Assembly (NCBI GenBank): GCA_964016885.1 | Contig: OZ024740.1 | Span: forward strand, 375,906,001-375,970,000 | DNA from: Eledone cirrhosa | Taxonomy: Eukaryota | Length of the DNA: 64,000 bases | Reading direction: 5' to 3' | In this document: positions 1 to 64,000 of the stretch, in pieces | Position numbering within the stretch: the first letter of the stretch is position 1 | Layout of the letters: every line of letters begins with the position of its first letter | Program-made: the position numbers and the translations under genes | The notes under the pieces: generated by a model | The model's database searches: none | Told to the model about the DNA's origin: nothing | The model's input: the letters and a program-made list of their open reading frames with translations, nothing else

Positions 1-64
1 TTGGATGTTTTTCCTTAGTTCCTTATAAATGAATTGGCTATATAAGATAAAAAATAATAAAATA

Positions 65-105
<41 letters not shown>

Positions 106-110
<5 letters not shown>

Positions 111-317
111 AACGAGTAGGACCCCGACGGCTGAGCTCAAGCCGTTTCGACGGCTAATTCTGGACTAGAAATTTATCTTAGTCCAGAATTAGCCGTCGAA
201 ACGGCTTGAGCTCAGGCGTCGGGGTCCTATTCGTTCCTATTACCCACTCTACTACCCTAAGTATTGAGTACTTTGGTGCGTCATGGTCCACCTGATTCCT
301 TACCACATTTCCTTCGT

Positions 318-320
<3 letters not shown>
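106..320. mobile_element. Fold-back inverted repeat in a Penelope-like pseudo-LTR fragment between (TA)n tracts
   Basis: Arms at about 106-167 and 178-240 are reverse complements with 2 mismatches. It contains GAAAC-stem-GTC (198-220), the 3' half of a hammerhead. A related inverted copy lies at 6811-6982. Confidence 0.6.
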
Positions 321-356
<36 letters not shown>

Positions 357-479
357 ATATATATATTTTTTTGCTATTAGAATTACTCCATAGATTCAAT
401 CCTATATTTCATCCCTATAACTGTTTTAAATAATTAACTGGTAATGAGCACATTATATTCAAATATTTTGTTTATTCTT

Positions 480-1520
480 AAGTAGATCTCATATTTCAGG
501 GCTGTTATCCGTAACCCAGGCATTGATCTCTTTGATGTCATGCCTACTGATGCAGAGTCTGCCTAGAAATTCTTCCCAAAGATTGTCCTGGTTAAGTGTG
601 ATATTATCAATTAGAAAATTGAACTTCGCCACTTCAATTCTCTTTGGTGCTTCAGTACCTGATTATATAGCTTATGGTGTTTTAGTTATATTGCGTGTGG
701 CCCTGTCTAGTCGATGATCAGTCCAGTATTTTCCTCCTCTCATTGTGTGTACACTACATACATCTTTTATATCACATTATTTAACAATGATATAATGAAT
801 GGAATTCCAATCCTTGGACCGGGTGCATCCAAGTTGTCCTATATTTATTTTCCTACTAAAATATAGTGTTTGTTATTACAAATTGATGTTCAGTGGAAAA
901 CATGAGGAGGGAGGCACGTTTTCGGTTGCACTTTCCTACACCATGTCTATATAAGGCAGGCCCTGTTATGAAATTAGAACCACTCCTAGAGTTGAAGTCA
1001 CCCATAATTACCAGCTTATCTGCAGCTGGCATATTTCTCACTAACGCTCCAATTTTATTGAAGAATTGTTCAATAGATTATTCTTGAAGGGACACTCGTG
1101 ATTGCGAGACATCTTCATTCTTTTCAAATGCAGACCACATGATATAATACGTTCTGAGTGACCACTGGGATAATTTATAAAAGATGAGATTAGAGCATTC
1201 GTGACAGCCAAGTCAACACTTGATTCTCTCCTTCGATCTTCCACTACAACTTTCTAAACGAAAATGTAACCAAAATGATTTTCAGTCAGATGAACATGTC
1301 CCTGTAGGTGTGTCTCAGAGAAAGCCACTATATCTAATGAATATTGTTTATAATCTAGAGCGATCAATGCAGGTCATGTCTCTGGGTTTCCGATCAGAGT
1401 GTCGTCCACTAGCGCACACTCATTATAACAAGCAAGTTTCATAGTGTTTTTAATACTTTTTTTGTTGTCGATTGACCACAGTAGAAGTATCATCACGAGG
1501 GCCAGTCTGCGATGCGCTGG
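480..1520 (-). pseudogene. Decayed RTE-clade LINE 5' fragment (APE endonuclease)
   Basis: ORF 856..1041(-) reads DKLVIMGDFNSR...HGVGKCN...LL.F..EHQFVITNTIF, typical of RTE/BovB endonuclease. HP and DHRL-like remnants follow in broken frames. Confidence 0.7.
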
Positions 1521-2460
1521 GTCACCCGGCAAGCCAGAGCTGTTCACCTGTTATTCCCAAGTCATTATTGCCAGTTAACAATTCTGTATGAGATATTTCG
1601 AATTGGTTCAAAATACATTTTATGGTTACTGCCAACAATACAGTTGGTGTTGACTGAGATTGTAATGTACAAATTGCATCTGTGCAGTTGAACATATTTT
1701 TAGTAGACATATCGTGCAAAAACACTAACTTCACAACTTGACCGCAGAAGATTGCATTAGTGTGACATGGAATCACAAGACTATTTATCATACCCAAGCT
1801 ATAGAATCTAGTCTAACCTATATGTCATAGTTTATTATTAGGAACACCATATAAGTATATATATATTACATTACGTTACATAATCTTAAGCGTTTGACTA
1901 CTGTCCAACATTCCACTTTCTACATATCTTATGGTTCCAGGAAGTACGATAGTTCGTGAAACCACCGTATATAAAGCATATGGGAAAGATGTTTATCTCT
2001 TTTTGCACACCAAATCACCCGTCTTCCTTTACAATCAAATTCCCGGTTATGAAGTTTTTGAACTATTGCCGTCGAGAAGACAGTAGAAAAGTATGTCCAC
2101 ACTAGTGTATTCTGTCCTGTATCCTTTTCGTCGATACTTTATTTCCCACTCTGATGCAAGGAATTATTTTGTGTTAGTGCACTTTTAAGACTTGTAAACT
2201 TCTTGTCTTCGCCAGTCAGTGTCCGCGATGAGGCATCTAAAAATTAATAATCAATAAAAGTGTAGTTTGATATAGTCGTATCATTAAATGACGATTTCTT
2301 CATTTTGCAACACTTCCTGATTCAGCTTATCATTATGTTTTCTGGGCTTGAGGGCGGGAATTTGAAGGGGTTACATCTTCTAGGCACATAGTGCTTGTTG
2401 TATTGCAACCTTGGACATAAAATTACAATATTAGGTACTAACAACCCCCCACCCTCACCC

Positions 2461-2510
<50 letters not shown>

Positions 2511-2512
2511 CA
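2461..2512. repeat. (TA)n-(GA)n compound microsatellite
   Basis: Directly visible. Confidence 0.95.
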
Positions 2513-3291
2513 GATGGGGAATGCGCGAGGGAGATTAGAAGTGTGTATTGTGTGTGTTGTATGTGTGTGTATAATATTATAGAGAAATTACACAGAAATA
2601 GTTATAATGAATTTTCAAATCTATCAATCAGATATACCAACTGTCATCAATAGTAACTAAAATCACCTTTTTACAATATTTTCCATTAATGAAGAAAGCC
2701 TATGTGTGTAGCATCTACTAACTCGTCGTACAATTATGTGTGTGATAAGAAATTTAGATGCAAATGTCAAATAAGCATGGAACTCACTGAAAGTAAATTG
2801 TGAATATTTGAAAATGAAATTTATCCGGCGAATAATATTGATTAACTAGTTACACGATAAGAAAATCTATAACTTTTGGCTGAAATATTTATAATGTGTA
2901 TAAAATAAGTAACTGAAGTTATTTGGATTAATATCAAGAGCAACGCATGGATTGCCAAGTAGATTGAAGGATATGGAACGTAAGAGAAATACAAACATAT
3001 CAGTTTCGTAGTATTAGTACGTAAAATTTGAAGACTGAACATATTTACATACAATATCAGTTTGGTACGTTAGGTATATATTCAACATAATTACGTGTAT
3101 TCAAATATTCTCGATAATCATAACGTAAATGTGTGAAGTAGGTATTACGCTGCCAAAATGATGTAAATGTTTGAGTAAGCATGTCATTTCAATAGTTGCA
3201 TTAGATTATATTCAGGTGCCATGTAAACTTTCTTAACATCACATGAATGGCGTTTAATATCCTGATTGCCAAACATCAATACCAGCATCTG

Positions 3292-3443
3292 GCGGCTGAC
3301 GAGGGCATTTCTTGAATATGTATAGGATTACTCTTATTTTTGATTGAAGTGATGATTCTTTGTAAGATAATCGATAGACAGGAGAAATGAAATATAATCC
3401 GAACGATATTCAGGAAGTAGAGCTTTGAAACTTATAATATAGC
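3292..3443 (+). ncRNA. Possible decayed hammerhead ribozyme with long stem II
   Basis: CTGACGA at 3296-3302 and GAAAC at 3427-3431 bracket a hairpin (tttcttgaatat/atattcaggaag; ggatta/taatcc). Stems I and III are poorly paired. Confidence 0.35.
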
Positions 3444-3463
3444 ATTTCTGTTCCAAACCTATG

Positions 3464-3465
<2 letters not shown>

Positions 3466-3562
<97 letters not shown>

Positions 3563-3582
3563 GTGTGCGTGTGTGTGTGTGT
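3466..3582. repeat. (TA)n/(TG)n compound microsatellite
   Basis: Directly visible. Confidence 0.95.
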
Positions 3583-3902
3583 ATGATGCATATTGTCATC
3601 AACTATGCATTTCAATATTTTAAAATATTTAGTCACTGGATTATTGGGGAACTTGGGTGAGTATATCAATGAAATTTACCCCCTTAAAATATTTTTCATG
3701 TGGAATCAGAAGACTGGCAGAGATTTGCAAGTATGTATTAAAAGTACAGCCTAACAGCCGACCTTCCATACAATTCTGGCTAACCTAATTCAAACTTACC
3801 CTAACTACCATGCAGTAAGTCCAAACCCAAAACTGATGCGGACACCTTAAACACCAAATTATGCCTGCACACACACAACCCCCCCCCCATACACACACAC
3901 AC

Positions 3903-3935
<33 letters not shown>

Positions 3936-5600
3936 CATCTATATATATATATATAATTAATATTTACGTATGGACGAGGTGTCAGAATCCTCATTAAGTT
4001 TATTCACGTGTGAGGTGCGTCTAGGTCTTACACCAATGTTCCTTCATCTACACTACATCAGCACCAGCACCAGAAATGGAGCTTTGCCACTTGTTAACAT
4101 ACGTCAGATATAAACATATGGCCGGAAATATAATGTACGTTTCCAGTGTTTGTAAATTCATTTACAATTTTTCAGAATTACAGATTACCAACAATAAAAT
4201 AAATGCTAGATTTCGATATTCTCTGTGTCGATATGATATAGTAATTATTCTTGAAGTCGTTGTCGTAGCCAACTGTTCAATACCTAAAATTGATAACATA
4301 ATTGATGCGGGTTTGACGTAAATATATATGCATATGCATATTCTGAAATTGCCCCATATATCTTAAATCAATGATGCGATCCATGAGTTGTATAGTCCAC
4401 TAGTCCAAAATTCAAAAAGTGTCGTGCACCACACATGATATTTTGTCCTACTGTGTTGCATATTGAAATTACATGTAAATTGATATTTGGAGTTCAATAA
4501 TTACATCTTCCTGAATTTTATGGAACACATGAAAACAGGTTGAGCAGCAATATCTTAATAAATATAAAAGGATATTGTAATTCTGCATATTCCTAAAATG
4601 CAGCGTTAATTGTGACTTTCATTGTATGTTTTTGAATGAGGAAAGACAGTGGTTAAACAATAGAAACAACAACAAGAATATTGTTTTTACTTCAGAATAC
4701 AGAACATTATATTTTGTAAGTTTATTTTATTGTACAAATGAGATATAACTCTATTCACTAAGCAGTTTGTACATATGCTATACATTCTGTTATCTTTCAT
4801 TTCTCACTATAGATAACATTATTAGTTTTCAATAACATGTTTTTTTACTGATATTTATTAAATTTGGGGATAATTTCACACAATATTTACTAGATAATTT
4901 ATTTCATAACTAGAGTAGGAATTGCATAACTTCTCACATATAATGTTTTTACATTAATTTTAAATTATTTACGTCACAATATGTTATATGAAAATGCAAT
5001 GAACAATACAAAAAAAAGTACCATATATTCTTTAAACACCGTGTTCTCTGAATATCTTGATACAAGAAATAGGAATATATCTGCATTAAATTATTTCGTT
5101 TTATAATATAGCCCGTAATATTGTAATATTCAAGTACAATATTTGTATCTTACACACATTATCTTCCAATTTATATAGAAATACATTTGCATCATTTTTT
5201 CTCACATGGTTTTCCTTTATGATGTGATACGTGTGAATATCTTGAACGCATTCACTACGCACGAGCGCATACACAAACATAATGAGTGGCATTGGTAATA
5301 AGCGAAAATGCAACAATAATAGAGAAAAGATAGCATATAACCCATATGCACAGATAAACACACACTTACGCATGTGCATACCAGAACCACTGCAAAAGAC
5401 AAAACGAATTGATGAAAATACAGTAACTGGGCCCCGGGGCATATATAACTTAGAAGGTCACATATGCTAAAAAATAACTTTTTCAATTAGATAGATAGAC
5501 GTTAGGCTGTTTAAACAGTCGATAATGAATATCAATCTGAAGTGAAATAGAACTGGTGAGCATCACAATATATAGTAATATATTTCACAGCATTATTTTC

Positions 5601-5816
5601 CGGATTGGCAGTATCGGTAGAGGGGCGGACGTCAGGCATTGCAGCATAGAGTTACGGCTCTTTATGATCTGAATTCAAATGTCGCTACGGTTAAATGTGC
5701 CTTTCATATTTACGGGGTCGATAAAATAAAGTACCAGTCACGTACTGGGGTCGATTTAATCGACTTTCCCTTCCCACAAAATTGAAGGCCTTGTGCCTAT
5801 ATAAGAAATCATTATT
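5601..5816 (+). mobile_element. tRNA-derived SINE
   Basis: A-box-like tggcagtatcggtag, B-box-like gaattcaaatg, conserved body gcctttcat...ggggtcgataaaataaagtaccagt, tail ggccttgtgcc...agaaatcattatt. Homologous to 32516-32704. Confidence 0.85.
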
Positions 5817-5971
5817 TTTCATCATGAATCTCATAAACAAAATATAAAGAATAATGTAATATATATATAGATATAAATACATAGTAATAATAATAAATTT
5901 GAAGACTAAAATCCAAAGAGGGCTCGATAAGGATAAATATATATCAAATATATAATATCCGTAGAGCAAAC

Positions 5972-5991
5972 ATATATATATATGTGCGCGT

Positions 5992-6038
<47 letters not shown>

Positions 6039-6136
6039 CGTGTGTGTGTGCGTGTGTGTGTGTGTGTGTGTGCGTGTGTGCGTGTGTGTGCGCGTGTGTG
6101 TGCGCGCGCGCGCGCGCGTGTATGTGTGTGAGTGTG
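5972..6136. repeat. (TA)/(TG)/(CG) alternating purine-pyrimidine microsatellite
   Basis: Directly visible; includes a (CG)n run. Confidence 0.95.
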
Positions 6137-6607
6137 CGTCATTGTCATTATTGGAAAGCACCATTGCCAAAAATCATAGCATAGCTCCTGTAATATATAT
6201 TACGAAATTGTATTAAACGTCTTAAATTTGAATACTATTTAAAACACAATGAATCATTGATACGCAAATAACAAATACAATGTACAAGCTAGGATAATTT
6301 ATTATAATTCAAGAAACTTAAACTATGTAACTCATTCATATTATTTTTGTTTGAGAATATCTTCGAAGACGCTAAGAATTTCGGCACCTCACTGCTTCTA
6401 TGCAAAGTTTGATCTTTTCGTTTTATTGCTAGTAATTATGCAATCCTAATTCATATTCACTTTTAAATTTAGAACTCTGTATTTCAATTATTTTTTGTTA
6501 AATAAAACTATTTCTGTACTACAGGACGCCAATGCTATTTAAAGTTGACTATATAATACTATTCATAATCACAATAATATATTGCACACATTCAGATGCG
6601 CGCACTC

Positions 6608-6657
<50 letters not shown>

Positions 6658-6757
6658 AAGCAGGGGAAAGAGGGAGGACGTATAATGAGGCTGATATATA
6701 TATATATATATATATTATCTATAGATAGATAAATAGATAGATAGATATATAGATATA

Positions 6758-6804
<47 letters not shown>

Positions 6805-6810
6805 ATATAT

Positions 6811-6982
6811 ATAACAAAGAATGTGTAGTAAGATACCAGGTGGACCGTAACGCACCAGAGTACTCGATACTTAGGGTAGTAGAGTTGGTACTATAAACAG
6901 AGTCAGAACCCAGACGGTTGAGCTCCGGCCGTTTTGACAGCTAGATCCGAACGCGGAGCTCAGTCGTCGGGTTCCTGATTCT
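6811..6982 (-). mobile_element. Second copy of the 106-320 element with its own fold-back
   Basis: 6811-6950 is a diverged reverse complement of about 185-320. Internal inverted repeat gagtcagaaccc.gacggttgagctccg / cggagctcagtcgtcgggttcctgattc. Flanked by (TA)n. Confidence 0.65.
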
Positions 6983-7244
<262 letters not shown>

Positions 7245-7293
7245 AAATAAAGTTAAATAAAAGTCAAATGATTAAAATTTAGCTTCGTTTATT

Positions 7294-7348
7294 ACTGCTA
7301 TATATATTTCAGTGACAGCCATCTTTGGCTGTGACCTCTTCAGGCAGT
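7294..7348 (-). ncRNA. Minimal type I hammerhead ribozyme (copy in left arm)
   Basis: Reverse complement of 7942-7996. Confidence 0.8.
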
Positions 7349-7941
7349 TTGAATTAGTATGGTATAGACAAGTACATATGTTGTTTAGGTGTATGATATT
7401 GTCAATACTCTGATATGCCCAGTTCCTTGTTGGGTTGTTAATTCACTGGGGAACTGGAGTCATATGAATTCAAACAAACGAATTTTAGTGTCACAGGTCC
7501 CCTTCTCCTCTCATTGGTCAGTTATTAGTGTTGTCATTGTTGGAGTTAGCTTAAAAATTGATAAAATGGTAGAAGGGACAAGGTGTTGAAGGAACAAAAT
7601 ATCAAAAAATGTGTCAAACTTCCCATTGTTCAGTTCTGAGAGCATTCCTCAGTCAGAAGTCTATAGAATTCTTTCTGGGGTGAGGCTCCCTGTAGTGTTT
7701 ATGCCTGCTATTGTTCAGTACATTTGACCTCCTTTTTAAGCTAACTCCAACAATGACAACACTAATAACTGACCAATGAGAGGAGAAGGGGACCTGTGAC
7801 ACTAAAATTCGTTTGTTTGAATTCATATGACTCCAGTTCCCCAGTGAATTAACAACCCAACAAGGAACTGGGCATATCAGAGTATTGACAATATCATACA
7901 CCTAAACAACATATGTACTTGTCTATACCATACTAATTCAA

Positions 7942-7996
7942 ACTGCCTGAAGAGGTCACAGCCAAAGATGGCTGTCACTGAAATATATATAGCAGT
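7942..7996 (+). ncRNA. Minimal type I hammerhead ribozyme
   Basis: actgc-CTGAAGA-ggtcacagcc/aaagat/ggctgtcact-GAAA-tatata-TA-gcagt. This gives stem I actgc/gcagt, the CUGANGA and GAAA cores, a palindromic stem III and an AUA cleavage triplet. Confidence 0.8.
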
Positions 7997-8136
7997 AATA
8001 AACGAAGCTAAATTTTAATCATTTGACTTTTATTTAACTTTATTTTACACTACTCCGGAGTAACCAAACCAACTTCGTCGAGTGCTCCAGCCTGCATACT
8101 GAGGTGTTGGTATACAACCAACGTAAACTCAAAATC

Positions 8137-8298
<162 letters not shown>

Positions 8299-8799
8299 AC
8301 GTTGTACAATTACATCTATAGTACCAGATTTAGAGTAATCATATATGTGCATGTATGAGTGTGTGAAGAAAGTATTATCAGTGGTACTGCTCCGATTAAA
8401 TACGACATTGAAAGAGCATTGCCAAACCGCTTCTTAATACCAACTTCTCAGCCGTAGATAATATACACACCTCGCTGTCACATGGTTCTGAATGAAAAGT
8501 ATGCGAAACTACTTACCAGTTTATATGAAGGAAATATTTTATACGTACACATGAATACATATTCCTCAACTATAACCAATAAGACGCCCAGCCTGAAATT
8601 ACACAGCTGTATCTCTTCACAAATGTTCATCTCATCCCAACATGTGACAGAAATACAAAGAAAGTGGAAATTGAATTACTTTATCATTCCATTGAGACTT
8701 TCGGCGATAGAAGTACGTATGCTAAAGATTGATGACAAACTTAGAAGTGTGTTCATGTGTGAAAACAACAAACCGTGACATCAACACAGCAGCAGAAAC

Positions 8800-9720
8800 A
8801 AGACGAAACTTAATAAGGATCTTAGACAAGCGTTGAAAGAGATAAAAACATTAAATTGATTGTAATTCATTAAAATGACAAGGACAATAATTTTTTTATC
8901 ATGGATAAAAAAAAATACTCACATGGATAAAAATAAATACTGACATGCAATGTCCTCGTGGATCATAGCAAATTTAAGAGAATTTCGCGAGAAATCACTG
9001 TTCAGCTAAAAGTAAAATACATTACTTACTGCAGTTAACACACACATAAGGCGCATCCGTGTCCAGCATATTGAAGGTGAGTTTTGCCCTGCATACATCA
9101 ACAGCACAGTTTAAACACACAAACCTAACAATCCTTTCCGATTAATCATCACCAGCATCAAAACACTCACACACAGAAATGACTATATACCTCGATAAAT
9201 CGTATATTCCAGATCGGTATAGTATATGATAATCTGAATTTCTTGAAATCTAACACAAAACAAAGATATCAATATCTTCTCAGTCGATGTTGAAAGCATT
9301 TTTACTAACATCTCAGTGATTGAAACAATAAATATATTCCCGGACAACGTATTTACACACTCGACATTAAAACCCCCACATAGTCACAAAAACATCGCGA
9401 AAATGTTACTGTTTGCATGTTCAAATAAGCGTGCCTTCCACTGTTCACAATGTAATTGATACCTATAGAAATGCAGCGTAGCTCAGGGTTACTAAGGCAC
9501 ATATTGTCGCTGTACAATGTCCCTTAAATTAGAAAGCATAATTGTCCACACTCGAAACAAACCACATCATCCGTAGCCGCTAGGTCGATGATATATTTAT
9601 TGTCAATGATACTGAAAAACGCGCCGATCTTCTCAAAGTTGATCACAAAAATAATTCCATCTTCACATATACAATCCATCACTGCACTAATGCAAATTCA
9701 TCCAAGGGGAGCACCCCTTG
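8800..9720 (+). pseudogene. Decayed Penelope-like reverse transcriptase
   Basis: Ordered remnants in broken frames: DKDNNFFIMDK (about 8877), THKPNNPFRLII (about 9115), SVDVESIFTNISVIETINI (about 9280), R*VDDIF (about 9578). Confidence 0.75.
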
Positions 9721-10428
9721 TTGGACATCATAATCAACTATGCGTCTGCTTACCATTTAACATGAGATTAGTTGATATTTTTCTTTGCCTGTTCATATTA
9801 AAATATTTCTGCAATTTATTCAAAAATATTACCATATTTTTAACAATGAATCTACTCGTCAGAAAGATATAAAAATTCATGTTGCATATAGGATGTTCAA
9901 GAAAATATATAATTATTAATACATTCTTACACCCAAACAAAATATGTATAATGCAACTAAACAAATTCCACTATTTACAAATTATGAAAATGTATATACA
10001 TATGATCCATGATCAACAATAACAATGAAAATTAGATTTGTATTGGAAACATACTTTCAAAGTCAAGAATTCATTCCGTAATCATTTACGTAAGTTTGGA
10101 CAGTGACGTAATAGATACACTATATCAATAATTTAAATACGTCATATAATAGTTTTCAATAGATAGGCCATATCCCATTAGAAAACAGCACACATCGACA
10201 AATGTGGGTCTATCAGGGTTAGAATCTCTCTCCTCACCTCCCCTCCATCACCCCTTCTCAGCAAACTAATTTAGAACAGACTGGAACACTTCACAATCAT
10301 TACTTTCACCACGAATTTCTTGAATTTTACTATTTGTATTATATATTTTTCTACGTTCTGTATTCAAGACTTCATCAATAACATTAAATACATTAGGCTT
10401 TGTTGTAATTGAGTCTGTATGGATATGG

Positions 10429-10468
<40 letters not shown>

Positions 10469-10898
10469 TAAATGCATATTGAACGTTCTATATATGTAAA
10501 TTAAAATATAAATTTCACTGGGAATATGTACATCTTATAGGCGTAAAGCTATTAAATAAAATTCGAGGTATGTGACACAAATCAAAGTAGACATGTGATA
10601 TCTGAGGTATTTCAGTAATATTTTCTGCACAACATGTCTCTAATACTAATACACAGTGCCTGGAAATGCAATTGCGGAAACGATATTAATGGCGCTAATT
10701 TTTTGATTGTAGTGTCACTTTTACGTTTTGCCGACCTTTTATGTGGTAATGCCAATGAAAAATCCCTTACACATTAGCATGAATCAACAAAGATTAAAAA
10801 TAAATGGAGGACACTCAAATGCTTGATAATTATTGAACATATTAATAAAACTCCTGGTTTCGAACATTGCATCTCCAGCATTTCACTTTAGAAAAAAA

Positions 10899-12876
10899 CA
10901 CAGTGTAACAAAAAAATTGTTTTTCTCTGTTCCCGGCTTGTAATCACTTTTTTGTGTTGCTTAGGTCTCAAATAAATTAAAAAAAGTGCTATTAAACGGT
11001 TAAAAGTGTGGGTTTGTAAACATTCTAAGCTATTCACTAGAATTATTTGTATGCTGGATTTTACGTTGTATGGAAGTTTAATTTGCTTATGTTAAATGAT
11101 TTTTTTTATATATGTTTCAGGTTAAATTAAAATTATAAAATAAAGAGTAATACCTAAAGAAAATTATAAAAGTGCAATAAAGTATAAAATTGTTAAAAAG
11201 TGGATTAAAGAGATTTATTGATACTGGATTTTAGCACCCTGAATACAGGGTAAATTGTGTTTTAAGAACGAATTTTCATTTGTATGATTAGTGTTCTTTT
11301 ATATTATTTAAATATGTATTTCCCTTTCCAATATTTATTTTGTTTTGCATATCTAATTCATTTTACAAGACAAGTATTCTGATGAAGAGAAGGAGATGGA
11401 TGCTGAGGACTTGGATTACCTGCCTCAGGTACCAGAAAAAGTTCCTCACTTCCCAAACCAAAAAGAAGTCAATGACTTGGTCAGGGATATGTGTCTAATC
11501 AAGTCCAATGCATAGCTATTCGTCTCCAAGATGAAGCAGTGGAACTTGGTCAAGGAGCAAGTGCAGGTGACAAGTCAGAGAAGTTGACACGAACATTTCT
11601 CAGGCTTTTACACCCTTAAGGATGGCCTCTGTTTCTGCCATGACCTGCCTGGACTGTTTGACGTTATTGGGGTACGGTTTGTGCTATTTATAGACAGCTC
11701 CACCACATGTTTGAAGGCTGTCCTCCTAAACAATGGAAACAAGTTCCCGACATTGCCCCTAGCTCATTCAGTCTGCCTGAAGGAAGATTACTACAGTGTG
11801 AAAGTCCTCTTGGAAGCTCTTCAATACAACTAGTACAATTGGGAAGCATTGGAGACTTCAAGATGGTGGTTTTCCTGCTTCGACTCCAAGGAGGCTTTAT
11901 CAAATTCCAATGCTTCCTCTGCTTTTGGGACAGCAGAGCCACCTCTGACCACTTCAAAAGAAAGAACTGGGAGCAGCGAACAGAATTTGTAGTTGGGACC
12001 CGGAACGTCATGTGGGAACCACTGGTTGATCCCAGGATTGTGCTCATGCCGCCACTGCACATTAAGTTGGGGTTGATGAAGCAGTTTGTGAAGGCTCTCA
12101 ACCGAGAATCAGCCGCTTTTAAGTAGCTTATTGAGTTCTTCCCCAAGTTATCTGAGGCCAAAATCAAAGGTGGAAATTTTGTTGGACCTCAGATAAAGAA
12201 GGTGTTTGAGTCTACCGAGTTCTCCAATAAGCTCAATAGGATTGAGAGAATAGAATGTAACTGTTTCAAGGCAGTTGTTAAGGGCTTCCTGGGCAACTAC
12301 AGAGCTGAAAACTACCAGCAACTGGTGCAGGATCTGATAAAGGCTTTTGGCGCCATGGGGTGCAGGATGTCACCTAAACTCCATATGCTGGACGCTCACC
12401 TGGAAAGATTCAAGCACAATATGGGCGCCTACACAGAAGAACAAGGCGAACGATTCTACCAAGATGTGAAAGAGATAGAGCGGAGGTACCAGGGCCACTA
12501 CACTGAACAAATGATGGGGGAATATATCTGGGGGCTAGTGCAGGAATGCAACCTGGACTACAACCGCAAATACAGGAAATCCATTCATTTCTGACGTGTA
12601 TAAGTTGCTTTATTAGTGTTATTTGTTATTACTTGCTTGCTTTCGATTAGCTTGTGTAATAAAATAAATATATACTCTGTTAATTTAATTATATGAACTG
12701 ATAAATTTAAAAAGAAATGTGTTTTTTCTTGAAAAATATGAACATTTCGAAATATCAAACTCCTGACCACAAACCCATACTTCTGATTAAATAATAGTGT
12801 TTTTATATAATAATGGGATATAACAAACCATGAAATGACACTTAGAACCGGGGAACAAAAAATATAGTACACGGTG
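10899..12876 (+). mobile_element. Decayed Chapaev3-like (CMC superfamily) DNA transposon
   Basis: Termini 5'-CAC...GTG-3' with imperfect TIRs (cacagtgta...tgttcccgg / ccggggaaca...tacacggtg), followed by TAA. Encloses a transposase pseudogene. Confidence 0.7.
11370..12594 (+). pseudogene. Chapaev3-like transposase pseudogene
   Basis: FIDSS..CLKAVLL, GDFKMV.FLL.LQGGF.KF.CFLC.WDSRA, PPLHIKLGLMKQFVKAL, MSPKLHML.AHL, EEQGERFYQD. Contains stops and frameshifts. Confidence 0.8.
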
Positions 12877-15063
12877 TAATTTACATACAAAATGAAACAA
12901 GCATACGGAGTGAAATGTAGTGTGGGAATATAGGAGAAATAGCTCGTTTTGCTTCAAAATTCAGTCTTTAAAGCCTTTTACATTCACTATAAATTTATCT
13001 CACATTGTACTACTATAATATACAAACAGAACACAAAACCTACTCACAATTCACAGCAATAACAAAAACAAAATAGTTTTCTATTAATGATACAACAATA
13101 TATCCTCTTTTAAAATAGCTGATTGTTTACTTCTTTCACTCAACTCCAACTACTTTATTCATGATTGTGTTGCATGTCAGCTAAAATATTTCACAAGTTT
13201 CTACGCAACGCACAAAACAATTGCACTAATCAAAATCTACTAGAAATTATGTTTTCTGAAAATATCCTAATGAAAATATCCTAATTCTTACAGAAACTAA
13301 CCAACAATCTCATTTGCATAATAAGCCTAGTAAGAATTTTAAAATCCCTGAGAATTACATTCCAATTTGAACTGCCACATATTAAATTCCAAACATTGTG
13401 ATAACAAATGAAACATTTTCATTAATCACAAATGAAATGCTCTTTTATATGTTCTTGCGATCCAAAAGACTGTTAGCAGCAAAACGGTTATATATTGATA
13501 TATATTTCACGGTTAGAACAAAAGAAGACTATATTACCATAGCATATTTTATTAAGTAATTAGCCATAATACGTACTTTCCTGGTGCAAATGCATTCGCC
13601 TTGATACAATGACGTAATCCATAACATAATGCCATATGATAGCCTGCTAGGTTTCCATTTGTAAAGCACTGTAATATGGAGACAGGTGTGCGTTTCGAGA
13701 TGCTCTTCCAAATATATGCCTCCATATCAATATTTTACAGTTCTTTACAAACGGATTATCTAATGGATTGTGTCGTAATAAAAATATGTAAAATTTTCAC
13801 CAGAAAAATACGTACTCTTGCTAATAATTGTTTCTACTTTAGGCACAGGGCCAGCAATTACCCAATGCATTACTGGTACTTTATTTTATCGACCGCTATG
13901 GCTAATAATGTAATAGAAAAACCATCGAAATCTAGCCTTTGTAGGCTCCTTCAACGTTCTTCCTCGATTTTACTGGATCGTGTTGGATGGTGGTGACCCG
14001 TATCATTTTACATATATATACACACACAGTCTGAAACAACAACTCGATCAATATGCTGTTATCATTACATGTGTACATATTACATTCACATATAATGTGA
14101 CACAATGGTTTAACAATATACTCAACACTTATTTGAAACACTTACTTTACCAGTAGAAAAGCGATTGAAATGAAGTGATGATTATGAATTTTTAAAAATA
14201 ATAATGAAATGGGATGTACAATATTAAGAGTGTTTTCTCTTGTTATAGACAAAACATATATAGTAAAGTATAATATATCGTTTATAAATGTGTCAATGCT
14301 TCGGATCTAAAGTAGACATAAACAATATTACTGTCAGAGGTATATTAATACCTGATTAAATTCAAAATACCGTTTTAATATGTTGCCACATCTGCTTTCA
14401 AACATATCAATAATGTTAACTTAAAACAAATAAATATATCACTCAATATTTTCGATACTGACTCAGATTAACACCAACAAAAATCATACCAGACCATCAG
14501 AATGAAACGAATTAATTACAAATTATTTATGTTACACCGCAAGTTTAGTTTTAAATATATTTTAAAACATTGTCAATACAAACACATATGGAAAATAATT
14601 GTTTTGAATATTATTGTATTGATATCATTCCAGAATGCTATTGTAATAAGTTTCCAACGTTAGCATATTTAGACAATGATATAGTATTATATAAACTGAT
14701 GATTTAACTAAAATATTCAAGATATATTGAATGGGAAGACATATTAAGGTGAATTTATTCATGAGCTTTTATATTTTACAAAGATTGCTTTGAAAAATAT
14801 TAAATACAATAATATTTGTAACAGACACAGACCATATAGCAAACGCAAACGAGGATTTCATACCGTATATATTCATACAATACTCAGGAGACAACTAAAT
14901 ATATGGATAGTGGAATGTGGTAATATCCTGTATTATATCTTTCAAGTACCGTTATAAGATGCTACTAATACTTTCTATGAACAAAAATATATTTCAATAA
15001 TATTCTAATTGAGGATTAATGTAGAGTAAAATACATTATCACTTGCATTTGCTTTTTGTTGCC

Positions 15064-15064
<1 letters not shown>

Positions 15065-15117
<53 letters not shown>
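15065..15117. repeat. (ATT)n tract, left boundary of the retrotransposon nest
   Basis: Directly visible. Further tracts at 19165, 21831, 27746, 31668, 32461, 32704, 38507, 44424, 50361 and 55481. Confidence 0.97.
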
Positions 15118-18100
15118 TGCGACCTACGTAGGGAATCGTATTATCGTGAGCTCCGCAAAGGTTTGTTGATTTCAGTTGTTTCAAATTGCCAGTTATGGAA
15201 AATCTTTGTTGTTAAGTGTTTATAAGTTCACATATATTGCTTTCTGAAAAGGACACCTAAAATATTGAGGCCTTGAGCCCAAATTTAAACTTTTTAATTA
15301 TCAAACAAAATATTTCTTTGAAAAAAAACATGGACGTCAAATTTACTGTTTTTAACAGGCCAACACACCCCTCCTCCACCATCATCACCACCAACACCAA
15401 CAACATTCTAAGCCATGCTACGGTTACCAACACAATGTCAAAAAGAACAATGAACACCACTAATACCACAACCACCACCACAGCGACAACAGAAACCCCC
15501 AAAAAATAAATTATTATCTCGTGACATCGAAATGGATTCACCCAGAATCGACTCTTCCACGCCGAATACCACTGACACCACCACCACCTCCACCACAACT
15601 GAAACTAAAAACAACAATAACAAAAACAGCAACAACAAGAATGAGAATAAAAGCAACAACATCAACACCACCGCAAAACAAAATGTGTCGTTTGCCAAAG
15701 CAGCGAAGAAAAGGGAAACAATCGAGGTAAGCCAGTGTGAATTAAATGAAGCCAAACGAATGGTAAAAAAAGATGGGTACATCGTCACCCCCCCCCCACA
15801 CACACCTAATACAATGGAGCATCGGCGCCTATTAACCGTGTCATATCGGACGATAAACACAAAATAACGCCGAGTGGAACGGGCATCCGAGTCCCAAATA
15901 CAAAAGGCTTTGGGACATGTGTGGGTGAAAAGACCCTCATCAGACGTGGGCAGAAATATGGAACTGTGGACGTGTTTTTTGGAACACCACAGGAAGCCAG
16001 AGCGCACGCCATGTCCCCATTAAGAAGTGACGACTTCCCACTCGTCCCAATCTATTGTGGTGAGAGACTCGGAAGAGCAAGGTGACCCACGTTCCACCGG
16101 CCATCGAAATTCCCTGGCTAATGGCTGCCTTCCTCGACGGCATCGAGGCCAACACAAAAATAATCGAAGTAACAAAAGAAAATCACCTGAACTGGCCCGG
16201 ATCTGGTATGGAGCTCCTGATCGAAGGGGACCAAAAAACATTGAGGAAATTCCAGAGGTGATAGACCTCACTGACGTCAGCCACCTCACCGTAATCGTTG
16301 AGGGTAGGAGGCCTATGTATGTCGTTTGTGGTGAAGGAACCCACCTAAAGGCTTTCTGCCCTTAGGCTAAAAAGTTGAGGCCATCTCTCTTACCTACCCC
16401 AGTGACTCAACCATCAACACTACCAGCAGAAGAAATGGCAGAAACAACTGTAGCAGCAACAACAAAAGCAACTGTAGCAGCAACAACATAGCAATAGTAA
16501 CAAAGCCAACACCACCACCAACCACCACGCGAGAACTAGCACCAGCGCCTCCACCTTCCACCACGCCATAACCCAAACCAACGCCTCTGGAGGATTTGCC
16601 ACTCCCCAACCTATCGAAACTGGAGACAGATTGTGACAACGAGGCGTGTGAAACTGTATAAGGAAAAAATAAAAAAATAAAAAGAACCCAAAAAAGAAAG
16701 AAAATCCTCTTCCTTCACCCTCCAAAAACAAAATACATGGGGAAACAAATAAACTAACAAACAAAAAAATTAGGACAGCTATGCCACCATCCATACCAGC
16801 ATCACAAACCCCATCACCATCATTAACCACAACACCATCATCACCAACACCACAAAAGTCACCAAAAAGCGAAACAGAAGCAAACCCACAGCAAACGCCA
16901 AAAGAAAACAACCAAAACGATACACACTACACAGCATTAAATTTGAACAACAACCAATTATTACACTACATGCATCACAACACCAGCATCACAGAAAAAG
17001 ACTAATACAACACCCCATAAATTCACACCACCTCCACACATACAAATCACTCGCATCACACAGAAAACGTACACGACACTAAAACAAAAATGCCCCAAGC
17101 GCATCGGATACATCCGACACTCTCCAGGAGGATTTATAAGGACAAGCTTCCGGAGGAGGCCACAAACAGTGAGAAGGATGGAAAAACATTCCCCCTACGA
17201 AAAGTGAGATAAGTGGTCGTTCCCATCTTTTTCCACTCCTTTTCAACATGACCTCACTCAGAATAGGCAGCATAAATGCACGTGGCTTGGGGTCGTCATG
17301 GAAGCAGGGTCTCCTGCTCAACCCCTCAGGTCACTAAAAATAGATGTGGTAGCTATCAGCGAGACAAGAATCTCCGTAGCATGGGCCTTCGCACCGATCT
17401 TCGGCGCCGACGATGTGTACGCATCTCCCAGCCATTCTGGATTGGCGGGAGGAGTTGCTGTGATTTTTCGGAGAGGTTTGAATCTCGCCATACGGGCCAT
17501 CTTTCTGGACCCAGAAGGTAAGTTGGTGTTGCTGTACGTGACCAGCGGAGACGGGCAAGCTTTCAGTCTAGTGGCCGTCTACGCCCCGACAGAAGCAGGG
17601 CGACCTGATTTCTTCCGGCGTCTGGAGACCTTTCTTGGAACGTCCCGCTCTTTAGTGTTAGTGGGCGACTGGAACGGGATCAAAGATGCATGTTGGTATT
17701 GTGTGGGATTAGAGGATAGGGGAGGAGGGTGCAAGAGTCTCACTAACCTGCTCAGGCATTTTGAACTGTCTGACAGGTACCGATTGGATTTCCCGAATGT
17801 GCCAATGTGGACATGGACAAACCGCATCGGGTCATGCAGATCATATCTAGATCGAGTATTTCGTAGGGAAATAGATAGGTCTAGCATAGGCTGTTCACAA
17901 TTCAAGATAGTCAGCTACAATTCAAGATAGTCAGATGTTTTGGAAGCGACGCGCTCCCATGATCAGACGATCCATCTACTGTCAACACCCGTTGCGTGGA
18001 AGACTGGGCATGCCATGGCTGATAATGCGCAAACATGCTCTGAGGCTGAGACATCTCTGATCCTTCCTTGGCGGTGAACATGCTTTGTCGCCGTCCGCCA

Positions 18101-19164
18101 GGTACGTTTTCCCACAGCTCGTCTCCTTGACGGAACTGCAGTCCTGGGTCAGGAAAAGACTGAGGGATAGCGCTTGGACACTGGAATGTCTCCAGGCGCT
18201 CACTGCCCTCCGCCAGCTGGGCACCAGTATCGGTGGAACATCCAACTCGGCGTTCCATAGAGGACACGTGGAGGGGAAGGGCGACGACGTTCTCGGGGAG
18301 ATCCCGGGCGTCGAAGAAGATCAGCTGTGCTCTCTTCTGGAGAAATTTCAGCCCAGGGCCTATGGATATCTTCCGAAAATCTCTGACCTGGCAGTGCTAC
18401 CGTGGGCGTTGCCGGTTCGAGATAAGCTCTACAGGCACGGAAGTACCATCAGCCGAGCCTGCCCGAGATGCGCGCAGAGCGACAAAACCGTCGTGCACGC
18501 ACTCGTTCAGTGCCCGAGCATTGCTGAATGGTGGAGCTATGTCGAATAGTTGCTGTCTCGTGTAGGACCGATCCGGTTATCGACTGAGTCCATAGTGCAG
18601 ATGGTCTCGCCGTCTTCCTTCGAGGAGGAAGGGCAGGCGGTTTTCATCTGCCTGGTGGTCATGGCGAAAGAGATTGTGTGGTGGACAAGGTTGAAAGGGT
18701 TAAAGACACACACTTTCTTCTTCGGCGACTCCCTAATTAACTTTTTCAAGTTTCACTTGAAGAGGAAAATTAGGGTGGAGAGGCAAGTGCTGCCTTCTAG
18801 CAAGTTTGTTGAAAGGTTGGTGAATGTAGACAGAATGGTCTGAGTGAACGGGATTGCTCTGAATATACGCTTGTAGTTTGAGGAATGGGAAATAATTGGT
18901 GGCCAAGGTGGCCGTGGTCTTTTGTGTGGTTTTTGCCACGAGTAACCCTCGGAGGTTTCACCCTATTGGGGATTTTCCATTGTTTGAATTTTCACTTTTA
19001 TTGTTAATATATATATATGTTTCTATGTCTTTTTTCTTTTTCGGTTCTTATATAAATAATAAAAATCTTTACACGCACAAAACCGACTTCATACCGTCAT
19101 GTACCGTCCTGTACCGTCTGTAATGTTTTTCTTGATGTCATCCTTTATGGCCAATAAAGAAATC
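15118..19164 (+). mobile_element. Tx1/L1-clade LINE family A, copy A1 (degenerate, RT deleted)
   Basis: 5' end gcgacctacgtagg as in A3. Broken ORF1. ORF2 endonuclease from about 17267, deletion at about 17930, C-terminal CPRC..H...C. Ends aataaagaaatc(ATT)n. Confidence 0.92.
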
Positions 19165-19179
19165 ATTATTATTATTATT

Positions 19180-21830
19180 CTTTGAGTCGCAGTTATTGAT
19201 GTTATTTAACTGGAAAGTTTGTTGAAATGAATATCAAGCCGCTACCTGCAGACTCAGATATTCAGGACGTATCGGAGGGTCCTTGCTGTTCCCAGCAAGC
19301 ATACCTTTTGACGTGTTCCAAAAAGCGAGGCTGGACTAATCTTCTTTAACCATCCTTGGAAATTCTTTGAGATAGTACCTAGTGCGCCTATGACAATCGG
19401 GACAACCTTGACTTCATAGCAGTTCCAAATCCTTTTTATCTCCCACTTAAAGTCGTGGTATCGGCTAATTTTCTTCCTCTCCTTTTCTTGCACTCCCGTG
19501 TCAAATGGGCAGGCTACATCTGCAATCAGGCACGATTTTTTTTCCTTGTCCAAAACCACCAGGTCATGCGTATTGTGTTCTAATTTTATGATCGTTTTCT
19601 ATCACCGACTCTGGCTTATGCTCATGCCACTTCTCAGAATGTGGTAAATTTAATTTGCATAGATGTCAGTGGATCACCCTGCCTATCACATCATATCTCC
19701 AGCCTTTATAGTGAGTCTGATCTAGGTGTTTACACTCAGATACAATGTGAGCCATAGACTCCTCTCTCTCTCTCCACGGATCCTACACAGTGGGCTAGCA
19801 TCCTCCTTGTAAATATGGTGTTTCACCCACTTCGTTCTGAGGCCCTGCTCTTGCGCAGCCATTAGCATTCCTTCTGTAGCCTTTATTAAGGTATCCCCTT
19901 TTTAACCATTTCGATGTCTGTGGATCTATAAATTCAGTTTTCTTAAGGAGGTACTATGAAGCGATTTTTCATGAAGGTTGCTCTTCCTCCTTGTTGTTAT
20001 TTCCTCCTTGTACTTCCCCTGGTCTATTGTCTTCTCCTTCACTACAATTTTGAGCATTGGCTCCCTAGTGTCAGTCACGTTTTGTTGTTTTTCTCCATCT
20101 GAACACAGTCCTCTATGCTGATAAAACCTCTTCCACCTTCAGATCTCTTTAAGTATAGTCTATCGACATCACTCCTCTTGTGGAACATGTTGTAGATAGT
20201 CAATAGCTTCCTAGTCTTCCTATCCATTTCTTTTTGTTCAGCAACACTCCATTTCAGAATTCCCGCACTGTACATAATAATAGAGACAACTCGGAAATCC
20301 ACTGCACCTATGACATTCCTACTATTTAGATGTGATTTTAATACGCTCCTTACTCTCTTAATGTACTCAGATCTTATCAATTCCTTCATTTTTTTTGTTC
20401 TTGATGTCATCTGCCTCCAGAACACCTAAATATTTGTATCCTTCTTCAGTGTTAATTTCCTTTATCATCTCACCTGTTGGTTCCTGGATTCCGTTGCCTC
20501 TGCTCAATTTACCCCTCTTCATCACTAGGACTCCGCACTTATTAATACAAAATTCCATACATATATCATTGCTGAAAATACGGACAGTGTCAATAAGTAC
20601 ATCCAACTCTTCTCACTCTTCCTAAAGAGTTTAAGATCCTCCATGAAGAGGAGGTGGTTGATGGTAGGCTCTCTTTTTCCCAACTGGTATCCTGATTTCA
20701 CTTTTCGCAATATAACTGTCAGGGTATCAGGGCAAGGACAAACAGCAGAGTGGACAAGCCATCTCCCTGGAAGATACCTCTCTTGATCTTCACGCCTCCC
20801 AAGGATTCTCCACCCGATGTTAACTCTGTTTCCCAGGACTTCATACTTTTGCTCAACAACTGTCTGATGTTATCTGCCACCTTGACGATCTCTAGGCTTT
20901 TGGTTATCCAAGAATGAGGTACCATGTCGAATGCCTTTTGGTAATCTATCCATCCAATGGCAAGACCAGTGTGTCTCCTCCTGCAATTCCTCATTACCAT
21001 CTTATCAATAAGTAACTGGTATTTTGTACCACGTGACTTCTTTCGGTATCCTTTCTGTTCGTCCGGTAACAAGTTGTTTATGTGGAGGTGATGGTAGATT
21101 TCCTCAGACACAATGCTTGTTAACAGTTTCCACATTACGGACAGACATGTGATAGGTCTATAGTTGGTAACATCATTACCATTGATTCGGTCTTTCATCA
21201 CCAGAACTGTGGTACCTTTTGTCAATCACTCTGGTACCTCACCCGACATCAGGCAGTCATTGAACATGGTTGTCAGTTTCGGGTGGAGGGATGTTATATA
21301 TTTAATCCAATACCCCTGCACACCATCTGGGCCTGGTGATTTTCAATTTGTTGGTTTTTTTGAGAGTTTCAACTGTGATACTCAAATCAGTTTGTTGGTG
21401 TGCTTGTTCACTATCTCCTTTTGTATTGTCTCAATCCACACTGCCTGACTATTATGTTTAACATCCTGCTCCCATATTCCTCTGCAGGATGTCTTAGTCT
21501 GTTCCGCCCCAGGGATCAATTCGTTGCCTCTTTCTTTCCCTTCAAGCTGTCCAAAGAACCTTTGGTGTTGTCAAACATGCGGTTCTGTCTATACTGACTG
21601 AATTCTGCTCTCATACCGCCTAATATTTGCACTTTTTGATACAATACGTTGCTTCAGTTCCTCTATGATAATATTTAGCTTGTTCCCCCTAGTTTTGTAC
21701 TTTATTTCCAATCTATTTTTAGTGTCGATGTTTTGTAATGTCCCGTTCAGTAGGGTCTCATGCTTAGCAATGTCGTTTCTCATTCCTTGATTTTACCATT
21801 CAGTCGTTTCTTCCACAAATGTTCTGATCT
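19180..21830 (-). mobile_element. R4/Dong-clade RLE non-LTR retrotransposon, copy R1 (5'-truncated, degenerate)
   Basis: NYRPITCL, WIDYQKAFD, RGIFQGD, INHLLFMEDLKL, YKYLGV, GGRG, DVACPFD..E..K..RY, VPIVIGALG. Flanked by TAA repeats on its sense strand. Confidence 0.9.
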
Positions 21831-21858
21831 TTATTATTATTATTATTAGTTGTTATTT

Positions 21859-24800
21859 GGCCGCACATGTGTGAAGACAGACAAGTCTGCGAGGGAAAAG
21901 GTCCGTAGTTTTAAGCTGTTTTAAAGTGTCATTAACGAAACTTAAGGTACACATCTTGATTTAAAGAGAGGGATACCTCTCAATATTCGGGCTTTAAGCC
22001 CGAATATTCAGATTTATTTTTTAAAAACTTCGAAAAAAATCGCTTCCCCTCCAAAAGAAAATTATGGAAATTTTCGACCTTGAAACGGTAAACAACGTTC
22101 AGGTCAAAAGTTTAAAGGCAGCCACTGCAGATTTCACCACGACTACGACGGCTACAGTCATGCCTGTCATCCACTCGACTGAATGTGAAGGCAAAACTAA
22201 AAAGCTACCATTACAACCTTCTGCCATAGCAGCAGTATCATCTGAAAACGACATCACCACCACCGCCACCACCACCACCACCACAACAACAACTCAGAGC
22301 AATAACGACAATAACACCGATAGCTTCAATGCAAACAAGGATGGCGGTGGCAACAGCAAGAATGACAACAACAACAATAAGAGCATCAGAAACAGCACAT
22401 TTGCTGCAGCAGCAGCAATAACAAAGCGCTTATTGAATATTGATATTGATATTAGCAATAAAGACGAACAGTTGGCCAAAGCGTGGAGGCTAATTAAACG
22501 GGAGAAGTCCTGGGCAAACCTGACCATCCCGGACGAGGCAACAGCGGCCATGCAAAGGAGGACGGTGCTCTTTCGATGTATTTTGGTGCAGACACGAAAA
22601 GTGGAACTTGCGAGTCAAGCAGAGGTAGAGGCTGCTTTGGAGTACATCGGAAGTAACATAGAGTACAAAGCAAGGGGCAAACAGTTCGGTACCATCTCGG
22701 TACTGTTCAAAACCGAGGCCCTCGCTATTAAGCACACGGTGACCCCCTGCAGAACGGAACGCATTATCATGCATCCGTCCTATATGGGTAAAGGGACAGT
22801 GAAGGTACGCATTCCCAGCATCCCACCAGGAATGAACATATGGTGGCTGCTGAGATGCGTAATCGAGGAGGGGACAGACACCACCCTCTGGACATCAAAA
22901 GGACAGAGAGAGAGGACTGGTCCGGAATGGATTTGGAGATTCTTCTCCAAATGAAACCGGAAGATATGAATAACATCCCAGATTTTTCCCGCCTGCAGGA
23001 TGGGACAACAATCCAACTAATGATTGACGGAAGAAGGCCACGCTGCTTCGTTTGCGGGGAAGCAACGCATCTTCAAGCCTTCTGCCCTCAGCGCAAAAAT
23101 GCAGGGGGTCGCAAACCTCCTTGTTGCCAACGCCAGTGTCAGCACCGAAAGCTGTACCACCACCACCACCAAAAACAACATCAACAAAAACACGGACACC
23201 AACACTAAAAGCAACCGGATCACCATCAACACCAAAACCAATCCAAGGAGAAAACGAGGAAAGCTCTCCCACTCCCCCCCCCCCCAATTATACACATAGA
23301 CAAAAAAAAAAATAAACGCACACACAGACACAGAGACACTCACAGACACAGACCCTTTGTCTTCCAGCAGCGAAGATGAACGAAAACCCAAAAGTGCAAA
23401 AAAAAAACAGAGAAAACTCACAAAAAAAAAAGCCCCAACAAAACAAAAAAACACACACAACAAAAAATACAGACACCACTAACGCAAACACTTCCCCAAT
23501 AACATGAGCACCATCAGCAACATCGACACCACCTCCACAATCCCCGAAACGCAAACAACCTAAACAAACACAAGTACAAATAAACACACAAATACCTGAA
23601 ATTGCAGACACCACACCTACAACAAACATAGACATACCCGAAACAACACCACCAAAATCATCGCCACCACCTTCACCAAAACGAAAACAAATAAAACCAC
23701 ACCAACAAAATGTTAAAAACTTCGTGCTTGTCAGAAGGGCCAATGGTAAACTGATGGCCCTCTTAGCGCGAAGCGAGGACGTTCAAACAGAGGGGGAGAT
23801 TTTTGAAATGAGCACATTTTGCGTGCCAGAATATTTGCTTCTGGTCCGAACGTCACTCTATTCCTTCAAAGAAATTCGAGAGAGCTTTCCTCAAGACGTG
23901 GGAAACCCGAATGTGAAACCCACATCAAGACTTTTAAAGGGCTTCCCAAAAGAAAACCCACCAACCATGGAGGTCGTACCACCCGACCTTCACAAGACCC
24001 GGGAGGTAAGTAAACCTTCCCTCTCTCTCTCTTAGCTTACTAATATGGCCATATTAAGAGTAGAAAGTTTAAATGTTCGCGGCCTGGGTCCACCCTGGAA
24101 GCAGGGTCGCCTGCTCAACGACCTCGGGTCGCTGGGAATGGATGTGATTGCCGTAAGCGAGACCATAATTTCCGACACGCGCGCACTAGCCCCCATTTTC
24201 GACGACTATCAGATCTTTGCATGTGTTAGCAGGCCGGGAATGGGGGCGGGGTGGCAGTGCTGTTTAGGAAAGGACTGGATCTCGAGGTAAGGTCGATCTC
24301 CCGGGACCCGGACGGTAAGTTGGTGGTCGTGGATGTGAGCAGTAGCGAAGGTGGGGCCTTTAGACTGCTGGCCGTCTATGCTCCTACAGGGGCCGGATGA
24401 TCTGACTTCTTTAGGCGCCTGGAGACCTTTCTGGGTACGTCTCGCCCTTTACTGTTAGTGTGGGACTGGAATGGCATCTTAGACGCACGCTGGGATTGTG
24501 TGGGAGTAGCCGATAGGAGCTGGGGGTGCAAAAGCCTCAAGCACCTACTCAGCCAGTTCCAACTGTCTGACAGGTATCGACTAGATTTCCCCAATGTGCC
24601 AGTATGGACATGGACCAACCGAATGGGGTCATCTAGATCGTATATAGACAGAATCTTCATTAGGAAAATAGATAGAAATAGTGTGGGCTGTCCACTTTTT
24701 AAAACGGTCGCCTATTCCGATCACAAATTTGTGATCTGTACGGTCGACCTAAATAAAACGCGTAGGTTAGGACCGGGTTACTGGAAGCTGAACATGTCAT

Positions 24801-27745
24801 TTCCGGCACGTAAGGCTTACAGGGTCCGAGTCAACAAGTTAGTTAAGCAAACGTTGACAGGGGGGATCATCAACAACAGATGTTGGGGGGTTCTCAAAAG
24901 AGAGATTAGAGTAACTTCGATAGAGTTCAGCAAAGAACTAGCGTTAGAGAAAAATAGAAAGGAGGGGGAGCTGGTAGATAAGTTAGATGAGGCTATTTGT
25001 AGTGGCATCGCAACTGACGTGCTAGCGGCGAGAATGGCATTAGACCATTTCTTCAATGCCAAACACGAAGGTTGCATTGTCAGAGCTAAGGCGCGTGCGC
25101 TGAGAAACGAGGGAACTAAAGCTGTTCGATGGGCCCGCGTGGCGGAGGCGCAGCGTTGTAAATAAAACCACAATTCGGTCTTTGGCGACCAAGACGGACA
25201 CGAGATAAGCGATTCCAAGCGGATGTGTGAGGCCTTTCGCCAGCACTTTGCTCGGTTGTTCAGGGAGAGTGGCGAGTCAGAGAGAGTAGCGGATTTCAGT
25301 CCCTACCTTGACGGCTTGCCGCACATCTCAACGGTCGACGCTGAGCGCTGCGAAAGGCCGATTACTTCAGCCGAAATTCAAGACGCCCTTGTCGACTGCA
25401 TGAGGTGCAAGTCACCCGGTTTCGATGGCCTGCCCTACGAGCTTTACGTAAATATTCCAGACTTGTTCTCCGAACTCCTCGAAGCACTCTACTGTAACTG
25501 GCAGCAGAATGGGAGTATTCCCAGTTCTGTGAGCATGGGAGTGGTGACGCTGATAAGGAAAGACGAGAACAAGAGGGATACATTAGACAACTTCAGGCCC
25601 ATAACTCTGCTCAACACAGAGTTTAAGATTTTGGCCAAGGTGTTAGCAAAGAGATTGGCGCTTGTCGTCGAGGATTTGGTTGGGGAGGCACAGACTTGCG
25701 CAATCCCAGCCAGGTCCATACACGAGAATCTCCACCTCATGCGATAGATGATAGAGAGGGTGGGGTGTAAACTTAGCTTCGGTGGGGCACTGATCAATTT
25801 AGATAAATCGAAAGCATTCGATAGGGTCGACCACCGGTATGTGGAGTTTGTCCTCAAAGCAGCTGGCTTCGGCCCTGTCTTTAGAAGCTGGATCGTTGCA
25901 ATGCACAGCGGAACACGCTCGGTGGTCAAGGTTAATGGCCACCTCTCGGAACCATTTCGGATCTCCCGATCGGTCCGTCAAGGGTGCCCTCTCTCTTCCC
26001 TTCTGTACGTATTGACTCTCGAGCCTTTACTGCGGACGCTGGAGCTGTTGCAGGGAATCCCGCTCGAACCGGGACGTGGAAAGGCGGTGTCGGCTTATGC
26101 GGACGACATCAACGTGATGGTGTCGAACACCTCAGAAATCGAGGTGGTCGGCACCTTATTGAAGGAATATTAAAGGTTGACAGGAGCCAAACTTAACCCG
26201 GAAAAGTCGGTGGGCTTGCAGCTCGGAACCTGGAGAGGAAAGCCCATGCCGTCCAACAGCGTGGTGGGGCGCTGGACGGACGGACCAGTAAAGTTGCTCG
26301 TGGTTTGGTTCGGACCAGACCTCCAGGTGGAAAAGAATTGGGACGAGGTAACGAGCAGAGTAGCCAGTCTCACCCAAAAATGGGGTGGGAGGAATCTATC
26401 ACTGAAAGGTCGCGCGGAGGTGGCGAATTCGTACATCGCGTCCGTCATCTACTATCGCTTAACCGTCGTGCCTTGCCCCCGTCCGCGCCTCGTCAAGTTG
26501 GAACGGCTCCTCTTCAAATTCTTGTGGAGGGGACAAGTTCCGTTGGCGAGGTGGTCCATCTGCTGCCAGCACCCTCTACGCGGAGGGCTGGGCATGCCGT
26601 GGCTAATGATGCGCAGACATACGTTGAAGCTCCGGCATCTCCAGATATTCTGCCTCAATGGTGAACAGGTGTGGTCGCCTTTTATCAGACGGGCCTTTCC
26701 GTAGCTCATTTCTTTGACTGAGCTGCAGTCCTGGGTCAAGAAGAGACCGATACTGGGTGACTGGCACCTGGAATGTTGCCAGGCACTCACTGCCCTCTAC
26801 CAAGCGGGCAATGCGATCAGTGGAACTTCCACTCTCGAGTTCTATAGAGGATTAGTGGTGGGCAAGTGCGATGACGCACTCGGAGAAGCTTTGGGCCTCG
26901 ACGAAGTCGAACTGACCAGTCTGTACCGGAGGACTTTTGAGCCGGGGACGATGGACAATTTGCAGAAATCCCTCGCTTGACAGTGCTACCGGGGGGGCAC
27001 TGCTGGTTCGGGATAAACTCTACAGGCACGGAAGTGCTGTCAGACGGACCTGCCCAAGATGCGCACAGAACGACGAAACCGTTCTGCACGCACTTGTCCA
27101 ATGTCCCTGCATTACTGACTTGTGGAGTTATGTCGAACAGCTACTGTCGCGTGTGGAACGAATCCGGCAATCGGCCGAGTCCATAGTGAAGATCGAGCCG
27201 CCACCTTCCTTAGGTCAGGAAGAGCAGGACATTTTCCTCTGTCTGGTGGCAGTTGCGAAAGAGATTATATGGTGGACCAGGTTGAAAGGACTAAAGACAG
27301 ACACTTTTCTCTTCGGCCAATCCCTCATCAATTTCTTCAAGTTTCACCTGGTAAGGAGGGTGAGGGTGGACAGAGAAGTGCTGCCCCCCACTACATTTGC
27401 TAAAAGGTGGGTGAATGTGGCGAGAATGGCTCGTGTGAATGGGCCTACTCTGACCATGCGCCTATAGGCTGGCTAACTTGAGTAGAGGGGTGCTCTCCTG
27501 GGTGCCCTAGAAGCGCAGTGTGGTTCAGGATTGGTGGGGTACCCGAATCCCCCCAGGGTCGTCCACCCCCTATCGGGGAATTTATTTTGTTATATTTATG
27601 CATAGTTTATTTTATATTTTTATATTTTCATTGTTAAATTAGTCTTGCCATTGTGCACTTTTACTCAACCTTATTGTAAACCCCCACTGTCCCTGTCTTT
27701 GTATTGTCCCCTACATGTCGGCCCTTGTGGCTAATAAATGAAATC
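21859..27745 (+). mobile_element. Tx1/L1-clade LINE family B, copy B1 (full length, degenerate)
   Basis: ORF1 from 22064 with CFVCGEATHLQAFC knuckle. ORF2 24045-27467 with LNVRG, SDH, GYWKLN, AFDRVDH, RQGCPLS, YADD and CCHC, broken by stops and frameshifts. Ends aataaatgaaatc(ATT)n. Confidence 0.92.
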
Positions 27746-27796
27746 ATTATTATTATTATTATTATTATTATTGTTATTATTATTATTGTTATTATT

Positions 27797-30700
27797 CCTT
27801 CAATCTCAGTCATTGATGTTAGTTAACTGGAATGTCCGTTGGAATGAATATAAAGCCACTACCTGCAGCATCAGATATTCAGGATTATCGGAGGGTTCTT
27901 GCTGTTCCCAGCAAGCATGCCTTTTGGAGCGTTCCAAAAAGCGTGAAGGGGCCGATTTTCTTTAACCATCCCTGGAAACTTTTGGAGTAAGTCCCCAGTG
28001 CGCCTATGAGAATCGGGATCACTTCGACCTCATGGCAGTTCCAAATCCTTTTTAACTCCCACTTTAAGTCCTGGTATCGGTTAATTTTCTCCCTCTCCTT
28101 CTCTTGCACTCTCGTGTCGAATGGGCAGGCCACATCCACAATCAGGCACGATCTTTTTTCTTTGTCCACAACCACCAGGTCAGGTCTATTGTGTTCCAGT
28201 TTCTTGTCCGTCTGTATCCTAAAATCCAACAGCACCTTCACCTGATCGTTCTCCATCACCGCCTCTGGCTTATGCTCATACCATTTCTCAGAATGTGGTA
28301 AATTGTTTACTTTGCACAGGTGCCAGTGGATCACCCTGCCCATCACATCATGTCTCCAGCCCTTATAGTAGGTCTGGGCTAGGTGTTTACACTCGGATAC
28401 AATGTGAGCCACAGTCTCCTCTCTCTCTCCACAGATCCTGCACAGTGGGCTAGCCTCCTCCTTGTAAATATGGTGTTTCAACCACTTCGTTTTGAGGGCC
28501 TGCTCCTGCGCAGCCATTAACATTCCTTCTGTAGCCTTTTTAAGGTCTCCTCTTCTCAACCAGTTCCATGTCTGTGGATCTCTAAATTCAGTTTTCCCAA
28601 AGAAGGTACTATGAAGGGATTTTTCCTTGAGGCTGTTCAGATGTGACTTCAATACGCTCCTTACTCTCCGAATGTATTCAGTTCTTAACAATTCCTTCAT
28701 TTTTTTGTTCGTATTGCCATCAGCCTCCAGAACGCCCAAATACTTGTATCCTTCCTCAGAGTCAATTTCCTTTATCATCTCACCTGTTGGTATCTGGATT
28801 CCGTTACTTCTGCTCAACCTACCCCTCCTCATCACAATGACCCCACACTTATTAATACCAAACTGCATACATATATCACTGCTGAAAATACGGACAGTGT
28901 CAACAAGCACATCCAACTCCTTCTCACTCTTCCCGAAGAGATTAAGATCGTCCATGAAGAGGAGGTGATTGATGGTAAGCCCTCCCTTTCCCAACCCGTA
29001 TCCTGCTCTCACTTTTCGCAGTACACTCGTCAGCGGCATCAGGGCAAGGACAAACAACAGAGGGGACAGGCTATCTCCCTGGAAGATACCTCTCTTGATC
29101 TTCACGCTTCCCAAGGATTCTCCACCCGATGTTAACTCTGTTTCCCAGGACCTCATTCTCTTGCCCAACAACTGTCTGATGTTATCTGCCACCATGAAGA
29201 TCTCCAGGCTTTTGGTGATCCAAGAATGAGGCACCATGTCAAATGCCTTTCTGTAGTCTATCCATCCCATGGCAAGATCAGTGTGTCTCCTCCTGCAATT
29301 CCTCATTACCATCTTATCAATAAGTAACTGGTCCTTTGTACCACGTGACTTCTTTCGGCATCCTTTCTGTTCGTCCGGTAACAAGTTGTTTCTGTGGAGG
29401 TGATGGTAGATTTCCTCAGACACAATGCTCGTCAACAGTTTCCACATTACGGACAGACATGTGATAGGTCTATAGTTGGTAACATCATTACCCTTGATTC
29501 GGTCTTTCATTATCAGAACTGTGATACCTTTTGTCAACCACTCTGGTACCTCACCTGACATCAAGCAGTCATTGAACATGGTTGTCAGTTTCGGGTGGAG
29601 GGATGTTATATTTTTAATCCAATACCCCTGCACACCATCTGGGCCTGGTGATTTCCAGTTGGTTAGTTTTTTGGCCTGCCCCTTAAGAGTTTCAACTGTG
29701 ATACTCAAATCAGTTTGTTGGTGTGCCTGCTCACCGATCTCCCTCTGTACTGTCTCAATCCACCCTGCTTGGTCATTATGTCTAACATCCTGCTCCCATA
29801 TTCCTCTCCAGAATGTTTTAGTTTGTTCCAACTCAGGGATCAAGGCGTTACCTCTTTCTTTCCCCTCAAGCTGTCCAAACAGCATCTTCAGGTTGTTGTC
29901 GAACATGCGGTTCTGTTTATACTGACTGACTCTGTTCTCGTATCGCCTGATTAGTTACTCAAGCTTTCCAATATCATTTCTCATTTCCCTGATTTGACCA
30001 CTCAGTCGTTTCTTCCACCAAGGCTCTGCTCTTTCTTGTCTGTTGTTTCCTCTCGCTTTTATACCAAGTAATTTCCTCACCGTATTTGCTGTTGCTTTGA
30101 GCATATTGTTGCACTGGTGAAGGCTCCTCGCCTCAAGGTATGGGATGACTTTGTTTACCTTAGTTGTTGTTTCTTTTAACCTTTTCCTGTCTACAAATCT
30201 TAGGTTCATAGGTCTCCCACTATCATTGTTGAATTCATCTACCACTAAATTTAGGATGTCAACCGAATCTTGTCCTAGCCCGTCAGCATTCATCTCCCCA
30301 GTGGCCGTATCTCTGTTCCAGGTATTATTTATCTCAGTATTCAGATCATTGTCTGCTTCGGGTGGTTCCTCCGTTCTCTCGACCTCTTCACCTTCATTTC
30401 CCACTGGCTCGTTTGCCTGGCATACTCCACCCTCCATCTCCAAGCTAATCTCTCTGCTCAGTTCTTCCAGTTCCAGCTCGCTTATCCATCCATTAGTTCT
30501 TATTACCCGAGCCTGCCCGGCCAATTTTTGTTCATCTAATTTAAATAGACCAATCTCGTTCCAGATGTTATGCATCCGTCTCCTATAGCCCCTCTCCTTG
30601 GGGTTACTTTTCAGGTAACATTGCATAACAGTACTATTCAATTCTTTCGTCCAGTTGGTTCTGGTCCCTTTCCTTCTTCTTCTTCCTCCGACACCAGCAG

Positions 30701-31666
30701 TATTTGGTTGACAGCCAGGTTCCTGCTGCTGAGCCAGGGAGCACCTGTTGGGTGAGAGTCTGTCACATGACGTTCTAGTCTCCATTTCACCGTTATTCGA
30801 ACTGTTTAGGTTCGATATTTAAACACTCTTATCGAGGATTGGCGAATGTATGGTTACATAACCATCTGTGGATTCACCGTCTCCGGTGGTTGAGCCGCTC
30901 CACTTGGCTCTTGTGTGGCAGCAACTAGCAGGAAGCAATGGGAGAGAATAGCGGCGGTAGCGATACTGAGAACAGTGGTGGTGGTGATGTCGATACTGAG
31001 GCAGTGGTGGTGGTGATGTGATCGTATTACTGTAGTGATGGTGTTGTAGCGGTGGTAGCAATGAAGGAGTGGTGGCGGCGGTGATGGGATAGTGGTAGTA
31101 ATGATGGATGGGCGGCGTTGTCGTTACTGATGTTCGGTGAATCTATGGGGTTAGTCGCGTATATGTGTTGACATAAATTCCCTTAATGTTGGAAGTAAAC
31201 ATTTTGTTAAAACTTGGGACAATAATAATAGTATTTATTATTATCATTATTATGTTGAGATTGGTTGTGGTGGTGGTGAAATTGCCGTTATCTGGCTGTT
31301 GTGTTTAGTGTATACAGAGATGTGATGGGGTAGGTGGTGTATCTAGTTTCTGGTGTTGGTGAGATTGGTGTTGTTTGGCTGTTCAATATAGAGTAGACAG
31401 AGGAGGGGGGGTTCTTCTTCTTCCATTTATAGCCATTTTCTTTTTTGAATATACAATGTACAATACAAAGTTGAATATTTGAATATTTGAGCCTTATAGG
31501 AATATATTTTGGGTCCGAATTTTTGGTGGGCTCAAGCCGGATGCTTTACGTAGCATTTGTACTAAGAGTTGTTATTCCACAAATGATTTAAATATGTTAA
31601 AAATTCAAAACTTACGGGAGCGATTTCATGACCTTCTACCACATCGTGCGTCTTCTTCCCTTCCCT
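27797..31666 (-). mobile_element. R4/Dong-clade RLE retrotransposon, copy R2 (probably full span, internal deletions)
   Basis: ORFs 29955..30785 and 27885..29906. Low-complexity N-terminal region and ~230-nt 5' leader. Same family as R1. Bounded by (TAA)n. Confidence 0.9.
27885..29906 (-). pseudogene. RT + CCHC + restriction-like endonuclease of R2 (673-aa open segment, thumb region deleted)
   Basis: KSPGPDG, QGDSLSP, FMDD, YKYLG, CRICGEREETVAHIVSEC, RHD, NRPDLVVVD, DVACP, EREKINRYQDL. Confidence 0.9.
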
Positions 31667-31667
31667 A

Positions 31668-31707
<40 letters not shown>

Positions 31708-31708
<1 letters not shown>

Positions 31709-32460
31709 AGTTGCATTTATCTTGCTTTATGTTCATACGAGTTATCACCAAGTTACAACCAGTGACCTCAAGAGACAACAAGGTCCGCCATGTTCAAGAA
31801 AGAACATACATATTCACACATGCATCTTTAGTGTTTAGACTTGTGATGTACTTATATTGACAGAATCTTCCTTAGTATATGGGCAGTTCCCATTAGTAAT
31901 ATCTTTTGTATTTCTATACGCGGGTTTCCTGGGATTTGCGATATGTAATCATTAGACCCCTTAGGTATCATTCCCAGAGCGCCTACAACCACTGGTATTG
32001 TTTTAGTTCTCAATTTCCACATTTTTCCAATTTCTATCTCCAGGTCCTTATACTTGCTCAATTTTTCAAATGTTTTTATAGATACATTCTTGTCTATTGG
32101 AACAGACATATCAATTAGCAGGCATACCATCTTTTGAAAGTCTTTCAATATTATATCAGGTCTGTTTGCATTTATTTTTCGGTCTGTTTGGATGCTAAAG
32201 TTCCACAAGATTGAGATGTGATCTTTTTCAAGTATGGGAGGTGGTTGATGCACCCACCAATTCTTTTGATGGGGCAGGTCAAAATGCTTACACATTATCC
32301 AATGTATGTATTGTGCAGCTCTGTCATGCCTGTTTAGGTATTCGGTTGGAGCTATAGGACTGCACATTGAAATTATATGGTCAATGGTCTCTGGTTGTTT
32401 TTTGCATACACGGCATAATGGGCTGCACCCATTTTTTATTATGTTGGCTTGGTAATATTT
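31708..32460 (-). mobile_element. R4/Dong-clade RLE element, second family, 3' fragment (R3)
   Basis: ORF 31852..32367 reads YLNRHD...NRPDIILKD...IDMSVP...EKLSKYKDL...IPVVVGALG, with upstream CRVC knuckle. Its 3' UTR differs from R1/R2. Confidence 0.88.
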
Positions 32461-32462
32461 TG

Positions 32463-32506
<44 letters not shown>

Positions 32507-32515
32507 TTATTTTAT

Positions 32516-32704
32516 AGAGCGGTGGATTGGCAGTATCGGTAGAACATCGGACGCCATGCTTTGTAGCACAGTTATGTCCCTTTACGGACTGAGTTCAAAT
32601 CCCGCCGAGGTTAACCTTGCCTTTCATCCTTACGGGGTCGATAAAATATAGTACCAGTAATCCACTGGGATAATTGCTGGCCTTGTGCCAAAAAGTAGAA
32701 ACAA
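32516..32704 (+). mobile_element. tRNA-derived SINE inserted in (ATT)n
   Basis: A box tggcagtatcggt, B box gagttcaaatcc (32591-32602), body gcctttcatccttacggggtcgataaaat, tail ggccttgtgccaaaaagtagaaaca(ATT)n. Confidence 0.9.
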
Positions 32705-32727
32705 TTATTATTATTTTATTATTATTA

Positions 32728-32792
<65 letters not shown>

Positions 32793-35700
32793 GGCGACCT
32801 ACGTAGTAAATCGTATTATCGTGAGCTCCGCAAAGGTTTGTTATTTTCAGTTGTTTAACATTGCCATTATTGGAAAATGTTTATTGTTAACTGTATATAA
32901 GTGCACATACATTGTTTTCTGAAAGGACACTCAAAAAGATTGGGGCCTTGAGCCCAAAAATTAAACTTTTATAATTATCAAACAAAAAAAAAATTCTTTG
33001 AAAAATCATGGCCGACTCACAGCTGAACCCAGTAGCTGAGAGCCTTCCTTACAAACTAACACCTCGCACCGACACCACCATTGTAAATATTACTACGTTT
33101 GCCAACACTAAAAATATAAGCAGTAGCAATATTTAATTTTGTCTCAGGCAGACATTCATTTCCCGCCATTACCAATGACTGCAGGTGTTGAAGCAGCCAC
33201 CCCCACCACCACCACAACGACAACAGAAACAAAAGAAAAAAATAAATTATCTCGTGATATCGACACGAATTCAGCCAAAATGAACTCTTCCACACCGAAC
33301 ACCACTGACGGCACCACAACTGAAACTAAAATTAACAATAAGAAAAATAACGATAACAACAACAGCAACAAAGAAATTAAGAAAACAACCCAGTCTTTTG
33401 CCAGAGTAGCAAATACGTGCGAAGCATTCCAGGTAACTCAGGAGGAATTAGAAGAAGCAAAAAAAATGGTAAAGAAAGATGGGTACAGGGTCAGACCCCC
33501 TCTCCCGAACACACACACACACACACACACCTAATAAAATGGAGCATCGGCGCTTATGCACCGTGTCTTATCGGACGATTAACATAAAATCGCGCCGAGT
33601 GAAACGGGCATCCGAGTCCCAAATCCAAAAGGCTTTGGGACATGTGTGGTCCAGAAAAACCCACATCAAACGTGGGCAGAAATATGGAACCGTGGACGTG
33701 TTCTTTGAAACACCACAGGAGGCCAGAGAACAATCCATGGCTCCAGTAAGGAGTGACGACTTCACACTCGTCCCAAGCTATTGTGGCTAGAGACTCGTAA
33801 CCATCAGGGTGACCCACGTTCCACCGGCCATCAAAATTCCCTGGCTAATGGCTGCCGTCCTCGCCGGCATCGAAGCCAACACCAAGATAATCGAAATAGC
33901 GAAAGAAAAGCAGGAAAACTGGTCCGGATCTGGGATGGAGCTCCTGATCCAAGCGGACCAAAAACAGCATTGAAGAGATCCCAGAGGTAATAGACCTCAC
34001 TGACGGCAGCTACCTCACCGTAATCGTCGAGGGCAGAAGGCCCAGGTGTGTCGTTTGTGGTGAAGGAACCTACCTAAATGCTTTCTTCCCTCAGGATAAA
34101 AGGTTGAGGCCACCTCTCTTACCCACCCCAGTGACTCAACCATCAACACCACCAGCAGCAGAAATGGCAGCTACAACAGAAGCAACTGTAACAGCAACAA
34201 CCTCAGCAATAGTAGCAAAACCAACACCACCACCACCCAACGCGCCAGAACTAGCACCATCGCCTACACCATTCACCACGCCACAACCAAAACCAACGCC
34301 CGTGGAGGAGTTTCCACTCCCCGACCTATCGCAACTGGAGACAGATTGTGACGACGAGGAGTGGGAAACGGTATCAGATAAAAAGAAAAAAAGAAAAAGA
34401 AACCAAAAAAGCAAAACATCCCCTTCTTTCCCCCTCCAAAAACAAAATACAGAGGGAAACAAATAAATTATCAAACAAAAAAGTAAGGACAGCTATGCCA
34501 CCATCCACACCAGCATCACAAACCCATCACCACAAACACCAACGCCATCACCATCATTAACCCCAACACCACCATCACCAACACCACAAAAGTCACCAAA
34601 AAGCGAAACAGAAACAAACCCTCAATAAACGAAAACAAAACAAATCGACCAAAACGATACACACTACACAGCATTAAATTTGAACAACAGCCAATTATTA
34701 CACTACATCCAACACAACACCAGCATCACAGAAAAAGACTACACAACATCCAAAAGTTCACACCACCTCCACGCATAAAAATATTTCGCATCACACAGAA
34801 AACGTACACGGCACTAAAACAAAAATTCCCCAAAGACATCGGAGACTTCCGACAAACATTCTCCAGGAGGATTTATAAGAACATGCTTCCGGAGGAGGCC
34901 ACAAGCAGTGAAAAGGATGGACTTACCCTCCTTCCTCTACGTGAAGTAGGGTAAGTGGTCTTTCCCATCTTTTCCGCTCCATTTCAACATGACCTCACTC
35001 AGAATAGGCAGCATAAATGCGCGTGGCTTGGGGTTGTCATGGAAGCAGGGCCACCTGCTCAACGACCTCACTAAACATAGATATAGTGGCCATCAGCGAG
35101 ACCAGAATGTCCGAAGCACGGGCCTTCGAACCGATCTTCGGCGGCTACGATGTGTACGCATCTCCCACCCGTCTTGGATCGGGGGGGGGATGTCGCTTTT
35201 TCGGAGAGGTTTGGATATCGCCATACGGGCAATCTACCTGGACCCGGAGGGTAAGTTGGTGGTGCTGGACGTAACCAGCGGAGACGGGCAAGCTTTCAGG
35301 CTAGTGGCTGTCTATGCCCAGACAGCCGCAGGGCGGCCTGATTTCTTCCGGCCTCTGGAGACCTTTCTTGGAACGTCCCGCTCTTTAGTGTTAGTGGGCG
35401 ACTGGAACGGGATCTTAGATGCACGCTGGGACTGTGTTGGATTAGCAGATAGGGGGGAGGGTGCAAGAGCCTCACCAACCTGCTCAGGCGTTTATGAACT
35501 GTCTGACAGGTACCGATTGGATTTCCAGAATGTGCCAATGTGGACTTGGACAAATCGCATAGGGTCATCCAGATCATATCTAGATAGAGTATTTTGTAGG
35601 GAAATAGATAGGTCTAGCATAGGCTGTCCACAATTCAAGATAGTCAGCTACACGGACCACAAATTCGTGATCTGTGTGCTTGACGTAGATAGGCTTCATA

Positions 35701-38506
35701 GACGAAGACCCGGCTACTGGAAGCTAAACGCGTCCTTACCAGCGCGCAAGGCCTACAGAGACCTGATTAGCAAACTAGTTAAGCGGGCGTTGACGGGGGC
35801 CAGCTTCAACAACAAGTGGTGGTTTGCTCTGAAAAGAGCGATTAGAATAGAGTCCATTAGGTTCAGTAAGGCTTTAGCAATAGAGAAAAATAGAGCAGAG
35901 GTAGAACTAATTAGAAAATGAGACGAGGCGCTTAGCAAAGGCATCGCGACCGACGTATTTGCAGCGAAATTGGCCCTTGACCAATTCTTCAATGCAAAGC
36001 ACGAAGGCTGCGTTGTCAGAGCTAGGGTGCGTGCTCTAAGACACGAGGGGACAAAAGCCGTTCAATGGGCCCGAGTGGCGGAGGCGCGTCGTGGCAACAA
36101 AAACCACGATCCGGTCTTTGGTGGACCACGACGGGCGCATGCTACTCGATCCCGGGCAAATGTGTGAAGCTTTTCAACGACATTTCGCTCAACTGTTCGG
36201 GGGCAGCGGCGGGCCGGATCGATGGATGGACTTTATTGTCTAACTCGATGGGCTGCCGCGGCTCTCGGCCACTGAGGTGGAGTGTTGCGCAAAGCCGATA
36301 ACAGCCGCTGAAGTACGGGAGGCAATGACTGGCTGCACAAACGGTAAATCGCCTGGTTTGGATGGTCTGCCCTATGAACTTAACGTACAAATGCCAGACT
36401 TGTTTGGAGCCTCTTGGCGGACGTCTACTGCAACTGGCAACAGAACGGGAGTATTCCCAGCTCTGATAATTTTAGTTCCATAATTCTGCTAAACACAGAG
36501 TTCAAGATTTTCGCCAAGGTGCTAGCAAAGAGGTTGGCGCTTGTCGTTGGTGGTCTGCGCCATTCCCGACAGATCCATCCACGACAACCTCCACCTCATG
36601 CGATACATCGTAGAGAGTGTAGCTAGGGAAGCTGGCACGGGTGGGTCTTTGATAAATTTAGATCAGTCGAAATCTTTCGATAGGGTCGACCATCGTTACC
36701 TAGCGCTAGTCCTGAGGGCGGCTGGCTTTGGACCCGTCTTCAGAGGCTGGATCGCTGTCATGCAGAGCAACATCTGCTCTGTGGTGAGAGTGAACGGTCC
36801 CCTTTCGGAACCGTTCAACACCATGCGTTCGGTCCGTCAAGGATGTGCCCTCTCGTCCCTCTTGTACGGATTGACTCTCGAGCCATTACTGCATGAACTG
36901 GAGACGGTGAGGGGGATCCCGCGCGAACTAGGATGCTGAAGATCCGTGTCAGCATATGCGGACGATGTCACCGTAGTGGTGTCGAACAGCCAATCACATC
37001 GAGGCGATCGGCACTACATTAAGAGAATACGAAGCGGTGACAGGAGCAATGATCAACCAGAAAAAGTCAGTGGGCCTGCAGCTCGGCACCTGGAGAGGCA
37101 GGTCTATGCCGTCCAAAAGCGTCGTCGGGCGCTGGACGGACGGACCGGTTAAATTGCTAGGGGTCTGGTTCGGTCCGGAAATCCAGACGGAAAAAACTGG
37201 GTCGTGGTGACGAGCAGGGTGGCTTCTCTCACCCAGAAATGGGCGGAGAGGAAGCTATCCCTGAAAGGTCGAGCGTATGTGGTTAACGCGTACATCGCGT
37301 ACATCATCTACTACCGCCTGACCCTCGTACCTTGCCCTAAGCCCCTCCTGACTGCGCTGGAGCGTTTGCTCTTTCGCTTTTTGTGGAAGGGACGCGCTAC
37401 GATGGTCTGGCGGTCCATCTGCTGTCAACACCCGCTACGTGAATGGCTGGGCATGCCGTGGCTGATGATGCGCAGACACGCGTTCAGGCTACGACGTCTC
37501 CACCTCTTCCTCGAGGGTGCTCAGGTGTGGTCGCCGTTTGCTACAGGCGTCTTTCCTTGACGGAGCTAGTCCTGGATCAAGCGAAGACCGAGAGGGAGCG
37601 CTTGGTGACTGGAATGTCTTCAGGCGCTCACAGCCCTCGACCAATCGGGCAATGTGATCGGTGGAAACTCCACCTTGGCGTTCTATAGAGGATTAGTGGA
37701 GGGGAAGAGCGACCACGTACTTTGGGGAACTCTAGGCGTCGACGAAAATCAACTAGCCACTCTCTTCGGAAGAACTTTCGGGCCGGGGCCTATGGACAAC
37801 TTCCAGAAATCCCTGGCCTGGCAGTGCTACCGAGGAGCTTTGCCATTTCGGGATAAACTCTACAGGCATGGAGGTGCCGTCAGCTGGGCATGTCCGAGAT
37901 GCGCGCAGGGCGACGAAACCGTCCTGCACGCACTCGTCCAGTGTCCGAGCATTGCTGACTTGTGGGTTTATGTCGAACACCTGCTGTCGCGTGTAGGAGG
38001 GATCCAGCTATCAGCTGAGTCCATCGTGAGGATTGCCCCACCCTCTTCCTTTAGCCGGGAAGGGCAGGCAGTTTTTATCTGTCTGGTGGCCATGGCGAAA
38101 GAGATAGTATGGTGGAATCGTTTGAAAGGGCTGAAGACGAGCACTTCCCTCTTCGGTGATGCCCTGATTAACTTTTCAAATTTCATTTGAAAAGGAAAAT
38201 CAGGGTAGAGAGGTAAGTGCTCTCTTTCCAGCATTTTGTTGAAAGATGGGTGACAGAGGCAAGAATGTGCCTGTAAAATGAATGTAGAAAACTGGGTCAG
38301 GGTCACTGTGGCTTTTTAATGGGCGATCTCCACGAATGTCCCTCGGAAGTCTCGCCCTATTGGGGAATTTTTCATTGTTATTTTTTTGTTACATCCTCTG
38401 TTTTTGTTTTTTTACACGCAGAAATGCCCATTTGTACCGCCCTGTATTGTCCTGTACTGTCCTTAATGTCTATTTTATGTAAACCATTGTGGTTAATAAA
38501 GAAATC
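32793..38506 (+). mobile_element. Tx1/L1-clade LINE family A, copy A2 (full length, degenerate)
   Basis: Collinear with A3. ORF1 from about 33008, ORF2 from 34989. Multiple frameshifts and small deletions. Confidence 0.93.
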
Positions 38507-38521
38507 ATTATTATTATTATT

Positions 38522-41500
38522 GGTCTAAGCGGACGTATTTTGCTCGCTCACAGTAAGTCGCTTTATTTGCCTGTTACAATTATTTGTTGTTAAATATTTC
38601 TTGTTGTGTAAGGGATATAAGCCCTTAGACTTTGTCCCGTGAAGGGGAAAGTATAATATTTGGGTCTTTTGGGCCAAATATTTGAACTTTTTTTTACATG
38701 TTAAAAAAATTTACGAAGAAAAAAAAACTTGGCTGAGCCACGCCCCTCAGCGATATGTCGGCTGTCGTGCGACAACGACGTAAAAGTTGAGAGGAGCGCT
38801 ACAGCGAAATTAACACACATTGATAACACAAACACCACCACAAACAAGGTAAACAAAGACACCAATGATACCAATAAGAACACTAATTTTGAAAAAAATG
38901 ACAGAAACAGCGACAACGAAAATACAGATAACAAAAAAAAATAACAAATACAACAACAATATCAACACACCTAACATGAAAACGAATAGCGACAACACCA
39001 ACAGCAACAATACCAACTGCACCGAGAACAACGGTGGCAACAAAGACAACAATGATAACAGCGACAGTGCTAACAACAACACCAACAAGAACAACGACAA
39101 CAAAACCTCCAACGAAAACAAAAAGAACACTTTCGCTGCGGCAGCAGCAAAAAAGAGGCCAATTCATCAACATGGACCTCGCAAACAAAGATGAAAAGTT
39201 GGCCCAGGCATGGAAGCTCATCAAGCAAGAGCAAACTTGGGCCAACTTAACTGTCCCGGTAGAAGCTATTGAGGCAGTGGAGCGCAAAACGGTGCATTAT
39301 AGATGTATCTCAGCACAAACCAAAAGGGCAGCTTTAATCCCACAAGAAGATGTCGAAGTCGCGCTGAGGTGCATCAGAGAAGACACCCAGTACATAGAGA
39401 GGGGCAGACAGTACGGCACCATTTCGGTGTTGTTCAAGTCAGGAGCCCTCGCTATGAAACACGCTATGACTTCTTGCAAAACCGGCAAGGTGATAATGTA
39501 CCCCCTCCCACATGGGAAAATGAACGGCCCGTCTCCACATTCCCAGAATCCCACCAGTACTTGACATGTGGTGACTTCTGGTATGTGTGATTGTGGAGGG
39601 GACGGATACAGTCCCTATAGAAGTGACCAGAACGGCCAGAGAGGACTGGTCCGGGGTTGACCTGGAGATCCTTCTCCAGATCTGGCCCGAGAATGTGAAG
39701 TCAATCCCAGACCGCATCCGCCTTCAGAATGGGACAGTCATTCACATTATGACCGGAGGCAAAAGGCCGCAGTGTTTTGTTTGTGGGGAAAATAAATCAT
39801 TTGCGAGCCTTCTGCCCTCAACTGCTGAAAGAGGCAAGGGGTCGAAAGGCTCCACTACTGCCGACGCCGGGGCGAGGACCACAACCAACACCAGCACCGG
39901 CAAAACCACCAACAACAACACAAATAGAAAGACCACCACCAACATTGACCACCCAGGGGGGAAACGAGGAAAGCTGTCAAAGTCCCCCTCCTCCCCAAAA
40001 AACCGTAACCTACATACAGACAGACACACTTACAGACACAGACCCCTCATATACCAGTAGTGAAAATGAGGGAAATCAAAAATCCCCCAAAATACAAAAA
40101 AGGAAACACAAAAAGAAAAAATAACTCAACAAAGCACCCACAATAAAAAACGCAGACACCACCCACGCAAACATCTCTCCAATAACACCAACATCAACAC
40201 CACCATCACCATCACCAGAATCCCCCAAACGCAAACAACCGAAACAGACGCAAGAACAAATATAGACACAAACATCTGAAACCACAGACACCGCACTCAC
40301 AACAAACACAGATACAACCGAAACAACACCACCAAAACCATCACCTCCACAGCCACGCAAACAAATAAAATCACACCAACAAAACATACAAAACTTCGTG
40401 CTCGTCAGGAGGGCCAACAAGGAAATGATGGCTCTCGTAGCACGAAGTGAAAATATACAAAAAGAGGGGGACATTTTTAAATCGAGCACATTTCGCGTGC
40501 CGGAAGATTTGGTACTGGTGCGAATGCCGCTCGACATATTCAAAGAAATACGAGACAGCTTTCCTCGGGACATGGGAACCCCGAATGTAAAACCCACATC
40601 AAGACTTTTAAAGGGGTTCCCAAAAGAAATCCCACTAACTATGGAGGTCGAACAACCCGACCTTCATAAGAGCCCGGAAGGTAAGTAAACCTTCCTCTCT
40701 ATCTGTTTAACCTGCCAACATGGCCGTATTAAGAGTAGGATGTTTAAATGTTCGAGGCCTGGGATCGTCCTGGAAGCAGGGTCACCTGCTCAACGACCTC
40801 AGGTCTATAGAAATGGATGTAATTGCAGTCAGCGAGACCAGGATTTCCGACACGCGCGCACTAGCCCCCATTTTCGACGACTATCAGATCTTTGCATCTG
40901 TTAGCCGGCCGGGAATGGGAGGCGGGTGGCAGTGCTGTTTAGGAAAGGCCTGGATCTCGAGGTAAGGTCGATCTTCCGGGACCCGGACGGGAAGTTGGTG
41001 GTCCTGGACGTGAACAATAATGAAGGTGGTGCCTTTCGACTGGTGGCCGTCTATGCTCCTACTGGGGAAGGACGGCCGGACTTCTTTAGACATATGGAAG
41101 CCTTTCTGCGTACGTCTCGCCCTTTACTGTTAGCTGGGGAATGGAACGGCATCTTAGACGAACGCTGGGACAGTGTGGGAGTATCCGATAGGAGCGGGGG
41201 GTGCAAAATCCTCAAGTACCTGATCAGCCAGTTCCAACGATCTGACGGGTACCGACTAGATTTCCCTAATGCGCCAGTGTGGACCTGGGCTAACCGCATA
41301 GTGTCATCTAGATCGTATATAGACAGGATATTCATTAGGAAAATTTGACAGAAATAGTGTAAGCTGTCCACGTTTTGAAACGGTCGCCTATGCAGATCAC
41401 AAGTTTGTGATCTGTATGGTCGACCTAGATAAGACGCGTAGGTTAGGACCTGGTTACTCGAAGCTAAACATGTCATTTCCAGCACGTAAGGCTTACAGGG

Positions 41501-44423
41501 ACCAGGTCAACAATTTAGTTAAGAAAAAGTTGACAGGGGGAGTCGTCGACAATAGATGGTGGGGGGCTCTCAAAAGAGAGATTAGAGTAATGTCAATTGA
41601 GTTTAGAAAAAGAAGTAGCATTAGAGAAAAATAGAAATGAGGGGGAGTTGGTAGATAAGTTAGACGAGGCTATTTGTAGTGGCATTGCAACTGACGTGCT
41701 AGTGGCGAGAATGGCATTAGACCATTTCTTCAATGCGAAACACGAAGGTTGCATTGTCAGAGCTAAGGCGCGTGCTCTGAGAAACGAGGGAACCAAAGCT
41801 GTTCGATGGGCCTGCGTGGCAGAGGCGCAGCGTGGAAATAAAACCACGATTCGGTCTTTGACGGACCGAGACGGGCACGAGCTGAGCGATTCCAAGAGGA
41901 TGTGTGACGCCTTTCGCCAACATTTTGCTCGGTTGTTCGGGGGAAGTGGCGGTCAGAGATGTTGGCGGACTTCAGTCGCTACCTCGATGGCCTGCCGCAA
42001 CTCTCGACGGCTGACGCTGGGCGCTGCGAAAAGCCAATTACTTCAGCCGAGATTTAGGATGCCCTTGTCGTCTGCATGAGGCTTAAGTCACCCGGTTTTG
42101 GATGGTCTGCCCTACGATCTTTACGTAAATATGCCAGACTTGTTCTCCAATCTCCTCGAAACCCTCTACTGCAACTGGCAGGAAAACGGGAGTATTCCCA
42201 GTTCTGTGAGCCGGGGCGTAGTGACGCTGATAAGGAAAGACGAGAACAAGAGGGAGACATTAGACAATTTCAGGCCCATAACTCTGCTCAACGCAGAGTT
42301 TAAGATTTTGGCCAGGGTGTTAGCGAAGGGGTTGGCGCTTGTCACCGGGGATTTGGTTGGGGAGGCGCAAACTTGCGCAATCCCAACCAGGTCCATACAC
42401 GACAACCTCCACATAATGCGATACATCATAGGGAGGGTAGGGTGTAAACCTGGCTTCGACGGGGCTCTGATCAATTTAGATCAATCGAAAGCATTCGATA
42501 GGGTCGACCATCGGTACATGGAGGCTGTCCTCAAGGCGTATGGCTTCGGCCCCGTCTTCAGAAGCTGGATGGCTGCAATGCACAGCGGCACCTGCTCGAT
42601 GGTCAAAATTAATCGCCACCTTTCGGAACCGTTTCACATCTCCCGATCGGACCGTCAAGGGTGCCCTCTCTCCTCCCTTCTGTACGTCTTGACTCTCGAG
42701 CCTTTACTGCGGAAGCTGGAGCTGTTGCAGGGCATCCCGCTCGAACCGGTACGCGGAAAGGCTATGTCGGCTTATGAGGACGACATCACCGTGATGGTGT
42801 CGGACACCTCAGAAATCAAGGTGGTCGGCAACTTATTGGAGGAATATGAAAGGTTGACGGGAGCAAAACTTAACCCGGAAAAGTCAGTGGGCTTGAAACT
42901 CGGCACCTGGAGAGGCAAGTCCATACCGTCCAACAGCGTCATTAAGCGCTGGACCGACGGACCGGTAAAGTTGCTAGGGGTTTGGTTCGGGCCAGACCTC
43001 CAGGTGGATAAGAATTGGGACGAGGTGACGAGCAGGGAAGTCAGTCTCACCCAGAAATGGGCTGGGATCAAGCTATCACTGAAATGTCGGGCGGAGGTGA
43101 CGAACGCGTACATCGCGTCCGTCATCTTCTACCGTCTGACTGTCGTCCCTTGCCTCCGTAGGCGCCTCGCCATCTTGGAGGGCTCCTCTTCAAATTTTGT
43201 GGAGGGGTCAGGTTCCGCTGGTGAGGCGGTCCAGCTGCTGCCAGCACCCTCTACGTGGAGGGCTGGGCATGCCGTGGCTAATGATGCGCAGGCACGCGCT
43301 GAGGCTGAGGCATCTCCAGATATTCTGCCTAAACGATGAACATGTGTGGTCGCCGTTTGTCAGACGGGCCTTTCCGCAGCTCGTTTCTTTGACTGAGTTG
43401 CAGTCCTGGGTCAAGAAGAGACCGAGACTGGGTGACTGTAATCTGGAATGTTGCCAGGCACTCACTGCCCTATACCAGGCGGGAAATGCAGTCAGTGGAA
43501 CTTCCACTCTCGAGTTCTATAGAGGATTAGTGGTGGGCAAGTGCGACGACGCACTCGGAGAGGCTCTGGGAGTCAACGAAGTCGAACTAACCAGTCTGAA
43601 CCGGAGGACTTTCGAGCCGGGGACGATGGATAATTTCCAAAAATCCCTCGCTTGGCAGTGCTACCGGGGGCACTGCCGGTTCGAGATATACTCTACAGGC
43701 ACGGAAGTGCTGTCAGACGGACCTGCCCGTGATGCGTGCAGAGCGACGAAACCGTTCTGCACGCACTCCTCCAGTGTCCGTGCATTACTGACTTGTGGAG
43801 TTATGTTGAACAGCTGTTGTCGCGTGTAGAACGGATCCGGCTATCGGCCGAGTCCATAGTGAAGATCGACCCGCCGCCTTCTTTTGGCCAGGAAGGGCAG
43901 GCAATTTTCCTCTGTCTGGTCGCAGTAGCGAAAGAGGTTGTATGGTGGACGAGGTTGAAAGACTGAAGACAGACACTTTTCTCTTCGGCCAATCCCTCAT
44001 CAAGGAAGGTGAGGGTGGAGAGAGAAGTGCTGCTCCCCAGTACATTTGCTGAAAGGTGGGTGAATGTGACGAGAATGGCCCGTGTGAGTGGGCCTACTCT
44101 GGTCATGCAGCTGTAGGTAGGTAAATTTGAAGAGGAGAGGTGTGCCCTTCCAGGGTGCCCTTCCAGGGTGCTCTCGAAGCGTCGGGTCGTTCAGGACTGG
44201 TGGGGTACCTGAGCAAACCCTAGGTGGCCATCCCCCCTATTGGGGAATTTTTTCTTGTTGTAATTTCATGGTTACTTTATTGTTACTTTGTTATTGTTAC
44301 TTTGTTATTGTTACTTTGTTATTGTTATTCATATTGTTTACTCGATATTTCTGTAAAACCCCACTGTCCCAGTCTTTTGTATTGTCCCCTATATGTCGGC
44401 CCCTTTGGCCAATAAATGAAATC
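38522..44423 (+). mobile_element. Tx1/L1-clade LINE family B, copy B2 (distinct 5' UTR and ORF1 N-terminus, degenerate)
   Basis: ORF2 from 40720 closely matches B1 and B3. ORF1 knuckle CFVCGE..HLRAFC is frameshifted. Asn-rich N-terminus; 5' end ggtctaagcgg. Confidence 0.92.
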
Positions 44424-44428
44424 ATTAC

Positions 44429-44462
<34 letters not shown>

Positions 44463-44671
44463 GGCGACCTACGTAGGAAATCGTATTATCGTGAGCTCCG
44501 CAAAGGTTTGTTATTTCCGTTTGTTTAAAAATTGCCATTTATGGAAAATTTTATTGTAAACTGTTTATAAGCACACATACATTGTTTTCCGAAAAGGACA
44601 CCCAAAAAGATTGGGGCCTTGTGCCCAAAATTTTAACTTTTATTATTATCCAAAAATTTCTTTGAAAAAAA

Positions 44672-46663
44672 ATGGCTAATTCCCCTCTGCACGAAGCAGC
44701 TGAAAGCCTTCCTCACAAAATAACACCTCACACCGACACCACCATTGTAAATGTTACTACGTTTGCCAACACAAAAAAAAATATAAGCAGTAGCAATATT
44801 TTAAATTTGTCTCAGGCAGACATTCATTTCCCGCCATTACCAATGACTGCAGGTGTTAAACCCTCCACCACCACCACCACCGCAACAACCACCACCACCA
44901 CCACCACCGCGACAACAGAAACAAAAGAAGAAAAAAATAAATTAACTCGTGACGTCGAAATGAAATCAAGCAAAATGGACTCTTCCCCACCAAAGACGAC
45001 TGACGTCACAACCACCACAACTGAAAATAAAATTAATATTAACGATAGCAACAACAACAACAATGACATTATAAAACCGACCCTCAGTTTCGCCATCGTA
45101 GCAAAACAATTCGAAGCGTTCACGGTAACCCAAGAAGATTTAGAAAATGCCAAACAAATGGTAAAGAAAGATGGGTACAGGGTCAGCCTCACCCCCCCCC
45201 CCCCACCTAATAAAATGGAGCATCGGCGCCTGTGCACCGTGTCGGATAGAACAATAAATGTAAAATCGCGCCGAGTGGAACGGGCATCCGAGTCCCAAAT
45301 CCAAAAAGCTTTGGGACATGTGTGGGCAAGAAAAACCCACATCAGACGTGGGCAAAAGTATGGAACCGTGGATGTGTTCTTTGAAACACCAGAGGAGGCT
45401 AGAGAACACTCCATGGCCCCATTAAAAAGTGACGACCTCACACTCGTCCCAAGCTATTGTGGCCAGAGACTCGTAAAGATCAGGGTGACCCACGTTCCAC
45501 CGGCCATCGAAATTCCCTGGCTAATAGCGGCTGTCCTCACCGGCATCGAAGCCAACACGAAAATAATAGCAGTAGCAAAAGAAAAGCAGGAAAACTGGTC
45601 CGGATCTGGGATGGAGCTCCTGATCCAAGCGGACCAAAAAAGCATTGAGGAGATCCCAGAGGTAATAGACCTCACTGACGGCAGCCACCTCACGGTAATT
45701 GTCGAGGGCAGAAGACCTAGGTGTGTCGTTTGTGGTGAAGGAACCCACCTAAGGGCTTTCTGCCCTCAGGCTAAAAGGTTGAGGCCACCTCTCCTACCCA
45801 CCCCAGTGACAAAACCATCAACACCACCAGTAGCAGAGATGGTAGCAACAACTGTAGCAGCAACAACAGAAGCAACTATAACAGCAACAACCCCAGCAAC
45901 AGTAGCAAAACCAACACCACTACCACCACCAGCAAAACCAACACCACCACCACCCAACGCTTCAGAACTAGCACCAGCGCCTACACCATCCACCACACCA
46001 CAACCAAAACTAACGGCTGTGGAGGATTTTCCACTCCCCGGCCTATCACAACTGGAGACAGATTGTGACGACGAGGAGTGGGAAACGATATCCGGAAAAA
46101 AAAAAAGAAACCAAAAAAGAAAAATTTCTCTTCCTTCCCCCTCCAAAAACAAAATACAGAGGGAAACAAATAAACTAAGAAACAAAAAAGTTAGGACAGA
46201 TATGCCACCATCCACACCAGCATCACCAACCCCATCAACCCAAACACCAACACCATCACCATCATTATCCCCAGCACCACCATCACCTACACCACAAAAG
46301 TCACCAAAATTCGAAACAGAAACAAACCCACAACAAACGCAAACAAAACAAAACAACCAAAACGATACACACTACACAGCATTAAATTTGAACAACAAGC
46401 AATTATTACACTACATCCAACACAACACCAGCATCACAGAAAAAGACTACACAACAACCCCAAAATTCACACCACCTCCACACATACAAATCACTCGCAT
46501 CACACAGAAAACGTACATGACACTAAAACAAAAATTCCCCAAAGACATCGGAGACTTCCGACAAGCACTCTCCAGGAGGATTTATAAGGACATCCTTCCT
46601 GAGGAGGCCACAAGCAGTGAAAAGGATGGAAAAGCCGTCCTTCCCCTACGAGAAGTAAGGTAA
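44672..46663 (+). CDS. ORF1p: putative RRM-like region + CCHC zinc knuckle, T/P-rich linkers, conserved C-terminal domain
   Basis: Uninterrupted 663 aa with IVEGRRPRCVVCGEGTHLRAFC (CX2CX4HX4C), located upstream of ORF2. The RRM assignment is inference. Confidence 0.9.
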   Translation: MANSPLHEAAESLPHKITPHTDTTIVNVTTFANTKKNISSSNILNLSQADIHFPPLPMTAGVKPSTTTTTATTTTTTTTATTETKEEKNKLTRDVEMKSSKMDSSPPKTTDVTTTTTENKININDSNNNNNDIIKPTLSFAIVAKQFEAFTVTQEDLENAKQMVKKDGYRVSLTPPPPPNKMEHRRLCTVSDRTINVKSRRVERASESQIQKALGHVWARKTHIRRGQKYGTVDVFFETPEEAREHSMAPLKSDDLTLVPSYCGQRLVKIRVTHVPPAIEIPWLIAAVLTGIEANTKIIAVAKEKQENWSGSGMELLIQADQKSIEEIPEVIDLTDGSHLTVIVEGRRPRCVVCGEGTHLRAFCPQAKRLRPPLLPTPVTKPSTPPVAEMVATTVAATTEATITATTPATVAKPTPLPPPAKPTPPPPNASELAPAPTPSTTPQPKLTAVEDFPLPGLSQLETDCDDEEWETISGKKKRNQKRKISLPSPSKNKIQRETNKLRNKKVRTDMPPSTPASPTPSTQTPTPSPSLSPAPPSPTPQKSPKFETETNPQQTQTKQNNQNDTHYTALNLNNKQLLHYIQHNTSITEKDYTTTPKFTPPPHIQITRITQKTYMTLKQKFPKDIGDFRQALSRRIYKDILPEEATSSEKDGKAVLPLREVR

Positions 46664-46697
46664 GTGGTCTTTCCCATCTTTTCCACTCCTTTTCAAC

Positions 46698-49600
46698 ATG
46701 ACCTCACTCAGAATAGGCAGCATAAATGCGCGTGGCTTGGGGTCGTCATGGAAGCAGGGCCACCTGCTCAACGACCTCAGGTCACTAAACATAGATGTAG
46801 TGGCCATCAGCGAGACCAGAATCTCCGAAGCACAAGCTTTCGCACCGATCTTCGGCGGCTACGATGTGTACGCATCTCCCAGCCGTCCGGGATCGGGGGG
46901 AGGAGTTGCTGTGCTTTTTCGGAGAGGTTTGGATCTTGCCATACGGGCCATCTTCCTGGACCCAGAAGGTAAGTTGGTGGTGCTGGACGTGACCAGCGGA
47001 GACGGGCAAGCTTTCAGGTTAGTGGCCGTCTATGCCCCGACAGGAGCAGGGCGGCCTGATTTCTTCCGGCGTCTGGAGACCTTTCTTGGAACGTCCCGCT
47101 CTTTAGTGTTAGTGGGCGACTGGAACGGGATCTTAGATGCACGCTGGGATTGTGTGGGATTAGTGGATAGGGAAGGAGGGTGCAAGAGTCTCACCAACCT
47201 GCTCAGACGTTTTGAACTGTCTGACAGGTACCGAATGGATTTCCCGAATGTACCAATGTGGACTTGGACAAATCGCATAGGGTCATCCAGATCATATCTA
47301 GATAGAGTATTTTGTAGGGAAATAGATAGGTCTAGCATAGGCTGTCCACAATTCAAGATAGTCAGCTACACGGACCACAAATTCGTGATCTGTGTGCTTG
47401 ACTTAGATAGGCTTCATAGACAAGGACCCGGCTACTGGAAGCTAAACGCGTCCTTACCAGCGCGCAAGGCCTACAGAGACCGGATTAGCGAACTAGTTAA
47501 GCGGGCGTTGACGGGGGCCATCGTCAACAACAAGTGGTGGTTTGCTCTGGAAAGAGCAATTAGAATAGAGTTCATTAGGTTTAGTAAGACTTTAGCAATA
47601 GAGATAAATAGAGCAGAGGGAGAATTAGTTAGAAAATTAGATGAGGCGCTTAGCAAAGGCATCGAGACCGACGTACTTGCGGCGAAATTGGCCCTTGACC
47701 AATTCTTCAATGCAAAGCACGAAGGCTGCGTTGTCAGAGCTAGGGTGCGTGCTCTCAGACACAAGGGGACGAAAGCCGTTGAATGGGCCCGAGTGGCGGA
47801 GGCGCGTCGTGGCAACAAAGCCACGATCCGGTCTTTGGTGGACCACGACGGGCGCATGCTACTCGATCCCGGGCAAATGTGTGAAGCTTTTCAGCGACAC
47901 TTCGCTCAACTGTTCGAGGGCAGTGGCGGGCCGGATCGAGGGATGGACTTTAGTGTCTACCTCGACGGACTGCCGCGGCTTTCGGCCACTGAGGCGGAGT
48001 GTTGCGAAAAGCCGATAACAACCGCTGAAGTACGGGATGCAATGACTAGTTGCACAAGGGGCAAATCGCCTGGTTTGGATGGTCTGCCCTATGAACTTTA
48101 CGTACAAATGCCAAACTTGTTCGGAGGCCTCTTGGCGGACGTCTACTGCAACTGGCAACAGAACGGGAGAATTCCCAGCTCTGTGAGCCGAGCAGCGGTG
48201 GCGCTGCTGAGAAAGGATCCGAACAAGGGGGATAACATAGATAATTTTAGGCCCATAACTCTGCTAAACACAGAGTTCAAGATTTTGGCCAAGGTGCTAG
48301 CAAAGAGGTTGGCGCTTGTCGTTGGTGGTCTGGTGGGAGAGGCACAGACATGCGCCATTCCCGACAGATCCATCCACGACAACCTCCACCTCATGCGATA
48401 CATCGTAGAGAGGGTAGCTAGGGAACCTGGCACGGGTGGGTCTTTGATCAATTTAGATCAGTCGAAAGCCTTCGATAGGGTCGACCATCGTTACCTAGCG
48501 CTAGTCCTGAGGGCGGCTGGCTTTGGGCCCGTCTTCAGAGGCTGGATCGCTGCCATGCACAGCGACATCTGCTCTGTAGTGAGAGTGAACGGTCACCTTT
48601 CGGAACCGTTCAACATCATGCGCTCGGTCCGCCAAGGATGTCCCCTCTCGTCCCTATTGTACGTATTGACTCTCGAGCCATTACTGCACAAACTGGAGAC
48701 GTTGAGGGGGGTCCCGCGCGAACTAGGATTCGGAAGATCCGTGTCAGCATATGCCGACGATGTCACCGTAGTGGTGTCGAACGCCAAACACATCGAGGCG
48801 ATCGGCACTACACTAAGAGAATACGAAGCGGTGACAGGAGCAATGATCAACCAGGAAAAGTCAGTGGGCCTGCAGCTCGGCACCTGGAGAGGCAGGTCCA
48901 TGCCGTCCAACAGCGTCGTCGGGCGCTGGACGGACGGACCGGTTAAATTGCTAGGGGTCTGGTTCGGTCCAGACCTCCAGACGGACAAAAACTGGGACGA
49001 GGTGACGAGCAGGGTGGCTTCTCTCACCCAGAAATGGGCCGAGAGGAAGCTATCCCTAAAAGGTCGAGCGGAGGTGGCGAATGCGTACATCGCATCCGTC
49101 ATCTACTACCGCCTGACCGTCGTACCTTGTCCTAAGCCCCGCCTGACTGCGCTGGAGCGTTTGCTCTTTCGCTTCTTGTGGAAGGGACGCGCTCCGATGG
49201 TCAGGCGGTCCATCTGCTGTCAACACCCGCTACGTGGAGGGCTGGGCATGCCGTGGCTGATGATGCGCAGACACGCGCTCAGGCTACCACATCTCCACCT
49301 CTTCCTCGACGGTGATCAGGTGTGGTCGCCGTTTGCAAGACACGTTGTTCCCCAGCTCGTCTCCTTGACGGAGCTGCAGTCCTGGGTCAAGCGAAGACCG
49401 AGAGGGAGCGCTTGGAGACTGGAATGTCTTCAGGCGCTCACAGCCCTCGACCAATCGGGCAATGTGATCGGTGGAAACTCCACCTTGGCGTTCTATAGGG
49501 GATTAGTGGAGGGGAAGAGCGACCACGTACTTGGAGAAACTCTAGGCGTCGACGAAAATCAACTAGCCAATCTCTTCGGAAGGACTTTCGGGCCGGGGCC

Positions 49601-50117
49601 TATGGACAACTTCCAGAAATCCCTGGCCTGGCAGTGCTACCGAGGAGCTTTGCCAGTTCGGGATAAACTCTACAGGCATGGAGGTGCCGTCAGCTGGGCA
49701 TGTCCGAGATGCGCGCAGGGCGACGAAACCGTCCTGCACGCACTCGTCCAGTGTCCGAGCATTGCTGACTTGTGGGTTTATGTCGAACACCTGCTGTCAC
49801 GTGTAGGACCTATCCAGCTATCAGCTGGGTCCATCGTGAGGATTGCCCCGCCCCCTTCCTTTAGCCTGGAAGGGCAGGCAGTTTTTATCTGTCTGGTGGC
49901 CATGGCGAAAGAGATAGTATGGTGGACACGTTTGAAAGGGCTGAAGACGAGCACTTACCTCTTCGGTGATGCCCTGATTAACTTTTTCAAATTTCATTTG
50001 AAAAGGAAAATCAGGGTAGAGAGGGAAGTGCTCTCTTCCCAGCATTTTGTTGAAAGATGGGTGAGAGAAGCAAGTATGGCCCGAATGAATGGGCCTTCTC
50101 TGAGTATGTGTCTGTAA
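46698..50117 (+). CDS. ORF2p: APE endonuclease - reverse transcriptase - CCHC
   Basis: INARG, SET, VYAP, GDWN, YLDR, TDH, GYWKLN, KSPGLDG, NFRPITLLN, LDQSKAFDRVDH, RQGCPLS, YADD, CPRCAQGDETVLHALVQC. Confidence 0.97.
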   Translation: MTSLRIGSINARGLGSSWKQGHLLNDLRSLNIDVVAISETRISEAQAFAPIFGGYDVYASPSRPGSGGGVAVLFRRGLDLAIRAIFLDPEGKLVVLDVTSGDGQAFRLVAVYAPTGAGRPDFFRRLETFLGTSRSLVLVGDWNGILDARWDCVGLVDREGGCKSLTNLLRRFELSDRYRMDFPNVPMWTWTNRIGSSRSYLDRVFCREIDRSSIGCPQFKIVSYTDHKFVICVLDLDRLHRQGPGYWKLNASLPARKAYRDRISELVKRALTGAIVNNKWWFALERAIRIEFIRFSKTLAIEINRAEGELVRKLDEALSKGIETDVLAAKLALDQFFNAKHEGCVVRARVRALRHKGTKAVEWARVAEARRGNKATIRSLVDHDGRMLLDPGQMCEAFQRHFAQLFEGSGGPDRGMDFSVYLDGLPRLSATEAECCEKPITTAEVRDAMTSCTRGKSPGLDGLPYELYVQMPNLFGGLLADVYCNWQQNGRIPSSVSRAAVALLRKDPNKGDNIDNFRPITLLNTEFKILAKVLAKRLALVVGGLVGEAQTCAIPDRSIHDNLHLMRYIVERVAREPGTGGSLINLDQSKAFDRVDHRYLALVLRAAGFGPVFRGWIAAMHSDICSVVRVNGHLSEPFNIMRSVRQGCPLSSLLYVLTLEPLLHKLETLRGVPRELGFGRSVSAYADDVTVVVSNAKHIEAIGTTLREYEAVTGAMINQEKSVGLQLGTWRGRSMPSNSVVGRWTDGPVKLLGVWFGPDLQTDKNWDEVTSRVASLTQKWAERKLSLKGRAEVANAYIASVIYYRLTVVPCPKPRLTALERLLFRFLWKGRAPMVRRSICCQHPLRGGLGMPWLMMRRHALRLPHLHLFLDGDQVWSPFARHVVPQLVSLTELQSWVKRRPRGSAWRLECLQALTALDQSGNVIGGNSTLAFYRGLVEGKSDHVLGETLGVDENQLANLFGRTFGPGPMDNFQKSLAWQCYRGALPVRDKLYRHGGAVSWACPRCAQGDETVLHALVQCPSIADLWVYVEHLLSRVGPIQLSAGSIVRIAPPPSFSLEGQAVFICLVAMAKEIVWWTRLKGLKTSTYLFGDALINFFKFHLKRKIRVEREVLSSQHFVERWVREASMARMNGPSLSMCL

Positions 50118-50365
50118 ATTAAAGGTGGAAAACTGGGAGAGGGCACTTGCCCTGGTGGTCAGGGCCACTGTGGTCTTTTAATGGGCTTTCTCCACAAATG
50201 TCCCTTGGAAGTCTCCCCCCTATTGGGGAATTTTTCTTTGTTATTTTATTTCAACCTCTGTTTTTTCACACGCAGAAATGCCCATTTGTACCGTCCTGTA
50301 TTGTCCTGTACTGTCCTTAATGTCTACTTTATGTGAACCCTTGTGGTTAATAAAGAAAACATTAC

Positions 50366-50425
<60 letters not shown>

Positions 50426-50466
50426 GCACTGGGTAATTGCTGGCCTTGTGCTAAAAGTAGACACAA
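50426..50466 (+). mobile_element. SINE 3'-terminal fragment in (ATT)n
   Basis: cactgggtaattgctggccttgtgctaaaagtagacacaa matches 32663-32704. Confidence 0.8.
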
Positions 50467-50473
50467 TTATTAT

Positions 50474-53400
50474 ACGCTCATGTATGAAGACCTTACACGT
50501 CTGCGGGAGAAAAGGTTCGAATTTGAAGCTGTTTTAAAGTATCATTTTTTTGTATTTTCTTGTCGATAACGAAGCATCAGGTACCCACCTTGGTTCCAAG
50601 AGGGGGCATACTTCTCAATATTCGGGCTTTAAGCCCCAATATTACGATTTATTTTTAAAAACTTCGAAAAAATCGTTCCTTCGTCCCAAAATGTGGAAAT
50701 TTCCGACTTTGAAACGTTAAGCAACGTACAGGTCAAATGGTAAAAAACAGCGACTATTACTACCACAGACATGTCTGTCGTCCACTACACTGAATGCAAA
50801 AACTAAAGACAAGAACTGCCAACACTGCTGCTACTATCACAGAAGGGGGCGGTTAACAACACGGTATCACTTGCAACCGACATCACCACCAACACCGCCA
50901 CCATCACCACCACAACAACAACCAAGAAAAACAACGACATAACACCAAACTGCCTCAATATAAACACTAATAATAGTAAGAACAGCAACAACAAACAAAA
51001 CAACAACAACAACAACACCAACAACAACAACAGCAAGAATGACAACACTAACAACAAGAGCAACAATGAAAACAACAAACTCAACGGCTGCAGCCAAAAT
51101 AAGGCGCTTCTATAATGTAGATATCAGCTATAAGGAACCACAGTTGGCTCAGGCATGGAGGTTAATTAAACGCGACAAGTCCCGAGCCAACTTAACCGTC
51201 CCGTACGAGGGAATAGAAGCCATGCAAAGGAGGACGGTGTACTTTCAATGCATTTCAGTGCGGACACGAAAACTGGAACTCGCTAGCCAGGCAGAAGTCG
51301 AGGCTGCTTTGAAGTGTAACGGGAGTGACATTGAGTACAAAGCAAAGGCCAAGCAGTTCGGTACCATCTCAGTACTGTTCAAAACTGAGTCCCTTGCTAT
51401 TAAGCACTCCGTGAACCCCTGCTGGGCGGAACGCATTATCATTCACCCGTCCTACAAAAGGACAGTAAAGATCTGCATTCCGAGAATCCCACCAGGAAAA
51501 TGGTGGCTCCTGGGATGCGTAATCGAGGAGGGAAAAGACACTACTTCCCTAGATACCAAAAAGATGGAGAGAGAGAGGACCACACCTACAACAAACACAG
51601 ACACTTCCGAAACAACACCATCAAAACCATCACCACCACAGTCACCGAAACGAAACCAAATAAAACCAAACCAACAAAACATTAAACACTTCGTGCTTGT
51701 CAGAAGGGCCAACGATAAATTGATGGCCCTCTTAGCACGAAGCGAGGACACTGAAACAGAAGGGGGGATCTTTGAATTGAGCACATTTTGCGTGCCAGAA
51801 GATTTGATTCTGGTGCGAATGTCGCTCGATTCCTACAAAGAAATTCAAGAGAGCTTTCCTCAGGACGTGGGAACCCCGAACGTGAAACCCACATCGAGAC
51901 TTTTAAAGGGGTTCCAAAAAGAAACCCCACCAACATTGGATGTCGAACCACCACCTGACCTTTACAAGACTCCGGAGGATAAGAAAACCTTCCATCTCTA
52001 TTCTAGCTTGTCAACATGGCCATATTAAGAGTAGAAAGTTTAAATGTTCGTGGCCTGAGGTCACCCTGGAAGCAAGTTCGATTGCTCAACGACCTCAGGT
52101 TTCTGCAAATGGATGTGCTTGCCGTCAGCGAGACCAGGATTTCCTACGCGGTCGCACTAGCGCCCATTTTCGACGACTATCAGATCTTCGCATCTGTTAG
52201 CAAGCCGGGAATTGGAGGCGGGATAGCAGTACTGTTTAGAAAAGGCATGGATCTCGAGGTAAGGCCGATCTTTCGGCACCCGGATGGTACGTTGGGGGTC
52301 CTGGATGTGAGCAATAGCGAATGTGGTGTCTTTAACAATAGTGAACGTGGTATCTTTAGACTGCTGGCTGTATACGCCCCTACCGGGGCCGGACGACCGG
52401 ACTTCTTTAGACACCTGAAAGCCTTTCTGGGTACGTCTCGCCCTTTAGTGTTAGTGGGGGACGGGAACGGCATCTTTGACGCACGCTGGAATTATGTGGG
52501 AGTAACTGATAGGAACGCGGGGGGGCAAAAACATCTAATCAGCCAGTTCCAACTGTCTTACAGGTACCGATTAGATTTCCCCAATGCGCCATTCTTTACG
52601 GGGACCAACAGCATAGGGTCATCTTGGTCGTATATAGACAGGATCTTCATTAGGAAAATAGACAGAAATAGTGTAGGCTGCCCACATTTTAAAACGGTCG
52701 CCTATTCAGATCACAAATGTGTGATCTGTATAGTCGACCTAGATAAACGCGTAGGTTAGGACCGGTTACAGCAATCTGAAGATGCCATTTTCGGCACGTC
52801 AACAACAGATATTGGAGGGGGGCGTTCACAAAAGAAAGATTAGAGTAACTTCGATAGGGTTTAGCAATGAAGTAGCGTTAGAGAAAAATAGAAATGAGGG
52901 GGAGCTGGTAGATAAGTTAGACAAGGCTATTTGTAGTGGCATTGCAACGGACGTATAGCGGCATTAGACCATTTTTTCAATGCGAAACACGAAGGTTGTC
53001 AGAGTTAAGGCGCGTGCTCTGAGAAACGAGGGAACCAAAGCTGTTCGATGGACCCGCGTGGCGGAGAGGGAACGTGGTAATAAAACCACAATTCGGTCTT
53101 TGGTGGAATGAGACGGACACGAGATAAACGATTCCAAGCGGATGTGTGAGGCATTTCGCCAGCACTTTGCTCGGTTGTTCGGGGAGAATGGCGGATCAGA
53201 GACAGTAGCAGACTCCAGTCCCTACCATGACGGCTAAACGCGCATCTCGATGTTGAGCGCTGCGCAAGGCCGATTATTTCAGCCGAAATTCACGGCGCCC
53301 TTGTCAGCTGCACGAGGCACAAATCACCGGGTTTTAATGGCCTGCCGTACAAACTTTACGTAAATATGTCAGACTTGTTCTCCGATCTCCTCGAAGCGCT

Positions 53401-55480
53401 CTACTGCAACTGACAGCAAAATGAGAGTATACCCAGTTCTGTGGGAAGGGGAGTGGTAAGGGTGATAGGGAATCACGAGAACAAGAGGAATACATTAGAC
53501 AACTTCAAGCCGTCGAGGATTTTGTTGGAGAGGTGCAAAAACGCGCAATCCCAACCAGATCCATACATGACAACCGTCACCTTATGCGATACATCATAGA
53601 GAGGGTAGGGTGTAAATCTGTCTTCGGTTGGGCACTTATCAATTTAGATCAATCGAAAGCATTCGATAGGGTCGCCCATCGGTATGTGGAGGCTGTCTTC
53701 AAAGCAGCTGGCTTCGGCCCTGTCTACATGAGCTGGATAGCTGCAATGCACAGCTGCATCTGCTTGGTGGTCAAGGTTAATGGCCACCTCTCGGAACCGT
53801 TTCGGGTCTCCCGATCGGTCCGTCAAGGATGCCTTCTATCTTCCCTTCTGTACGTATTGACCCTCGACCCTTTACTGCGGAAGCTGGAGCTCTTGCAGGG
53901 CATCCCGCTCGAACCGGGACGCGGAAAGGCTGTGTCGGCTTATGCAGACGACATCACCGTGATGGTGTCGGACATCTCGGAAATCAAGGTGGTCGGCACC
54001 TTAATGAAGGAATATGAAAGGTTTACACGAGCCAAACTTAACCCGGAAAGGGTGGTGGGATTGCAGCTCGGCACCTGGCTGGATACGACGGACGGACCGG
54101 AAAAGTGCTCGGGTTTGGTTTGGACCAGACCTCCAGGTGGAAAGAGAATTCGGACGTGGTAACGAACAGGTTAGCCAGTCTCACCCAAAAATGGGCTACA
54201 ATGAAGCTATCAGTGATAGGTCGTGCGGAGGTGTCGAAGGCGTACATTGCGTCCGTCATCTACTACCGCCTGAACATCGCGCCTTTCCCCGGTCTGCGCC
54301 TTGCCAATTTCGAATGGCTCCTCTTCAAATACTTGTGGAGAGGACAAGTCCCGTTGTTGAGGCGGTCTATCTGCTGCCAGCACCCTCTACGCGGAGGGCT
54401 GGGCATGTCGTGGCTAATGATGCGCGGAGGCTGCGACATCTCCAGATTTTCTGCCTAAAGGATGAACAGATGTGGTCGCCGTTTATCAGAGGGACCTTTC
54501 CGCAGCTCATTTCTTGGACTGAGCTGAAGTCCAGGGTCAAGAAGAGACCAAGACTGGGTGACTGGCACCTGGAATGTTGCCAGGAACTTACTGCCCTCTA
54601 CCAAGAGGGCAATGCGATCAGTGGAACTCCCACTCTCGAGTTCTATAGATGATTAGTGGTGGGCAAGTGCGATGACACACTCGTAGAAGCTTTGGGCCTC
54701 GACGAAGTCAAACTGACCAGTCTGTTCCGGAGAGCTTTCGAGCCGGGACGATGGATAATTTCCAGAAATCCCTCGCTTGGCACTGCTACCAGGGGGCACT
54801 CTACAGGCAGAGAAGTGCTGTCAGACGGACCTCCCCGAGATGCGCACAGAGCGACGTAACCGTTCTGCACGCACTTGTTCAATGTCCGTGCATTTCTGAC
54901 CTGTGGAGTTATGTCGAACCGCTATTGTTGTGTGTTGAACGGGTATCGGCCGAGTCCATAGTTAAGATCGACCCATTGCTTTCGTTTGGCCAGGAAGGGC
55001 AGGCAATTTTTCTCTGTCTGGTGGCAGTTCCGAAAGAGGTTGTATGGTGGACCAGATTGAAAGGACTGAAGACAGACAATCCCTCATCAACTTCTTCAAG
55101 TTTCACCTGGAAAGGAAGGTGAGGCTGGAGAGTGAAGTGCTGCGCCCAGTGCATTTGCTAAAATGTGGTTGAATGTGGCGAGAATGGGCCGTGTGATTGG
55201 GCCTATAGGCTGGCTAATTTGAGGAGGAGAGGGGTGCTCTAGAAGTGCAGGGTGGTTCAGGATTGGTGGGGTACCTGAGTCACCCCTGAATCGCCCCCCC
55301 CCCTATTGGGGAATTTATGTTGTTATATTTATGCATAGTTTATTTTATATATTTTTATATCTTCATTGTTATATTAGTCTTGCCATTGTGCACTTTTACT
55401 CGAGCTTATTGTAAAACCGCACTGCACTTGTCTTTGTATTGTCCCTTACATTTCGGCCCATGTGGCCAATGAATGAAATC
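50474..55480 (+). mobile_element. Tx1/L1-clade LINE family B, copy B3 (degenerate, ORF1 deletion)
   Basis: 5' UTR and 3' UTR resemble B1. ORF2 from 52016 is fragmented, with YADD in ORF 53533. Ends aatgaatgaaatc(ATT)n. Confidence 0.92.
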
Positions 55481-55498
55481 ATTATTATTATTGTTATT

Positions 55499-57620
55499 GC
55501 TACCTCAGGATGTCGTCAAGTATAACTTTACTACGTAAAGTTTGTTTATGTTCACTTGTTTGCATAAACTTCATTGTTAAAATATTAGATAGAAAATGTT
55601 AATTGGGCGGCAGGCATTTCATTTTACGCCTACAAGTGTGTAAAAATGGCGCTGAGACACTCCTCCTCTCCTATCTAGTTGTCAGGTGACAGCGATTCGC
55701 ATACGAGTATAAAGCTCGACAAAGACGTCACCACCTCCACCACAACAAACATGAGTACCAATAGTGACAGAATCACAACCACGAGCACCTCCAACAACAA
55801 CTACATAAAAGCACCTCATCAAAAAGAAGCATTGAGATAAATAAGAATAGTGACAGCATTGACAAAAACAGCAGCAACAACGCCAACAGGAACAGCAAAA
55901 TAAACGTAGACATATAAACCAAGTATGGTCACAGTTTACATTTGGAGAGAGATCACCCACCTGCGGAATTCGCCCCCGTATCCCAGATCCCAAAATGCAT
56001 ATCCTCTGAGACAAGGAATCAGTCTTTGTCGACGTACTTTTCAAAATCCCAGGTGAAATCAGACGTTAATTATTCACTGTGGAGCGAAGAGCTACATCTG
56101 CTGCCGAAGTATTGTAGCCAAAGTTTAGTGAAGATAAGAGTGAACCACACAATAGCTATTTCGTGGCTAGTGGAAGCTATCCTTATAGATGTTTTAATAG
56201 CAAGCAAATACTAGGCACGAAGAAAATTAAACTGAAAGACTTGTCAGGATCAATGATGGAACTACTGATCCAAACTAATCAGGAAATTATTGAACTCATA
56301 CTTGAGATAATAGACTATGTGAACGGCACTCACCTCCCCGTGACCGTTGACGGTAGATGGCCAAGATGCCACAAGTATGGTTCAAAAATGCACCTGAAGG
56401 TATTCTGCCTTCAATAAACATGCCCCTCTCCGAACATGGATTATAGCCTTGGGAGGAGTGGCACATTGACAATAACAAAAACATAAAGAAACAATAGAGA
56501 ATTGCTCCATGAAAAAAATCCTTCGAAACATCACAAACATAGGACACAACGCCAACACCAACTACCATCAACACCACTAGACCCTCATATGGAACAACAA
56601 AAACAACAAAAACGCAAGCCAAACGAAAACACAATCACCACACATTAAACAGCTATGAGAACAAACAATCAGAAATTAATGAAAACACTACAATTGCAGA
56701 AAATTATTGCATCACCCCGAATACTATTACACTACCCACCATACATCAAATCATATATATCACACATGAAACATACACTAAATTAAAAGGAGAATGTCTC
56801 AATGCAATTGGGGACATTCGGGCCAGGTTATCCAAGCAGATATATTTCTTTGTGGTGGAGATCATCATCCCTCGCTCTACAGGAACAGAATCACCTTTTC
56901 TCACTTTTCCTTCTCACTATCTAACATGGCCTTATTCAGAATAAGCAATTGACGTGCTTATGGGTATATTTTTCTCGATGTATTTCTCAAAACAATGCAC
57001 GAAGGCTGCGTTAACAAAGCTAGGGCGTGTGTGGGCAGAGCGGAAGAATTCCCAGTTCTATGAGCCGCAGAGAGATGGCACTCGTGAGAAAGACTCGAAC
57101 AAGGGGGAATAAATATGCAGATTTTACGTCCATAATTCTGCAAAATGCAGAGTTAAATATTTGAACAAGGTATACACAACGAAGTCAGCCCTTGTCGCCA
57201 GTGGTGTGGTACGGAGTGCAAAAATGCACCATCCCGAAGAGGTTCATGCGCAACAACCTTTGCCCTATGCAACATATAATGAAACTAGAACGTGTAGGGG
57301 TCTAATTCATGTATACAAATCGAAAGCTTTCGATAGGGTGGACCATTGCTACGGTTTCGGTCCCGTTTGCAGAGATTAGCTCACAGCGAAATCTGCTGCG
57401 TGGTTAGTGTAAATATTTACCTGGACAGAGAGATCAGTTAATATTTTAAGGGTCTAGTTTGATCCAAAGTTCCAGATGGATAGAAACCAGGCCCTGGTAA
57501 CGAGTAGACTAGCATGTCTTACACAGAAATGGGCCAAACAGAATCTAAGCCTTAAAGCATGGACCGAGCTGGCAAGCACATACACCATATCCGTTATCTA
57601 CTAGCAGTTCAGTTCTGTCT
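55499..57620 (+). mobile_element. Old, heavily deleted Tx1-clade relic (copy D)
   Basis: GTHLPVTVDGRWPRCHKYGSKMHLKVFC (ORF1 knuckle), HEGCV.KAR, SKAFDRVDH..GFGPV, LTQKWA..NLSLK. Confidence 0.75.
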
Positions 57621-57917
57621 TCTGGATTTCTTTTACCAACATCTTCCTCTTTTATATTGTATTTCAGGAAGTGGTATCCTGAATGGATTGTTGCTGGTCT
57701 GTATTCTGTATATATTTTAGGGTAGGAGTTGTTGCGTTTTGGTGTTTACTTTATTCGTGTTGGATGTGTTGTTTTTATATATTTCGTATAATTTTCAGTA
57801 TATATATTTTCATGTACGTTAGTTATTTTCTGTTCGATACTTTCTTTGTTTACGTACTGTAATCTCTCAATTGCATGTTCTATTTCAATTTCTGAAATAG
57901 AGTACTGGCTGTCCCCT

Positions 57918-58132
57918 GGCGGCATATTAACAGAATAACGCCGGAAATAATGTTTTACGATATCAGTTCCTGTTTTATGTGCTCTAAATTCAAATCCCGC
58001 CGATGTTTCCTTTGACTAGCATCTTATTGGTCTCGATAAAAATATTAGATGTCCATATCAGAGGCTGATTATTCATCTATATCTAAAAGAATAGCCCTGT
58101 GTTTATAATAGAAATAGGAAATTATTATTATT
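57918..58132 (+). mobile_element. Diverged tRNA-derived SINE copy
   Basis: ttcaaatcccgccga, ggtctcgataaaata, tail gccctgtg...gaaattattatta. Confidence 0.6.
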
Positions 58133-59441
58133 GTGAACATGTCAACAATTTTTAAAACCTACCAATATTGCAATATAATTGGAGATTTATTCATCCGAAA
58201 TATGTAATTGACACTTACACATTTCAATGATTATTGAGTAAAGGATTTATTTTCGTGTTACGATAGGATTTTGTTAAAATATATATAGCTTATATTAGAA
58301 ATATTATGTAGTGATATGTCATATGATACTTTAATAAATAATTTATTTATGATTTATAATGGAATTAGTATCATGTAATATGATATTAAATAAAGTGACA
58401 GCATTTTTTATTTATTTTTTTCAAATGAATTACTATTCAGTGAGAATAAACCTAATATATATTTACAATAAGCATATTTGTTCATCAAATCCTACTAGTT
58501 TATCCTAAAAATATAAAACTTATCTTTATGTATTTTATTGGTATCGTCAGCCATGCTATATTTTCTCGGGAATATGTATGTATGATGAATGAGTTAATTA
58601 AAAATATAGCTTTAGAATTCTCTCTTATATTGAAATATTACTAAATTAGATTTTAGAAGCGATAATTTAACCAAACACTGACAAATATTTGCAACCCATA
58701 ATAGATAAACTAATCTGCATTACGTCATTCAACAATGATAATACTTTAAAAAAATGAAAAAGAACAATTACCGCGCCATTAATAGATACGAAAATACTTT
58801 AAATACAATCGCTAAGTGCTTCTATTAATCATTGTTATTTCCTTCCTATGGCTCAAGAGCCAGTTTACTATTTTATGATTTATGGTAAAATAAACTAATC
58901 CAATGTCAGATGACGTGGCTGTAATTTATATTTAACACACATCACACATGTATGATCCAAGCTTTAAATGAGCAACATTGAGATCCAAATTAGTCATTTC
59001 AGCAATGTTTTGATATATGACACATGAATTTTTTAAACAGTTCAGAAAATCTACCTTCTGTTATTAATAATTAATTGAAGAATAATGGCCACCAGAGTGC
59101 TATAATTGATTGAATAATTGCTGCGTCTTCGTACTTAATAGAGTATGTACACTGCTATAACAAACGTCCACGAATAGTTGACGGCTGGATATTATTATCG
59201 GTTATGATCTTTATCATCACATATATCATTCAGGTTAGTAAATTTGGAAAACAAACGGAAGAGACTCGAGTTTTCCAGAATAAAGAAAGCTAAATACATA
59301 TACGTGTTTGTGAGTGCGATTTACCTCAGTAACATTGGAACACACTGAAGCCATTTAAACATGAGCAGCGTTGTCCAACTGAGTTCAGATCGCAGCACCA
59401 TCAACTTTGACTTCTATCAGTTTGGATTCAATAACATGAAG

Positions 59442-59489
59442 TACCAGTTAAGTGTTTTCGATTACCAGTTAAGTGTTTTCGATTACCAG
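59442..59489. repeat. 21-bp tandem duplication
   Basis: taccagttaagtgttttcgat occurs twice plus a partial copy. Confidence 0.85.
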
Positions 59490-59660
59490 ATGGCCGGAAT
59501 GATTTTCCACGCTTGTTCAGGATATTTGCATTCTGAGTCCTTGGGTTGTAGGCGTAATTCCTCAACTAGTGTAAAACGATCACTTAGCCAGTGGTTCACC
59601 TCAGCGGAGAACACAATGTTGCAACAATTTAGGTCAGACCTCCGATGTCAAAACGACTGG
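59490..59660 (+). pseudogene. Possible hAT transposase C-terminal (dimerisation) relic
   Basis: FPRLFRI...SSTSVKRSLS...RTQCCNNL across frames resembles the hAT motif FP.L...SS..ERSFS...T..RN.L. Weak match. Confidence 0.3.
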
Positions 59661-61771
59661 AAAAATAAGTTATGAGTTAGGGCCTTTCATCGATAGCCAA
59701 GCGTTAAACAATGATGTGTTATACTAACTATATTTGACGAATATGAATATACTTGCCTACCTAAGTATTGCTAAATGAATGAAGGATTAAACTAATGTAA
59801 AAGATGCTAGTATTTATTACCGGCTGAAGTCTCTATTCATGTTACAAGACTAAGGTAAGACGTGAAGATTAAGTAAGAACGGTTTATTGTTGTAAACAAT
59901 GACAATATTATTACTTTTCATATTAAATCCTCATATAGCATTTGTCTATAAAAATGTGGACCACTTCATTGTATTCTGCTTAAAAGGGTCTGTAAGGAAT
60001 CAGAATTACCAGCAGTCTCTTCTCACTTACACAGATCGAAAAGTGTAGATTGGTAAAAATAAGGAAAAGAAAACTTCTCTACCAACCAAATGTTTATATA
60101 CATTGCTGGCTTTCTTTATTGTAAGTTAACTAATTGACAAATAACAATTATTATGCACGATTATCAGATTGTCACTGATACTTTATACGGGTAATGAAAA
60201 CTTTCTTCATACTAACTATTGGTTGCACCTACGGACAGTGCCTTCATCGTTTTTTTTTTGTTTTTTTTGTTTTGATTATTTTTTAGCGACAACAGGTGAC
60301 AAACATTGAACTTATAACATACAGAGCTGGAACAGATTTCGAAACGATTTAACAATTCCCCAATTCCATCAGATTTGAAGTCAAAATCCTGAAAGGGGAA
60401 ACTGACCATGGCTGAATATTAAGTTACAGCACAGAGAGTGCGAATATATGCATTATATATTCACGACACCTTAAATACACCAATAGTTCGCCACTTTATA
60501 AGGAGGTATATCTATACAGTTTTAAGAATTTCTCTATTTTAACAGAGAGAGATAAAAGCATATGGAGAATACCATTTTCAGCAGGTAAAACTAAACGTTT
60601 AATATCAACATTATTATTTTATTCCAGAAGATCGTCAAATAATATTCAATAACAAAATTGAAGTGTTAGTAAACATAAAGCAGCTGTGTTATTTATTACT
60701 TTTTATTCCTAAAGAACCTTTAAAACTCCATGCACTTGGTGTGATAAATTCAACATTATTGTTTCGCAAATGACATATATGATGTATTAGATCTCTCAAC
60801 AACTCTATATTCTTATAGCAATAAACTACTACCTCGGCAATTACGGTAAGAGTGTATGTGGAGATCGGAATAAGCAAGACATGTGCCTAAAGTTGTTGGC
60901 TGCTACAATTACCGGAAACATGTAAATGATATAATTTACATATTTATTCAAGGTCTTATGCTACATGGAGTATATGTATAAAACTAAATTAGTATACAAA
61001 CTTCACATATGTTCATTATACTACAAAAAATATGTTCATTATACTACAATATTCTATTGAATATTGAAGCTATATTTCAAAGTTTACTTCCAGATAAATA
61101 TGCCTCTATGCATAATTAAAGCTGTATATCCATATATCTACATAATAAGAGTGACAATTTGTATGTTTTGAAAATACGTTGCTATTTTTCAGCAAAGCAT
61201 TACAGAATTTGGACAGAAGTCGAGATTATCATAAAATATTAGATACATAATTACCCTTGAATTACTCATTTTAAAACGAGAAAAGTTTATATACAATAAT
61301 GTATAAATAATAAATGTTATATGGGAGTTGGGGTGGGTACGAAAGAGAATATAGAGTTAGCAAATAGGAAGACACTAGAAAAATCCCGACTCAAGTCCAA
61401 TAGATTATGCAATGACGAGAGGTGATGGATATTGAATAACCTCCAAAATAGTAACAGCCCACGTACATATTTTTTCTCGCCATTTTCTCATTTTTCTAAG
61501 CGCATTTTAAAGAACAGATATCCTTAATATGGATTTAAATATGTCTTATCCTATCGCTTTGATTCTAACTACTTCATAATTATAGGGCTAATTTAGAGTT
61601 TGTTGACAATTTTTCGTTCAATAATTTCTCCCCTAGATCACCCAGATTGTGATATCTTGGTTTTGGTGTCCTCTTTTTCCGTACTGTTCTATATTTTCCT
61701 TTATATTTTCCTTTACATTTTCCGGTATATTTTCAACGGCGCAAGTTGAACAAGTTGGGCATTAGGGCTAA

Positions 61772-61848
61772 CAAAACGTGCGGACCTGGTATGGCGCCTC
61801 TTTAGAAGCTGGCCTTAATAATTGTATATATATATATATATATACATA

Positions 61849-61906
<58 letters not shown>

Positions 61907-61952
61907 TATTAAGGCCAGTTTCTAAAAGGGCGCCATACAAGGTCCGCACGTT
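61772..61952. repeat. Imperfect ~55-bp inverted repeat around a (TA)n loop
   Basis: aacgtgcggacctggtatggcgcctctttagaagctggccttaataattgta / tacaattattaaggccagtttctaaaagggcgccatacaaggtccgcacgtt. Confidence 0.85.
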
Positions 61953-61956
61953 ACCT

Positions 61957-62000
<44 letters not shown>

Positions 62001-62135
62001 ATGTGTGTGTAGAAGGTGAGTAATATCGTAGAACAATAACACTATGCATATATCAGATAATACCACTCAACAGTTGGTAGAACTGCAGTATATATTAAAG
62101 AAGAAATTAAAAGATGGTTAAAGAAGTTCCATATA

Positions 62136-62198
62136 TTTTATTATGCGCATTTCGAAAACATCATCCTGGGACACAAATTGTCTTCTCATCAGATAAAA
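62136..62198 (-). ncRNA. Minimal type I hammerhead ribozyme
   Basis: Minus strand reads ttttat-CTGATGA-gaagaca/18-nt loop/tgttttc-GAAA-tgcgca-TA-ataaaa. Perfect stem I, canonical cores, palindromic stem III. Confidence 0.82.
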
Positions 62199-62763
62199 GA
62201 AGGTAACATGATATGAGGCCTAAAAGCACTTGTCAACAGGAAAGTGCAAAACCTACATATGACAGAAAATATAATAGCAAGAATAGATAGAAAAATATAA
62301 AAAAAGAAAAGAAGAGGAAGGAAAAAAAGGAAAAAGAAAGTGGGGAGAGGAAAAAAGAAAAAAGAAAAAAGAAAAAAGAAAAAAGAAAGAAGAGAGAGAG
62401 AAAGAGAGAGAGAGAGACTTTTGATCAGGAACGCTGTCAAAATGAAAAGAGTAAATTGATGAGGTGTATGGGCGAATATTATAGATGGTATTCAATTATT
62501 AGAGGTCTAAAATGTAGGAACTGGATATATTATTTTTTATTTGATTTTAATACTAAAATTTGGAATAAGAAGTGTAAAAATGTATTAATAAAATAAAATT
62601 AAATTAAATTAAAATAAGTATATAAAAGATTTTTATATAAAATAAATTAAAATAAAATAAAATAAAAAAATTAAAATAGTTTATCTATGTCAAAATTAAA
62701 AATTTCTATTAAGCGCTAACTCTTATATCGGATACTATTGATGGTCTCTATTTCTATTATAAA

Positions 62764-63596
62764 ATGGATTACTACAGCATCACAAATTCACTTAAAGACA
62801 TTCCTTTACCGGGAAAAACTGAATACACAAGACGTTTGATAGAAAAAACGGACTCTTTCGTTCGGAGGCTCAGATGGATCGCACATTTCCATGACCAGCG
62901 ATTAAAAGGAAATTTCTATAGAAAGGAACCTAATAACCTTGATTCATTATTTAACTCCAGAAGAAATCCTCCCTTTAATAAAAACTTACCACATTTTGAA
63001 AATGAATTAACTAAAATTATACGAAGAATTAAATTCAAAAGAAACCCATATCGAGGCTAGGTACACCTTATCATCCTTAAGAATAAAATTAATGACCTTA
63101 ATTCTTCTAAAAACGTTTTAGTTCATTCTGACAAAAGAAACAATTTATATGGCATAAGGAAAGTTAAATATAATAACCTTATCCTTAAAGAAATAAGAAA
63201 CAATTATCATAAAATTACGCACGATAATCTTGATTCTATTAATAGAGAAGCACATGAGATAATAACCAAACAGGGTATGAGAAAAAAACAGAACCCTCCG
63301 TCCCTAGAATCCCAAGGATTAATCTGAAGGATCATAAAAGACATTTTCGAACTGACTTGCCTGTAAGACTAATTGCCCCTTCTAAATCTGACCTAGGGGT
63401 TGTTAGTAAATCCAACTTGGATATAATTATCCCACTGTTTAGGTTTAAATCTCAACTAAATTTATGGTTGGGTTCATCCGATGTAATAGCCTGTTTAAAT
63501 GACCTAATTAATAAAGACAAACTAAAATGTATTCAATTAGACATTACTAGATATTACTCTTCTATTTCACCTTCACTCCTAAATAAGGCTCACTCA
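62764..63596 (+). pseudogene. Penelope-like element ORF, N-terminal and RT part (disrupted)
   Basis: SLKDIPLP.K.EY...LIEKTDSFVRRLRW.AHF, SDKRNNLY, LKDHK, RLIAPSKSDLG.VSK, IQLDITRYYSSI. An inverted hammerhead-bearing repeat lies upstream. Confidence 0.72.
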
Positions 63597-64000
63597 TCTA
63601 TATATATAAAACTGTGGTTGTCTGTCTGTCTATCGATTTTTGGCACACATCTCCTCTTAGAATCTCTCACGGAATTGCACCGAAATTGCTATACTTGTAC
63701 ATTGAGCCCTAGCGAAGACATCGGAAAAAAAATATTTCAAATTGACCCGCCCTATCTGACGAAATCGAATATAATGTATCGATTTTTGAGCGTAAGTGAT
63801 CAGTTATTTCCCTTTGTTCTGTTTACATTGAGCGTCTGCGTGCAAAAATTAAAAAAATTACGCTGGCTTTCTCAGCGTTTAAAATGACATTAACACAATA
63901 ATTTTGACTTGAAAGCAAGTCTATTTAAAGACTACGTAAAACAAGCAAATATTTCGTAAAAAAAAGCAAAAATTATATAAGTTTATTTAAAATATATGTA
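63597..64000 (+). mobile_element. Possible non-autonomous Helitron 5' end interrupting the Penelope-like ORF
   Basis: RT similarity stops at A|TCTATATATATAAAA, followed by (GTCT)n. The 3' end is not in the window. Confidence 0.4.

Follow-up and report, generated by a model that had tools for sequence, protein, structure and literature searches.

Retroelements joined through ATT tracts in Eledone cirrhosa: a 43-kb array as an example of a genome-wide habit

How does a stretch of genome come to be filled by retroelements that follow one another with a simple repeat at their junctions? The question is raised by a window of 64,000 nucleotides (the whole stretch of DNA analysed here) from Eledone cirrhosa, in which an array of about 43 kb (15065-58132) comprises 13 pieces. 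These were delimited by tblastn and by BLAST of the window against itself and against natural copies found at other loci, the last boundaries at the right end being read by eye (Table 1). A reading of the sequence only had described a chain of twelve elements between 15065 and 57620, and all twelve were recovered by these searches in the orientations given: seven APE-type LINEs on the plus strand, three RLE-type LINEs, from two families, on the minus strand and two SINE pieces on the plus strand. The chain is thus real, but its extent had to be corrected, as element C continues beyond 57620, ending at about 57950, and a further SINE-like piece comes next with no clear tract between the two. 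R2 proved to be full length.

Table 1. Features of the array in the window
Feature	Positions	Strand	Remarks
(ATT)17 tract	15065..15117	+	left edge of array
A1	15118..19164	+	Tx1-type LINE; decayed, both ends kept, ORF2 lacking about 1.8 kb internally
R1	19180..21832	-	RLE (Dong/R4-type) LINE; 5'-truncated, decayed
B1	21858..27745	+	family B Tx1-type LINE; full length, frameshifted
R2	27797..31667	-	RLE (Dong/R4-type) LINE; both ends kept; compared with natural copy in locus L144, three internal deletions
R3	31707..32465	-	3' 760 bp of second RLE family; intact 1216-aa relative in locus L155
SINE	32514..32703	+	full length, about 190 bp; A-/B-box-like motifs (by eye), 3' stem-loop
A2	32793..38506	+	family A Tx1-type LINE; full length, frameshifted
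B2	38522..44423	+	Tx1-type LINE with own 5' region; full length, frameshifted
ATTACT(ATT)11 tract	44424..44462	+	left copy of variant-marked target
A3	44463..50360	+	youngest copy; ORF1 and ORF2 both open
A3 ORF1	about 44672-46663	+	CCHC knuckle motif in sequence, putatively RRM-like
A3 ORF2 frame	46659-50117	+	APE, RT, zf-RVT
ATTACT(ATT)19 tract	50361..50423	+	right copy of variant-marked target
SINE piece	50424..50465	+	3' 42 bp, 5'-truncated
B3	50474..55480	+	family B Tx1-type LINE; older, internal deletion
C	55499..57950	+	old Tx1-type LINE with heavy deletions; approximate right end
SINE-like piece	57960..58120	+	old; beyond the range described earlier, boundaries by eye
(ATT)4 tract	58121..58132	+	probable right edge

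Between 15065 and 55498 all 12 of 12 junctions are ATT tracts, as had been claimed, and no nested insertion was found within the window. The tracts measure 8-90 bp, the shortest junction (about 2.7 units) lying between the SINE piece and B3. A1, B1, A2, B2, A3, B3 and C read on the plus strand and R1, R2 and R3 on the minus strand, and the plus strand of the window carries 15 (ATT) runs of at least four units and zero such (AAT) runs. With 39% amino acid identity to R2, R3 represents a separate R family. In the self-BLAST, copies within the window are at most 90% alike; their similarity to the nearest relatives from other loci ranges from about 76 to 99.8%, with no gradient along the array. 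The segment 30831-31667 was considered as a reversed Tx1 5' end that would violate the strand rule, and this was rejected, as it is the 5' region of the R family and part of R2. Its layout resembles Tx1-type 5' regions; BLAST gave only short low-complexity matches.

The two kinds of LINE differ in their enzymes. ORF2 of the APE elements matches the Pfam families Exo_endo_phos (8.7e-14), RVT_1 (3.9e-28) and zf-RVT (7.7e-08), that is, an N-terminal APE, an RT and a C-terminal zinc motif, and the best solved relative of the protein is LINE-1 ORF2p (E 2e-53; R2 1e-20). A separate ORF1 with RRM-like domains and a CCHC knuckle is a feature of the Tx1 clade. ORF1 of A3 contains CX2CX4HX4C in its sequence; it has no Pfam match above cutoff, and the Atlas look-alikes zf-CCHC and ZCCHC3-RBD (0.88-0.93) serve as leads only. 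As no named Tx1 reference was among the matches of the homologue searches, the APE LINEs are labelled Tx1-type, from these domains and their closeness to the L1 group; a named Dong/R4 reference was likewise absent from the matches. The RLE families possess a single long ORF (1216 aa in L155, 1140 aa in L142), in which RT, C-terminal CCHC and PD..D..K restriction-like endonuclease motifs were read. Pfam found no APE family in them, and R2 proteins are the only solved relatives. As in R4/Dong, a TAA repeat stands on the sense strand at their junctions. The two divergent families have one 5' region in common. For an HDV-like ribozyme, Rfam gave no match in the RLE elements, and a home-made descriptor, used with no positive control, found none.

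At loci across the genome, the orientation of A, B and R copies relative to the repeat is fixed by family. All of 30 young A copies have (ATT)6-19 at the 5' flank, and among the first 95 exact full-length 5' ends of A listed on C1, TATTATT lies directly upstream in 91 and an imperfect ATT tract in the other four. Family B has ATT in 28 of 29 5' flanks and AAT in none; family R has AAT in 26 of 29 and ATT in none, the remaining three containing AAG. A tally at tracts of 139 loci gave ATT for 193/193 Tx1-type and 58/58 SINE ends and AAT for 188/191 R ends; it covers only ends near a tract, includes 3' ends, whose tails may be self-made, and some of its loci overlap. When R copies were chosen by their 3' end, (AAT)n stood at the 5' junction in 20 of 20, and since 16 of these are truncated, the tract is the target and not carried over from the RNA. 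Among 20 A copies chosen likewise there are three exceptions (L223, L232, L237), truncated copies that lack a tract where their 5' end joins the flank; two of them join an R body, and we tentatively read these junctions as the result of later deletion. Only eight cases of a truncated Tx1-type end at an ATT tract were encountered. At least six 5' types of Tx1-type LINE have the ATT target in common. Several Tx1-type families thus sit with sense-strand ATT on both sides and two Dong/R4-type families with AAT, genome-wide, which bears out the proposal that both LINE types are target-specific on opposite strands. The strict strand partition proposed for the window holds as an orientation rule, but it follows automatically because each family has a fixed priming polarity and is no evidence of niche splitting.

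That insertion duplicates the target, as had been suggested, is indicated by one informative LINE case and by the SINE. On either side of A3 the tract begins with the variant ATTACT, which occurs in none of 85 other Tx1-type tails; no target duplication by R elements was found. Duplications of at least 12 nt flank 21 of 29 SINE copies, compared with 18 of 830 shuffled pairs. The SINE, with 4191 first-look candidates in the genome, inserts at ATTAT motifs with duplications of 12-20 bp, also inside LINE bodies; of the 21 duplications inspected, 19 begin with ATTAT and 18 are preceded by C or T. The earlier description of the SINE as an (ATT)n-targeting element is not upheld, since only 3 of 29 copies lie in such tracts and SINEs elsewhere nest in LINE bodies. 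Of the Pol III A and B boxes and the tRNA head expected of a tRNA-derived SINE, box-like motifs were read by eye, and a search of Rfam over 14000-59000 gave no match. The SINE and the Tx1-type LINEs have a common 3' structure before the tail, a 4-bp stem with a 5-nt loop, in which 26 of 28 cells are paired and three of four pairs have changes on both sides (seven related sequences, from which the structure was chosen); the comparison covers the 3' ends of the SINE and the Tx1-type LINEs among this genome's LINE clades. The SINE is likely to have been moved by Tx1-type machinery and likely to seed new tracts. A SINE-like 3' end that might have pointed to a different partner LINE was rejected as a SINE relic inside the 5' region of the R3 family. 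Against the scheme, the SINE is far looser in its choice of tracts than the LINE that is supposed to move it.

We consider it probable that the array is a chain of separate LINE insertions of differing age, likely made by repeated TPRT into a single (ATT/AAT)n tract and the copies that arose from it by duplication. Contigs of runs X1, X4, X6 and X8 compared with 54000-60500 showed no empty or shorter allele, those of the other organisms not covering the unique flank. At a T/purine step of the (AAT)n strand, the Tx1-type APE would cut and then prime from the nick, probably aided by pairing with the AUU-ending RNA; a further nick at a distance of about 12-20 nt would duplicate the target, and slippage would then lengthen both tract copies. 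RLE elements would nick the (ATT)n strand. Because each insertion would leave a tract on both sides, occupied sites would provide additional landing sites and increase in size. The SINE, carried by Tx1-type machinery to short ATTAT motifs, would seed tracts, and the arrays would afterwards be reshaped as segments lying between tracts are deleted, inverted or duplicated.

Targeting might instead be achieved mainly by RNA-DNA pairing, a loose nick leading to insertion only if the (AAT)n/(ATT)n end that it frees can pair with the element's own repeat-ending RNA. The tail of each family is the same repeat as its own target, the SINE needs a match of about 5 nt while full-length A is always found in tracts of at least six units, and RNA-target annealing has been proposed for SART1 (PMC7265360); however, according to the same source, endonuclease swaps between SART1 and TRAS1 change specificity, and the C or T before 18 of 21 SINE duplications lies outside the pairing region. 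We regard pairing as the main determinant as rather unlikely; pairing and endonuclease specificity are compatible with each other.

The chain of insertions in the window is a lengthy instance of a pattern that recurs across the genome, and not a special locus: arrays of 13-31 kb are common elsewhere, contrary to the impression that the locus is exceptional in kind. Multi-element arrays were present at eight of ten sampled A loci, two of them of about 26-31 kb, and dozens of loci, on contigs 24-443 Mb long, show the same architecture. The tract and polarity rule also holds for solo copies in unique DNA. Growth at occupied sites is suggested by the LINE that lies directly upstream of 26 of 30 young A copies, compared with 9 of 19 control long tracts that are LINE-flanked on either side; the control, evenly spaced DNA of 35 stretches of 10 kb, holds only these 19 tracts, unmatched in length. 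Array DNA makes up 8.5% of this 350 kb. Scanning metagenomes revealed no related locus. The sequence of A3 is present in part in sequencing runs of many other organisms, and no RNA run was listed as containing it.

Arrays are also remodelled by deletions, inversions and segment duplications. In L242 a segment made of an A fragment and an R fragment is repeated, in L159 the repeated unit is a truncated R whose junction mixes (AAT) and (ATT), and in X161 and L205 the polarity changes within element bodies. These cases would suit arrays that owe most of their growth to recombination or slippage from tract to tract (by unequal exchange or tandem duplication) and only their seeds to insertion, but we think this quite improbable: no pair in the window exceeds 90% similarity and copies of different ages are interspersed, which refutes it as the main cause there, and neighbouring elements vary between loci. 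Passive accumulation, with wide insertion and survival only in repeat-filled neutral places, fits the enrichment of young copies beside older ones and could add to the clustering; it cannot yield base-precise abutment to tracts with fixed polarity (95/95 and 20/20, solo copies in unique DNA included) and is very improbable. Misassembly of repeat copies at microsatellites, which the strand rule would survive, gains something from contig coverage by sequencing runs being confined to the right end of the array, but is extremely improbable given tracts of 8-90 bp, window copies of B1, R2 and the SINE that match only themselves at 100%, the ATTACT variant duplicated around A3, equal architecture at dozens of loci on those large contigs and one contig of run X1 (which may be the assembly's own sample) identical over 55508-60500.

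The original proposal, that APE and RLE elements have converged on opposite strands of one repeat, has published precedent in each of its aspects. TRAS and SART belong to the R1 clade. Like the families described here, they run in opposite directions in one simple repeat, the (TTAGG)n of Bombyx, but both are APE-type and telomeric (PMC7265360), whereas APE faces RLE in interstitial tracts here. Dong (R4 clade) of Bombyx mori, DongAg and DongBg (of the snail Biomphalaria) are RLE LINEs in TAA repeats (PMC3812793, PMC3774820), and the present RLE families resemble Dong in their single ORF and the sense-strand TAA at the 5' junction; they differ in being two, divergent, with one common 5' region, co-arrayed with APE LINEs, and in that no HDV-like ribozyme was detected, which Dong of B. 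mori carries at its 5' end (PMC3774820). Kibi, Koshi and crocodilian Tx1 families are likewise microsatellite-specific APE LINEs of the L1 group, but the targets listed for them are TC, TTC, TTCC and TTTC, none of them ATT (PMC4494074, PMC3812793). Keno (Tx1, APE) and Utopia (RLE) arrived in parallel at one target, the U2 snRNA genes, but at the same 3' flank of a low-copy gene (PMC4640811), unlike the situation here, where the opposite strands are those of a microsatellite dispersed through one genome. SINEU of crocodilians is probably moved by Tx1-Mar, tandem insertions sandwiching the duplicated target, which is a DNA transposon (PMC4494074); here the SINE is looser than the LINE, with a common 3' stem-loop. 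In Octopus vulgaris, recent Dong-R4 and L1-Tx1 insertions, i.e., the same two clades recently active, and unexplained TE hotspots are reported, the available text being without target-site, orientation or array analysis (PMC13282606). An ATT-specific Tx1 lineage or mixed Tx1/Dong arrays were not found in the literature searched; Repbase/Dfam family reports may note the ATT target. The ingredients are therefore known, and for their combination and scale no printed description was found in that literature.

Nothing is overturned by these results, as every ingredient has precedent. We put forward tentatively, as somewhat short of an even chance, a previously undescribed three-party system that would shape much of this genome: a Tx1-moved SINE would seed tracts, a radiation of ATT-specific Tx1-type LINEs would colonise them from one strand and two Dong-type families from the other, and the target would be renewed with each insertion, so that arrays of 10-45 kb, making up several percent of the DNA, may explain octopus TE hotspots and host swaps of 5' modules between families. 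The intact young APE and RLE enzymes, as putative readers of opposite strands, form a pair for the question of endonuclease versus pairing, and the Tx1-type LINEs are a candidate partner for an abundant SINE. Target regeneration at one trinucleotide repeat would offer a simple cause for LINE hotspots in a 3-Gb genome.

Genome-wide targeting of (ATT)n microsatellites, referred to as tracts, by two types of LINE in E. cirrhosa is real and well supported. Among element ends that lie no more than 30 nt from a tract, collected from 139 partly overlapping loci (1.28 Mb), the sense strand read ATT for 193/193 ends of the APE-encoding Tx1-type LINEs (families A and B among them) and 58/58 SINE ends, and AAT for 188/191 ends of the RLE-type R elements; the deviating ends belong to rearranged copies at L159 and L028. 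The rule of tract and polarity, which the sequence-only reading had drawn from the window, holds for the flanks and orientation of genomic A, B and R copies. The A 5' end yielded 566 exact matches and a shorter core preceded by TATTATT 593, two patterns which are not nested and whose totals give no fraction. On the part of one contig (C1) covered by both lists, 91 of 95 A copies showed the perfect flank and the remaining four an imperfect ATT tract, and the best 30 A copies all carried (ATT)6-19 upstream. For family B, (ATT)3 was found within 32 nt in 28/29 copies and (AAT)3 in none; for family R, (AAT)3 was present within 60 nt in 26/29 copies and (ATT)3 in none, the other three having AAG-containing tracts.

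Whether the tract was carried over in the RNA was examined on copies selected through the 3' end, 20 out of 39 non-self matches for each of A and R. All 20 R copies, two of them read from a flipped map, had (AAT)n at the 5' junction, 16 being truncated, which excludes such carry-over for R. The 20 A-type copies were drawn from those not already known as full length; 17 extended to a 5' end with an ATT tract in front, and three were truncated without one, two of these being joined to an R body. Young A-type copies (L221-L240) are thus mostly complete, which is unusual for an L1-group element, whereas young R copies (L241-L260) are mostly 5'-truncated.

The features of the window and of related loci are compiled in the table below. 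(ATT)≥4 runs occur 15 times on the window's + strand and (AAT)≥4 runs not at all. The mixed chain of LINEs and SINEs previously proposed was confirmed. As far as C, each of the 12 junctions consists of an ATT tract. No two copies in the window exceed 90% identity, and identity to the nearest fetched relative ranges from 99.8% (A3, the youngest copy) to about 76% (C, which lacks a close fetched relative) without a gradient, as expected for separate insertions over time. The opposite polarity seen before also stands; the strict strand partition, by contrast, is not a phenomenon of its own, because it follows from the fixed polarity of each family. Secondary remodelling was observed as a duplicated segment (L242), polarity flips within element bodies (X161, L205) and joins without tract (L121, L232, L237).

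Features of the window and of related loci
Feature	Position	Strand	Remark
Array	15065-58132		Tract, A1(+), R1(-), B1(+), R2(-), R3(-), SINE(+), A2(+), B2(+), A3(+), SINE piece(+), B3(+), C(+); mapped by self-BLAST, by tblastn and by BLAST against natural copies at other loci
Right end of C	~57950	+	By eye; followed by an old SINE-like piece
End of closing (ATT)4	58132		By eye
Tx1-type 3' ends with an AATAAA signal	19150-19164, 27731-27745, 38492-38506, 44409-44423, 50346-50360		Signal 6-7 nt before ATT tract
Inverted repeat	7243-7557 and 7733-8047		Perfect, 315 bp; 175-bp spacer; long (TA)n tracts on flanks
Open frame	63258-63887	+	209 codons, no Pfam match
R 5' region	31100-31667	-	About 230 nt with hairpin and an A-run ahead of ATGGCT; low-complexity sequence follows
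5' region common to both R families	31267-31662; L144:1490-1900, L155:1490-1900 (oriented copies)		Sequence identity about 94% across 390 nt
Tx1-type family combining A-type ORF2 with different 5' UTR and ORF1	X165, X181 (L165-L168, L181-L184), L124, L144-L146, L157, L233, L234		94-97% identical from A3 position 2154 on
Tx1-type 3' end	L134:7394-7460 (oriented)		Last 9 nt recur twice between ATT runs of tail

Outside the array, the inverted repeat may be a MITE that targets TA or else a local fold-back, and the open frame may be a decayed Penelope-like fragment.

The locus turned out to be one of many. When every tenth of the listed A 5'-end matches was inspected by eye with 40 kb around each, two of the ten copies were solo and eight lay in arrays of about 5, 13, 17, 18, 20, 21, 26-28 and 31 kb; the window array (43 kb) is longer than all ten, yet does not differ from them in kind. 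In control DNA, taken as 35 stretches of 10 kb at even spacing (350 kb of the 3.0 Gb genome), Tx1-type elements account for 23.2 kb, R for 6.4 kb and this SINE for 5.2 kb, and 9 of 19 control tracts of at least six units abut a LINE. The elements are clustered: a LINE lies directly upstream of 26/30 young A copies versus 7/19 control tracts (by eye; Fisher p = 5e-4, tract length unmatched), and five gaps below 15 kb were observed among the 95 A positions on C1, with 0.4 expected. The locus pairs L024/L025, L064/L066 and L113/L114, with identical flanks 24-600 kb apart, are local segmental duplications including elements.

A3 is the sole informative LINE case of target duplication, with a tract opening ATTACT on both sides, a variant absent from the 85 other Tx1-type tails. 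SINE copies showed duplications of at least 12 nt in 21/29 cases versus 18/830 shuffled pairs. Of 21 duplications inspected, 19 start with ATTAT and 18 are preceded by C or T; on the AAT strand, the initial nick would then fall at a T/purine step. The SINE, earlier counted among the (ATT)n-targeting elements, cannot be retained there, since just 3/29 copies lie in (ATT)3 and others inside LINE bodies (R and A bodies at L121, X169, X189 and X197). It resembles octopus SINEs. SINE and Tx1-type 3' ends have in common a putative stem of 4 bp capped by a loop of 5 nt, located 12-13 nt upstream of the tail, which offers a lead: among seven related sequences 26/28 cells are paired, both sides are altered in three of the pairs, and the covariation score was reached by 1/500 shuffles. 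A SINE 3' relic also occurs inside the R3 family's own 5' region (L150, L152, L153, L155, L160).

A3 contains two open frames, with APE, RT and zf-RVT domains in ORF2, whose closest solved structure is LINE-1 ORF2p; an ORF2 fragment matched a predicted Octopus sinensis protein (P0049) by 66% over 5% of its length, which, like the SINE, makes an octopod host likely. R elements have a single ORF with RT, CCHC and PD..D..K motifs; intact relatives comprise 1140 and 1216 aa, and the latter matched only R2 proteins in the PDB. The clade names Tx1 and Dong/R4 are putative assignments from architecture and target. The two R families are 39% identical in the protein stretch compared, and their common 5' region suggests a recent 5' UTR swap. 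The A-type ORF2 beside a different 5' UTR and ORF1 represents a swap of the ORF1 module. The ATT target is common to six or more Tx1-type 5' types. The layout of the R 5' region is like that of Tx1-type 5' regions, from which it was possibly captured; BLAST revealed no significant similarity between them.

According to established target-primed reverse transcription, the nicked (AAT)n strand would serve as primer for Tx1-type elements and the (ATT)n strand for R elements, with two tracts left by every insertion. The target may be decided either by the endonuclease or by RNA-DNA pairing. With AATAAA so near the tract, cleavage of Tx1-type transcripts would fall inside the adjoining repeat. Short repeats of R's first 10-20 nt at 5' junctions (L032, L043, L047, L004) suggest that template jumping took place as the second strand was joined.

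In the main text of the freely available papers searched, neither ATT-specific Tx1 elements nor mixed arrays were found to be described. The accessible text of PMC8967140, PMC9115989, PMC4824008 and PMC3747384 does not describe the targeting, and the main text of PMC4494074 contains neither TAA, AAT or TTA as whole words nor a word beginning with ATT. For O. vulgaris, 1129 recent Dong-R4 and 421 L1-Tx1 insertions are given, with hotspots left unexplained and no target analysis in the portions available (PMC13282606). As far as the consulted sections go, microsatellite-targeting LINEs include Dong at TAA (also a snail element), Kibi at TC and Koshi at TTC (PMC3812793), further Tx1 families insert at TTCC/TTTC and SINEU in tandem around a duplicated target (PMC4494074), Dong has a TAA junction and a ribozyme (PMC3774820), the APE element Keno and the RLE element Utopia use the same site (PMC4640811), and TRAS and SART insert in opposite directions on telomeric repeats (PMC7265360). 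Every ingredient of the array thus has a precedent among known target-specific LINEs, and the array is a variant of their biology.

Follow-up and report, generated by a model that had tools for sequence, protein, structure and literature searches.

Background

Tx1-clade LINEs which target microsatellites, such as Kibi, Koshi and the crocodilian Tx1 elements, carry an ORF1 and an ORF2 with APE endonuclease, reverse transcriptase and zinc domain, an organization shared by the elements described here. (TC)n and (TTC)n serve as the insertion sites of Kibi and Koshi (PMC4494074), and 13 recently active L1-Tx1 families have been listed in Octopus vulgaris (PMC13282606). Mammalian LINE-1 likewise has a short spacer between the ORF1 stop and the ORF2 AUG (63 nt in human, against 34 nt in family A below), and re-initiation across it is the proposed route to ORF2 (PMC5972666). 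Human L1 gives rise to spliced RNAs (SpIREs) which, because the proteins act in cis, leave intron-less copies amounting for one class to ~1.8% of full-length insertions, while a conserved donor has been ascribed to an overlapping RUNX3 site and not to splicing (PMC5860796). In the Ty1/Copia element EVD of Arabidopsis, a strong donor follows gag; U1 bound there permits a gag-only mRNA to be made and keeps the full-length RNA from terminating early (PMC5580714).

The locus resembles EVD in having a strong donor where the structural gene ends, and human L1 in that a conserved donor site need not serve splicing (PMC5580714, PMC5860796). Nevertheless, EVD is an LTR element with demonstrated splicing, whereas the present elements are LINEs known from DNA, whose internal poly(A) signals in family A lie upstream of the donor. 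The human L1 donors studied in that work are located in the 5' UTR and give rise to intron-less copies (PMC5860796), whereas the present donor overlaps the ORF1 stop, and none of the joints listed below is intron-less. A search of titles and abstract openings in the open-licence literature found no description of a donor motif at a LINE ORF1 stop, nor of a LINE whose ORF1 and ORF2 are fused or separated by an intron.

The LINE cluster

The window analysed is a 64-kb stretch of Eledone cirrhosa contig OZ024740.1 (GCA_964016885.1), positions 375,906,001 to 375,970,000 of the forward strand, and all positions given are window-relative. It contains six L1/Tx1-type LINE copies in two families (A1, A2, A3 and B1, B2, B3), whose ORF1 tails share ~40-45% identity between families, and a seventh, decayed copy, D, at 55.6-57.7 kb. 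Copy A3 serves as reference:

44463 to 50361, plus strand: LINE copy A3 (L1/Tx1 type), flanked by (ATT)n tracts, both ORFs open
44672 to 46663, plus strand: A3 ORF1, first ATG to TAA, with a central domain carrying a CCHC knuckle, a Pro/Thr-rich linker and a C-terminal domain, ending in LREVR
46698 to 50117, plus strand: A3 ORF2, with APE-type endonuclease, reverse transcriptase and zf-RVT
50349 to 50354, plus strand: terminal AATAAA of A3, 5' of the (ATT)n tail

The class assignment is based on both proteins. In A3 ORF2, Exo_endo_phos, RVT_1 and zf-RVT were all above the Pfam cut-off, as expected of an L1/Tx1-type ORF2, and the endonuclease matched human L1 endonuclease structures. ORF1 is separate and upstream, with the knuckle C-x2-C-x4-H-x4-C typical of this class; it had no Pfam match, and one of its 359 relatives is named as a CCHC-type protein. 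The nearest named relatives of the cluster's LINE proteins are octopod proteins, while the closest pointer to the Tx1 clade, by name and not by a reverse transcriptase tree, is a relative called 'Transposon TX1 149 kDa protein' (31% identity). No relatives were found in the viral and prokaryote contigs searched, and a word search with ORF1 at near lengths gave none among 665 candidates. The Rfam search of the sequence gave no match, and thus no snRNA or tRNA target. The cluster is bounded by (ATT)n tracts, which stand at the element ends except for the 5' edge of B2, where no clean ATT tract is present; unlike the (TC)n and (TTC)n of Kibi and Koshi, the target would be (ATT)n, but the tails are also (ATT)n, so that targeting is not separable from nesting.

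A donor-consensus motif at the ORF1 stop

46658 to 46665, plus strand: donor-consensus motif AG/GTAAGT of A3, covering the final Arg codon and the stop of ORF1
46668 to 46694, plus strand: pyrimidine tract in the inter-ORF spacer of A3, ending 17 nt 5' of the proposed acceptor
34950 to 35002, plus strand: A2 junction, donor intact, 52-nt geometry as in A3
17208 to 17261, plus strand: A1 junction, donor destroyed by synonymous AGG>AGA
24005 to 24063, plus strand: B1 junction, donor intact, in phase 0 through a 1-nt deletion upstream, TAG at 30 nt
40680 to 40738, plus strand: B2 junction, donor in phase 1 (ORF1 end PEGK), predicted 7-bp hairpin with the stop in the loop
51978 to 52034, plus strand: B3 junction, donor destroyed (ATAAGA), TAG at 28 nt
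56880 to 56945, plus strand: copy D junction, pyrimidine tract and AAC-ATG kept, no GTAAG
46968 to 46974, plus strand: second perfect GGTAAGT, in the A3 endonuclease coding sequence (E-G-K-L), also in A1, A2 and B1; used as control

The initial annotation had placed a G/GTAAGT donor, followed by a pyrimidine tract, at the ORF1 stop of A3, A2, B1 and B2, and its coordinates hold: GGTAAGT starts at 24005 (B1), 34950 (A2), 40680 (B2) and 46659 (A3), in four of six copies, or four of seven counting D. The donors it gave as mutated, in A1 (17208) and B3 (51978), both read GATAAG, by G>A at +1. In A3 the stop is TAA at 46661-63, after the tail LREVR. In the six copies measured, the motif lies 37-39 nt from the ORF2 ATG despite the different ORF1 frame of each family, family A reading AGG TAA GT and B2 GGT AAG TAA, that is, conservation at the nucleotide level with the frame shifted by one base. 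Seven of the eight motif columns are invariant (the 7-mer being identical in A2, A3, B1 and B2), against 27 of 89 neighbouring columns, and we estimate from these counts a chance of ~0.02 for such an invariant run anywhere in that stretch. On this sequence comparison, the positional conservation of GGTAAGT does exceed background. The window-wide count (14 against 7.2 expected, reached in 2 of 100 shuffles) is inflated by the copies themselves, since two homologous sites account for 8 of the 14.

Public contigs were compared over 801 bases around the A3 junction, in four of six listed runs whose kind (DNA or RNA) is unrecorded; the comparison took in this junction and neither family B nor the 3' UTR, run X5 covers it from 46704 on, and X1 may be the source of the window. 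Such contigs show presence, not absence, and the output listed 15 of 108 joints, 40 of 240 variant rows and 24 of 519 loose ends. In run X6 (organism C), two contigs of 110 nt keep the motif; they differ at 10 and 5 positions, none of them beyond 46647. An X4 contig is changed at 46650, 46652, 46655, 46658, 46689 and 46694, with none listed at 46660-65, and an X1 contig has GAG/GTAAGA ahead of the same pyrimidine tract.

A proposed short intron between the ORFs

46709 to 46711, plus strand: proposed proximal acceptor CAG of A3, within ORF2 codons Leu4-Arg5, rank 7 of 264 AGs (ad hoc weights)
46695 to 46700, plus strand: AAC-ATG start of A3 ORF2, within the proposed intron; AA[C/T]ATG in 7/7 copies

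The motif had been taken as the donor of a 52-58 nt intron whose removal would yield an ORF1-ORF2 product of ~1800 amino acids; at least as a minor form, this could act in trans. The geometry on which this was based is correct. In A3 the first AG ends at 46711, the 52-nt cut joins phase 2 to phase 2 and opens a 1797-aa frame with the junction LPLREVR-IGSINAR; A2 has the same 52 nt, and in B2 a phase 1 donor and the first YAG, at 40738, make a 58-nt cut in frame. Moreover, the join in family A is conservative, with Val-Arg (Ile-Arg in the X4 variant) in place of Leu-Arg before IGSIN, and no high-share variant falls at 46710-11 among the 40 of 240 variant rows listed. Ogre LTR elements, in which a spliced intron joins ORFs, are a precedent; Ogre packages unspliced RNA in particles, so the intron can persist, whereas a cis-acting LINE would lose it.

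Against this, the in-frame coincidence in two independent families is within chance (~1 in 9). Comparison across families bore out the donor motif, but neither the phase nor the acceptor position: donor phases are 2 (A), 1 (B2) and 0 (B1), and the A and B acceptors, non-homologous, are 5 nt apart in ORF2. Two of the three B copies do not fit, since in B1 the cut is out of frame at both 55 and 58 nt and the first YAG comes at a mere 30 nt, while in B3 the phase is wrong at the first YAG (28 nt). The proximal acceptors are weak; that of B2, a TAG, ranks 73 of 261 (ad hoc weights) and has two AGs just 5' of it, as already cautioned for family B. The pyrimidine tract adjoins the donor, 17 nt away from the AG, and the sole shared candidate branch As, at 36-37 nt from the donor, have a non-consensus context. 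A literature search for the minimum intron size of octopods gave nothing usable.

The fused protein would itself be altered in family B, where B2 would have Ser-Pro-Glu in place of Leu-Arg-Val, a Val corresponding to the conserved first-strand Ile of the human L1 endonuclease. The cut would also delete the AAC/AAT-ATG kept in all seven copies, and four ORF2 relatives (39-42% identity) likewise start, by their gene calls, with Met just 5' of the first strand. No fused protein appeared among the best 150 of 359 ORF1 relatives, four longer relatives or 34 ORF2 relatives, weak evidence, as gene models are usually built with repeats masked. One candidate, P0023, was rejected as ORF1 alone, and ORF1 C-termini were discarded as a donor proxy because an internal D-G-K in family A aligns with GK as well.

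Intron-less copies were found neither among the seven window copies nor among the 15 of 108 joints or 12 of 14 indel rows listed, although contigs cannot prove absence. The listed joints (depth 14.6-49.3) include none from 46659 to 46712, the 52-nt skip, and the unspliced junction reaches a summed depth of ~390,000-430,000 in X1 contigs, whose run kind is unrecorded. Internal deletions of at least 25 nt in six copies have no GT..AG ends (a 57-nt gap in A2 has GT at its start and TA at its end), and in copy D the deletions begin 3' of the ORF2 start and not where the donor would be. The stretch behind the motif is thus very probably not productively spliced, and synthesis of ORF2 as a spliced fusion is highly improbable. 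Of the initial annotation, the conserved donor-like motif and its alternative of a U1-binding or regulatory signal stand, whereas the spliced fusion is unsupported.

Read-through of the stop was rejected, ORF2 being out of frame with ORF1 in family A. With the short spacer (34 nt from ORF1 stop to ORF2 ATG in A3) and the conserved AUG, the RNA would remain unspliced and two-gene, ORF2 likely being translated from its own start by re-initiation.

A possible distant acceptor in the 3' UTR

50252 to 50275, plus strand: strongest acceptor-like site of A3, a U-rich tract with CAG in the 3' UTR; the A2 homologue ends at 38421, and A1 has CAC

The same donor could instead join this site, excising ORF2 whole (3616 nt in A3) and leaving an ORF1-only mRNA with poly(A) signal and tail; an ORF1 excess would result as in Copia, of which EVD is the precedent (PMC5580714), while the unspliced RNA would provide ORF2 and the template. 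With ad hoc weights, the CAG is the top AG both in A3 (1 of 264; 6.7 against 2.4 for the next) and in A2 (1 of 237; 10.0 against 3.5), but U is most abundant in the 3' UTR, and any AG in it therefore scores high. Read in the donor's frame, the downstream part codes for 19 residues followed by a stop, and the differences between A2 and A3 within it are all silent (3/3, TGA/TAA included; ~1 in 25 by chance, on our estimate), whereas those between B1 and B3 are mostly not (3/10 silent). Both the donor and this AG are missing from A1, yet the 3' part of A1 is more divergent from A3 than its 5' part (77% against 84% identity), and the joint loss may be unlinked. U-rich TAG sites occur in the 3' UTR of B1 (ranks 2 and 3 of 264) and B3 (1 and 5 of 240), but A and B sites do not align and B2 has none. 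Altogether, donor, 3' UTR acceptor, early stop and poly(A) signal are present in A2 and A3, lost in A1, and weak or absent in B.

Few genomic traces would be expected of such an RNA, since without ORF2 it could not be copied in cis. The 64-kb window holds no ORF1-only copy with the predicted junction, and no loose end falls at 46659 among the 24 of 519 listed. HAL1, the 'half-L1' ORF1-only elements, resemble what would be left of this RNA if it were copied. We consider splicing to the 3' UTR unlikely.

Hairpin, coding constraint and descent

46616 to 46687, plus strand: predicted RNA hairpin of A3, in which the pyrimidine tract pairs with the purine-rich end of ORF1, with stop and donor enclosed

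The motif might also persist without any U1 function, kept by descent together with the ORF1 stop, the terminal Arg or Gly-Lys codons and pairing in a hairpin, which may itself aid termination and re-initiation. Predicted junction folds are better than those of shuffles in A2 (z -4.84), A3 (-3.97, rank 2 of 72 windows) and B2 (-4.87), with 0 of 200 shuffles reaching them in each case. Nevertheless, the predicted hairpins differ between families, B3 and D fold no better than shuffles, and consensus folding of three sequences gave no compensatory pair in either hairpin. The second perfect GGTAAGT, 309 nt 3' of the junction motif within endonuclease coding sequence, is kept in 4/6 copies and predicted equally paired, and the donor is gone in 3/7 copies, in A1 through a silent change.

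The distant ORF1 relatives P0042 and P0040 end in DQGK and PEGKS, which fits a Gly-Lys motif at the protein level, and the donor motif is absent from distant relatives. A metagenome scan gave 37 distant loci (21-47% identity), with the ORF2 start viewable in 17 (12 by script, 5 by eye), several of them without a clear ORF1; GT[AG]AG occurred within 150 nt upstream of that start in 2 of the 12 scripted loci, neither after G nor at a stop, and at the ORF1 stop in none of the five viewed by eye. On the other hand, the constraints of A and B differ and yet produce the same 7-mer. The third base is free where Arg is encoded by CGG (94,932 of 374,996 depth in X1), but G+1 is still kept in the sole readable contig of this kind, from X4. 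Persistence as a by-product is possible, if rather doubtful.

U1 binding as the preferred reading

The explanation we prefer, at roughly even chances, is that the motif persists as a U1 snRNP binding site guarding the full-length RNA against early 3' cleavage. U1 snRNP would bind GGTAAGT at the ORF1 stop, and the full-length RNA would be spared, as early termination is blocked by the U1 site of EVD (PMC5580714). Each copy with an intact donor has three to five AATAAA upstream of it; in family A none occurs between the donor and the 3' UTR, the nearest upstream being at 327-491 nt, so that the signals protected by U1 would lie upstream, unlike those of EVD. Several observations speak against this role: G+1 is paired at probability 1.0 in the predicted hairpins of A2, A3, B1 and B2, a pairing that would impede U1; A1, B3 and D have lost the donor; and the motif of each family can be explained by its stop codon, the coding of Arg or Gly-Lys, and pairing in the hairpin.

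Significance

The means by which LINEs obtain much ORF1 protein but little ORF2 protein from a single RNA are understood only in part. The donor motif that two families have at their ORF1 stop offers a concrete, mutable handle on the ORF1:ORF2 ratio, with A1 as a natural donor-less control allele. Were splicing to the 3' UTR true, these would be LINEs with a Copia strategy, in which splicing sets the ORF1:ORF2 ratio and could spawn ORF1-only derivatives. If the motif is a U1 site or a by-product, the element would be an ordinary LINE with two genes, whose conserved junction is a curiosity.

Organization of the retroelement cluster

The window consists of AT-rich animal DNA with a retroelement cluster at 15–58 kb, in which two families of L1/Tx1-type LINEs, A (A1–A3) and B (B1–B3), make up six plus-strand copies bordered by (ATT)n tracts; the remains of another copy, D, the seventh, occupy 55.6–57.7 kb. 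Between 15065 and 55500, at least six LINEs of the two families stand head to tail in one orientation, stacked via their (ATT)n tracts, an arrangement which is a nested insertion hotspot. The main features are as follows:

44672–46663, plus strand: A3 ORF1, open frame from ATG (44672) to TAA (46663)
46698–50117, plus strand: A3 ORF2, open frame with endonuclease, RT and zf-RVT
27779–31670 and 19162–21624, minus strand: a different, single-ORF retroelement with ATT tracts at its ends

ORF1 has named relatives in Octopus sinensis, O. bimaculoides and Argonauta hians, which makes an octopod the probable host. Four octopod gene models (P0071, P0193, P0037 and P0040) actually represent the ORF1 of related LINE families, and one of these models is misnamed as a kinase. 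For O. vulgaris, passages of one source put L1-Tx1 families on record as recently active (PMC13282606). In copy A1 about 1.8 kb of ORF2 is missing at a 20-nt tandem duplication (17897–17937). This copy may be a recombinant, since it matches A3 less well in its 3' part (77% identity) than in its 5' part (84%).

The minus-strand element, with an RT, a C-terminal Cys/His motif and a PD..D-type nuclease-like tail, resembles the Dong-R4 or Hero types, both listed for O. vulgaris in passages of the same source (PMC13282606). A 3' fragment of one of its relatives occupies 31852–32511. A short minus-strand element flanked by ATT tracts (32520–32705), with a similar start at about 50430, resembles the common octopus SINE. 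Outside the cluster, two long (TA)n tracts flank a perfect 315-nt inverted repeat (7243–7557 and 7733–8047), which could be a recent fold-back or else stem from misassembly.

The donor motif and its conservation

The initial annotation had pointed to a G/GTAAGT donor at the ORF1 stop (the slash marking the putative cut), an observation which, with all its coordinates, was correct on re-checking. In family A the motif reads AG/G TAA GT, with the ORF1 stop inside it, and the first AG after the A3 donor (46710–46711) falls within ORF2 codons Leu4-Arg5; as had been noted, subtraction of 52 nt from A3 keeps the frame, the resulting product being 1797 aa long, and B2, where the motif is G/GT AAG TAA, also stays in frame when joined to its first YAG, at 58 nt. 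The distance from the motif to the ORF2 ATG is 38–39 nt in all four motif-bearing copies.

On sequence comparison the motif is judged to be conserved. From 45661 to the ORF2 start, A2, A3, B1 and B2 have no other run of seven or more bases in common (of the 89 surrounding columns, 27 are invariant), and variant contigs keep the motif as well. In fact, two contigs of sequencing run X6 retain the motif though differing from A3, every difference lying at or before 46647, and a contig of run X4 has four changes in the ten bases preceding the donor and none listed within it. A contig of run X1 carries GAG/GTAAGA ahead of the same pyrimidine tract. The motif is lost in A1 and B3, both by G>A at +1, and in D, and none of the 17 distant metagenome loci (of 37) with a viewable ORF2 start showed it where ORF1 stops. 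Nor did searches of an open-licence library yield any description of a donor motif at a LINE ORF1 stop, which does not prove that none exists. Four distant L1-like elements (L002:200–400, L003:600–720, L006:2020–2130 and L027:2500–2610) have an ORF2 frame that is open well upstream and overlaps the end of ORF1, and no ATG stands directly where their endonuclease begins; a frameshift or an overlapping start is possible there.

Proposed short splicing between ORF1 and ORF2

The annotation had further proposed that removal of a 52–58 nt intron would yield ORF2 as an ORF1-ORF2 fusion, a reading which now appears unlikely, with phase, position, acceptor rank, ATG retention and contig joints all going against it. 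An inherited intron is expected to retain phase and position, whereas the donor phase differs (A, 2; B2, 1; B1, 0) and the A and B acceptors lie 5 nt apart. An in-frame first YAG in two families would arise by chance about once in nine cases; in B1 neither 55 nor 58 nt is in frame, and a TAG that is far stronger by ad hoc weights stands at 30 nt; B3 has such a TAG at 28 nt, in the wrong phase. The pyrimidine tract begins 8 nt past the donor and stops 17 nt short of the AG. By the same ad hoc weights, the proximal CAG ranks 7th of 264 AGs in A3 and 11th of 237 in A2, and the B2 TAG 73rd of 261. Moreover, the splice would delete the ORF2 ATG, which is kept in 7 of 7 copies in an AAC/AAT context. 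At the first strand of the endonuclease, the B2 fusion product would carry Ser-Pro-Glu for Leu-Arg-Val; the A3 counterpart of this strand, RIGSIN, pairs in the alignment with TILTLN from human L1. The family A product would be conservative, a point in favour of the fusion.

According to passages of PMC5860796, L1 proteins act in cis, and intron-less copies arise from spliced L1 RNAs in human. Such copies were sought by comparing 7675 contigs of run X1 with the A3 junction region, where the summed depth across the unspliced junction was about 390,000–430,000. Among the 15 of 108 joints listed (depth 14.6–49.3, one being a 35-nt skip) none connected 46659 to 46712, and no 52-nt loss occurred among the 12 of 14 indels listed; this is a moderate negative only, as contigs omit rare variants, depth gives no copy number and X1 is possibly the source of the window itself. 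The lack of a fused protein among 150 ORF1, 4 longer and 34 ORF2 relatives is a weak negative.

Possible splicing to the 3' UTR

The donor could instead be joined to a 3' UTR acceptor, removing all of ORF2, which on the sequence evidence seems unlikely. The possible partners are:

50252–50354 (A3) and 38398–38500 (A2): strong 3' UTR acceptor with a short downstream frame

The top acceptor-like site of the whole element lies here in both A2 (38421) and A3 (50275), in the latter 74 nt upstream of the terminal AATAAA, and the join would add 19 residues past the junction codon before a stop. All three A2/A3 differences in this frame are silent, and A1 lacks donor and acceptor alike. Nevertheless, U-rich UTRs score high as acceptors regardless, the 3' UTR sites of B do not align with that of A (B2 having none), and 7 of 10 B1/B3 differences in the frame are non-silent. 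Such splicing, if true, would leave few genomic traces.

Predicted folding and probable expression of ORF2

Folding is predicted for the end of ORF1 together with the spacer in A3, A2 and B2 (z −3.97, −4.84 and −4.87) and less strongly in B1 and A1 (−2.50 and −2.20), but B3 and D do not fold better than shuffled sequence (+0.94 and +0.76); the junction window ranks 2nd of 72 in A3 and 5th of 69 in B2. In family A a long predicted stem has the pyrimidine tract as its 3' arm, with the ORF2 AUG directly 3' of it, while in family B a 7-bp stem is predicted with the stop in its loop. The modelled hairpin thereby offers a possible splicing-free explanation of the tract. G+1 is predicted to be paired with probability 1.0 in the four intact-donor copies, and likewise in a control donor, a second GGTAAGT inside the endonuclease region; no compensatory pairs were found in the junction hairpins, with three sequences per family. 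In A2 (34921–34958), three neighbouring changes yield ACTTACCCT, the exact complement of the downstream AGGGTAAGT, which looks like hairpin-templated mutation, and this pairing would fully bury the donor. That the motif is a by-product of the stop codon, coding and pairing combined is a tentative, rather doubtful reading.

Most likely the element produces a single unspliced RNA, on which ribosomes would end ORF1 at the stop within the motif and a fraction would probably restart at the AUG 34 nt on. Re-initiation has been proposed for LINE-1 across a longer stop-to-AUG spacer, of 63 nt against the 34 nt of A3 (in passages of PMC5972666). As a committed guess, held at about even confidence, U1 would bind the motif without productive splicing and shield the long RNA from early cleavage, a protection described for EVD in parts of PMC5580714. 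AATAAA occurs 3–5 times upstream of the donor in each intact-donor copy, and confidence in U1 binding goes no higher because all these signals lie upstream of the donor in family A, the predicted hairpin would hide the site and three copies have lost the donor. Families A and B thus consist of ordinary LINEs of L1/Tx1 type with two genes, in which a donor motif is conserved where ORF1 stops.
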